A DNA stretch of 64,000 nucleotides from Chiloscyllium plagiosum (taxonomy: Eukaryota), in contig NC_057758.1 in assembly GCF_004010195.1 (NCBI RefSeq), positions 399,598 to 463,597 on the forward strand, given 5' to 3'. How positions within the stretch are numbered: position 1 is the stretch's first letter; every line of letters begins with the position of its first letter. Positions 1-64,000 of the stretch are shown in pieces. The notes under the pieces are model-generated. The model saw only the letters and a list, made by a program, of their open reading frames with translations, was not told the origin of the DNA and did not search any database. Both the position numbers and the translations under genes were made by a program.

Positions 1-2135
1 ATGATGCATAGAACGGGGTAGCAAAATGCACGGGATGTAGACAATGGAAATGTGGAGCTGGTTTAAGGAACAGGTATTCGGTGTCCTTGATAGGTTACTC
101 CCTGTCAGACACGGAGGAAGTGATAAGGTAAGGGAACCGTGTTTTTCTACAGAAATTACATCTCTTGTTAAGCAGAAGAAGGAGGCCTATGTGTTGATGA
201 GACAAGATGGTTCTGTTGAGGCCGTGGAGAGTTACAGATCAGCTAGGAAGGAAATAAAGAGAGAGAGTTAAGAAAAGCAAAGAGAGGACACGAGCTCTCT
301 TTAGCAAACAGAGTAAAGGAGAACCCGAGAGCTTTCGATAGGTATGTGTGGAATAAATGGATGACCAGGTTAGGAATAGGGCCAGTCAAACACAGAAGTG
401 GTTAGTTGAATGTGGACCCTGTAGAGATCGGAACATTACTAAACAAACATTACTCATCGGTTTGCACTCATGAAGAGGAGTATAATGTAGAGAAGAAAAA
501 TGAGATACGAGATATTAGTCTAGAAAGGGCCGAGGTTCGTTTCAAGAGGTGTTATCAATTCTGGAAAGAGTGAAAGTAGGCAAGTGCCCTGAGCAGAGTG
601 AGATTTATCCGAGGATTCCCTGGGAACCTAGTCAGGAGATAGCAGAGCCTTTGACATTGATATTTGAGTCGTCATTGTCTACAAGTTTAATACCAGAGGA
701 CTAGAGGATTGCAAATGTTGTGCCTTTGTTCAAGAAGTGCAGTAGAGATGACCTAGGTAATTATAGACCAGTGAGCCTTACTTCTGTTGTCGGAAATGTT
801 TTGGAAAAGATTACAAGAGGTAGGATATATAATCACCTAGCAAGCAACAATTTGATTTCAGATAGTCAACATGGTGTCCTCATTGTCAGGTTGTGTCTCA
901 CAAACCTCATTGAGTTTTTTGAGAAGGTGACCAAGCATGTAGATGAGGGTAGAGCAGTTGACATGGTATACATGGACTTCAGTAAAGCCTTTGATACATT
1001 TCCACATGGTAGGCTGTTGAAGAAAATGCAGAGGCATGGGATTGAGGGTGATTTAGCAGTTTGGATTAGAAACTGACTTTCTGAAAGAAGGCAGCGAGTG
1101 GTGGTTGATGGAAAATATTCAGCCTGGAGTCCGGTTACGAATGGTGTGCCACAAGGATCTTTTTTGGAACCACTGCTGTTTGACATTTTTATAAATGACT
1201 TACAAGCAGACATAAGTGGATGGATCAGTAAATTTGGAGATTACATTAAAGTCAGTGGAGTAGTGGACAATTTTGACGAATGTTACAGGTTGCAGCGGGA
1301 TTCGCATAAACTGCAGAATTGGGCTGAGAGATGGCAAATGGCGTTCAATCCAGCTAAATATGAGGTGTTGCACGTTGGGAAGAATAATAGGAAGGCAGTG
1401 TACTGGTTTAATGGAAAGATTCTTGGTCATGTGGACGTGCAGAGGGATCTTGGTGTCCATGTCCATAGACCTCTGAAAGTTGACATACAGTTTGATAGTG
1501 CTATTAAGAAGGCATACGATGTGTTAGGTTTCATCGGTAGAGGGATTGAGTTCCAGAGCATCAATATCCTGCTGCAGCTATATAAAACGCTGGTGCGGCC
1601 ACACTTGGAATATTGTGTACAGTTCTGGGCGCCATACTTCGGGAAGGATGTGGAAGCACTGGAAAAGGTGCAGAGAAGATTTGCAGGATGTTGCCTGGTC
1701 TCGAGGGAAGGTCTTATGAGGAAAGGCTGAGAGACGTGGGTCTGTTCGTATTAGAAAGAAGTATGCTAAGAGGGGATTTGATAGAGACATACAAGATGAT
1801 CAGAGGATTAGAAAGGGGAGACAATGAAAATTGTTTTTCCTGGGATGATGAGGGCAGCTTGTACGAGGTGGTATGACTACAAATTGAATTGTGATATATT
1901 TAAGACAGATGTCAGAGGCAAGTTGTTTTCTCAGAGAGTGGTAAGTGTGAGGAATGCCCTACCTGCCAATGTAGTTAACTCAACCACAATAGGGAGGTTT
2001 AAACAATCCTTGGATAAACACATGGATGATGATGGGATAGTGTAGGGTGACGTGCTTAGAATAGTTCACAGGATTAAGGGCCGAAGGGCCTGTTCTGCGC
2101 TGTATTGTTCTATGTTCTACGTTCTATGTTCTATA
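1..2135 (+). mobile_element. CR1/HER1-type LINE, degraded ORF2 (RT) and 3' tail
   Basis: ORF pieces PLFKK..GNYRPVSLTSVVG, YMDFSKAFD, GVPQGS, LVRPHLEYCVQFW with frameshifts; ends GGGCCGAAGGGCCTGT...(GTTCTAT)n at about 2078-2135. Confidence 0.95.
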
Positions 2136-2344
2136 CAGAAAGTTAACTGAGGAACTGTTCCAATCCAGTAACATAAGAAATCACATCGGGCAGGAGGGAA
2201 TAATTCCCAAAGAAATTTAAGAGAAATAGTCAGTCAGGAATCGTCTGCTGAAGTTTTCAAATTTTCCTGGACTCCTGAATTCCACAGCTGATCCAAATTA
2301 TAGGAAATCTGAACTGTGACAACTTGCCCCTTACCTGCCACTAA

Positions 2345-3113
2345 TCACTTCTGAGACCCCACAGCCCGTCTACCTTTCCAAATGCTTTTTAAAAAAGCCA
2401 AGGACAGCATAAATCCTTGGAAATAATTGCAGGGTTGGTGAGCTTCCTTTGGTAATAAACTGTACCTGTTAGTTTCATAATTCTTAAATCCATGGAACAT
2501 GGCAACCTGCGCAAGATCAAACTTGTGGTTCTCCATTTCTGAGTCACTTTCATTTCCACTCCTGGAGCTGGGCAGTCCAGCACGGGCTCTATTTTCCAAT
2601 AAAATACGTTTGAAGTACATAAGATTATCTAAATGAAGGGAATCTAAAAGACCGAGGCGCTGTAAAACTAGACGTGCCATATACCTGCATAATGTGAAAA
2701 AAAGCTTCTTTGGCCGGCAGCCTCACTGCCCTTTGTTAATAATTTGTTCAGGTTCATATGTAAACAAATTACAATTACAATCATGATCGTTATTACCAGC
2801 TTGATTGCAGTTCTTGAGTACAACACTGTGCTTGAAACATTTGGCAGCAGATAACCATAAATCGGTCAAGTGTGAACGACCCAATGCACCAAACTGACAG
2901 ATCAGGAGTGCCAGTAATCATACATTTAATTAAACTGTACAAAGGAGTAAAGGGCAGGAATGAACAAGGAACGTGATAACTGACAATTGGATGAATTCTT
3001 ACATTGTTGAACAGTATCAGTAGATCTGTTGCTGACATGTGCAATGTTTGAACAGTGACACACTTGGAAAGGCCACATTCTCTTTTTGAAAAAATCCAAT
3101 TTGTGGTCACATT
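2345..3113 (-). pseudogene. GPR139-like GPCR pseudogene A, exon 2 remnant
   Basis: Frameshifted pieces WIFSKRECGLSKCVT..ATDLLIL..PDLSVWCIGSFTLDRFMVICC, NRARAGLPSSRSGNESDSEMEN and KLTGTVYYQRKLTNP align with the intact gene at 53845-54761; acceptor CAG deleted; internal deletions. Confidence 0.9.
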
Positions 3114-3334
3114 GAGAGAGAAACAATAAGTGTGCCTGAAACATGATAATATGAGTCAGTTTTATTCATTTCAAAATAAACGAAAATAATTTAGTCAATT
3201 GTCACTGAGATCAGTTTGTAAAGTATAACAATGAGTCCACCAACACACGCTAAACGTTAAGGGAAGTTATTGTGACACCAGAAAGATGAAGTGAAAGGAG
3301 AGACACAAATGCAAGTTTCATTAAAGTAAAAAAA

Positions 3335-3675
3335 GTCGTTCCAGTATGGAAGCGGGTCATTTCGCCCATTGAGTTGACATCAAATGTCCAACGAGCGTCC
3401 TGCAGAGACCCATTCCCTTGCCCTCTCCCTGTAATCCTGCATTTACCAAGTCTAGCCTACAAAACCTGCACATCCCTGGACGCAATGTGCAATTTACCCT
3501 GGCCAATCCAGTCCACCTGTCCTGCATTACCTGAAATCGGAGCTGAGGGAGAAAACTCACATAGACATGTGGACATTGTGAAAACTGCATACAGGCTCCT
3601 GTCCGAGGTACGATTCGAACCTGTGTTCTTGGTCCTGTCTGTCAGCAGTTATAAACATTGAAGCACCGTCGATCC
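3335..3675 (-). mobile_element. HE1-type SINE, degraded, in intron of pseudogene A
   Basis: Reverse complement resembles SINE body (..GATGTGCAGG..) and B-box-like GGTTCGAATC. Confidence 0.75.
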
Positions 3676-3940
3676 ATCAGCTTTCAAAATGAGTTGTTAT
3701 GAAAGGGCAACCGGGAAGAAAATGGCGTTGCGACTCAATGCAGAAATAACCAAGTAAAACGATAGCAGGGCTCAACACAAAGAGAATATACTGGCTCACT
3801 ATGCCCTCTTGTGGCGTTGGGGTAGATCTCCCACCCCGGACGAAGAATCTCTGAAACAAGTTCACCGACTTCAGAGGTGTGTAAAACATTTTTTGAATAC
3901 GTTAATTAAGAAAAATAGGTTGAAAAATAATTTGGCACAA

Positions 3941-4010
3941 CGGGGAGATCAACAAATGCATATATCGGGTAGTAAATATCCTTCACCAGCGGAATTGCAG
4001 GTTTCATCGT
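3941..4010 (-). pseudogene. GPR139-like pseudogene A, exon 1 remnant
   Basis: 70 bp reading (T)MKPAIPLVKDIYYPIYAFVDLP versus MSKPAILLVKEIYYPLLALVALP in the intact gene; donor GTGAGT changed to TTGTGC. Confidence 0.9.
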
Positions 4011-4079
4011 TTTGTCTTCCATTGAGTGATTTCTGTTGAGCTTAAATAGTCCGATTTGGCATCTTCGAGGCGTGGAAGG

Positions 4080-4169
4080 GAATCTATATTTATGCATGCA
4101 TCAAACTTTCCGCAAATCAAGCAGTTATTTGGCTCACATTAATTGCTGTTATTTAACAAATATAGTCAG
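4080..4169 (-). promoter_or_regulatory. Paralogous proximal promoter of pseudogene A
   Basis: Blocks GAATCTATATTTATGCATGCAT (4080-4101) and ATTTAACAAATATAGTCAG (4151-4169) are identical to 59436-59457 and 59507-59525. Confidence 0.6.
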
Positions 4170-5519
4170 TTGAAGCAACATATTTGGTTTGCTGAAACAA
4201 ATATTGAAAGAAGCAAAATATTCGAAGGAGGGAAATCAGATGCATTAATACTGAAATGGCAGTTGGACTTTTAAATGCAAATTACCCTGTCACTACTTGT
4301 GGCTAACTTCTACGGTCCCAAAAGCATCTGATAGTTTACTATGCATAATCAGCTTCAGGCCAAAGTACTCTGAGATATGTACATTCTTGCGTTTCTTGTG
4401 TCTTGAGAATCTCCCACTCTGATCATAGATTTGTGGCTGTTCTATCTGGAACCTTTGAAACTTTTTGCATGTCTACATTCACTCAGCTCAACTCGTCAAT
4501 ATGTTTCCCAAATGCCGAGTTTCACACAGCTGTTGTTTGGGCTGCATCGCCTTCTCCCGTGCATGGGTATCTCTTTGAGTGTCTTCACCGAACCTTTTGA
4601 CTGTTGTGTTTTTCCCATGACAATTGATAAACCACTGAGTCCTTCCACAGCAGGTTGACTCACCGCAACTGATAATTGCTCAGGATGTGAAAGTTTGCAA
4701 TCAATCCAAATGGGTAAACGAATGCATCATGGTAATTGGACTTGCATTTTTATTTCGAATCACTGTGTCCCAATCTTAGTTATTACTTTGTTCAATGCAG
4801 CTTTCAAAGTCGATTTAATCCTTGGAATTGTCAGTTATTTTAGCTTTTCCTGCGATACTGTAACATTCCAAGACTTTTCGCTGATTATTATGCTTTATGT
4901 CTCTCCACCCACACCCAACCCTCCACCCCCCAAACCCCACACCAGGAATTCTATTCCAAAGAATAGACTACTGCTGCCTGAACTTAATTCTTTGCAAGAC
5001 CTGCCTACACTGAATGCATGTAGTACAGAATCGATTTAGTCAGGTTCTACGAAGAATCAGATGAATGGTCGCGTGATTTCGTTCACAGGAAGATAGTACC
5101 AACAGGGTTTCAACTCCTGCACTCAATTGGAAAACATTTATATTGTCAATAGCAAATATCACAAATCACATCTATCAGGAAATTCGCTGGCTACACGAAT
5201 TTGTTCCCCATCTGCTTGATTCCTCATGATTTCATCCGTAATCTGTATTATTGTCTCGAACATGCCTTTGTTGTGGAAGACGACATTTGGTAATCTCATT
5301 TATAAAATGCAAGAAAAGCAATTTTCTGAACTAATACGAAAGATCTAAATGTTAACACAACTTTTCATTCTTGCACTAACAAGACACTTAAGGATACGGA
5401 CCATTGTGGTTGTGTTTATTGACGAACCTTTTTGGTTCGACACTCTTCAGGCAACCATATTGTTTCCAGTTTTGCTGCATTTGCATCTCTTCTTAATCTT
5501 ACTGGTTGTTCCACCTCCA

Positions 5520-6860
5520 TTATTCATGTTACTACAGTTTATTTTTGTATAATATGTCATGAAAATTGATTATGTTCAAGCTTGCACTTTTTAATACAGT
5601 CGTCTTCAATAAGTCTCAGTCTACCGTTTCAACTCCTCGCCTATTTCTTTTGATAATAACCTCTCCCAGTTCCCAGATCTCTTCACCCACTTTCACCACT
5701 CTCCATACACCTGCAACATACACACCTGCCTTTTCCCTGGACTCGAGCTGGTCATTCAGAACTGTTACCTCAATTTGTTACCTCAATTACTCTTCCCTCC
5801 CTTCGCCCTTGCAACATCGCTCACTCTGAACTAACTGCACTGCGTGTTCTCGTATCAAACCTAATTTTGTAATTAAGCCCGCCAAAAAGCATGGAGTTGG
5901 TGTTGACTGACGTCCTGACCGCGACAATGCTGAGGCTGCACGCCAGGTTTCAGATGTTTCCATCTATCGCCCCTTGGATCATGACCTCAATATTGAACTT
6001 CAGGCGAGTGCATTCACAATTGTTGCTAATTCATGTAGTGCTTCCACTATACCTCCACTACAATTCATGTAGTGCTTCCACTATACCTCCTTCCAACTGC
6101 ACATGGCCCACTTCTACCTCCTTCCCAGAATCTGCAAACGAGATTGCCAGGACAGGCATATTATTACTGCCATTTTCTGCTCCACGGATCCCATCTCTTT
6201 CTACATTCAATTCAAATTTTTCTTCCCTTATCCAGTCCGTTCTGCCTTTCATCAACTGCATCTCTGTCATTATACATCAAAGTAAGAACTTCCTGCCACT
6301 TCTTCTTGACGTGAAATTCCTTTTCAAGCATATTTCCCGTCAGGATAGTTTCAGAGCTCTCCAGCTATTCATGGAAAAGAGGTCTGAACTGTTGCCATCC
6401 ACCAACACAGTCCTGACATTGGCCGCACTTGCCCTCATACTGAACGAATTGTCTTTTAGCTCCGCTCGCTTTCTTCAGGAGAAACGTGTGCTCCATTCGG
6501 ATTTCATTTTCCTCAAGTCCATCTCTGACTTCTCCCCGACGGTCTATATCTCTATTTTCTTTTCTGGGGATGGGCTGGTCACAAATATCCAGTACAAACC
6601 CACAGGCTCAAACGGTTATCTTGACTCTACCTTCCACATCCTATTTTCTGTCATGACTCTACTTCATTCTATCAGTGTGTGAGTCTCCGTGACGTCTGTT
6701 CTGATCTTACAAACATCGATAAGGGATCCCCCAAAATGTTCACATCGACTGCAGATTCCTCAGCACTGCAGCTGAACGAGCTCCAAATGAGATGTGTTCC
6801 ATCTCCTGTACTTCATCTAATCACCCCTGTTTTCCCTTTGAACGATGTAATGGGGAATTG
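5520..6860 (+). mobile_element. Penelope-like element, degraded RT region
   Basis: VIKPAKK (cf. IKPADKG), DVKFLFKHI, LILNELSF, LVTNIQYKPTGSNGYLD: PLE RT motifs with deletions. Confidence 0.8.
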
Positions 6861-6869
6861 ATTCACCCC

Positions 6870-7610
6870 CGGAAGTCTGCGATCTGATTGGAGACTGATC
6901 CATTTTCTGATGACTTAGTTTTCTGAGTACCTTTTCCATAGAGATGCTGATTGCTCGTAGTCCTGCCCTTTCTTTAGTCTCTGACTTGCCCGTTCCAACA
7001 GAAATTGTTGTGTTTTCCTTCAAAGTGAAAACAGAGGCAAAGTCATGATTTTGCATCTCTGTTATTTTACTGCTCTCCATTATTAACTCTCCAGTTATAT
7101 TCTTCAAGCGATCAATATCGATATTAGCGATCCACTTTAATTTAATCCACCTACAGAAGCCTTTGGTTTCCTATTCGACACTTTATGCTGGTCTCCTTTC
7201 GTAAATTACCCGAGTATTCTTTTATTTCTTTTTTTAGTACCCCTGTGTTTAAAATTGGCATTTTCCCAATATTCCAGGATGCCTCTCTTCTTAGCCATTT
7301 GGTACACTTTAGTTTTTGTCTTTGACCTCCTTGTGTAACCATCAATGTTTATTTATTGCCACTTTTACCATCTTTCTCCCTGACTGGGATTTATTCACTT
7401 GTTTGGAATTGAGCAGCTCCTGAAACATCTACCACTGCTCTTCAGCTGTCAAACTTCTGAGGATTCCTGCACAATCTACTCAGGCCAAATCTGTCCTCAT
7501 GCCGATGTAATTTCCTTTGTTTCATGCCACAATACTCCTTTGTGACGTAATTTTCTCAGTCCCAAAATTAATTTCAGATCCTACCAGACTGTGATGACCA
7601 ATCTTAACGG
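6870..7610 (-). mobile_element. Old CR1 fragment
   Basis: FASVFT..KVLRKL in ORF 6817..7107. Confidence 0.7.
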
Positions 7611-7639
7611 TGACGATCCTTAACGGTGATATCAAAAAT

Positions 7640-7847
7640 TAATCTTGGCAAGTGCAAGGACTAAAGCAATTTGGCATGTCTAAAGAGGGATGGATGCATC
7701 CAACGAATAGAAAAAAACCAACAGAGCATTGAGGAACAAAGGGATCTGAACATAAAAGCACATAAATACTGATAGTGTCAGCAGGGGTAGACACAGTGGT
7801 GAAGAATGCATACAATATGCTTGCCTTCATTAGCAGTGGCATAAAAT
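7640..7847 (+). mobile_element. Old CR1 fragment; continues at about 14120-14700 after the nested minus-strand CR1
   Basis: VVKNAYNMLAFISSGIKY here, then MEYCVNFW..RLGFYSVEQRRL after 14120. Confidence 0.7.
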
Positions 7848-10800
7848 ATAGAACATAGAACATTACAGCGCAGTACAGGCCCTACATCCCTCGATGTTAC
7901 ATCACCCTGTGAAAAAAAATCCGAAACCCATATGATATGAACTATTCCATTCTGTCTTTAGGCCTGTCCAATTTCCATTTAAATGTGTGAAAAGCTGGCG
8001 AGTCTACAACTGTTGCAGACAATGCATTCCATGCCCTGATTACTGTCTGAGTAACGAAACTATTTCTGATATCTGTTCTATATCTATCACATATAAATGT
8101 GAGGCTATGCCTCCTCGTGCTAGCCATCACCGTTCTATGAAAAAGGCTCTCACTGTCCACTTGACCTAACCTTCTGATTATCTTATATGACTGCATTAAG
8201 TCATCTCTTAACATTCTTCTTTCCAACGAAACCAACCTCAACTCCTTTAACCTTTCTTCTTAAGACCTGCCATTTATACAAGGCAACGTCTCCCCTGAAC
8301 CCTTTCCAAAGCTCAACATCCTTCCGATAATGCAATGACCACAACTGCCGCCCAAGTGCGACCGAGTTTTGTGTAGTTGCATCATGACTTCATGGTTCTG
8401 ATAGTCGATCCCTCTACCAAAAAAATGCGAACGCAACGTATGCCTTCTCAACAGCCCTTGCACTCTGAATGGCAACTTTGGGGGATTTATGTTTTATGCT
8501 AGTTTCCTTTCGTAATTTCACCGAGATCTCTCTGCTCATTCACACTACCAAAAACCTTACCATTCGCAAAGCACCCTGCATTCCTGTCACTTCTTCAAAG
8601 TGAATCACCTCATACTTTCCGGAATTAACCTCCATTTGCCACCTCTCACCCCCGCTCTGCAGCTTATGTATGTCCCTCTTTAAACTACAATATCTTTTGG
8701 CACTATCCACAATTGTACCAAACTTACTGTTGTCCGCAAATTTACTAACCCATCTTTCTCCTCCCTCATCCTGGTCGTTTATTAAAATGACGAAAAACAG
8801 TGGACCCAAACCAAATCCTTTCGGCACACCACGAATAACTGAACTCCACAATGAACATTTCGCATCACCCACCACCTTCTGTCTTTTTTCAGCTAGCTGT
8901 TTTCCGATCCAAACGACTAAATTACCCACAATCCCATACCTCCTTATTTTGTGCAGTAGCCTACCGTGGGGAACCTTACCAAACTCCTTACTTAAATCCA
9001 AATGCACCACATTAACGGCCTTACCCACCTGTTTGGTCATGTCTAAAAGATCTCAATAAGGTTTGTGAGGTACGGCCTACCCTGCACAAAACCGCGCTGA
9101 CGATCCCTAATCAACTGATTCCAATGCAGCTGATTAGAAATCCTTTCTCATATAATCTTTACCAACACGTCACCCACAAGGAAGTAAGTCTCACTGCTGT
9201 ATATTTCCCAAAGTTGTCTCTACTCTCCTTGAACATGGGAAAAGCTTTTGCTATCCTCCAGTTTTCTGGTCCTATTCCGGAAGACAATGACAACGTAAAG
9301 ATCAAAGTCAATGCCTCAGAAATCTCCTCCCTGGTTTCCCAGATAATCCCAGAATAAATCCCATCCGGTCATGGGGTTTGTCAATTTTCACACTTCCTGG
9401 AATTTCAAAAAACCTCCACCTTGTGTACCTGAGTCCCATCTCGACTCGTAGCCTGTTTCTCGAAATTCTCCACTACAAAATTGTCTTTTTCCCAGTGTGA
9501 ATATTGCCGAAATATATTCATTTCACACTTCCCTTATCTCCTCTGACTCACACACAACATCCCACTGTTGTCTTTAATTGGCCCTAATCATATTCTAGTC
9601 ATTCTTTTATAATCTGTATGTCTGTCGAAAGCTTGAGAGTTTTCCCTGATCTATTCCACCAACAAACTTTATGCCCCCACCTCGATCATCTTAGTTCTGT
9701 CTTGAGATCTTTCTGGATACCTTGAAACTCTCAATCGCCTGCACATCTTATTCTAACATAAGGCCACTTCTTCCTCCTTGCCAGAGATTCAACTTTCTCA
9801 GTAAACTACGTCTCCTCCACTCGACAACCTCCTTCCTATCTGACAGGTACATACTTATGAAGGACAGACAGTAGCTGTTCCTTTTAAAATCTCCACATTT
9901 CTCGTGCCTATCCTCTACAGTTTCCTTCGCCATCCTCTGCATCCTAAATCTTGCCTAACCACATCAAAATTTCCTTTCCCCCAGCTGTACCTTTTATCCT
10001 CCATTGCATACCTATCCCCTGCCATCACTAAATTAAACATAACTGAATTGTGGGCACGATCACCAAAGTTCTCACCACCCTCTAAATCTAACACCTAGCC
10101 GGGTACATTGCCCCATTGCCTCGACCTTTGTTGGATGCGTTCAACTGTGTCAGAGAACCCTCATGCACACAATGGACAAAAACTGATCCATCCAAAGTAC
10201 TTCAAGCATAGCATTCCCAGTCAATATTTGGGAAGCTGAATCCTCCCATTACAACTCCCCTGTCATTCTCGCTCCTATCGAGAATCGTCTTTGCTAAACT
10301 TTCCTCTAAATCCCTGGAACAATTCGGAGTCTGTAGAAAAGTCGCAACAGCGTGACCTCCCCTTTCTTTTTTCTCACCGCAATCCATACTAACGCAGGTG
10401 ATGAATCCTCATATGACCTTCGTGCAGCTGCAATATTATCATAGATTAACTACAACAACCCCCAATATTTTACCATCTTCCCTGTTCTTAATGATCCATC
10501 TAATTCCTGGAAACTGCAACAATCATTCCTCTCCCTGTGCTACCCCCATGTCTCACAACATCAAAACCCCAGGTATTGACACATGCTGAAAGTTCACCCA
10601 CCTTCTTCCGCATGCTCTGGGCGTTGCAATGGACACATTTCTTGCTTGCCAGTGCCCTCTAGTGACCCTGAAATCCTATTTTGGACATCCCTCCTCTTAA
10701 CAACCTTTGTACTCGACTTACAGTTTGACTTCCCATTTCTCTGCTGAATAACTTTAAAACCACCCAAAGAGCATTAGCAAATTTCCCACAACACCCCCTC

Positions 10801-11731
10801 CACTCCCATCTCACCCTTCCCAGGATACTGGTACCTGTTATGGACTAGACCAGAAAACTCAAAGCATTCATCAGCAGGCAGCCCTCGTCCTAAACTTTGC
10901 AAGTTGTTTCGACAATTGTACATTGAAAATTACCCGGTGTAAATATAACTAGGTTGAACACTAGATTTTAAAACAGACAAACATGTATTCACAAAATTAC
11001 ACAATGAAGCAGAAAGAACAGAATAAAGCACCCATACAGAACTCAACCTATCCAACTAGACTGAATTATTCTGTTGCGAATACACTCAACAGTCCCAATA
11101 AATAAACTCCATTTAAAAACCAGAACACATGCTTACAGATTGAAGTTGAAAGCAGAAAGATAGAGAGTTTCCACACAGCTCCCTGTTGAACTACTCACAA
11201 ACTGCTCAGCTCAGCTGAAGTGCTGACCACTCCCTTTTCATTATACAGGTTACCTCTAAATCATGACGACTTTGGACGATAACCTCATCTGTTTATATAT
11301 AAACAAAAGGCCTCGCAAAATTCTTTTCAACTCTGTACCAAGCCAGACTGACCGGAGTCTCACCCAGTTCATTGCCCCTCAAAAAAAAACACAAGGACCT
11401 TTTCTCCTTGAGCTGCGGAACAGCTTCTAAAAAAGAAGTGACTGGATTTGTGACATCTTCCCACCCCCCACCCCTCCCCCCTTAAAATAATCATCAATGC
11501 CAAAAGATGGCTTAATTTTAAACCTTCAAAGCTCAATTATTCGTCTAAAGACAGATATACACTATATTAACTATAACCATGCAAACCTGCACAAACACAT
11601 GCAAATTCAGGCAGCGGTACACTCACCACCAAATGCCTCTGTATCTCATTTGAGTCTCGGCAATGCATCAGCAATGATGTTTTCGCGACGTGCCACATGC
11701 ATACTTGTCAAGATGAATGTCTTCAGAAACA

Positions 11732-11863
11732 CGATTTGGTGTTGGACGAGGGTGTACAAAGTTAAAAATCTCACAACCCCAGGTTATAGTCCAACATGTT
11801 TAATTGGGAGTACACTTCCAATCAAACCTGTTGGACTATAACTTGGTGTTGTGTGATTTTTAA
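11732..11863. mobile_element. Short inverted-repeat insertion, probably PLE termini
   Basis: AAGTTAAAAATCTCACAAC..GGTTATAGTCCAACA inverted against TGTTGGACTATAAC..GTGTGATTTTTAACTT; 11-bp TSD CTTCAGAAACA (11721-31/11864-74); same terminus occurs at about 43570. Confidence 0.75.
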
Positions 11864-12284
11864 CTTCAGAAACAAGCACCATCGAAACAGTCTGCCATTT
11901 ATGTCCTTACATTTTTCCACAAGTGTCGATGAGTTATCATTGCTAAACATGGTTTTCTCAGATGCATTGCTACTATTATAAAACATGAAATGTTGCAGTG
12001 CCAACACCAAGGTTAAAGTCTTTTTCTCCACCATTACAGATTTCTAAAGATGAACGTTCAACTTCCTGCAAAAATACCCGATGGTCTTTATAATTTCCTC
12101 ATCACCCTCCTGCAGGAGCACAACGCCGACACCAACATCGCCGGCATCAATAGTCACCCTGAAAGGCTTCTTGTAATCCGGTGTGATTAATACTGGGGCA
12201 GTGGTTAATACAGTTTTTACCCTATCTGATACGTTTTGACAGTCACCGGTCCACTGCAACTTCTTGCCTCTTTTCAGCAATTCG

Positions 12285-12592
12285 TCGGTGGCTCAGTGGT
12301 TAGCACTGCTGCCTCACAATACCAGGCTCCCAGGTTCGATTCCAGCCTCGTGTGATTCTGTGTGGAGTTTGCACATTTTCCCAGTGTTGGCGTGGGTCCC
12401 CTCCGGGTGGTCCGGTTTCGTTTTACAGTCCAAAGATGTGCAGGTCAGGTGAATTGGCCATGCTAAATTGTCCATAGTGTTAAGTGCATTAGTCAGAGGG
12501 AAATTGGTCCGGGTCTGTTACTCTTCGGAGGTTCGGTGTGGGCTGGTTGGGCCAAAGAGCCTGTTTCCACACTGTAGGGAATCTAATCCAAA
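12285..12592 (+). mobile_element. HE1-type tRNA-derived SINE
   Basis: A box TGGCTCAGTGG, B box GGTTCGATTCC, LINE-like tail GGGCCAAAGAGCCTGT, TSD AATTCG. Confidence 0.9.
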
Positions 12593-14734
12593 AATTCGGG
12601 GAGTGGAGCAGCCACACTGCTAAGGTTGGATACAAGCCTCAGTAAAATCACTCAACTCCAGGAATCATAATACTGCTATCTTTGTTGACAGTGTGGGAAA
12701 TTCCCCAATTACTTTCGAGCGGGCGTCTCGTGGGTCTATTTATTGCAACTCTGAAAGAAAATCAATGACAGAATCTCCTTGAGCCAAGATTCAACTTTTA
12801 GAATAGAAAATGGGCTAGTTTTGTGACAGTACCCCTCTGATTCAGGTGCAGACCATCCTGTTTGTAGAGCTCCCACCGATCCCAGAAATAGCCCCAATTA
12901 TCCAGGAATCCAAAACACTGCGTCCTGAACCATCTCTGTACACATGTATTCAACCACTCTCCCTATTCCTCACCTCGCCAAAACGTGGCGTAGGCATCAA
13001 ACCGGAGATAACAACTCTGTTTGACCTATCTTTAAATTTAGACCCCGCAAACGCCCCCCCGCCCCCACCCCGTTACGTGAAATTCTGCATTACGATCCCT
13101 ATGTCTCTTCCTACCTAGGTAGTTGGTGCTTAATGTAGACCATGACTTGGGGTTACTGCCCTCCCCCGCAAATTTCCCAAAAGCCCTATCAGAAACATCA
13201 TGAACACTGGCACTTAACAGGCAAAACACCAAACGTGAGTCTATCTCGTTACCTCAGAACGACCTATCTTTTCCCCTACATATGGAGTCCCCAATGACTA
13301 ATGGTGTGCTCCTCTTCCCACTTCCGATCTGAGCAAAAGGAACAGTTTCTGTGCCAAAGACCCGAGCCTCATGGCTTACCCCTGTTATGTCGTCTCTCCA
13401 CCCCAACAGTATCCAAAATGGTATACTTGTTGTTGAGGTGAACGGCCACAGAGGATCCCTTCATTGCCTGCCGGTTTCATTTCCATCCTCTGAGGTACCC
13501 CATCAACCTGCTTCTTGTACCTGAAGTGTGCCTACTGATTGTAACTGCTCTCAATAACCCGGTCTGCCTGCCGAATGGATCGAATTTCATCCAGTTCCAA
13601 CTCCAGTTCCCAAATCAGACGTTTTCTACGAGCTGAAGTTGGGTGCACTTCTTGCAGATACAGTTATCAGGGACACTAGCGGTAATCTTACTTCCCACAT
13701 TCTGCAGGAGGAACATTCAACTGCCATGACTTCCATTCCCACTATTCTAAATTCCTAATGAGCCTACTGTAATCTAAAGGAGAGTGAAAAAGAGGGATCA
13801 GCTTCTCATTCCGGAGCATAACAAGGTTTTTTTAGAGCAGGAAATTGGTGAGAGATACTATCCGAGTAGTGTTTCAGATAAAACAGCCGCCCAAAATAAA
13901 ACGCAGTCCCGTGTCCGCTCTGTCTATGCACGTGGTAACTTTTTACATTCTGCACCTACCTTACCGTCTGGACTCTGGTCCTTGATGTCTCACCTTCAAC
14001 TGCAACTGCCGCCTAGAAAATGAAGAACGCTGAACTACAGAGGTATATTTTTAACCTTAACTCCTCCAATTCCATCGGGCCTCTGGTCCTCACTGTCACT
14101 CCTCCCACTGCAACTGTGACTGAGAAAATTAACAAGGATGGTTGCTTATACAATTTTGATGAGTTCACAGATGGAATATTGTGTGAATTTCTGGCTACCA
14201 CTCAATTGGAAGAACAAGATTATACTTTATAAAGTGCGCAAGATATTCATAAGAATATTGCTTGGATTAAAACATCTCAGTCATTTGGAGAGAGTCGATA
14301 GGCTGGGGTTCTATTCCGTGGAGCAGAGGAGGCTGATATGGGCATCAGATTAAGACATGTAAAGTTATGAGCGGTATAGACAGGTGTATCACGACAATCT
14401 CTTCCCAGAACAGAAATGAGGAAGACCAGTCGCCATATCGTTAACAGGAGAAGTAAATCGAATCGATGGGATCTGACGATTATGTTTTACCCATAGTGTG
14501 TAAGAAATATGGAACGCTTGGCCTGAGAGAGTGGGAGAGGCAGGGACTCTTGCAAAATTTACCACGTATCTGGACGAGCACTTGAAATTGCCAAGAATAA
14601 CATGCTATGCATGTAAATGGGGTTATTGCCGCTTGTTGCGTGTTGCACAGCATAGAACTGGTGCTCAAAAGAGCCTATTTTGATGCTGCATGGGACGATA
14701 ATGTTATCCCCAAACTAACAAAAACTCTTTTTGA

Positions 14735-15150
14735 AGATCGTATGAGGAATGGCTGAGGCACTTGGGGCTGTTTTCATTGGAGAAAAGACGGTTTAGGGGT
14801 AACTTGATACAGGTGTACAAGATGATTAGAGGTTTAGATAGGGTTGACCATGAGAACCTTTATCTACGTATGGAGTCAGCTATTACAAGGGGGCATATCT
14901 TTAAATTAAGGGATGGTAAGCATAGGACAGATGTTAGGGGTAGATTCTTTACTCAGCGAGTCGTGAGTTCATGGAATGCCCTGCCAGTAGCAGTGGTAGA
15001 CTCTCCCTCTTTATTGGCATTTAAACGGGCATTAGATAGGCATATGGAGGATAGTGGGCTAGTGTAGGTTAGGTGGGCTTGGATCGGCGCAACATCGAGG
15101 GCCAAAGGGCCTGCACTGCGCTGTATTTTTCTATGTTCTATGTTCTATGG
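14735..15150 (+). mobile_element. 5'-truncated young CR1 3' end
   Basis: LGLFSLEKRRFRG..FFTQRVVSSWNALP..HMEDSGLV and (TTCTATG)n tail; same subfamily as 22646-24265. Confidence 0.9.
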
Positions 15151-16289
15151 TCTTTTTCAATATTTACTTCGTCCAAATGTCCTTCAAATCAAATTTGTTT
15201 CAATTCAGTAACCTACGGCTTTTCGAAATTTTAGAGTTTTGAGGCCTAGCCTTGGTTTTCTTTCCTCATAACGAAATTCGCTCATCCCAAGTATTAGTCT
15301 AGTAAACCTTCGCTGACCGTCTGTGATTGTGTGTGTTTGTCTTTGAGCGTAGGTCACTGTGTGGAAATCTGAACATGTGTCTCATCGTGTGTGCCTGACT
15401 GTCTCATTGTGCATTTGTTTGAGTGTGTGTCATTGTATGTATTGCGGTTTGGGTGTATGTCATTCTGGGTGTTTCATTGCAAGCATGTGAAAGAACGAAG
15501 TGCAAAAAGAATAAAGTAAATTGCCACACGCGAGCAGACCCTCATCCCAACAAGAGTGTTCCGATGATAAACCAAGTTTTAAACCAAGAAATCTTTTGCT
15601 CTACACGATGCATTTCTTTTTATTTCCTACCTGATATATATGGGTACAAATCCCTTTTAAATTTTCCGATTGTATCCACCTCCATCATCTCCTCTGACAA
15701 TATATTCGAGGCTCTAGCCTCCCCCTTGTCTAAAGTCTTGGTTTACTGTACACTTCATCTCTGGATTTCATCTCCTTTAATGCGTCACCTCGCATTAATA
15801 TGGATTAAACACCATCTGCAACTTCTTCGCTCATGTTGCCAACCTATCTATATCGCATTGAATCGCCTGGCAATTCCTCTCAGTCTCCTAAACGCCATCT
15901 CCCCCAGCGTTTGTGTAGCTTGCAAACTGACTAATCGGGTCACCAATATTTTGTTCCACATCATTTAAGATTGAAATATATAAAAATGTTCCAAAATAAT
16001 TTTATACATGTACAAATCATTTGTAATCAATTATACAGGATGGATCAAATGGCCTCCTACTGTTCTCAGAATTCTATGAGTTTTAGGATTCTATAACTAG
16101 AAAAAGTGTTAGTGGGTAGACCATGTGCGTCAAGGAATTCAGTGGGACAGAGCAGGAAATCTTATGCTTACGCCCCTAATAATCTTGTGGAAACGTCCCA
16201 ACGTATAACTTCTTTCCATACCTCTCAGATTATTTTGATCTTCTATCAGGTCACCCTTCTTCCTTTCTCCTTTGAGTGTGTCAAGAAGT

Positions 16290-16350
16290 GTGATGCTTTA
16301 GATTATTCAACACTTTTACTCTCCAATTCTAGCTGTCATCGGTAATCCTG
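16290..16350 (+). pseudogene. Probable exon 1 remnant of GPR139-like pseudogene B
   Basis: Reads VML*IIQHFYSPILAVIGNP+G (cf. EIYYPLLALVALP+G), ending at the same phase-1 position; donor appears mutated GT>AT (ATAAAT). Confidence 0.65.
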
Positions 16351-16599
16351 ATAAATCTCCATTTCATTTAAAGAGATAAAGCAGAAAGTGTTGCTGAGAC
16401 TCAGTATATCCGTGAAATCTGAAAAGGAAGGTTCAGAATTGATGATGTGCGTTCAATCGGATTTTCTTCAGAGTGGTGCACTACAGGCCTTCTCTCGTGT
16501 TGACTTACAGCTGTGGAAATCACACTTCCGAAGAGTTTTGTTAATTTGATTGATTTCAGATATTCCATTACAATACTTGCATCTTTTTTAAAAATCCCT

Positions 16600-17180
16600 A
16601 TATTGTAATAAATAGCTCCGAAAAGGCGTACACCTTAGACTGGTCACTACTTTACAAGAATGGAGTGGAACCTCTGGACAAGTTGCAGAAGAGCTTTACG
16701 AATACACTGTTTGGATTAAAGGGGATGAGCTCCAAGGAGAGGCTGGAAAAACAGAGTTGTTTTCTCTGGAGCAGCGAAGGTTGAGGGGAGTTTTGTTTGA
16801 ATTCTATAAAATAATGAAATACATAGATAGGGTTCACAGCTACAATCTTCTTCCCAGTGCTGAAATGCCTAAAACTGGAGGCGGGATGGGGGTGGTTGTA
16901 TTTAAGGTGAATGGGGGAAAATTTGAAGGAAGATATGCGGGACCCTTTTTTTGCACAGAGAGTAAGATCGGTGGACGCAGAGACGATCAGGTTTTTAAAG
17001 GGCGTTGGCATAAGCGCATGAATGATGCAAGGCACTCAGTGATATGGACCAGGGACAGGCGGAAGGGATTAGTTTAATTTGCCATCATGTTCGGTACAGC
17101 ATCGTGGGCCAACGGTACCGTTCCTCTGCCGTACAGATCTCTGTACAATGCTGAACGCTTTATATTCTCTGTTCTATGTT
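16600..17180 (+). mobile_element. Old CR1 3' fragment
   Basis: FSLEQRRLRG..YKIMKYIDRV and a degenerate tail. Confidence 0.75.
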
Positions 17181-18764
17181 GAACAAAAGATCTTCAGACT
17201 CATTCTACGTGATCTTCCAATCCTCCCCCACCTCTCCCACCAAGTTTTTCATTAAAGCCCCATTTGGCAGGAATGTTTCCATGTGCTTCGACAGTGGTTT
17301 CATGCCGTTAATTTTAAATTCAAATGACTCACTGTGCAAGGAGAGTTTCATCCTTTGACCTCTGTTTCCCTTTCAATTCTTCTACGTCAGTAACTTCAAA
17401 ACTATCAATTTGGTGTCACTGTGAACGCTTCACACTCTTTTTGTTCAATGGTACAGTTCGTAAACAGGAGATTCTGCGTCTATTCTTACTTTCTTTGCGT
17501 AATGGTTATTGATCTGAAGTGGGCAGTTTTTGAAATTTTCGAATCTCTTCTTGCAACTGAAGAAGCCCAAGCATCCAAAATGTTTTTTTTTAACTAAATA
17601 TATTCTGAGACTTGATATCATTCTTTGCAACTTTGCTGACTCCTAGTGCATCCGAATGGGATACAATACGTCAGCTGAACCCTGACCAAACAATTGCCAA
17701 GCGTTTTCACATCTTGCTTGGCTCTTGCAACACGTTCCCTTCATATGTGTAGACAATTGCAAGATGTGTTTGTAGCCATGGTAACTTTATCTGTCAACTG
17801 CAAACGGATGGATCCATACACTATGGTCTCCTTCTGTGTGTAGGCAATGACTTTATTATCATGCTGATTAGATTTCTCCTTATTCATTCGTAGGATATCA
17901 GATTCGCTGGTTGGGCTCAGCAATTCATTGCCCATCCAGAGTTACACTTTAGTGGCGGTGGTGAGCTGCCTTCTTGAACTGCTGCAGTGCAGATGCTACA
18001 GGTACATCGGCAATGTCTTTAGGGTGGAAATTGAAGCATTTTGACCCAACCAAATAGAAGGAACGGAGATATATTTCCGAATCAAAGTAGTGAATGTTTG
18101 GAGACAGATTTTCAGGGACTGGCTTCGATGTCTCTCTGACCTTGTCCTCCTAGATGTTACACATAGAGATTCTGTAAGGATTTGCGTGAGGATCGCTGTT
18201 GAATTTCTGCAATCTATATTGTACAGATAACACACTGATGCTTTTGAGCGTCGGTGGTGGAGAGAGTGGGTGCTGTGCAGATTATCAAGCTGTTTTGTCC
18301 TGGATTGTGTCTCATATCTTGTGTGTTGTTTGAACTACTTGCACCTAAGAATGTTCGGATCATTCCATCACACGCCTTACTCTGCTTTCTCTCATACAAA
18401 CGAAAGACATCTCTCACTGATCACGTCTTTGTGTCAAGTTGAATGCATGAGTTGTTGGATGCTAATTTAACTTTACCTTTTGTTTGTCTCATTCATAGTG
18501 TTGTGCCAAAATCTAATGATCTTTGATGATGAATTTGCAACTGTGTTAAAAACTTTGTTCCCCCTCAAGTTTTTGCAGGCAAATGTCCAGATTCATTTGA
18601 AGAATCTTTGCACGTATACCAATTCAGCTCCTTTACTTCCTCAACACTCACCCAGGCACAATAAGTTATGTAGAAATCTGGTTGCCTGACTGGAACAAAT
18701 GGAGCGCCTGGTTATCTGTCCTAGATGGAGCCCGTTATCCAGTTAGTAACGCCATGCGATCATG

Positions 18765-19240
18765 AGAATTAGAAAAAAGAGCTTACAGTTTGAGCCTGCT
18801 CGGCCATTCTACAATATGACTGCTGATCCAATATTCTACATGTCCACTTCCCTGTCTTTTTGCCACAAGTCTTCATTCCCTGTCTGATCAAGAATTCACC
18901 TATCTCAGCGTTATATATGCAGAAGGATACTATCCGACACCTCTCTGCTACAATTATTTCCAAAGACTCACAACCCACTGCGAGAAGAAATCCCTCCTCA
19001 TTTCAGTGTTAATTTAGTCCTTCTATGTTCTGAGACTGTGCCCTCTGTTACCAGATTCTGTCAGAGTGGAAACATCATTTCAACATTTACCTTGTAACGT
19101 ACAAATTAATAATGCTGAATGTTTCAAGTAGAGCAGCACTTATTCTTTTAAACTCCAATGAATAAAGTTCAAAACTTTTTTCTGTAACAATCCCTCGATC
19201 CCAGTGTTCATCCTAATGAACATTGAAGCTCCCTCTCATT
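18765..19240 (-). mobile_element. Old CR1 3' fragment (second tail family)
   Basis: Resembles the reverse complement of the 3' end at 50900-51240. Confidence 0.6.
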
Positions 19241-20125
19241 TTTCTTCAAAAGATGATTACTCAACAGAAGTATCCAGAAACTTGGGTTTATATTTAACAG
19301 GGTTATGAGCTTCTAAGCACAGATCTGAGACGTTACTGTGTCCACAACCGTCCACCCCTGTAAGATGGATTCACTTGATCAATGGCTCTGCTGCTGAACC
19401 CATCATTTCCGATGCTTCCTCAAAGAAGTCCACGGTTCCAGCTCACCCATTGGTTTCTGCGCAGCATTGAACATCAGTAATCTGTAGAACATTCAAAGGA
19501 GAAATATGGAGTTTAGCAGCAGGAGCAAGTCATTCCACCCTTCGAGTCTGTTGTAACATTTAATGAAATCATGGTTAATCATCCAAATTAGTCCCATGTT
19601 CCTGATTTCTGCTCATGTCTCTGTCATTAATCTCTCTGGCCTTCCAGAACGTTCTTGGTTATTTCTCTTCTACAGCATTTCAGATACATTTTTGAAGAGA
19701 TAACAAAGGAGTGAAAAGTATTTACATGAGGAAAGCCGTAGAAAACTGTTTTATGAATCGACTTGTGCATGAAAAACAGAAGAGCGCCAGATATTCTGGA
19801 AGATTAACGGGATGTTGGTCCTTAGTTCACTGAGGTTTGAATAGAAGAATCGGGACTATTACTCGAACTGTACAGTATTATGGCACGCGGTAAACTCCTC
19901 TATCAATTTAAACCAGCCACGCAGAAAATGTTCACCTCGTGCCATAATCTGTTAAAATTCGAAAGGCAAGGAACTATCCCAGATGTCACTATAACAATTT
20001 TATTCTTTAAGTACAACAGAGAATAATAAATTACTTTCAACCCCTTTCTCTTGAACCCATCTTTTACATTACAATCTACAGTAATGGATTTTGTGGTTCT
20101 GTTCGCTGAGCTGGAAGTTTTTGTT

Positions 20126-20165
20126 GCAAACGTTTCGTCCCCTGGCTAGGCGACATCATCAGTGC
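20126..20165 (-). ncRNA. Minimal type I hammerhead ribozyme motif, copy 1
   Basis: GCA-CUGAUGA-U-GUCgCCUagccAGGgGAC-GAAA-C-GUU^UGC: complete core, stem II, 3-bp stem I, loopless palindromic stem III AACGUU. Confidence 0.8.
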
Positions 20166-20398
20166 TTGGGAGCCTCCTGCGAAGCGCTTCTTTGATGATT
20201 CCTCCGGTGTTTATAGTGGTCTGTCCCTGCCTCTTCCGGTTGTCAGTTTCAGCTGTCCGCTGTAGTGGTTGGTATATTGGGTCCAGGTCGATGTGTTTGT
20301 TGATGGAGTTTGTGGATGAGTGCCATGCCTCTAGGAATTCCCTGGCTGTTCTCTGTCTGGCTGTTGTGGTTCTGTTCGCCGTGCTGGAAGTTTTTGTT

Positions 20399-20438
20399 GC
20401 AAACGTTTCGTCCCCTGGCTAGGTGACATCATCAGTGC
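20399..20438 (-). ncRNA. Minimal type I hammerhead ribozyme motif, copy 2
   Basis: Same as copy 1 except one change at the unpaired stem II position. Confidence 0.8.
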
Positions 20439-20666
20439 TTGGGAGCCTCCTGCGAAGTGCTTCTTTGATGTTTCCTCCGGTGTTTATATTGGTCTGTCCC
20501 TGCCGCTTCCGGTTGTGAGTTTCAGCTGTCCGCTGTAGTGGTTGGTGTATTGGGTATATACCAACCACTACAGCGGACAGCTGAAACTGACAACCGGAAG
20601 CGGCAGGGACAGACCACTATAAACACCGGAGGAAACATCAAAGAAGCGCTTGCAGGAGGCTCCCAA

Positions 20667-20706
20667 ACACTGATGATGTCGCCTAGCCAGGGGACGAAAC
20701 GCTTGC
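20667..20706 (+). ncRNA. Hammerhead motif, copy 3, probably inactive
   Basis: ACA-CUGAUGA..GAAAC-GCU-UGC: NUH triplet GUU>GCU and a stem I mismatch. Confidence 0.65.
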
Positions 20707-21395
20707 AACAAAAACTTCCAGCTCGGCGAACAGAACCACAACAACGAGCACCCGAGCTACAAATCTTCTCACAAACTTTAAACTACAGTAATGGTCCAAT
20801 AAAACTCCCGATTAAAATGTACAAAACACATCAACATTCAAAACCATCGAATCATCTCTTTGTATCTTCCTCTGAAGATTTTCCTCTAGGTCGGTTTCGA
20901 TGCTCTGCTGTGCAAGCTCCTCATAGACAGGGTCCTTGCAGTGTGCCCTTCATGTAGCTGTATGTGTTTGTGCATGTCCTTGGTAGATCTTTTCCTAACT
21001 GTTCAAAATGTCCGGTTTTATACCCCGAAATATCGGATCGTTTCATTTGTTTTAATATTATCAAAATAACAAAATCAAATTTGATTGGGTTTTGGACTCT
21101 TGGAGCATAAGTTAAACTGATTGGCAGAATGTGAAATTGTGTTTGTTTCATGATAACCCAGCTGGAGCTATTTGTTTCCAAAGTGAAACATTCTTACTTT
21201 GTTCAGGACAGTATTGCTTTGTCAGTCCTTGCTAATTTTTCAACTTTCGTAACGTACAGCACACCTCTGCACCTTATAACAACAAGTTGCAGGTGAGACC
21301 ATATATGGAGCAATGCAATCAGTTTTGGTTTCCTTGTTGAATTAAAATATCGTTTCTATGGGGTGACAACGTAGGCAGGAAGGAAATGAAGCCGA

Positions 21396-21578
21396 AAATG
21401 TGCCACTGGAAAAGCACAGCTGGTCAGGCAGCATCCAAGGAACAGCAGAATCGACGTTTCGGGCATAATTTCCTGAAACGTCGATTGTCCTCTTCCTTGG
21501 ATGCTGCCTGACCTGCTGCGCTTTTCCAGCGGCACATTTTCGGCTCTGATCTCCAGCATCTGTAGTCATCACTTTCTC
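21396..21578. mobile_element. Palindromic PLE 3'-terminus insertion
   Basis: Inverted arms of about 70 bp centred at about 21470; 20-bp TSD CAGGAAGGAAATGAAGCCGA (21376-95/21579-98); arm matches 45700-45755. Confidence 0.8.
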
Positions 21579-22334
21579 CAGGAAGGAAATGAAGCCGAGT
21601 CTCAGGTGAGGTAGAGTGGGGCATTAAGAAGCCTTGGCCGGTAGGATTAAGAAAAATGCCAAAGCATTCCACACATATGTGAGGAACAAGAGGATATCCA
21701 GAGTAATGGCAGAGCCGATCAAGTATAGTGGTGGGATCGTATGCCTGGAGATGGAGTAGATAGGGATTTCCTTTAATGGACACCTTGCTTCAGTATTCAC
21801 TACCGTGTAGAAAAATATATACTCGAATAGTTTGATGATATAACGGAATATCTGCTGGAAATTTTGGAAAACCTGAGTATTAATAAGTCATCTGTGCCAG
21901 ACGGATGTTCCCAAAGTTGCAACGGGAAAGGAGGGAAGAGAGTTCTGCGCCTTTGGCTCGTTCCTGATAAAGGCACATACGCAATACAAGAATCCTCCTG
22001 CTCCTCAAATGCTGCCTCTCAGCATCACACTCTCGAGAGGTCTACTTAAGGCTGAGTTGGATAGATTCCTGATCAGAATGGGAAATCAAGCGGTCCGTGG
22101 ACAAGGAAGAGATCATGAGGAAAACTGAGACATCTATGTCCCTACTGAATTTTCGTCGATGTTTGAATAGCCAATGTCTTGTGTCCACTCCTGTCTCTTC
22201 TAATTTCCTGAAATAATATTTCAAGAATTGCTTATTTTAAAATCATGTGGTGGAGTTTCAAAACGTGCACTAAAAAAGTGGTAGATCTGTTGTAACTGAA
22301 CTATAACTGCCCTCTTTTCTTTTATTCCTCGCAG

Positions 22335-22645
22335 CTAACATAGTGACGATTGTAGCCCTGTATCTCCAAATGCGTTGCATGCTATCTTACGGCCATGTCT
22401 TTTGCAGACTTACTGATCATCATTCTTGATCGAATTCTGAGACATATACCATTGATTATTGTGATAACATTTTTTGTTCATTCTTTTGAATTTCCTTATC
22501 TGTAATTTTAACTCTACCTTAATATTTGCTGTCACAGATTGGTCCGTCTGGTTCGCCATCACTTTCACTTTTGACTGATTTGTAGCCATTTCTTGCCAGA
22601 AGCTGAAAGTTAAATACTTCACTGAAAAAAGTGGCATACATTGTT
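22335..22645 (+). pseudogene. GPR139-like pseudogene B, exon 2 5' part
   Basis: Acceptor CCTCGCAG|CT AAC (phase 1, A-N-I-V-T-I), frameshift, SKCVACYLTAMSFADLLIIILDRILRHIP, TDWSVWFAITFTFD*FVAISCQKLKVKYFTEK (DRF arginine codon now TGA). Confidence 0.9.
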
Positions 22646-24265
22646 ATAGAACATAGAACATAGAAGAATACAGCGCTGTACAGGCCCTTCGGCCCTCGAT
22701 GTTGCGCTGATCCAAGCCCACCTAACCTACACTAGCCCAATATCCTCCATATGCCTATCCAATGCACGCTTAAATGCCCATAAAGAGAGAGAGTCCACCA
22801 CTGCTACTGGCAGGGCATTCCATGAACTCACGACTCGCTGAGGAAAGAACCTACCCCTAACGTCTGTCCTATACCTACCACCCCTTAATTTCCTATCTAA
22901 TGCCCGCTTAAATGCCCATAAAGAGAGAGAGTCCACCACTGCTGCTGGCCGGGCATTCCATGAACTTACGACTCGCTGAGTGGAGAACCTACCCCTAACT
23001 TCAGTCCTATATCTACCCCTCCTTAATTTAAAGCTATGCCCCCTTGTAATACCCAAATCCATACGCGGGCAAAGGTTCATACTGTCGACCCTATCTCACC
23101 CCCTAATCATCTTGTACACCTCAATCAAGTCACCTCTAAACCTTCTTTTCTCTAGTGAAAACAGCCCCAGGTGCCTCAGTCTTTCCTCATACGATTTTTC
23201 TTCCATACCAGGCAACATCCTGGTAAACCTCCTCTGCACCCGTTCCAGTGCCTCCACATCCTTCCTATAGTATGGCGACCAAAACTGCACACAATATTCC
23301 AGATGCGGCCGTACCAGAGTCTTATACAACTGCATCATGACCTCAGGACTCCGGAACTCAATTCCTCTACCAATAAAAGCCAGTACGCCATATGCCTTCC
23401 TCACCGCACTATTTACCTGGGTGGCAACTTTCAAAGATTTGTGTACATGGACACCAAGATCCCTCTGCTCATCCACACTACCAAGTATCCGACCATTAGC
23501 CCCGTACCCCATCTTTTTGTTATTCTTCCCAAAGGGAGTCACCTCGCACTTAGCTACATTGAATTCCATCTGCCACCTTTCTGCCCAGCTCTGCAGCTTC
23601 TCTATATCCTGCTGTAACCTGCCACATCCTTCCTCACTGTCAACAACTCCTCTGACTTTCGTATCATCCGCAAACTTGCTTACCCAACCTTCTAACCCCT
23701 CTTCCAGGTCATTTATAAAAATGACAAACAGCAATGGTCCCAAAACAGATCCTTGCGGAACACCGCTAGTGACGGCACTCCATGAAGAAACTTTGCCATC
23801 AACTACTACCCTCTGTCTTCTTCCATCCAGCCAATTCCTAATCCAAACCTCCAGCTCACCCTCAATGCCATATCTCCGTATTTTCTGCAGTAGCCTACCA
23901 TGGGGAACCTTATTAAACGCCTTACTAAAATCCATATACACTACATCTACCGCTTTCCCCTCGTCCACTTCCTTAGTCACCTTCTCAAAGAATTCAATAA
24001 GGTTTGTGAGGCACGACCTGCCCTTCACAAAACCATGCTGACTATCCTTGATCACATTATTCCTATCCAGACGTTCATAAATCCTATCCCTTACAATTCT
24101 CTCTAAGACTTTGCCCACAACAAAAGTGAGACTCCCCGGCCTATAGTTACTAGGGTTGTCCTTACTCCCCTTCTTGAACACGGGCACCACATTTGCTAGC
24201 CTCCAGTCTTCTGGCACTACTCCTGTAGACAACGAGGACATAAAAATCAAGGCCAATGGCTCTGT
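22646..24265 (-). mobile_element. Young 5'-truncated CR1 inserted in exon 2 of pseudogene B
   Basis: 394-aa open RT frame with YMDFSKAF, GVPQGSVLGPLLF, FADDTK; (AGAACAT)n tail at the left end; 138-bp tandem duplication near its 3' end. Confidence 0.95.
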
Positions 24266-24791
24266 TCTAGAAACTGCCACTGTATTTCAGACTAGCACAT
24301 GCATGTTGGTTCAGGAATTTCCCTTGTGATTTCGACATCGTCAAAATTGTGGTACAAACGACAGTTTGGGCATCTTAGACTACTTTCTAAATCCTGAAAT
24401 GCCATTTATCCTGCTTCTGTTGATCAATGCCTTCATTATCAGATATATCGCCATGACCTGCAAAGCTCGCACGAGACACCCGATTTCCAGCAATGGGGAA
24501 CGCTCCACCGACTCTGAGATGCAAAGTCGAAGGAAATCAATCATCTTACTGCTAGTTGTCTCGCTAAATTTTATTTTGTTCTGGTTCGTGTTTATGGTGT
24601 ATTCTATATGGAATGCAACGTATGTCATTGGCTATGAATCTGCATATTTAGATAATTATCTACTCGAATTCGGTTTAATGCTTCAACTCCTCAGTTTCTG
24701 CACAAATACCGTTATTTATGCTGTGGCCCAGACTAACTTCAGAGAGCAATTGGAGGATTTAGTGAAAAAGCTCTTTTACATCAATTACTAA
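24266..24791 (+). pseudogene. GPR139-like pseudogene B, exon 2 3' part (TM5-TM7)
   Basis: PFILLLLINAFIIRYI..STDSEMQSRRKSIILLLVVSLNFILFW..LQLLSFCTNTVIYAVAQTNFREQL; AATAAA just after the stop. Confidence 0.92.
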
Positions 24792-25499
24792 CTTAATAAA
24801 ATCTTCAAAAAAGGAGTTGGTAGTAAAAGTGATACATTTTTCCACAACTAACTTTCCCCAGGTCAAACAGTTAGAAACCAGTGTAGAAAAACAAATGGTC
24901 TCTCACAGGTTCATGTTTAGACATCACACAACACTTCGGTCTCATCACGTGTTAGTGACAGAGGCACAGTGAGGATACACCTTCATTCCTTTGTTGTCCA
25001 CATCATGATCCGTCTGCTCTCCCATAATTCAGTGCAACAAAGGAAAAACAGTCAATTAGCTTCCTGCAGCAGTGAGTTTCAACACACTGTCAATCGGTAC
25101 TGATAACTTTGAACAGGTTAGACATTATAGTGAAAGTTGTCTTCAGAGATCCTTGCATATTTGGTTTCATTTATGATGGTTCAGTGAAGATATCCAAATG
25201 ATGCCGTCAATTTCCCTTCAGCTCAAGAACAATTTTTTTTTACACCGAAGGAAAACGGCAGGATATAAATGAGGGTGGAGATATACGCAGAGTTCAATCT
25301 CAGAAATACTTCCACAAATTTTGACAAACAGAGGTTAATGCATTCTGCAGTGATCTCCTTCACAGTCCCAAAATCCCTTTAAAGTTCTAATTCCGTCTTC
25401 GTCTTCAATTTTATCCTCAACAGTCTTCTTCCCTTATATTCCATAAATGCTGTATCAATTAAAAAAATACAGACAGAACTGCATTCTAGTTCTGAGTCT

Positions 25500-25830
25500 C
25501 TGAACACTTAGAATCCCTGCAGTGCAGATACATGCCATTCGGCCAATCAAGTCTGCACTGACCCTGGGAGGATAAGCCGACCCATACCCATTCCCTTTTC
25601 CTCTTCCCATAACCTCGCATTAGCCATTGTTAATCGACTAACAAGCTAATCGCTGGACAGTAAGGACAATTTACCATGACCAATCCATCAAAACTTCACA
25701 CCTTTTGCTCTGTGGGACGAAAGCTGATCACACAGCAGGAAGTCACACAGAAAAAGGAAGAATGTGCAAAAACCACGCAATCGAAGCTGGGTCTGTGGCT
25801 TTGTGAAGCGGTGGTGCTATCCATTGCATC
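25500..25830 (-). mobile_element. Degraded HE1-type SINE
   Basis: Weak reverse-complement similarity to the other SINE copies. Confidence 0.6.
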
Positions 25831-26126
25831 ATAACGCTTTCGTTGCCATTCAGCATGTCAGTGATTGAATTTTACAGTGTATGAGGCTGTTAAAGCTATC
25901 ACATCTGGAGTCATTCTACAATGAACTTCCCAGCTTATCACATTGTCCAGCCACATATCTGTCCATCTCACAATTCATTCTTTTCAAATAGTTACACAAC
26001 TGTCTTTTGAGATATCCTATGGAATTCTTCCCAATCACCCTACCAGGCAGTACATTCAAAATCCTAAAAGAATTCTCTGCGTAACGTCTTTCTTCGAATC
26101 TAAAACTTTTCCTTCCTGGTCCCATT

Positions 26127-26565
26127 CATGGGCGGCATGGTGAGCAATGCTGTCTCACAGCAGCAGGGAACTGGGTTCGATTCCCACCTCGGGTGACTGT
26201 GTAGAGCTTGCAAATTCTCCCCTTGTTAGTGTGGGTTTCCTCTGTGTAATCCGGTTTCCTCCCATTATCCAAAGATGTGCAGTTTAGGTGAATTGGCCAT
26301 AACAAGTTACCCATAGTGTTCGGGTCATTAGTCAAGAACCATTTTTATTACACTTAAGGAAAGTGGCAGGATGTAAATGAGGATGGAGATAAACGCAGAA
26401 TTGGATCTCAGAAAGACTTTCTCAAATTAAAGAAAAACAGAGGTTAATGCATTCTGCAGTGATCTCCTTCACAGTCGGGGAATGGGTCTGGGTGGGCTAC
26501 TCTATGGAGGGTTGGGGTGGACTTGTTGGGCCGAAGGGCCTGTTTCCATACTTTAGGGTATCCAA
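26127..26565 (+). mobile_element. HE1-type SINE interrupted by a 145-bp captured segment
   Basis: B box GGTTCGATTCC, CCAAAGATGTGCAG body, GGGCCGAAGGGCCTGT tail; insert 26332-26476 resembles 25223-25367. Confidence 0.85.
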
Positions 26566-27689
26566 TTATTCTACTAAATCTCCTTTGAAATCACTCGAGG
26601 ACTTTGACATTCAAACGCTAATAAGGTGCGCAGAACTTTATATTATAATTCAAATATAGTCTGCCAATGATTTGTGGAGACGTAGAGTTATGGATTTATA
26701 CTTTTTGCCCCTCTTTACCAGAATCGCATAAGCCTTCTTAATGAGATACCAACTTGCCTGGCCAGCTTCAGCGAATCATGCACTTGAACCATAAATTTCC
26801 TCTACTCTAATACTTACCTCAAAATTCAGAACACGTGACACATTTCCAGTTCTCATCCCCTTAACCATTTTACACTTCAGATCACCTGACTCTTTTCAGT
26901 TCCGACGAACAGAACCATTTTGCAGTTATCATCCCCTGAGCCTCTTGCCACTTCTGGTCCAAAGCCACTCTCCCCCAGCGCTGCCCCTTTTTCAACCAGT
27001 TTTCTGTTCTGACACATTTCCATACCTTATTACTGAAGCCTATTTCTGTTGTGAGCCCTTGAGCACGTTTCCCACTTTTGAATCATAGAATCACAGAATT
27101 TCCCATTACAGAATAACATTATTCCATTCATCGTGAATGTACCGGGTCCAAAAGAGCTGCCCAGCTGGTCACATTATCCAACCCTCTACTCAAAGCCCTG
27201 TGAATCCAACACTTTTAATTATATATCCAGTTCTCGTTTGAGACCTCATTTACATTCCACGCTATAATTGTCCCAGAAAGTGCATTCCAAATCTGAGTGA
27301 AGCAGATTCCCCTCAATTCAATCCTAGCTCTCTTACGAACAATCTTGAAATTGTGACCTCCAGTTACTGTGATACAGGGGAAAAAATAACAGAGCTTCCA
27401 TTGGCATCCCAAAGAGTTTCGTAATTAAAGTCTTTGTGCCATCATGAAGGCACCTTAGGAGAATGGCCAGACAAGTAAGTACATAGTTGGGAACTGAATG
27501 ATTTATTTTCATGGTAGGAATGATTTGCCTTGCGACGTTCCATCTCCTTCACGTGTCTTTGATGAATATGTTCGCGAGTTGTAGTGTTGCGACTTGGTGT
27601 GATCTAGAATCTACTCGTGTCGATAGACACTGAACACTGAGCTCGAAATGACCTGGTACAGAGGAACTTAAATATTTGAGGCAAGAATG

Positions 27690-29548
27690 GACATGAGCAA
27701 AATGAGCAAATGTGTAAACAACGAGAAGGTGAGACAGTGTCCCAGTTCCCTACTCTCCCCATTGAAGCCCAGAACGCCCATAGTGGTCTGAGACCACTCG
27801 ATGACATAACGGCGGCAGAAATAACGCCATATGAAGAACATCTGACGAAAAGCTTCATCAGTGGAATGAAGGACGAAATAGAGAAGAAGGTAAAGGACAC
27901 ATGTATTGCCTGGGACGGTAAAGCTGAATTTGATAGAACAACATGCGATAGATGATGAGAAGTTGCTTCCCAAGAGAAGGATAAACGGAAACTAAAGATG
28001 GAACAGCAAGCACATAAGCGCAGCTTACTCTGATGCAGATGGTCGCCCAGCCATAGGAGAGAGGTGCTGCTGAAAAAGAGAGAGGAAGATGCACTGGCAG
28101 TGGTAGATCTGGGGGTGGCTTTGTTTGTGGAGCATTAGATCACTGGGCAGGACAGTGCCCACACAGACAGCCTCAATTGGCCCAGACGGTTGGACAGCAG
28201 GGTGACGAACAGGGGAAGGCTGACGTGGAGGTGGGCAGCCCACGAGGTACAGGTAAGCCTCTTTCCTTTATGCTTGGCAACGAAGACTTGCTTGTGTTAA
28301 TCTCTTCTACTAACCTTACGGGCACTGAAACATGTCCCACCTCCAAACTGAGCGCTGAGATTGCAGAGCATGGACCATATGTTCAGGACAATGATGATGC
28401 GTATAAGTCAATGCCTACCTCTATATTATATGTGCAATGTACCCCAGTAACCTTTTTTGGCAGATGCAGGGGCATCCCTGAAAGGCTTATTAGTGACAAT
28501 GGGACATCATTTGTCAATAATGCCCTACAGCAGATCAGTGATTATTTGGGAATAAACATGAGGCAACACTGTGTCTACCACCCACCGAGAGTTGGGGCAG
28601 GAGAAAGAGGATATGCTACCTTAAAAAATAAATTGACAAAATGTTGTGAGGAACTAGGGGTGACATGGACAAATGCACTTCTAATTGTGCTAATGTATAT
28701 GAGATCTAGAAGGAGAGGAAGAGCTAATCTCAGCTTGCTTAAGATTTTGTTCAGTAGGCCGCCCAACACAGGAATTGGCCCGAATCCTAAGGTAAGACAG
28801 GTAACAGTCCACTATGAGGATGAGATGTTGTGTTACTGTATGAAACTCTCTACACTTTTGTCTGAAATACAGAATCAAGTGAAAGCAGCACTACCCCAAC
28901 CAGCAGAAGGGAAGCTGCACAATTTAAAACCTCGATAGTGTATAGTGGTGAAAGATTTCAGGAGACAAAAATGGAAAGCGAAGAGTTGGCTGCTACTGTT
29001 TTAAATGCTCCTTACAACACAGCCAGCTGTTGAGATCACTGATTTTTAGTTATCTGGCTCTGTATTTTTTTTAAAATCTGGCTTTTTTTGTGTTGTCCAT
29101 GTTGTCATAAAATGACAAAACGGGGAAATGCAATGGGAAATTAACAAAATTAACATTTACTTTGAAATCTGTTAAATAATACCTTCCTAAGTCAATTAAA
29201 TGCAGAGAATCTGACTTCGCTGAATTCTGTGAACTGATAGCCTGTCCTTACAAGTTTTGCAAACAATCTAATTCGGCAGAGTCAGGGGAAAACACAAGGG
29301 CAGTAGCTGTATTTTCCAACAGTGAAGGAATGGGAAAACAACTCCTTCTGAGGAAAAGGGCTCGAACTGTTCCCAAGCTGATTGTCATTGAGGTGAGATA
29401 AGGCTGAGCGAAGTATGGTATAAAGGAAACATATGAATGATACTCGGGGCCCTTGTCAAATGCATGCAATGCAGAGGTTAAAATCATTAAAATCTCTTTT
29501 GGTTGCTCTTGCTAATAGCTGAGTCGAGTCAATTTAATTTCCACGACA
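27690..29548 (+). mobile_element. Deleted endogenous retrovirus (class I/epsilon-like): gag remnants, integrase, PPT, 3' LTR
   Basis: MHR-like CKQREGETVSQF; zinc knuckle (G)FVCGALDHWAGQC at 28117-28158; integrase GIPERLISDNGTSFVN..HCVYHP..GAGER..TLKNKL; PPT AAAACGGGGAAA at 29117-28; LTR 29129-29548 (TGCAATGGGAAATT...AATTTCCACGACA) with TATAAA and ATTAAA. Confidence 0.8.
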
Positions 29549-29879
29549 CATCTATTCAATAATGTCTATTAAATTTGAAATCGCATCCAAATCAGACTTT
29601 GTAACAGCATCAACCAAATCGGATTCTGTAACTGACTTTATGATATTTCACACATGATCGTTAGTAACCATCTGATGTTGGCACCATTCTTAATGCTAAG
29701 TTCCAGCCACTGCAATTCACATCGATTCGCTATCTTGCAGCATGCGTTCATTCTCCTTTTGATACACTACAAACTTTAAAGGATTAAGCCACTAAAGACG
29801 TTGCTTAATAGGATCAGCATTTCTTTTCTCGAAATCGTGGAATATTAGTTTATTACATCGCAGCTTATGTGCACATACA

Positions 29880-32800
29880 CCTCCCACCCCCTTCCTGCAA
29901 TACCAACATCTCTTTCAGTTCATTTTGAGTTTCCTCTGAAAATTAACTCAACACTATATCCCAGTTTATGACAACGTCTTCATTGTCCAATTTAATTTGA
30001 GCAATGCCCATATGTAAATTCTGTGAGCCTGGTTTTTCCCTTAGTGTTGTAACAAGGACTTTTGCTTTCCTTCCCTGTCAAAATACTATCTGAGCATATT
30101 CGCATGACACACGATGCACGATTTCCATCTGTCTGAAGTCCTTAACAAACACTTCAACTCATTAATCTCCTTTCCACTTAAAAACGTCCACTACACCTTC
30201 TTTATAAAGATTCACATACAAACTTGAAGCAACACTAACAATTTCTTGGAGCATCAGTGCTGGCAAAAGTTACAAACGGAATTATTTCATTCCAATCATC
30301 TGAATCGTATTGACTGTAAGCCCTTGACCTGGTATCTAATGTTTAATGCAAATTGTCCACTGCTTCCAGCGGTTCTGGATGGTATGCAGTAGATTGGAAT
30401 TATTTTATTCCTCAGCTGTCCATAACTTACTTCAAAAACTGTAACGTGAAATTTACCCGTAGATCTTATTCCATCTCCGTGGATACTCCATAACTGGTAA
30501 AACTTCTGAATATCGCCTCTACAATCCATTGGCCTGTGATATTGCGTAATGAAATGGCCTCTGGAAATCCAGTGGATGCATCCATTTGTATTAACAACTG
30601 CTGATTCCCACTCTTTATTTAATGTAGGAATATTGCACAATCAATTAAGACTCTCGAAAAATATTGCCCAAATGCAGGAATAAGTATGAAAGGTGTGGCT
30701 TTCATTTTTGTCCTTGTGTTTCCAATGCCTGATATCTATGACATGTCTGGCAAAATTCAGTTACATCCTTGTGCAATCCAGGCATGTAAAATGATTTCAT
30801 TTTTTAGCTTGACTTTTTTTTAACGCCTAAGTGATCTCCAGTGTTAGTTCATGTGCAATCCCCAAGCTCTCCTTTCTATCACTCACTGGCAATACATCAT
30901 GATCAACTTCTGAACTTACCCTCGACGTAATTAGACGATGGCTTAATATGCCACATCGATGTTTAGAGTAGTAGCACTCAGAGATACATTCAGGGTTTCA
31001 TTTTTCTGTGTAGAACGTTTGATGCAATTCTTACATATGTTCACCTTTCTGTTGTAAGTCTGTTAACTTGTCTGAACTAAAGATATCTACGTTGTCAATC
31101 TCCTGTTTAGTCTCAACCACCTGGTCAAGCAGGACCTCTAATAATTTCACATCAAATTTCCCATCTGTACTCTTTGTTCTTTCGTGTTTCAACTGTTGAC
31201 TTTGTGACCTTGTTACATAGTCAGGAAAAATTCCAGTAAATGATCCCTTTATTGCCCCACTTGCATGATTTTCAATAGGCTTTTCAACTGCAGGAGGCAG
31301 TAATCTTACCTGTGAATTAGTTATATAGTTGGCAAAGGTAAATTGTGTTCCTAAGTTGAGAGTTTGTGCAGTACTCCTGGCATCACTTCTCCACTCTTCA
31401 CTGGATAAACTAACATCACTGCAAATAATTGAGCACTTCTTATCTCAACGTGAGTTCCAGTTATTAATAATTTTTATGTCAATACCCTTCAGAAGTGCAT
31501 ATCTCCTCATTGAACATAGAACATTTCAGCGCAGTACAGGCCCTTCAGCATTCAATGTTGTGCTAACATGTGAAACCAGTCTGAAGCCCATCTAACATAC
31601 ACCATTCCATTTTCATCCATATGCATTCCAGCAAGCATTTAAATGTCCATAAAGTTGGCGAGTCTACGACTATTGTAGGTTAGCCATTCCACACTCCCAC
31701 AACACTCTGACTAAATAAAACTTGCTGTGACATTTGTCCCATATTTATCACAACTCCAGCTATGCTCCCTCGTGCAAGCCATTGCCATCCGTGCAAAAAT
31801 GTGCTCTCACTGTCTACTCTATATCACCCTCTGATTTTCACATATGTCTCAAGTAAATGACCTTTCAACCTTCTCTCCAACGAACACAGCCTCAGACCTT
31901 CAGCCTTTCCTCTAAGACCTTCCCTCTGTACCAGGTGGAAACCTAGAAAAACTCCTCTGTACTCTTTCTGCAGCATTCACGTCCATCCTATAATGTCGTG
32001 ACCAGAACTGTACGCAATTCTTCAACATCCAAGTCTGAGGGGAACACGTATCGATTAATATTGTACCCTCTTTCACTGCTGCTCCTGGCCCTATGCGAGT
32101 AAACTGTTCCATTGCAAATGTATGGTTTAAGAAGAACTGGCACTTCCTCTTTTACCAACCTCTGGTAATTTCGTACATTCTGGTGCAGCTTTAGGCCTCG
32201 ACTGTGCTTTCCAATTCTATTACAAAAAAAATCACTGGCGTCTGTTTTTTTTTTCTCTATCCATTTTCCAGTGCTTTTTTCTAAGCCACAACAATGTGAT
32301 TTCACGTGGCCTATTTTATTGTATTTCAAATTTCGGAGCTTTTTAAAATGTCTGTTTCCCTTTCCAGTGTTCCTTTTTCACTGTGGGGTAAGTAATGATA
32401 TTTTCTTCACCAAGATCTCCTTTTCCCGTACCACATAAGGAAACTAAAGTTTGATTTAAAGAGCAACTCATACTCATCATTTATTCTAGCTGTTAATCTT
32501 ACTGTTTTGAATCTATGTTCTTCCACATACGTTTTCAATACATCCAGAAGTGAATTTTCGAACTCCTCCAAAATTATCATCTCTCTAAGAGAGTCACATA
32601 TTTGCTCTATTTATCCATTTATCAATTCTATCAATTTTGTTCGTTCCGTGAAAACTCAATGTCGGTTTGACCAGGGTCCCTCCTTAGATTTCTGAAACGT
32701 CTGAAATCATTTGCATTGAATATGGCTTTCTTCATACTCTCATAAGCCAGAAATACTTCCTCTAATATTGATGCAAATACCTCACTAGCACTGCTTACAA

Positions 32801-33080
32801 CTTTTGTTGTGATCAACAAAATCTGCATTGTCACTGGCCACTTCATTTGTTTAGCCACCATTTCAAAGGAGATGCAAAATTTAGGGAATGCTTGAACATA
32901 TTTTAACTGATCCCCACAAACACTTTGTCTGCGATGGCTTTGCTCATTCTCACTCTCTTCACCACTAAGTTAAGCTTACCTTCTGCCTTCATCTCAATTA
33001 CTTGTGCTGAATTTTCTGACCAAGAGCCAATTTGTGAATTTCACTATATCATTCTTCCTTCCTTCTCCTCTTTCGTTAAG
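29880..33080 (-). mobile_element. Gmr1-like Gypsy fragment (gag-PR-integrase), with a CR1 3' fragment nested at about 31510-32040
   Basis: gag-like VAKQMKWP..YESMKKAIFNA..FRRFRN (32631-32861); integrase GDHLGVKK..PGLHKDVTEFCQTC..FSRVLIDC..MDASTGFPEAISLRNIT (about 30540-30840) with no RT between gag and integrase. Confidence 0.78.
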
Positions 33081-33099
33081 ACAGAAGAAAAAAAACTCA

Positions 33100-34737
33100 T
33101 TTAGTGCTTCCCCTACCTCCTCAGACTCCACACACAAATTCCCTATGCGATCGGCCCTACTCTTTCTTTGACCATTCTCTTATTCCTCACATAAGTGTAA
33201 AATGCCTTTGTGTTCTCCCTAATCCGTTCTGCCAAGCCTTTCTCGTGCCCCCTCTTGGCTCTCCTCAGACCATTTTTAAGCTCCTTCCTTGCCTGCCTGT
33301 AATCCTTTAGAGCTGAGCCTGACCCTAGCTCTCTCCACCTTATGTAAGCTACCTTTTTCCTTTTGACGAGAAGCTCCACCGCTCTCATCATCNNNNNNNN
33401 NNNNNNNNNNNNNNNNNNNNNNNNNNNNNNNNNNNNNNNNNNNNNNNNNNNNNNNNNNNNNNNNNNNNNNNNNNNNNNNNNNNNNNNNNNNNNNNNNNNN
33501 NNNNNNNNNNNNNNNNNNNNNNNNNNNNNNNNNNNNNNNNNNNNNNNNNNNNNNNNNNNNNNNNNNNNNNNNNNNNNNNNNNNNNNNNNNNNNNNNNNNN
33601 NNNNNNNNNNNNNNNNNNNNNNNNNNNNNNNNNNNNNNNNNNNNNNNNNNNNNNNNNNNNNNNNNNNNNNNNNNNNNNNNNNNNNNNNNNNNNNNNNNNN
33701 NNNNNNNNNNNNNNNNNNNNNNNNNNNNNNNNNNNNNNNNNNNNNNNNNNNNNNNNNNNNNNNNNNNNNNNNNNNNNNNNNNNNNNNNNNNNNNNNNNNN
33801 NNNNNNNNNNNNNNNNNNNNNNNNNNNNNNNNNNNNNNNNNNNNNNNNNNNNNNNNNNNNNNNNNNNNNNNNNNNNNNNNNNNNNNNNNNNNNNNNNNNN
33901 NNNNNNNNNNNNNNNNNNNNNNNNNNNNNNNNNNNNNNNNNNNNNNNNNNNNNNNNNNNNNNNNNNNNNNNNNNNNNNNNNNNNNNNNNNNNNCCAGGAA
34001 AATCCTTCCCACTAGTTGGTCTACCTCTTGCTATTGCCTCGTCTGGATCAACTCTCACCTCCGGTATACAGCTCAGGTTCCCACCCCCCTGCCATACTAG
34101 TTTAAACCTTCTCGAACTACTCGAGCAAACCTTCCACCCAGGACATTGGTCCCCTTCCAGTTCAGATGCAACCCGTCCTTCTTGAACAGGCCCCACCTTC
34201 CCCAGAAGGCATCCCAATTATCGACATATCTGAAGCCCTCCCTCCTACACCAGCTGCGCAGCCACGTATTAAGCTGCGCCCTCTCCCTGTTACTCGCCTT
34301 GCTATCTCGTGGCACCGGTAGTAAACTAGAGAACACTATTCTGTTCGTCCTGCTTTGCAGCTTCCATCCTAACTCCCTGAAATCACTTTTTATATCCTCG
34401 ATCCTTTTCCTGGCTATATCATCAGTGCCAATATGTACACTCCTTCTGTGAAAGGGAAAATATCGCTGTCCGCTACCGGTAAGTAATTTTTTTTAAAACT
34501 GCCTTACCTTAGCTGCAGTCTTCCGGGTTCGTCTTATCTCCGTTGCTGCTCGCACTCAAAATGGCCGTTGGCGTCGAAGGGTGAGTATTTATACTCACTG
34601 CTTTCCTTTCCGGCTGCCCCTCTGGTCCTCGTCACATCCCCCGCTGCTCCCGCTCCTTCTGTGAAAGGGAAAACACCGCTGTCCGCTACCGGTAAGTATT
34701 TTTTTAAAAAACTGCCTTACCTTAGCTGCAGTCTTCC
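33100..34737 (-). mobile_element. Young CR1 5' portion spanning the gap: 5' UTR repeats, ORF1 esterase, part of ORF2
   Basis: SGNH-esterase-like SLLPVPR..LNTWLRSWCRREGFRYVDNW..KKDGLHLN; ORF2 ENTKAFYTYVRNKR; 213-bp period repeat at 34440-34737. Confidence 0.85.
33393..33993. other. Assembly gap (601 N)
   Basis: Run of N. Confidence 1.
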
Positions 34738-35805
34738 TCAACTTCTTGAATGCGGGAATATCATTTGCTATCTTCCAGTCTTCTGGCAATATTCTTGTAG
34801 ACAATGATGATATCAAGATCAAAGGCAAAGGCCCTGCAATATGCGCTGTGGCTTCCCAGAGAATCCTAGCATAAATCCCATATGGCCAAGGGGACTTATC
34901 TATTTTCGTATTTTCCATAATTGGTTATACGTCCTCCTTGTGAACCTCTGTCCCATCCAGTCTAGTAGCCTGTACCTCAGTATTGTCCTCGAAAACATTG
35001 ACTTTTTTCAGTGTGAATACTGACGAAAATTGTTCATTTAGCGCTTTCCCTTTGTCCTCCAAATCCACGCACATATTCCCACCAGTATTCTTGATTGGCC
35101 CTAATCTTACTCCCGTCATTCTTTAATTTCTGATGGACCTGTAGAAAGCCTTAGTGTTTTCCTTGATCCTGCCCACCAACGAATTGCCATGCCCTTTCCT
35201 GGCTCTTCTTAGCTCACTCTTTCGGTCTTTCATAGTTAGCCTGTCACGTCTCATCCTAACATACACATTGTTATTCCTCTTCAAAAATGCTTCAACTTCA
35301 TTAAAAAGAAAACACGGTTCGCTTGCTTGGCAACTTCCTACCTGTCTGACAGGTATATGCTTGTCAAGGACAGGCAGTAGGTGTTCCTTGAATAAGCTTC
35401 AATTTCGATTGCGCCCATCTCATGCAGTTTCCTTCCCCATCTTATGCATTCTATACTTTGCCTAATTGCATCATAATTGCTTGTCCTTCAGCCATGACAC
35501 TTACAGTGTGGCATATACCTGTCTCTTTCCATGACTAAAGTAAACAGAACAGAATTGTGGTGACTATCACCAAAATGCTTACCGACCTCCAAGTCTAACA
35601 TTTGGCCAGGTTCATGACTCAGTACCAATCCAATGTAGCCTCGTCCCTTGTTGGCCTGTCCACATACTGTTTTCAGGAAGCCCTCCTGCACATAATTGAC
35701 CTTTACAAATTCCTTGAACTATAGTATTCCTAGTCAATATTTGTAAATCTGAAGACCCCGTAGCAACTACCCTGTCACTCTCGCTCCTATCGAGAATCAT
35801 CTTTG
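34738..35805 (-). mobile_element. CR1 ORF2 fragment (EN and linker)
   Basis: GKHFGDSHHNSV, ALNEQFSSVFT, ILPEDWKIAN. Confidence 0.85.
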
Positions 35806-35867
35806 GGAGTTAACTGTCGAGTTAGAGGCTGATTAGAATCTTTTGTTTCAATGCCTAAAATGTTAGA

Positions 35868-37130
35868 CACAGAACATAGGACATACAGCACTACAACGCA
35901 GTAGAGGCCCTTCGGCCCTCGATGTTATGCCACCCTGTGAAATCAACCTGAAGCCTATTTAACCTACTCTATCTCTCTCTCGTCCATATACCTATCCAAT
36001 GACCACTTAAATGCCCGTATGAATGGCGAGTCAACAAAATTTGTGGGAAATGCTTCACCCACCCCCATTACTCACTGAGTAAAGAAACTACCTCTGATAT
36101 CTATCTTATATGTGTCACTCCTCAATTAGAAATTATGCTCCATCGAAATATCCACCAGCATCCTCGGAAAAAGACTCTCACTGACACCCGACTTAGCCCT
36201 CTGATTACCATATATGTCTCAATTAAACCATTTTTCAATCTTCTTCTCTTTAAAGAAAAGAGTCTCAAGTTCCTCAACATTTCTGCATCAGACCTTCCCT
36301 CGATACCAAGTAAAACTGCTCTGAACCCTTTTCAAAGCTTCCACAACTTTCCTATAATGTAGTGACAAGATCTGCACGCAATACTCCATGTGCAGTTGCA
36401 CCAGGGTTTTGTACAGCTGCAGCAGGACCTCGTGGATCCGAAAGTCGATCCCTCAACTAATAAAAACTAACACATCATATGCCTTTTGTACAGCCCTATA
36501 AACCTGGGTGGCAACTTTGGGTGATCTTTGTGCATGGACACCGAAATCTCTCTGCTCATCTGCGTTACCAAGAATCTTTCCATTTCCCCACTAATCTGCA
36601 TTCATGTTACTCCATCCAAAGTCAATCACGTCACACTTTTCTCCATTAAACACCTTTTGCCACCTCTCAATCCAGATCTGCGAACATCCTTCAGCACTAT
36701 CCACAACTGTACTGATCTTAGGTTCATCCGCAAATTCATTAACTCATCCTTATTCGCCCTCATCCAAGTCGTTTCTAAAAATGACAAACCCAGTGGTCCT
36801 ATCGATACATCACTAATAAGTGAACTCCAGGATGAACATTTCCCATCAATCACCAGCATCTGTCTTCTTTGAGCCAGCCATTTACTGATCCAGATCGCTG
36901 AATCGCCCTCAATTCCACGCCTCCGAATTTTGTGCATTAGCCTACCATGGGGAACCTTATCAATCGCCTTACTGAAATCTATATACAGCACGTCATCGGC
37001 TTTACCCTCATCAATCTGTTTGGTAACTTGCTCAAAGAACCCCATAAGGTTTGTAAGGCACGACCGACTCTTCACAAAACTGTGTTGATATCCTTAACCA
37101 AATTATTCGAATCGAGATGCTTATCAACAG
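35868..37130 (-). mobile_element. 5'-truncated CR1 (RT and tail)
   Basis: KSRSCLTNL..IDFSKAIDKVPHGRL; tail at about 35870. Confidence 0.88.
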
Positions 37131-37714
37131 GGTTATATCTGTACTTATACCCCTCCACAATGGAAATTCAAAATCTGCGAGCCGTGATACAAATTTACTG
37201 AAGAAGTTTGAAATATATCGTGATATTTGCATTAGAGCCAGGGTTCAATCACTCTTTTAAGAAATATGAATGATATTATTCATTTGGGAAAGAAGCTAAT
37301 TGCTTCATTCGTGGTTACTACATTGTGTGAATATCGGCTCTGTTGAATTTATCATGTTAATTCATCACCTGGAATCGCAAACTCGTATGTAATCAGCCAC
37401 CCTATTCAAACCAAGAAGTATCAAACATTTACAGGAATGAAGTGGTTCCTATTCTGTGCTTGCAGGAACAGATAAGGCTGTGGATACAATGGCGAAATTA
37501 CATACTGTTGAAAAAATACTACTTTTGGAATTCCCCATTTATTGTCAACTACACGCATTTTTATTTTTGTGATTTGTTGCAAGTGAGCGGTTTTGCAATA
37601 TTCTTTAATAGAATTACAATGATTTCTCGTTGTGATTGATGTATTAATCCATTTCGTTGATTTTTGTTGTTTTAGTCTCCATAGAAACATATATTACAAT
37701 CCACAGGATAGGCA

Positions 37715-37975
37715 TCTATTTGATTCCTTCACTTCGTTGTAAATCCTGGATCCACATCTAATCCAATTCTGTTGTTTAATGCCTTAATCAGCAGACATAT
37801 CGCCATGACAAAAAAAAACTCGCATGAGACTCTGGGCTTCAAGCAATGGAAACAGCTCCAGGGATTCAGAGGAGAGTCGAAGGAAATCAATCAGCTTATT
37901 TTTAGTTGTCAGGGGAGTATTGTTGTGTTATGATTCATGATAATGATATATTCTGTATAATGTATTATGTATTCC
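37715..37975 (+). pseudogene. GPR139-like pseudogene C fragment (TM5-TM6), paralogue of pseudogene B
   Basis: FLHFVVNPG..ILLFNALISRHIAMT(fs)TRMRLWASSNGNSSRDSEESRRKSISLFLVV aligns with 24366-24610. Confidence 0.85.
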
Positions 37976-38039
37976 CACTGAAAGGAACATGGCATTCGTT
38001 CGCCAATATTGACAGGAAATGCTAGAACTCTAGTACATC

Positions 38040-40445
38040 GGATGGATCAATTTTTGTCCAACGTGTGCAGAAGGTTTTCCTGAGACAATACGTTGAAGGG
38101 TCAACAAGGTGCGGGGAGGAGGTGTTTGGTGGGGAGGCCCCACTGGATCTGGTGCTTGGTAATGAACCAGGTCAGGTGTTTGATTTAGTGGTCGGTGTGT
38201 ACTTTGGAGAGAGTGACCATATTTTACTTACGTTTAGTATAGCGATGGAAAGAGAGCAAGAGTTATCGATGGGGCAAGGGTAATTATAATGCAATCAAGC
38301 AAGACTGAGGATGCATAGAATGGGGTAGCAAAATGCAGGGGACTGGGCAATCGAAATGTGGAAGTAGGTTAAGGAGCACATATTGCGTGTCCCTGATAGG
38401 TATGTTACTGTCAGGCAGGCTGGAACGGATAAAATAAGGGAACCGTGGTTTACGACAGAAATTGCATCTCTAGTTAAGTGGAAGAAGGAGGCTTACGTGA
38501 CAATGAGACGGAATGGTTCAGATGAGGCGATGGAGAGTTACAGATTTGATTGGAAGGATTTAAAGATACACTTAAGGAGAGCAAACACAGAACATAAGCA
38601 GTCTTTAGTACATAGAATGAAGGAGAACCGTCTGGATTTCTATTGGTACGTGAGGAATAAAAGGATGACTAGAGTCGGAATTGGGCCAGTCAAAGACCGA
38701 AGTGCGAAGTTGTGTATGGATTCCGTGGAGATCTGAGACGTGTTAAACGAATATTCCTCAACGGTGTTCACTCAGGAAAAGGGAACTATTGCAGAGGAGA
38801 AGAATGAGACACGAAATATTAGACTAGAGAGGATCGAGGTTAATAAGGAAGAGGTGTTATGAATTCGAGAAGAAGTGAAAAGTAGATAACTCCCTTGGGC
38901 CGGATGGGATTTATCCGAGGATTCTCTGGGAAGCGAGGGAGGAGATGTTGAAGACTTTGGCTTTGATCTTTGAGTCGTCATTTTTTTACAGGTTTATGAC
39001 TAGAGGACTGGATGATTGAAAGTGTCCTTCTTCAAGAAGTGCTGCAGAGATGACCGAGGTACTTATAGAGCAGTGAGCCTTAGGTCTGTTGTCGAAAAAC
39101 GTTTGGAAATGATTATGAAAAAACTATTTATAATCTTCTAGCAAGCAACAATTTGATTGCAGATATTAAACGTGGTTTCGTCAAGAGCAGGTCATGTCTC
39201 ATAAACCTCACTGAGTTATTTTTGAGAAAGTGACCAAGCATGTGGATGAGGGTAGGGCATTGATGTGGTGTACACGGACATCAGTAAGTCCTTAGATAAG
39301 ATTCCACTGTATGGTAGGCTGTTGGACAAAGTGCAGAGGGATGTGATTGAGGGTGGTTTAGCAGTTTAGACTAGAAACTTACTTTCTGAAAAAAAGGCAG
39401 CGAGTGGTGGTTGATGGAAAAGAATTAGCCTGGAGTCCGGTTACTAGTGGTGTGCCACAAGGATCTGTTTTGCCACCACTGCTGGTTGTCATTTTTATAA
39501 ATGACTTAGACGCTGGCATAGGTGGATGGGTTAGTAAGTTTGCAAATGACACTAAAGTGGGTGGAGTACTGGACAGTGTGGAAGAATATTGCAGGTTGCA
39601 GAGTGACTTGGATAAACTACATAAATGGAATGAGAGATGTCAAATGGAGTTCAAAGCAGATAAATGTGAGGTGATTCACTTTGGGAAGAATAACACGAAG
39701 GCAGAATATTGGGTCAATGGAAATATCCTTCGTAGTTTGGATGTGCAGAGGAATCTTGGAGTCTACGCACATAGATCCCTAAAACTAGTCACCAAGGTTG
39801 ATTTTGCTGTTAAGAAGGCAAAGGGGGTGTAGGTTTTATTGGGAGAGACATTGAGCTCTGGAGCTGTAATGTCGTTCTGCAACTGTACAAAATGCTAATG
39901 CATCCGCACTTGGAATATTGTGTACAGTTCTGGTCGCCGCATTGCAGGATGAATGTGGAAGCATTGGAAAAGATGCAGAGGAGATTTACCAGTATGTTGC
40001 CTGGTCTGGAGGGAAAGTCTTATAACGAAAGGCTGAGAGACTTGGGTCTGTTCTCAGTGGAACAAAGAAGGCTAAGAGGGAATTTGATCGAGACATACAA
40101 GATGATCAGAGGAATAAATATAGCAGACAGTGAAAGACGTTTTTTCCTAAGATGATGACGTCAGCTTGTGCGAGGGAGCTTAGCTCTAAATTGAGTGACG
40201 ATAGATTTAACACAGATGCGCGAAATAGGTTCTTTACTCACAGAGTGGTAAGGGCGTGGAATGCCCTCTCCGCCAGTGTAGATAACTCAGCCACGTTAGG
40301 GAGAGTTAAACAATCCTTCGAGAAGCACATGGATGATGATGGGAATGTGCAGTGGGATGGGCTTAGATTCGTTCACAGGTCGAAGTAATATCGAGGGCCG
40401 AAGGGCCTGGTCTGCACTGTATTATTCTATGTTCTCTGGTCTATA
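38040..40445 (+). mobile_element. CR1 LINE ORF2 (EN C-term to RT) and tail
   Basis: LDLVLGNEPGQV..GESDH, GVPQGSVL, FANDTK, tail GGGCCGAAGGGCC..TTCTATG. Confidence 0.92.
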
Positions 40446-40939
40446 TACTCAATCCGCAACGAACTAGATGCCTCATCACACTCTCCAGCCCTATCTCCCT
40501 TGATCACTCAGTTCATCCTTTCCAAATATTTACAACGCTCTCTTTTGAGATCTCATATGGAATCCTCCTCAACCACTCTACCAGGCAACAAATTAAAAAT
40601 CCTAACAATTCTAATTTTAATAGCTTTCTTTGAATGTAAAATACTCATTCCTGGCATAATTCTACTAAATCTCCTTTGAACTCACTGGAGAGCTTTGACA
40701 TCTATCCACAAATACGGTGTGAAGAACTGCACATGATACTTCAAATGTACTCTGCCAATGATTTTTGGAGATGTTGGGGTGTGGATTTATGCACTCTGAC
40801 CATGTTTACGAGTATCCTACAACACTTCTTTACAATGTGCAGATTAATACACTATGCTCTTATTTACAAATATCTTATACACCTTCTTAACGACTAATTC
40901 AACTTGCCTGGATCCTTTCAGAGAATCATGTACATGAAC

Positions 40940-41062
40940 CTGTAGTGTTATGTAGTGTTAGGTAAGGGGTAAATGTAGGGGTATGGGTGGTTTGCGCTTC
41001 GGCGGGTCGGTGTGGACTTGTTGGGCCGAAGGGCCTGTTTCCACACTGTCATGTAATCTAAA
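40940..41062 (+). mobile_element. 5'-truncated HE1-type SINE
   Basis: Near-identical to the 3' half of the SINE at 49291-49591. Confidence 0.85.
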
Positions 41063-41664
41063 ACCTGAAAGTTCCTCTTCTCCTGTCCTTACTTCAATAT
41101 TTCGACTCATGACCCATTTCTAGTTTTTAACCATTGAACTCCTTTCCACTTCAGATACCCTGAAACCTTTCTACTTCTTTTCCAGTTTTCATCCCCTGAG
41201 TTTGTTGCCAACACTTGTTCCTGAACCACCTTCCACCAACTTTGCCACCATTCGAACAGGTTCCTGTTCTGACACATTTCCACTTATGATCCCGAAACCG
41301 TATTCCTGTTTTGAGCCCTTCAGCAACGTTTCCACTTTAGAGTCATAGATTTACAGAAAATCGCATGACAGAAGAAGATCATTCCATCCATTGTGTCTCT
41401 ACCGGGCCCAAGGTGGTCACATTCTCCAACCTTGTCTTTGTAACCTTCTGTTTCCATCACTTTCAATTATATGTCCAGCTCCATTCTGAAACTTACTTTG
41501 CAATCAAAACCACCATTCTCCCAGGAAGTGCATTCCAAATCGAAGCGAAGCAAATTAGCCTCATTTCACTCCTAGCTCTCTAGCTGACAGTCTTGAAGTT
41601 ATGAGCCCTTGTTACTGCAATACAGGAGAATGCATAAAATGCAGGAGAATAATTAAATAAATGT

Positions 41665-41915
41665 GGGTGGTGTAGGAGCTTAGTGGTTGCTCTGTTGCCT
41701 GACAAATGCAGGGAGCAGGATTAGTCACACTGGTTCGGTGAATTGTCCATGCTAAATTGCTCAAAGTGTCCAGGGATGTATCGAGGAGGTAAAGGTGTTA
41801 AGGGCAAATGTCGATCAATAGGGGTCGCGGAATGGATCTGGATGGGTTACTCTTCGGAGTATGGATGCGGCCTTGTTGGGCAAAATGGTGTTTCCACGCC
41901 GTAGTGATTCTAAAT
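41665..41915 (+). mobile_element. Degraded HE1-type SINE
   Basis: GGTGAATTGTCCATGCTAAATTGC body motif. Confidence 0.7.
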
Positions 41916-43801
41916 ATTCTAAAAAAAATAAAAGCGCTTGTACCAGTCCCAAACAGTTTCACAATTGAAATTGATGTCCCATCGTGAATGCAATGTAGGA
42001 AAATTGTCAGCCGAATAATCAACTTTGTTAAAAATGGAACGCCTTATTTTGATGGTAGGAATGATTTACTTTGCGGACGTTCCCTTTCGTTCTAGTGACA
42101 TGGAGGTAAATCCTAGCGAGTTGTGGTGTTGCCACTTGGTGTGATGTAGAATCTACTCTTGTCAATAACATTGAACGTTGAGCTCGAAATGATCTGGCAC
42201 AGAGGAATTTAAATATTTGAGACGAGAAATAAAAGAAAGATAAAATACATAATAACGGAGGAAATGAAAAGTTTTGAATAAATCCTTCAACGACGGTACT
42301 GCAGGTTCGATGGGAGAATGTGCTCCGCTCTCTGTTTGGTTCTTTAAAGGCAGAAATTAATGTTATTCTCTCAGCTTCAGATGCTCTAACTTTCTCCAAG
42401 TGATTAAAATATGATAAGACTGGGTAAAGCATGCATTCCATCTCTGATGGCTTTGGTAAGCGAGCTGTCGCATTCACACAAACAAGAAACAACCAATCAC
42501 TGTCGTGGGTGTGCAACTATGAAGGAGATAATGCTACTCTTAAACTCCAAAAGAGACAGTTTGCAAACTGAGTCCATTTCGGACCTGTGAAATACTCAAT
42601 AGTCAGTGAGAAAATCATCGTTCGTGACCGTCGATATAATGATGCAAGTGCAGTTCATTGCTTCTGATGCATTATTTGATTCTCCCGATACCAAAAAGCA
42701 TATATTCCTCCCATCATGCCTTTGCTCCGGTAATGAGAAGGCCAGTAAGTCCCATTTAATCTGATTTCCCATAAAATTGCATCAATATTGAGTCAAACAC
42801 AACACTCTTTTTGTCGATAATACATATGACCTATTTTACACCTCAGAAATAAATCTTAGTGATTTCTTATTTGATCTGAATACGTTTTGTAATTTCTTCA
42901 TTGACATTTTCCCTTTGGCTGCCAGTTCTTCCCTGTCCTCCAACCATCGATCAGTAACATCTCCCAGCTCACCCATCAACCATTATTAGTTATTATCTGT
43001 GGCACCGCTTACTTGGCAGCAGGTTTTTACGATTCCTCCAACTGTTAGCTCTTATATCTGAAACAACAAAGGGAACAAAACTATGAGGGACTGAATCAAA
43101 GGATCGTGAAGTTGTTATCGCACAACTTCAGGCCATGCGGTAAATTGTTCATACCGAGGTTCAAACAAAGCGAAGACCCAAGAGCAGAGGTAGTCCATTG
43201 AGTCCATCGTAACTGCTTGGCCATTCAATATGAGTATAGCTTATTTCATGTCGACCTCAACGTCACTGACCTGCCCGCTCCCTTCAACCAGTTACTAATT
43301 AGAAATCTGTGCACCTCCTCATTAAATTTACTCAGTGTCTCATTTCCACCGCATCCGAATAGTCAATATCACAGACTCACGAAATTTGAGATAAGCACTT
43401 TTTCCTCACCTTTATTTTAAAACCAATATCCCTTACCCTAAACTCTGACCGTGAGTTGTAGACAGCTTCATATCAGAAACATCCGCTCGCCATCTAATTT
43501 GTCTGTTTGTAGTTCGTTCAGAGAGTGTCAGACAGTCAGATAGGTAGTAGTATTCTCTATTTCATTAAGTGAAAAATCACACAAATCTATGTTCAAGTCC
43601 AATCGGTTTATTTGGAAGGAGTAGCTTTCTGAGTGCTGCTCCTTCTCCATGTAGCTGTGGAGCAAGATCCTAAGAGACAGAATGTATAGCAAAATGTTAC
43701 AATGTCAAAACTGAAACGATATATTGTGCAAACCAAGATTACTGTTAAGCCTTTCATCTTTTATAATAAGTAATAGGTTTCAGTTTATTAATATGTACCA
43801 A

Positions 43802-44430
43802 TGCAGCGAGAGCGAGGCCCAGGGGACTGCTGGGAAAGTACATTTCCCTCTAAAAGGACTTACCTGGAGACTCAACGGCCTGCATTTGCAGGAGCTGCGA
43901 GAATGAGGACGAGGCTGCTGAAAGGTAAGTTTCCCTCGAAAAGGACTTACCTCGAGCGACCTCCATTTTAAGCTGCAGCGAAAGTGAGGACCACGTGACT
44001 GCCGGGAAGAGAAAATTCCTGTTGAAAGTACTTGCCTCCAGAGTCAGCGAACTCCATTTTGCAGCAGCAGCAGGAGCAAAGAGGGCGAGGACCAGGGGCT
44101 GCCGAGAAGGTAAATTTCCTTCTGTAAGGGCATACCCTCGAGAGTCAGCGTCCTTCATTTACAGCAGCAAAGTGAGCGAGGACCAGTTGGCTGCCAGGAA
44201 GGCAAGTCTTTTTATTTAAATGGCTTGCCTCATGAGTCAGCAACGTCCATTTTGAAGAAACAGAGGGAGCATTGAGAGGGAGGACCGGAGGCTGTCGGTA
44301 AGGCAAATGTCCCTCTGAAAGTACATACCTCGAGACTCAGCGGCTTCGATTTACAGGAGCAGCAAGAGCAAGTAACAGTGAGGACCACGAGCTCCCATGA
44401 AAGTAAATTAATCCTTTAAAATCATATTGC
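43802..44430 (+). repeat. About 7 diverged tandem monomers (85-100 bp) forming a CR1 5' UTR
   Basis: Recurring GCGAGGACCAG..GCTGC..AAGGTAAGT..ACTTACCTCGAGA.TCAGCG..CCATTTT. Confidence 0.8.
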
Positions 44431-45284
44431 ATAAATTGGCAGAACATATACTGAGCAGGAGCGGACACAGGACGGCGAGGAAACTGAGGATTGGGTGGTT
44501 ACTTTCACCGAACCATGAGTGAGGCAGTCTCTCCCACCCATCCTCTTCCAGTAATGAAAAATAGAGATTCCTTGCGCTGGATTACTTACGTTCCCAGTTG
44601 TTTTCAGTACTCTCCTTAGGAAGTAAGAACAATGCTGATGGATGTTATGGCAGTTGAATTCACCTCCAATGGAATGTGCGAAGTAAGACTCACCACTGGT
44701 GTCCCTGCTGATCTCATCTGCGCGAAGTGCACAAACTCCAGCTCCCCAAAAACCACGTTAGGTTCTGAAGCTGGAGATGGATGAACTCCATATCATTCGG
44801 GAGGCTAAGTGGGTAATTGAGGAGAGATGCAGGGAGGTAGTCGCACCTCAAGTACAGGTAAAAAGTAGTTGGGTTATAGACAGGAAACGGAAGGGGAACA
44901 AGCAGGCAGTGCATGGACAACATGCGGCCATTTCGCTCAATAATAAGAATACCATTTTGGATACTATTGGGAGGGGCGACTTATTGTGGAAAGCCACGGG
45001 GTGCAAGTCTCTGGCATAGTCTGTCCCTCTTCCTCAGAAAAGCAGGGGGAGCGGAGTAAAGTATTAATTATTGGGGTCTTCAATCTTAGATCAAATGATC
45101 GAATATTGTGTGGAATAAGAGAGACTCCATGTGGGTGTTTTGCTTCCCAAATGCCAGAGCCCATGATGTCTTGCATCGTGTCTTTGGGATCCGTAAGGAG
45201 GAGGGAGAGTAGGATGAAGTACTGGACAACAAAGAATATTTACTTCGGGAAACGGGTGGGGCTGTAAGGGAGAAATTCCAGGAG

Positions 45285-45753
45285 AAAGTGAGGACTGCAG
45301 ATGCTGGAGATCAGAGATGAAAATGTGTCCAGCAGGCTAAGATAAAAGGAGGGACTTGGGGGAGGGGCGTTAGAAATAACACGACGGCTGGAGGAAGAGC
45401 GCCTCATCTTCCACTTAGGAACCCTCCAACCACAAGGGTTGAACTCAGATTTCTCCAGTTTCCTCATTTCCCCTCCCCAACGTTGTCTCAGTCCCAAACC
45501 TCGAACTCAGCACCACCTTCCTAACCTGCAATCTTCTTCCTGACCTCTTCGCCCCCACCCCCACTCTGGCCTATCACCCTCACCTTAACCTCCTTCCACC
45601 TATCGCATTTCCAACGCTCCTCCCCCAAGTCCCTCCTCCCTACCTTTTATCTTAGCCTTCTGGGCACACTTTCCTCATTCCTGAAGAAGGGCTCATGCTC
45701 GAAATGTCGATTCTCTTTCTCCTTGGATGCTGCTTGACCTGCTGCGCTTTTCC
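45285..45753 (+). mobile_element. PLE 3' end with inverted 5' piece, inserted in CR1 ORF1
   Basis: 14-bp TSD AGAAATTCCAGGAG (45271-84/45754-67); TRRLEEERLIFHLGTLQPQGLNSDF GIY-YIG C-terminus. Confidence 0.85.
45677..45712 (+). ncRNA. Minimal hammerhead motif in PLE 3' end, slightly degenerate
   Basis: AUUC-CUGAAGA-A-GGGC-UCAU-GCUC-GAAA-U-GUC^GAUU. Confidence 0.65.
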
Positions 45754-48700
45754 AGAAATTCCAGGAGCCGGGTTGGAAGCTTAAACCGAAAACAAGCAGA
45801 TCTATTTACACGTGCCATGTGCTGGCGACGTCAGGAATAAGGAGAGAGAGCAATTGAACATGTGGCTACAAGGGTGATCCAGGGTGGAGTGGTTATTGGA
45901 TAATCCGGGGACTTGGATAATTGAGGCTTATTCTGGAGTATGTGGGACTCTCCAAATTGTGTTGTCTACACTTGAAACACAGCGGTACCTGGGGATCGGC
46001 GGTATAATTTGCTGATGCTAAAAAGTGAATTTAATCTAATTCAGTCGGGAGATGGGAAGCGAATTGTAGCTCCATTGTGCAGGAGATTGAGTGTAATGAG
46101 GTAATAAATAACTTTTGAAGGTTACACTGGTGCACTGGCATGCAGGAAGGTCGTTTGAAGTTTATCTGTTGGCATTCGGAATAAGGTGCATGAACTTGTA
46201 GCATGGGTTGTTATCTGGAACTTCGATGTTGTGGCCAATTCGGAGGCATGGATACAGTAAGGATAGGAATGGTTGTTGTTAAATAGATTCTGGGGTTTAC
46301 ATGTTTCAGTAAGAACAGGGAAGTTGGTAAAAGAGGAGAGTGTGTGGCATTGTTCGTCAAAGAGAGTATTATGGTGCAGAAACGGCGTTTGAAGAGGACC
46401 TGTCTACTGAGGTAGTATAGGCTGAGATTAGGAACAGAAAAGGAGACGGCACCCTGTCAGGAGTTCTCTATCGCGCTCTGAAAAGGTGTAGAGTTGTAGA
46501 GGAAAGCTTTGCAGATATGGTTCTGGATAGCAGCAGAAGTAACAGGGTAGTTGTTATGGGGGTCTTTAGCTTTCCAAATATTCACTGGAAACGCGATAGT
46601 ATCAAGGGAAACAATAGCACTTTATTTTTGTATGTCAGGAATAAAGAATGACGAGAGTACGATTAGGACCAGTCAAGAACAGTAGTGGAAATTTGTGCGT
46701 GGAGTCCGAGGAGATAAGAGAGGCGTTAAATTTTGTTTTTGTCAGTACTCACACTGGAAAACGGCAATGTTGTCATAGAGATTACTCAGATACAGGTTGT
46801 TAGACGGGACGGGATATAGGTTCATAAAGTGGTTTGTTAGCAATTCTGGAAACTATGAAATTAGCTAGTGTGAAACCTGATCCATATGGGAATTATCCTC
46901 GGAGCTTTTACAAGGAGAGTGCAGAGCCTTTGGATTTGACCTTTTTATCATTATTGTCTGCAGTAATATTGCCAGAAGACTGATGAATAGCAAATGTTGC
47001 CCCCTTGCCCAAGAATGGGAGTAGAGACAGCTCTGTTAATTATAGACCAGTGAGTCTGACTTCCGTTGTGGGTGATGTGTTGGAAAGGAATATACGAGAA
47101 AGGAGATATATTCATCTAGAAAGGAATAATGCGAGTAGGGACAGACAACATGGTTTTATGAAGGGTACGTCATGCCTCACAAACGTTACTGAATTCTTCG
47201 AGAAGGTGACCAGACATGTGGATGTGGGTAAAGCAGTTGATGTGTTGCATATGGATTTCAGTAAAATATTTGACAAGATTCCCCGCGCTAGGCTACTGCA
47301 GAAAATACGGAGGAATGAAATTGAGGGCAATTTAGCGATTTGAATCAGATATTGGCTGGCTGAAAGAAGACAGAAAGTGGTGGTTGATGGGAAATGTTCA
47401 TCCTGGAGTTCACTTACTAGTCGTGCACCACAAGAATCTGGTTTGGAGTCACTGCTGTCTGTCTTTTTTTAATAAATTAACTGGAAGAGGGTGTAGAAAT
47501 TATGTAAATTTCTAGATGACACAAAATCGGTGCAGTTGTGACAAATGTGAAAGGATGTTTCAGGTTACAGACAGTTAGCGCTAAGCTGCAGTGCTGGGCA
47601 TAGAGGTAGCATATGGAGTTTAATGTGGAAAGGTGTGCGGTGATTGAGAATGGAAAGAGGAACAGGAATGCAGATTACTGGGTTAATACTAAAATTGTTG
47701 GTCGTGTGGATGAGCAGAGAGACCTTGGTATCTAGGTGCATAAATCCCTGCAAGTTGTCACCCAGGTTGATAGGGTTGTTAAGAAGGCATGCGATATGTT
47801 AGCTATTATTGATAGAGGGAGTGCGTTTCGTCGCCATGAGGTCATGTTATAGCTGTACATAACTCTGATCCGCCTGCACTTGGAGTATTGCATATTGTTC
47901 TGTTCGCCAAATTATCGGAAGGACGTGGAAGCATTGTAGAGGGTACAGAGACGGTTTATCAGGATGTTGCCTGGTATATAGTGAAGGTCTTTTGAGGAAA
48001 GGCACAGGAACTTGAGGCTGCTTTCATTTGAGAAAAGGAACTTGAGAGGTGTCTTAATGGGCACATACAAGATGATCAGAGGACTTCGCTATAATATTCG
48101 ATGTTCTGTGTGTGTGAGTGTGACAGCATATCAGCCTTTTAGACAGTGTGTCCGTGGATGTGAATGTGGTGGGGAGGTGATGTTCGTGTGTTTATGTGTG
48201 TGTGCATATATGTGTGTGTGTGTGTGATAGAGAGAGAGAGAGTGGGTGTTTTTGAGGTGGGGTGTGCGTGAGCGCCTGAATGTGTAAGACAAGGAATGTG
48301 ATTTTGTGTGAGAGTGTGAGAAAGAGAGAAACGCAGAGTATATCTTGTAGTAGAGTCACCTAGAATGTGACATGAACGTAAGGTCCAGCTTGAGGCATCA
48401 CCATGGCGACCGAATTTGGCTATTTGCTTCTGCTTTGTTGTGTATACTAACATCTGCCTTGGAGGTTCGTTAAATGAAGATCCAAGGCCAATTGTCCCTG
48501 AGCGTCGATGTGTTCCTCGACAGGCATTGAACATCCCTGCATGATGATTGTTGTGTGGTGTCCATTAATTTGGTGTCAATCTGCAATTTGAAAGGGATAG
48601 GGTACAATCGGTAGTGACAATATTTCAGTTGAATAAAGGGTACTACGGAGCTATGGGGGAGGAGCTGGCCAAAGTTCAGTGGTGCAATATCTTAGCAGGA

Positions 48701-49290
48701 ATGACAGTGGAGGAACAATGGCGGATATTTCTGTATATAATGCAGACGTTGCATGATCAGTTCATTCCAAAAAGGAAGAAAGATCCTTTGAGGAGGCAGG
48801 GGTGGCCGTGGCTGACGAGGGAAGTTAAGAAACATATAAAATCAAAAGAGAAAAAGTATAACATAGCAAAGATGAGTGGGATAAAGAAGGACTGTGAAGC
48901 TTTTAAAGAACAACAGAGGATTACTAAGCAGGAAATACGCAGAGAAAAAATGAGGTACGAAGGTAAACTGGCCAAAAATACAAAGGAGTATAGTAAAAGC
49001 TTTTTTAGGTATGTGAACGGGAAGGAAATGGTTAGGACTAAAATTGGGCCCTTGAAGACAGAAACAGGGGAATATATGATGGGGAACAAAGAAATTGCAG
49101 AAGAGTGGAATTGGTACTTCAGATCTGTGTTCACTGGGGAAGACACAATCAATCTCCCAGAGGTAACAGTGGCTGAAGGACGTGAAATAAATGGAATTTA
49201 TATTTGCCAGGAATTGGTGTTGGAGAGACTGTTATGTCTGAAGGCTGGTAAGTCCCCGGGGCATGATGGTCTACACCCAGTGTACTAAAG

Positions 49291-49591
49291 TGGGCACGGT
49301 GGCACAGTGGTTAGCACTGCTTCCTCACAGCACCTGAGGCCCGGGTTCAATTCCCGCCTCAGGTGACTGACTGTATGGAGTTTGCACGTTCTCCCCGTGT
49401 CTGCGTTGGTTTCTCCGGGTGCTCCGGTTTCCTCCCACAGTCCAAAGATGTGCAGGTCAGGTGAATTGGCCATGCTAAATTGCCCGTAGTGTTAGGTAAG
49501 GGGTAAATGTAGGGGTATGGGTGGGTTGCGCTTCGGCAGGTTGGTGTGGACCTGTTGGGCCGAAGGGTCTGTTTCCACGCTGTAATGTAAT
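49291..49591 (+). mobile_element. Full-length young HE1-type SINE
   Basis: A box TGGCACAGTGG, B box GGTTCAATTCC, TSD CTAAAG (49285-90/49592-97). Confidence 0.93.
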
Positions 49592-50377
49592 CTAAAGGAC
49601 GTGGCTCCAGAAATCGTGGATGCGTTGGCGATTATTTTCGATAGATTCAGGACTGGATGGTATCTAATGTTGTACCACTTTTTAAGAAAGGAGCGAGAGA
49701 GAAAGCAGGCAATTATAGACCAGTTAGTCTGACCTCAGTGGTGGGAAAGATCCTGGAGTCAATTATAAGGGATGAAATTACGACACATCCGGGTAGTAGT
49801 AACAGGATAGATCAGAGTCAGCATGGATTTATGAAGGGGAAATCATGCTTGACTAATCTTCTGGAATTTTCTGACGATGTAACTCTGAAGATGGACAAGG
49901 GAGATCCGGTGGATGTAGTGTACTTGGACTTTCAGAAAGCCTTTGATAAAGTCCCACATAGGAGGTTAGTGAGCCAAATTAGGGCGCATGGTATTGGGGG
50001 CAAAGTACTGACTTGGATTGAAATTTGATTGGCTGACAGGAAACAAAGAGTAGTGATAAACGGCTCCCTTTCGGAATGGCAGGCTGTCACCAGTGGTGTA
50101 CTGCAAGGATCAGTGCTGGGACAGCAGCTTTTTACAATATATATTAATGATGTCGAAGACATTAGCAAATTTGCTGATGATACAAAGTTGGGTGGCATGG
50201 TGAAATGTGAGGAGGATGTTAGGAGATTACAGGGTGACCTGGACAGGTTAGGTGAGTGGACAGATGCATGGTAGATGCAGTTCAATGTGGATAAATGTAT
50301 GGTTATCCACTTTGGTGGCAAGAACAGGAAGGCAGATTACTACCGAAATGGAGTCAAGTTAGGTAAAAGGGCAGTAC

Positions 50378-50504
50378 CCTTGTTCCCTTGTTCAAAAAGG
50401 GGAGTTTAGTGTAGTTTAGGTGGGCTTGGATCGGCGCAACATCGAGGGCCCAAGGGCCTGTACTGCGCTGTATTCTTCTATGTTCTATATGTTCTATGTT
50501 CTAT
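50378..50504 (+). mobile_element. Micro CR1 insertion: 3' UTR and tail plus a short internal ORF2 piece
   Basis: TSD GTAC; TTGTTCCCTTGTTCAAAAAGGG joined to GGTGGGCTTGGATCGGCGCAAC..(TTCTATG)n. Confidence 0.8.
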
Positions 50505-51459
50505 GTACAACGAGATCTGGGTGTTCTTGTACACCAGTCAATGAAGGCAATCATGCAGGTACAGCAGGTAGTGAAGAAAGCTAATAGCATGCTGGCCTTC
50601 ATAACAAGAGGGATTGAGAATAGAAGCAAAGAGGTTTTTGTGCAGCTATACAGGGTCCTGGTGAGACTGCACCTGGAATATTGTGTGCAGTTCTGATCTC
50701 CAAATTTGAGGAAAGATATTCTGGCTATTGAGGGAGTGCAGCGTACGTTCACGATGTCAATTCCTGGAATGGCGGGACTATCTTATGTTGAAAGATTGGA
50801 GCGACTAGGCTTGCATACCCTTGAGTTTAGAAGACTGAGAGGGGATCTGATTGAGACGTATAAGGTTATTAAAGGATTGGACACTCTTGAGGCAGGAAAC
50901 ATGTTTCCGCTGATGGGTGAGTCCCGAACCAGAGGACACAGCTTAATAATAAGGGGGAGGGCATTTAGGACGGAGATGAGGAGAAACGTCTTCATCCAGA
51001 GAGTGGTGGGTGTGTGGAATGCTCTGCCCCAGAAGGCAGTGGAGGCCCAGTCTCTGGATTCGTTTAAGAAAGAGTTGGATAGAGCTCTCAAGGATAGTGG
51101 AGTCAAGGGTTATGGAGATAAGGCAGCAATAGGATACTGATTGGGGATGCTCAGCCATGATCATAATGAAAGGTGGTGCAGGCTCGAAGGGCAGAATGGC
51201 GTACTCCTGCACCTATTGTCTGTTGTTTATTGTCTATTGTAGCATTTGCTTGGTCTCACCAATCTCTCATGCTTTCAAGCATCCTTGCCTGCAAGGTATG
51301 ATTTCGACAGCATAAGGTAGGTAACATCAGTCCCTGCCACTTACATGGTGGGTGTTGTCTATACGTGTAATGGTGCAATCTGCACTCTTACATATCTTGC
51401 AATGTTTGCCATGAAAGGGTTATCCGGGTATTATGGTTGATGAAGGCTTGACAATTTGT

Positions 51460-52400
51460 CCTTCTAACGAATCTACAGTCATCCTATAATGAGGCAACCA
51501 GAACGAAACACATCATTCCGGTTGTCATGGAAACGGCGTTTTATTGAGCTGTAGCAAAACCTCGCGGCTCTTAACCTCAATGCCCCTTTAATGCAAGCCA
51601 AAATACCATACACTCTATCAACTTGGGTGGCTACTTTGTGGGGTCTATATATGTCGACCGCAAGATCCCGTTATACCTCAACACTACAAATAATCCTGTC
51701 TTTAACCTGTATTTGGCATTAAGATTCGACCTTCCAAAATGAATTGCTCCATATTTATCGAGGTTGAACTCCACATGCCACTTCTCAACACCGCTCCGCA
51801 TACTGTCAATGTCATTTTGTAGCCTACAAAGTCGTCGACACTATCTACAACATCATCATCTTTTGTATCATTGTCAGACTCACTAACCTGCTCTTCCACT
51901 TCTTCATTTAAGTCAGTTATAAAAACTACAAAGGGCAGATACCCAAGCAAAGATCCCTACGAGCCACCACTGATCACGGACATCCAGGCGGAATACTTTG
52001 CATTGCTTCCCCTCATGTCTTCTTTTGGCTAGCCCGTGCTGTATCTGGCAGCCAATGTTCCCTGTATCCCGTATCTTCTAACTTTCTGAATGAATCTAAC
52101 ATGGGGAACTTATCAAATGCCTTACTGAAATCCATACACACCACATCTACGGCTCGACCAACCTCAAGTCGTCTCATCACATCCTGAAAGAACTGAATAA
52201 GACTTGGGAGGCTTGACCTGCCCCTCACAAATGCTGTCTTCCTTTAATCAAAGTATGTTTTGTCCAAGTAATAATAATCCTATCTCTCAGCATTGTTTCC
52301 AGTACCTTTCTTACCACAGAGGTAAGACTAATGGGTGGCTAATTTCCAGGGATTTCAATCTTCCCTTTCTTGAACAGAGGAACAACATTCGCTTCCCTCC
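51460..52400 (-). mobile_element. CR1 RT fragment
   Basis: GRAVDVVCMDFSKAFDK. Confidence 0.82.
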
Positions 52401-53604
52401 AAACAAACAGAAATTGTCAGAACGATGAAAACGCAGAAAATGGAGTGAAAGAGGGAGAAAGGATAACAGACAGATCGAGGAAGGTGGAATGTCAGAAAAA
52501 TGATGAAGACAAAGCGAGGAATGAAGAACAGAAGCACAGGAATACATGTACAAAGAAAATAATGACACTTGGATACTCGGAGCGCTTCAGGTATTGAGCG
52601 AGTCCAGGAAGGATATGTGGGAGGAACAGGGGAGGAACAAACGATGAACAACAGTGAGGGTATAGGAGGGCGTTCGCTGGAGAAAGAAAGAGGGAAAGAA
52701 AAAAACACAACCGATTTGTTTGTCGATGGGACAGTGCGTGGGATGCCAATGTGAAATGTTCATTTGTGTTGTCAGAAATGAAAGCAATGGCACGGCTATT
52801 TAAGCCCAGCTGCTGAGTTTGTGCCACTTCCCTTCTTCTCAGGGAGCAAAACCAGCGTGGAATATCAATGGACTGGCTATGGACTGTTTATTCCGTAGAA
52901 TATCAGTCGTGTGAAAGAGACATATCAAATATCTCATTTATTTCCCAACTGATGCAGAGAACCAGCAATGAAGTTACTCAACCAATCCAGAAAACGGTAA
53001 TTCTGCACGAGATGGTAATTGTGTTTACTATCTTCACAGATGCTGCGAGGCATGCTGAATTTCTTCATCATGTTTTTTGTTTATAATGTTACTGAAGAGG
53101 CTGCTGGACAAATCGTGTGTGCTGAGAAAATGTAGCTTTAATGAGAAGGAAACACCAATTGTAAAAATTGACCAATAAAGTGAGCTTTGACATCGATGGA
53201 CTGAGTGAGGACTGTTTCCTCCACAGAATGTCAGTCTTGTGAAAAAGTTCTGTAAAATTTCTCATTGATGACCTCTCACACATAATGTATCCACCCCCTA
53301 CAATATCCTGATCCAGTGTTCTGAGAATTAAGAAGACATGCGGACCTACCATCCCGTTGCTTGATATTAAATGAAACTAGATTGAAGTTTCCGAACACAC
53401 GTCTTCGATCTCGATGGATGAAATTAAACCATTTGTTTTTCATGTGCATACTCAAATCTACAATCATCAGATAAAGTCTCTGAATGCAGGGTGTGCTGTA
53501 TTCTATGAAGAATGTCCTCTTTACTCAACAAAGAATTAGGAAAACAGAAAAGAGTTGTTATATCAAAGGTTAAAATCAAATGAACTGCGGATGTTGTAAA
53601 TGAG

Positions 53605-53710
53605 AACAAAGAAAACAAAATTTTCTGGAAAAGCTCAGGAGCTCTGGCATCAGCAGTGAAGTGGAACCAGAGATAATGTTTCTGGTCCAGTGATCCTTGC
53701 TCAGAACCTA
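53605..53710 (-). mobile_element. Old PLE 3' terminus with decayed hammerhead
   Basis: Minus strand GTTCTGAGCAAGGATCACTGGACCAGAAACATTATC. Confidence 0.5.
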
Positions 53711-53844
53711 CATCATAGGCAGTATCGGAAATCCAAGAATATAGAAATGAATGTGCACTATTTAGCCAATTAATACCATTCTTTCTGTTGGAAAAATACA
53801 TGGGAAGAAACCTGCATTAAGCAGTACCATTTGCTGTGCTGAAG

Positions 53845-54761
53845 TCATTTCAACGAATTCGGTCTACCATATCTCCGAATTAAAATCCATGGAGATTTTG
53901 CCATATTCTTCAGCTCTGCTCTGAATTTGCTCTGGGCCGCTGCATAAATACAAGGGTTTAAGAAACAACTAAAATACTTCAAGATATCTGCCGTTTCCAT
54001 GGCGATAAATTCAGGATCTGTGAATTTCCCTCTGTAATAAATGGTCCCTGTAAGTTTTGTAATGCCTAAAGCCACAGCAAGTGGCAACCACAGCAAAAGA
54101 AAACATATTGTGATAGAGAATAATAAAATGATAGACCTTCTGCGGTTCTCCATTTCTGAGTCACTTTCATTCTCACTCTTCGAGCTCCGGAGGCCAGTGC
54201 GCGTTCTATTCGCCAATACAATACGTTTGACAATTAGTGAATTGCACAAGACAATCAGAGAAAAGGGAATCCAAACGACACAGGCGCTGTAAAACCAGAC
54301 ATACCCTATACCTGCAGAAGATGAGAAAAATGCTTCACTTGACCGGCAGCCCCACTGCACATTGTTAATTATTTGTTGGGGTTCATAAGCAAACAAAACT
54401 GGTATTTCCTTCAATACGATCACAACGGTGATGGTTATTACCAGCATAGTTGCAGTTCTTTGGGTACAGTACTGTGCTTTAATCTTTGAGCAGCAGATTA
54501 CTACAAATCGGTCAAACGTGAAAGAGACAACACACCAAACAGACAAATCTGGAGTGATAGCAGTCAAATAAATTATGACTGTACAAAGAGGGGTATGGGA
54601 AAGGAATGACCAAGGAAAGTGATAAGTGAATATGTAATAGAGTATTACATTATTGATTAGGACCAGCAGATCTGTTGTTGCCATGGCCAGCATGTAAACA
54701 GTGACACATTTAGAAAGGCCACATTTTCGCTGTGAAATAATCCAAATTGTGGCCAGATTTG
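53845..54761 (-). CDS. GPR139/GPR142-like class A GPCR, exon 2 (apparently intact; 328 aa with exon 1)
   Basis: Acceptor TTTCTCTCACAG|CA AAT; open frame (A)NLATIWIISQRKCGLSKCVTVYMLAMATTDLLV..PLC..FTFDRF..WGC..DSEMENRRRSIILL..LLWLP..LNPCIY..SKFRAELK; seven hydrophobic segments when joined to exon 1. Confidence 0.93.
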
Positions 54762-55009
54762 CTGTGAGAGAAACAGAAGTGAATATTATTACTATACCAA
54801 ATGCTTCCAGTATTTTATCATAATTGTTGAAATATGGTAATGTGAGTCTTTTTTAAATTCCATTAATAATATATGAAAAAATATTTCATCAATTACAACG
54901 GAGATCAGATTGTAAGGAATAACAAACATGCAGGATTATTAAGCAACATAATTGAAACACTACCAGGATGAAGTGAACGCAGAGGTCAGAACAAAAGATT
55001 CATTGAATC

Positions 55010-55322
55010 ACTGTGGAGGGAGGACGGTTTGCCGAAAGCGTCCATGCCAACTTGCTGAAGACCAAACTGCCCAGATGTACTCCCCTGCCCTATTCTTGAT
55101 GTAATTATGCATCGACCTTAGCTAACCGAGCAAGCCTGCATGTCCCTGGACACGATGGGGAATTTCGCTTGGCCATTGCTCATGACCTGCTCATCTTTGT
55201 CTGTGGGTCGAAAGTGGAGCCGCTGTTGGAAACTCACAAGGACACCGGGAGAACAAACAAACTCCACCTCGAAAATCGCCCAAAGCAGGATTCAAAACCG
55301 GTTTCCTGGCACTGTGAGCCAC
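55010..55322 (-). mobile_element. Degraded HE1-type SINE in the intron, same position as the SINE in pseudogene A
   Basis: Reverse-complement SINE body; flanks align with 3120-3330. Confidence 0.7.
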
Positions 55323-55349
55323 GATAGATAGATAGATAGATAGATAGAT
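55323..55349. repeat. (GATA)n microsatellite
   Basis: GATAGATAGATAGATAGATAGATAGAT. Confidence 0.95.
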
Positions 55350-55372
55350 GGGGAAATTGATCTACAGAGAGA

Positions 55373-58300
55373 GCATAGAACATAGAAAAGTACAGCATAG
55401 AACAGGTCCTTAAGCCCGCAAAGTTATGTTGAGGTTTAATCCTAATGTAAAATATAATAACTTAACCTAAACACACCTCAACTTACTGCTATCCATGTGC
55501 ATGTCTGGCCGCCGCTTGAATGTCCCTAATGACTCTGCTTCCACGACCACCGCTGGCAATGTATTGCAAGCATTCACAACTCTCTGCGTAGAGGAGCTAC
55601 CTCTGACGATTCCTCTATACTTTTCTCGTAATATCTCAAAACTGTGACCCCTCGTACCAGTCAATCTTGCCCTGCGGAAATGACTCTGTCTATCCCTCTC
55701 ACGATCTTGCATACCTCGACCAGTTCTCCTCTCTTCCTCCTTCTCTCCAGAGGGAAAAGTCCGAGCTTATTCAACCTATCTTCATAAGGCAAGCCCTCCA
55801 GTCCAAGAACCATCCTGATGAACCTTCTTTGCACCCTCTCCAAAGCCTCTATATCGTTCCTACAGTAGGGCCATCAGAACTGGATACAATATTGTGATAT
55901 CACCAGGGATTTGTAGAATTGTAGCAAAAACATCGCGGCTCTTAAACTCAATTCCCCTGTTAATGAAAGGCAAAACATCATAACCACTTGGGTGGAAACT
56001 TTTAGGGATCTATGTACTTGCACACGCATATTCCTCTGTTCCTCCACTCTGCCAAGAATTCTGTCTTCAATCCTGCATGCAACATTTCAGTTCGACTTTC
56101 TAAAAATGCATCACTTCGCATTTATCCAGAATGAACTTCATCTACCATTTCTCAGCCCAGTTCTGCATCCTGTCTATGTCGCGCTGCAGCCTGCAATAGC
56201 ACTCGATACGATCAATGGCACATCCAACCGTTGTGTCATCTGCAAATTTACTAACCCACCCCTCATCCTCCTCATCCAAGTTATTTATAAAAACGACAAA
56301 GAATTGAGGTCCAAGAACAGAGCCCTGTGGGAACCCACTCATCACTGACCTCCAGGTAGAATACTTTTCAAATACAACCGCTCTCTGCCTTCTGTCAGCC
56401 AACCAGTTCTGAATCCAGATTGCCAAATCTCCCTATATCCCTAACTTCCTGGCTTTATGAATGAGCCTACCATGGGGTACCTTATCAAATGCTTTGCTGA
56501 AGTCCATATACACCACAGCCACTGCTCGACTTTTGTTGACCTGTCTTGTCACCTCCTCAAAGAACTCAATAAGATTTGTGAGGCATGACCTCCCCCTCAC
56601 AAAGCCATGTTGAGTGCCTTTAATCACACTATGCTTTGCCAAATAGTTATATATCCTATCATTCAGAACTCTTTCCAAAAATTTGCTGACCACAGCCGTA
56701 CGACTGACTGGTCTCTAATTGCCAGGGATTTCCCTATTGACCTTCTTGAAAAGTGGAACAACATCTGCCTCCTTCCAATCCTCTATGCGACTCTCGTGGA
56801 GGCGAAGATCCTCGCCAGCGACTGAACAACCTCCGGTCTCGCTTCCCGGAGCATCTTACTGTAAATCTGGTCTGGCTCTGGGGACTTATCAATCTTAATG
56901 TTTTCCAAAATTTCCAGCACATAAACTTCATCAATTTTAATCTGTCAAGCCTGTATCCCAGCACCTCAAAGTTTTCATTCATAACAAGATCCATTTCATT
57001 AATGAAAACCGAAGCCAAGAACTCATTTAGGTCTTCCCCATCGGCTCAGACTCCATGCACAAGTTCCCTGTGCTATCACTTACCGGCCCTACGTACGTCC
57101 TGATCATTCCCTTATTCCTAACGTATGAGTAAAATGCATTTGTGTTCTCCCTAATCCTTCTTGCCAAGCCTTTTTCGTGCCTCCTCCTGGCTCTCCTCAG
57201 TCCATCTCTGAGCTCCTTTCTAGCAAGCCTGTACTCTTCTAAAGCTGTGCTAAATGCTTGCTTCCTCCACCTTACGTAAGCTGCTTCTTCATTCTGAAGA
57301 GATACTCCTCTGTTCTCGTCATCCTTACCCATTCCTACTTGTCTTAGAGGAATAAATGCTTGCAACACCTATTGATTACATTGTCTCCACATGTCTGTTG
57401 TGCCCTTTCTGTGGAACAATTGCTCCCAGTTTGTAATTCCCAACTCCTGTCTCACAGCGTCATAATTTCCTTTTCCCCAATTAAATATCTTCCCTTGGTA
57501 ACTGCTCCTTTCCCACTCTAAGGCTACGGTAAATGTGAGCCAGTTGTGATCACTGTCACCAAAGTGTTCTCCCACCGTGAGATCTCACACCTGTCCTGGG
57601 TCATTGCCGAGCACCAAATCCAAAATGGCCTCTCCTCTCGTCGGTCTGTCCACATACTGAGTAAGAACATAGAACATAGAACATAGAACATAGAACATGA
57701 GATCTCACACCTGTCCTGGGTCATTGCCGAGCACCAAATCCAAAATGGCCTCTCCTCTCGTCGGTCTGTCCACATACTGAGTAAGGAAACCATCCTGAAC
57801 ACACCTGACAAATACGGCCCCCAATCCATCTGCAATTCGGAGGTTCCAATCGATTTTGGGAAAGTGGAAATCGCCCATAACAATAACCGTGCTACATCTG
57901 CATTTTTCCAAAATCTGCCCGCCTATGAGTTCTTCAAGTTCTCTACTGCAATTAGGTGGTCTGTAGAAAACTCCCAATGCGGTGGCTGTTCCCTTTCTGT
58001 TCCTAACTTCCACCCATACTGACTCAGTAGACAAACTTTCCTCAACAACCTACGTTTCTGCAGCTGTGATGCTCTCTCTGATTAGCAATGCTGCACCCTC
58101 TCTTTTTTTCCACCCTCCCTACTTTTGGAAAAGTTCTAAATCCTGGAACATCAAGCAACCATTCCTGCCCCTGTTAAACCCATGTCTCAGTTATGGTCAC
58201 AAAATCGTAGCCACAAGTACAGATCCATGTACTGTGTACATCACTCTTATTTCAGACACTCCTTGCATTAAAGCAGACCCACTTTAACCGGTTCCTTTGT

Positions 58301-59065
58301 TTCATCGCGTGAGAAACAGTCCCGATAGATTTAATACATCATGTTACTGCCCCATCTGCAACTGTCCCCTCTCAGATATGTGGCTCTGATCCCAACAACC
58401 CGCCAAACTAGTTTAAACCCTCCTGGATCACACGAGCAAATCTCGCACTCAGGACATTTGTGCTCCTCCAGTTCAGGTGCGACCCGTCCTTCTTGTAAAG
58501 GTCCCACCTTCCCCAGAAGGTATCGCAATAGTTTCTGAAGCCCTTCCTCTTGCACGAGCTTCAAAGACACATGTTAAGCTACATTTGCTGACTGTTCTTC
58601 ACCTCACTATCTCGGGCACCGGTAGCAAATCTGAGATCACAACTCTACTTGTCCTGCTCTTCAGCTGCCAACCTAACTCTCTGTAGTCACTTTTCACATC
58701 CTCAACCTCTTTCCTGGCTATATCAATCATGCCAATGTGTATCACGATTTCTGGCTGTTCACCCTCCCCCTTAAGAATCTTGTTAACACAATCAGCGACA
58801 TCCTAGACCCTGGCATTGCGGAGGCAACATACCTTCCGGGAGTCCCGTTTCTGACCACAACATTTCCTGTCAATCCGCCTAACTATGGAGTCCATTATCA
58901 ATAGCGCTTTTCTATTCTCCCATCTTCCCTTATGAGCCACAGTGCCAGGCTCAGTGCCAGAGACCTGACAACTATGGTTTTCCCCTGGTAGGCTATCCCA
59001 ACCAGCAGTATCCAAAATGGTATACTTATTGGAGAGGGGAAAGACACAGGGGATCCCTGCTCTGA
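55373..59065 (-). mobile_element. Long CR1 (part of ORF1, EN, RT, tail) in the GPCR intron, sense to the gene
   Basis: ESVWVEVRN..GVFYRPPN..MGDFHFP, GDSDHN, YMDFSKAFDK, FADDT; (AGAACAT)n tail at about 55373. Confidence 0.92.
57578..57785. repeat. Perfect 88-bp direct duplication flanking 32 bp of CR1 tail repeat
   Basis: 57578-57665 identical to 57698-57785; spacer AACATAGAACATAGAACATAGAACATAGAACA. Confidence 0.95.
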
Positions 59066-59296
59066 CCAGTGGTTCAACTACTTCTCAAAATCATTTGCTA
59101 TGAAACGTTGACATGGAACAAATTGGTCGCTTGACTCAAAATGCGAATAACCAAGCAAATAGATGAAAGCGGTACAAAGGAGTACAATACTGGTGACCCT
59201 GATGCTGGACCGGGAAACACTGCCTGCTCCAGTGGGTGTAAAATATTTTGGAAATAGTTAATTAGGAAAAACAGTTTTAAAAATAAATTGACTCAC

Positions 59297-59366
59297 CGGG
59301 AAGAGCAACCAGTGCAAGTAATGGGTAGTAAATCTCTTTTACCAGCAGAATTGCAGGCTTACTCAT
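59297..59366 (-). CDS. GPR139-like GPCR exon 1 (MSKPAILLVKEIYYPLLALVALP + G)
   Basis: AAAATG start, 70 bp, canonical donor CCCG|GTGAGT, phase 1 matches exon 2 (G+CA = Ala); supplies TM1; paralogous exon at 3941-4010. Confidence 0.9.
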
Positions 59367-59435
59367 TTTGTGTGACAGTGAAGGACTTCGGTATTGCTGA
59401 AATACTCAGATTAGCCACATCCAAGGCATGGAAGT

Positions 59436-59525
59436 GAATCTATATTTATGCATGCATTAAACCTTTGGGGAATCAAACAATTGCATTACTCACGTTAATC
59501 ACAGTCATTTAACAAATATAGTCAG
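59436..59525 (-). promoter_or_regulatory. Putative proximal promoter: TATA-like CATAAATATAG and forkhead-like TATTTGTT
   Basis: About 75 and 145 bp upstream of the ATG; two blocks identical to those of pseudogene A. Confidence 0.6.
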
Positions 59526-60501
59526 GTAAGTTGTTGTTTGGCTGGAGCAATAGATGAAAAAAAACAAGACGTTCAAAGTGGAATATCAAGTAAATAGCGA
59601 CCAAAGTAGCAATGGGAAGTATTTCTTGATAACAATTGGCCTTTCAGTATCTGTGGTTAACCTCTACGATCAAAAATCCTTCTGAAAGTTTATTAAACAC
59701 CCATATTCTACTTCTGGTAACAGCCCTCTGACATATGTACGCTCTTGATTTCTTTCATCTTTAGAATCTCCCACTTTGGTCAATGAACATTTCTGGTCGT
59801 CCTTTATCGGGTCTCCGAAGCTTTTCGTATCTCTGCATTCACTTGGGCAAGTTGGTGTCTGTGTGTCTTGAATGCTGAGTTTCAGGCAGCTATATCATTT
59901 GCCCCCGTGCAACAGGATCAATTTGTCTACCTTCGTGGATACTTCTGTCTGATGTATTTTGGCCAATGACAATCGACAAATGATTGAATCCTTCAGCTAC
60001 AGAGTGACTCCCCACCTCTATTGTTTGCTGAGTGTCTGAAAGCTTTCTATCCATCTTAATGTGAAAATGAGTGCTCTCAGATACAATGCTGACTTTGTAA
60101 TTATGCATACTGCCACTGGTGAAGCTGCTGTTGTCTGGCCTACTGACTTCAATATTACAGAATCTGAGCGCCAGCTATGGACATGTCCTCCTATCTCTCC
60201 ATGGATAACGACTAACATCAATGGAACGTCATGCCATTGTGTCCCCAGTTATCACGAGCCTCATTTCGTCCGGTGATTCCCCTGTACTGCATCTCAACCA
60301 TTATCAGCCCGCTCTTATCTCCGTCCCATAATCCACAAATAGGCCTACCTCAGGTATATCTGTTGTTTCTGACCGTTCTTGCCCGATAGAACTCAATTCG
60401 TTCTTCATCGACGTGACATTTGTCCCCCTTTTCAGACCCTTCCCACACACATTCGTCAGTTCTCTGTCATTTTAAATCAGTTTATCCAATTCCCAGTATC
60501 T

Positions 60502-60552
60502 GTGTGCGTGTGTGTATGTGTGTGTGTGTGTTTTGGGGGTGGGGGGGGGTGT
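60502..60552. repeat. (TG)n microsatellite and G run
   Basis: Direct inspection. Confidence 0.9.
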
Positions 60553-60769
60553 ACAGCCGCTTTCTACTTGTCAGGCCCGCGCAATTCCTTTCACGCGCAT
60601 CCCCTAACAGAGTGGTGTCAGGGTCGTTCACTTCTTTCTGCAAAATGTCTCAACTGTCCCAGTCCATTGTCACTCTCCGACTTCTGGTCGAGAATGTCTT
60701 TTCGCTGAAAGACATCTCTTCTAATACTGCTCATTTTATTTAGGACAAACGTGAGCTCTACCCTGCTCA

Positions 60770-62065
60770 CGGTCAACAAATCTATCTCTGAATTCTTATT
60801 TTTTACCTACGCTATCTTTGTTTCCATTTCTGGGTATAGGTTGGCCACCAACATACTCGACAAACCCACTGACCCCCACAGTTACCTTAACACAAAATTC
60901 TCACATCCTATTTCCTGGAAGGACTCCATTCCATTCTACCAGTTCCTCTGCCTCTGCCTCATCTGTTCTGATTATGCAAACTTCGATAAAGGGACTTCTG
61001 AAATGTACACTTCGTTCCTCAATCGAGGATTACCCAGTATCGTATTTCTCAGGGTCCTCAATGGCATGTGATCCATCTCCCACACTTCATACCGTACGCT
61101 CTTTCTTCACACCCACAACAGAGATAAAGTTACCTGCATGTTCAACTAAAATCCCACCAGCATCCACATGCATGGCATCATTATGCTCCATGTCCGTCAC
61201 CTCCGACGGGATGCCACAACTAGGTACAGATTCCCTTCCCCTCCTTTCCCACATATCCACAAAGACCATTGCCTATTGGTCATCTTTGTCGATTTCTTCT
61301 TTACTCCCTCCACTTACCTGCCACATCGCAGCAGCTTCCTATGCAATTGGAGGAAGTGTAACTGTTTACTTCCTGCCTCCTCGCCATCCAAGTTCGCAGA
61401 GACAACGTCTTGATGAAGGAACGCTTCACCTGCACCAGTCTCCTGTACATTCGGGAGACAAAGAGCAGACTGGGTGATGACTTTGAGAAATTTCATATGC
61501 TGTCCAACAATAATGACTCTGAGATTCTAGCTGCTTGCCAATTCAAAACCACCACCGTGCTCTCTGCCGGATATCTCTGCAAAGCCTTTACAGCACTGTT
61601 CCAGCAAAGTTCAGGACACGCTGAAAGAGCAGGGCCTCGTTTTAGCTTTGGGAATCCTTCAGAGATCTGCACATAATATCAAGTTCAATACGTTTACGGT
61701 TTTCCATAATTCCCGCACACCTGGCCTTGTCACCACATAGACTGCTCCAACACATTACACATTGGAAGCAACTAATAGTTGCCATTTGCAGTTATTCACT
61801 CCCACTGACTGACTTATATCCTCTCATTTGTCCATCCAAATATTTATTTCTAATTTTCTTTCTCTCCATTTGAAGTTTACTCTCTCCCTCTACCTCCTCT
61901 CCCCCATATTCTGTTTCAAAAACATTCATTTTCGAGCTATCATCAGTTCCGAAGACGGGTCACTGAAACCAAGATTTTAACTCTGATTTGTCTTCACTGG
62001 TGCCTCCAGACCTGGTGTCGCTTTCCACGAATTCTTGTTTTTGTTTGAGAATTCCAGTACCCATA
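60770..62065 (+). mobile_element. Penelope-like element 3' half (RT thumb, GIY-YIG, 3' UTR), degraded
   Basis: LATNILDKPTDPHSYL..SHPISWKDSIPFYQFL..FLNRG; RFTCTS..LYIRETKSRLGD; decayed hammerhead-like CCGAAGACGGGTCACTG..ACC at about 61950. Confidence 0.82.
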
Positions 62066-62184
62066 ATTATTTAGTCTTGCTGCCTTCTGTACCAGCATCT
62101 GAACTTCTAACGGGCATCAATCAGTCTCAGCATCGCTCCTACTCAGGTATGGTTCATATATTGTCATTGTTAGAATATACAAAA

Positions 62185-63930
62185 TAAAACATAAAACTGC
62201 GGCGCAGAAAAGGGTCTTTCGCCCATGATGTAGTATCGAACATGAAACCAAATTGAACTAATCACCTCTCCCTGCCCTTTGTGTACACACATCAATTTCA
62301 TGCATATTCATGTGCTTATCTAAAAGTCTCTTAAATGTCCCCCTCTTATCCACCTCCACCATCACTCTTGATAGGGAGTTCCACACGCCTGCCACTCTCT
62401 GTCCAAACCTTGCCCCTCTTATCTCTGTCGAACTTTTCCTCTCTCGCATGAAATGCACACCCTCGAGTTTCAGACATTACAACTTCGAACAAATGTATTG
62501 AAAGTGAACCCTATCTATGTATCTGATCATTTTAATAGATTTCTATAAAGATGCCCGTCAGCATCCGCCGCTCCGGAGAAAATAACGCAGCTTTTTGTTT
62601 AAACTCTAGTCTGTCTTTTAATTGAATACCCTCAAATTCAGGCAGTATTCTGGTAACCACTTCTGCGCACACTCCAAAGCTCCCACATTCTTCCTGTAAT
62701 GTTGTGACCAGAACTAATCACAATGTTCGAAGTATTACAGAACCGGAGTGTTCTAAAGGTGCAAGATAACATTATGATTCTTTTACTCAGTTCAAGCACC
62801 AATAAAAGCAAGCGTGAAATATGCTTTCTTTACCACTCTATCTAAGTGAGTGACGACTTTTAGGAAAATGTGGACCTGAACCCCAACATCCCTCTGGATA
62901 TCAATTTTTGTTCAGCATCCAACCATTTCCCGTACACTTTTCCTCAAATTTGATCTCTCAAAGTGCAACACCCCACAGTTAGACGGATTAGCCTCCATCT
63001 GCCATTTCTCCACCCATACCTGGAACTCATAAACATCCCGCTGTATCCTTCCACAACGTTCCACACTACCCTCAATTCCACCAAACTTCGTATCGTCTGT
63101 GAACTTACTAACACATCAATTTACATTTTCCTCCAAGTAATTTATGTATCACAAACAGCAAAGGCCGTAGTAGGGGCGTCTGCAGAACACCACGAGTCAT
63201 AGACCTTCAGTCTGAAAAAAGCCCTTCCACTTCTACCCTCTGCCCTCTCTGGGCAAGCCAATTCTGAATCCACGAGGCAGATTCATCGTGAATCCCATGC
63301 ATCTCATTCTTCTGGATGACCCTATCACGAAGGACATTGTTTTTCGAAATCAATGTAGACACCATCCAGTGAACTATCCTCATTGATCACGTTCATCACT
63401 TCCTTGAAACTGTGAAACAATTTAGTGAGGCATGACCTACACCAGACAAGGCCGGGCTTACTGTTTCTAATTATGTGATGCTATTCTAACTACATGCAAA
63501 TCATATTCCTAAGAATTCTCTCCAATAGCTTCCCAACCACTAATGTGAGACTCATAAGTCTAAAGTTACTAGATTATCGCTATTGCCCTTCGTGAATAGC
63601 GGAAAAACTTTACCTACTCACGAGTTATCCAGGTGTCTTCCAATAGCGAATGTGGATACAAAGATCTTGGCAAAGTCCACAACAATCTCTGCTCTGCCTT
63701 TCTCAATAACATTGGTTAGATACTATCAGACCCTGGTGACTTATCCACCTTAATGTTCTTCATAAGACACAATACCACTTCTTTCGAGCATATTATCATG
63801 CTCCAAACAACTCTCAGCATTCTCCATATTCATCTCCTCGGTGTATGCAAATTACTCATTTTGGGTCTTATCCATATCCTTTACTTCCAAGATCAAATTA
63901 TCTCGTTTACCCTTTAGTGATCCTTGCAAT
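62185..63930 (-). mobile_element. Old CR1 ORF2 3' half
   Basis: FGQRVAGVWNSL..FKRLLDKHM; degraded RT. Confidence 0.8.
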
Positions 63931-64000
63931 CACCCTCGCGATTCTCTTGTTGTCCAAGTTTATGCATTAAAAAACAAAGTGGGGTTGCAAATGTATTTTG

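What the first reader, a model, noticed from the sequence alone, without database searches (positions are those of the whole stretch)
2345..59525. Birth-and-death tandem cluster of two-exon GPR139-like receptors, a candidate orphan sensory receptor family
Seen: four GPR139/GPR142-like loci in 64 kb, one intact and three dead, in two subfamilies on opposite strands. A, B and the intact gene show a short exon 1 ending ..P+G and a phase-1 intron before A-N; all four share a (D)SE(M)ExRR(K/R)SI-type motif before TM6 (partly deleted in A). Established: mammalian GPR139 and GPR142 are single-copy receptors activated by aromatic amino acids (L-Trp, L-Phe), and sharks have few classical olfactory receptors. 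Inference: tandem expansion, a high pseudogene fraction, a very short N-terminus and divergent loops match the pattern of chemosensory or immune-sensing receptor repertoires. This may be an uncharacterised amino-acid/peptide-sensing family in cartilaginous fish. Automated annotations may already list such genes; the function is the open question.
Basis: partly seen in the sequence, partly recalled or inferred. Interest (0 to 1): 0.78.

Follow-up and report, generated by a model that had tools for sequence, protein, structure and literature searches.

The report
Huge overlooked shark receptor gene family
One intact and three dead genes here belong to a family of more than 600 cell-surface receptor copies in this shark genome that databases mislabel as the brain receptor GPR139; their varied binding pockets and shared smell-gene-like promoters suggest they are likely an overlooked set of chemical sensors, but their tissue and ligands are untested.

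Summary
Observation confirmed: one intact two-exon, 328-aa class A GPCR (exons 59366-59297 and 54761-53845, minus strand) and three relics (nhmmer E 4e-85 to 7e-21), in two subfamilies on opposite strands. The family is far larger than the window suggests: six capped searches of this genome gave 647 distinct exon-2 loci, 510 looking intact. It is not GPR139/142: both exist separately as single conserved genes; trees put the family outside them (AU p 7e-7), next to low-copy salamander, coelacanth and teleost orphans; the Trp/Phe pocket is lost and the TM3-ECL2 cysteine pair that GPR139/142 lack is invariant. Pocket positions are the most variable TM sites, yet close paralogues show purifying selection (dN/dS 0.27), not an arms race. 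Promoters across subfamilies share an EBF-like palindrome just before a TATA box (28 of 52, 0.4 in shuffles). Paralogues appear at low level in RNA of unnamed tissue. Best reading: an independently evolved chemosensory repertoire (0.55); 'amino-acid sensing' is unsupported. No description found in eight literature searches. This scan noted the same family before on other DNA (60 findings, at least 15 genomes).

The parts
59297..59366 (-). Gene D exon 1 (23 codons + G; short N-terminus and first half of TM1)
53845..54761 (-). Gene D exon 2 (TM1 second half to stop); Pfam 7tm_1
   Evidence: no listed indel in DNA-type runs
54762..59296 (-). Gene D phase-1 intron, 4,535 bp, largely LINE fragments
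59444..59520 (-). Predicted proximal promoter of D: Fox-like site (59518-59512), TAAT cores, EBF-like element (59471-59462, three mismatches to the palindrome), TATA-like box (59450-59444)
   Evidence: promoter profile hit E 3e-18; binding not tested
3941..4007 (-). Pseudogene A exon 1; donor reads TT; promoter relic upstream (4217-4008)
2406..3113 (-). Pseudogene A exon 2, same subfamily as D; frameshifts, deletions, four stops
16293..16350 (+). Pseudogene B exon 1 relic; in-frame stop, donor reads AT (weak profile score 7.9 bits)
22335..22649 (+). Pseudogene B exon 2, 5' part; acceptor intact; stop in DRF
22650..24300 (-). CR1-type LINE fragment inserted in B exon 2 (396-aa RT-like frame 24286-23099); boundaries approximate; element name recalled
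24354..24791 (+). Pseudogene B exon 2, 3' part (TM5-TM7)
37685..37957 (+). Pseudogene C: TM5-TM6 relic of the B subfamily

Best explanation
The four loci are one intact and three dead members of a class A GPCR family of at least 647 copies in this genome, separate from GPR139/GPR142, that likely serves as a chemosensory repertoire, most likely in olfactory or other sensory neurons. Shown: two-exon structure, 7TM fold, family size, birth and death in tandem arrays, purifying selection on intact copies, diversified pocket, shared promoter layout. Inferred: each subfamily would bind a different class of water-borne small molecule or peptide in the pocket under the TM3-ECL2 disulfide, signal through a conserved intracellular face to one shared G protein, and be switched on sparsely by EBF/homeodomain/Fox factors at the proximal promoter, as odorant receptor genes are.
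For: Size: 647 distinct loci from six searches capped at 123-134 hits each, 510 without internal stop and with an open frame of 295 aa or more, 462 on the 51 large scaffolds; 88 further family-like places. Cartilaginous fishes average 43.8 known olfactory receptor genes (PMC10869828 passages). Birth and death: 39 loci in 864 kb scanned, 14 intact-like, 23 broken, 2 undecided. Pocket: mean entropy 2.53 bits at 30 pocket-facing positions against 1.92 at 52 other extracellular TM and 1.16 at 113 intracellular TM positions, 122 intact copies, p 1e-4 and 5e-11 (pocket list recalled). dN/dS 0.27 over 37 disjoint paralogue pairs, intracellular TM 0.19. Promoters: EBF palindrome with at most 2 mismatches in the last 200 bp in 42 of 52 genes (shuffles 15.5), 8-20 bp before a TATA box in 28 of 52 (shuffles 0.4, other bins 0-1), homeodomain core within 10 bp in 11 of 52 (1.2), Fox site 10-60 bp before it in 21 of 52 (0.7); EBF-like sites occur in all six subfamily groups; no excess of octamer, ETS, RUNX, E-box, NF-kB sites. 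Mouse OR promoters are enriched for Lhx2 and Ebf sites (PMC5608512 passages). Paralogues are found in RNA: 68 reads in a poly-A single-cell run and 29 contigs in a second run lie on exon 2 and 3' flank of one member at 80% likeness.
Against: No tissue is known: the RNA runs are unlabelled, only 2% and 6% of two runs were read, one gave no reads, and none covered gene D's exons convincingly; many laid reads fit only partly and some may be DNA-primed. Catshark brain-plus-olfactory top-50 specific genes held no GPCR (PMC11979771 passage), and shark olfactory neurons are reported as microvillous, TRPC2/Go-positive with V2R dominance (PMC10116579 passages). Pocket dN/dS among close paralogues is 0.26, no higher than other extracellular TM sites (0.29), so no positive selection was seen. 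Promoter rules were set after seeing the sequences, the 52 promoters are related by descent and 17 come from the window's subfamily group; EBF also acts in B cells and other cells (recalled). Gene D's own EBF-like site has three mismatches. Intact exon 2 does not prove an intact gene, and unplaced contigs may duplicate copies.
Confidence: 0.55

Rival explanations
1. Leukocyte or barrier-tissue sensing repertoire (like formyl-peptide or MRGPR receptors) detecting microbial or damage products, driven by EBF1 in B-lineage or other immune cells.
For: Tandem arrays, many pseudogenes and variable pockets fit this as well; EBF-like promoter element is also a B-cell factor site (recalled); catshark or1 and or4 are spleen-specific (PMC11979771 section 13).
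Against: No excess of octamer, ETS, RUNX, E-box or NF-kB motifs; no positive selection at pocket sites among close paralogues; homeodomain core beside the EBF site in 11 of 52.
Confidence: 0.2
2. Internal peptide or metabolite receptors (gut endocrine cells, brain, gonad), keeping the ancestral role of the wider GPR139/142-MIP/FMRFamide receptor group and expanded for a shark-specific physiology.
For: Nearest solved sequence to the family profile is human GPR139 (E 7e-20); that group is related to protostome neuropeptide receptors (PMC8514136 passages); the model has a beta-hairpin ECL2 and resembles peptide receptors; low-copy orthologues persist in bony vertebrates.
Against: Hundreds of receptors with different pockets are hard to match to endogenous ligands; GPR139 pocket residues are not kept.
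Confidence: 0.15
3. Mostly neutral copy-number drift: segmental duplication in repeat-rich small chromosomes with few functional members.
For: 23 of 39 scanned loci are broken, 15 of 19 around and in this window; arrays are LINE-rich.
Against: dN/dS 0.27 (95% 0.24-0.31); invariant C3.25, ECL2 Cys, D2.50, D3.49, N7.49, Y7.53 in 122 of 122; subfamilies shared by sharks and skates; conserved promoters.
Confidence: 0.07

Closest known systems
GPR139 and GPR142 (human GPR139, PDB 7vug/9m42)
   Same: Best PDB match of the family profile (E 7e-20); same phase-1 intron in the codon before N1.50 (canonical shark genes and 117 of 117 family copies); YY...P-A-N TM1 start; W6.48 mostly kept.
   Different: 24-36% identity in local matches; both exist as separate single genes in this genome (L104, L103); family lies outside their clade; Trp/Phe pocket lost; C3.25-ECL2 pair present here, absent there; longer ICL3 with the DxExxxRRKS motif.
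Unnamed low-copy vertebrate orphans annotated 'probable GPR139' (salamanders P0444/P0503, coelacanth P0453, teleosts P0460/P0483, caecilian P0494; amphioxus P0472/P0482)
   Same: Salamander gene is the sister of the family (100/99), all vertebrate forms make one clade (100/98); salamander protein keeps both cysteines and the EMARRRRSI motif.
   Different: Few 50%-identity clusters found outside elasmobranchs against hundreds of copies here; copy numbers in those genomes were not counted; function unknown.
Vertebrate chemoreceptor repertoires (OR, TAAR, V1R/ORA, T2R, FPR)
   Same: Works like them in genome behaviour: tandem arrays, pseudogenes, short N-terminus, variable pocket, EBF/homeodomain-like promoter sites.
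   Different: Not a member by sequence: Pfam gives only 7tm_1 for gene D; coding intron in TM1; expression untested.

Membership tests
Class A (rhodopsin-like) GPCR | 7tm_1 profile above cut-off and 7TM fold | tested here: met
   Pfam 81.8 bits, cut-off 30.5; AlphaFold model of exon 2, pLDDT 78, TM about 0.7 to peptide receptors
Class A (rhodopsin-like) GPCR | N1.50, D2.50, D/ERY, P5.50, W6.48, NPxxY, TM3-ECL2 disulfide cysteines | tested here: met
   DRF, NPCIY in D; cysteines 122 of 122; P6.50 rare and P7.50 in 50 of 122 across the family
GPR139/GPR142 | Falls inside the GPR139+GPR142 clade | tested here: not met
   GPR139+142 100/100 without the family; AU p 7e-7 for family+139+142 alone, 7e-51 for family+139 (34 rows, LG+G4, long branches)
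GPR139/GPR142 | Trp/Phe-binding residues E3x32, F3x33, H5x43, W6x48, R6x51, N7x38 (PMC5430874 abstract, PMC12775434 passages) | tested here: not met
   Gene D has T, A, Y, W, L, D; only W6x48 is common in the family (94 of 122); all six kept in shark GPR139 and GPR142
GPR139/GPR142 | Phase-1 intron before N1.50 | tested here: met
   a shared ancestral trait of the wider group
GPR139/GPR142 | Single-copy, highly conserved gene | tested here: not met
   canonical genes are elsewhere, 85% to human GPR139; family has 647 or more loci
OR / V1R / T2R families | Family-specific Pfam profile (7tm_4, V1R, TAS2R) | tested here: not met
   none listed at E up to 0.1 for gene D
Chemosensory receptor repertoire (functional class) | Large, clustered, pseudogene-rich family with diversified pockets | tested here: met
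Chemosensory receptor repertoire (functional class) | EBF and homeodomain sites in promoters | tested here: inconclusive
   motifs enriched and positioned but post hoc, related sequences, binding untested
Chemosensory receptor repertoire (functional class) | Sparse expression in sensory neurons; activation by environmental ligands | not testable with these tools
   RNA runs lack tissue labels

The most novel reading that the evidence does not exclude
Sharks and rays smell or taste with a separate, independently evolved repertoire of many hundreds to over a thousand class A receptors derived from an ancient orphan lineage beside GPR139/142, overturning the view that cartilaginous fishes have the smallest chemoreceptor repertoire among vertebrates.
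Probability: 0.45. Interest if true: 0.92.

Novelty: new variant of a known kind. Interest (0 to 1): 0.74.

Why it matters
Reviews report about 44 olfactory receptor genes in cartilaginous fishes and a 'relative paucity' of GPCRs (PMC10869828, PMC8455134 passages), which is used to argue that sharks trade discrimination for sensitivity. A family more than ten times that size, hidden under the automatic label 'probable GPR139', changes GPCR counts for sharks whatever it does. If sensory, it would be a new vertebrate chemoreceptor family of independent origin; if immune, a very large unrecognised sensing system. Existing catshark tissue RNA-seq can decide between these in one analysis.

Tried and rejected
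Single-sequence PDB search did not list GPR139 among 60 shown of 67; only the profile did. Foldseek does not single out GPR139 in its top 50: the fold is uninformative about ligand. NCBIfam gave nothing. No RNA holder was listed for gene D and laying two single-cell runs on it gave no exon coverage: no evidence either way. Positive selection at the pocket was sought and not found. The capture-recapture figure of about 2,000 loci is not used: the samples are not independent. The strict palindrome TCCCNNGGGA occurs in 0 of 52 promoters and TAATKR alone is barely enriched (43 of 52 against 42 in introns). The careful mixture-model tree did not finish; one search is the quick tree. No chimaera member appeared in the lists examined, but these show only top hits, so absence is not shown. 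The zebra-shark karyotype preprint does not mention these genes. Literature searches found no description of the family; subscription journals are mostly not covered, the catshark paper's supplement could not be read and only 12 of 24 whale-shark supplements were searched, so an earlier mention may exist. A genome search with the basal member L145 could not be run, so its copy number here is open.

Full report
1. Observation. The window holds one intact gene D (exon 1 59366-59297, exon 2 54761-53845, minus strand, 328 aa) that scores 81.8 bits on Pfam 7tm_1. A nucleotide profile built from 121 other intact paralogues finds four loci: D, A (3113-2406, minus), B (22337-22649 and 24375-24801, plus) and C (37685-37957, plus), E 4.5e-200 to 6.9e-21, with nothing better than E 6.7 in the reversed window. 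A carries frameshifts, deletions and four stops; B has a stop in DRF and a LINE insertion; C is a TM5-TM6 fragment. A pairs with D (74% nt), B with C (71%) and with neighbouring genes L149/L152 on the same scaffold. Splice sites of A and the donor of B are decayed. Exon 2 of D shows no listed indel in two DNA-type runs.

2. Family size. A search with shark GPR142 listed 130 family-like places, 88 of them new (10 non-family or canonical rows left out by eye; only some of the 88 were checked). These are lower bounds; unplaced contigs may hold duplicates. Scanning 864 kb gave 39 loci: 14 intact-like, 23 broken, 2 undecided; around and in the window 4 intact and 15 broken in 464 kb (the C44 and C46 stretches were chosen for known intact hits). 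In protein databases 297 relatives were found for D and 1,134 for the basal member L145; all named ones among the 120 listed each time are sharks, skates or rays, mostly labelled 'probable GPR139'.

3. Relationship. The genome has true GPR139 (L104, 85% to human) and GPR142 (L103) elsewhere. A profile search of 1.84 billion representatives and name look-ups for 30 of the hits found low-copy relatives in salamanders, coelacanth, teleosts, a caecilian and amphioxus. Trees give the family as one clade (99/97), sister to the salamander gene (100/99), inside a vertebrate clade (100/98), with amphioxus next (89/88) and GPR139+142 apart (100/100). Forcing family+GPR139+GPR142 together is rejected (AU p 7e-7), family+GPR139 more so (7e-51) (34 of the 62 rows; long branches apply). 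Kinship with the wider group remains: best PDB hit of the profile is human GPR139 and the phase-1 intron before N1.50 is shared (117 of 117 testable copies and both canonical genes). That wider group is linked to protostome MIP/FMRFamide-type receptors (PMC8514136 passages).

4. Anatomy. GPR139 needs F109, H187, W241 and N271 for activation (PMC5430874 abstract) and binds agonist through E108, R244 and N271 (PMC12775434 passages). These are kept in shark GPR139 and GPR142 but, apart from W6x48, are variable in 122 family copies; D has T, A, Y, W, L, D. The family has invariant C3.25 and ECL2 cysteines, which the canonical genes lack. Entropy is 2.53 bits at 30 pocket positions (list recalled from class A numbering), 1.92 at other extracellular TM and 1.16 at intracellular TM positions. 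Among 37 disjoint close pairs dN/dS is 0.27 overall, 0.26 in the pocket, 0.19 intracellular, 0.40-0.48 in ECL2/ECL3: pockets differ between subfamilies and are conserved within them; no positive selection was seen. The model of exon 2 (pLDDT 78) is a 7TM bundle with a hairpin ECL2, resembling peptide receptors generally.

5. Promoters. Exon 1 was located in 62 loci (21-28 codons, G|GT donor); 52 had enough upstream DNA. An EBF-type palindrome with at most two mismatches lies within 200 bp of the ATG in 42 of 52 (shuffles 15.5), 8-20 bp before a TATA-like box in 28 of 52 (0.4; other bins 0-1), with a homeodomain core within 10 bp in 11 of 52 (1.2) and a Fox-like site before it in 21 of 52 (0.7), across all subfamily groups. 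Lymphoid-type motifs are not enriched; the strict palindrome is absent. Consensus patterns were recalled and positional rules set after viewing the data; promoters are related by descent. Mouse OR promoters are enriched for Lhx2 and Ebf sites (PMC5608512 passages); EBF also works in B cells (recalled). Earlier notes of this scan mention such promoters too (read), so they are not independent support.

6. Expression. No reads covered D's exons. At 80% likeness, 68 reads of a single-cell poly-A run (2% read) and 29 contigs of a guessed-RNA run lay on exon 2 and 3' flank of another member; none of the 29 reached 95%, which fits transcribed paralogues better than genomic DNA; two other runs gave nothing. 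Tissue is not given.

7. Mechanism and rivals. Most likely (0.55) a chemosensory repertoire: subfamily-specific pockets, one shared signalling face, sparse expression set by EBF/homeodomain/Fox factors. Against it: no tissue evidence, no GPCR in the catshark top-50 brain-plus-olfactory list (PMC11979771 passage) and reports that V2Rs dominate shark olfactory neurons (PMC10116579 passages). Rivals: immune sensing (0.2), internal peptide or metabolite receptors (0.15), drift (0.07).

8. Novelty. The genes are machine-annotated under a wrong name. Searches found no paper describing the family; surveys give cartilaginous fishes a mean of 43.8 olfactory receptor genes (PMC10869828 passages) and a relative paucity of GPCRs (PMC8455134 passages). 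Unread supplements and subscription journals may hold a mention. The scan has noted the family in 60 findings from at least 15 genomes. Verdict: real, a new variant of a known kind, interest 0.74.

Noticed in passing
window 27600-28935 (+): Decayed LTR-retroelement-like stretch: a CCHC zinc-knuckle-like motif followed by an integrase-core match (Pfam rve E 2.6e-4, below cut-off). Described only.
   Followed up: no
L145 (G000:C13, near 83.78 Mb): A slowly evolving, apparently old subfamily (93% to zebra shark, 62-75% to other sharks, skates and rays); one manta model of it is fused with the name prenylated Rab acceptor 1, hinting at a fixed neighbour useful for synteny.
   Followed up: partly
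P0444, P0453, P0460, P0483, P0494: At least three unnamed bony-vertebrate orphan GPCR lineages also carry the label 'probable GPR139' and form a clade with the shark family.
   Followed up: partly
L031 and L038/L103 (G000:C24); L033 and L104 (C21): Galanin-receptor-like genes share scaffolds with GPR142 and GPR139, in line with recalled human linkage.
   Followed up: no
L275-L276 (G000:C46, 3.56-3.58 Mb): Long degenerate tandem repeat giving several open frames of 260-370 codons inside a receptor array.
   Followed up: no
window 33390-33990: 601-base run of N between loci B and C; a further fragment could be hidden there.
   Followed up: no
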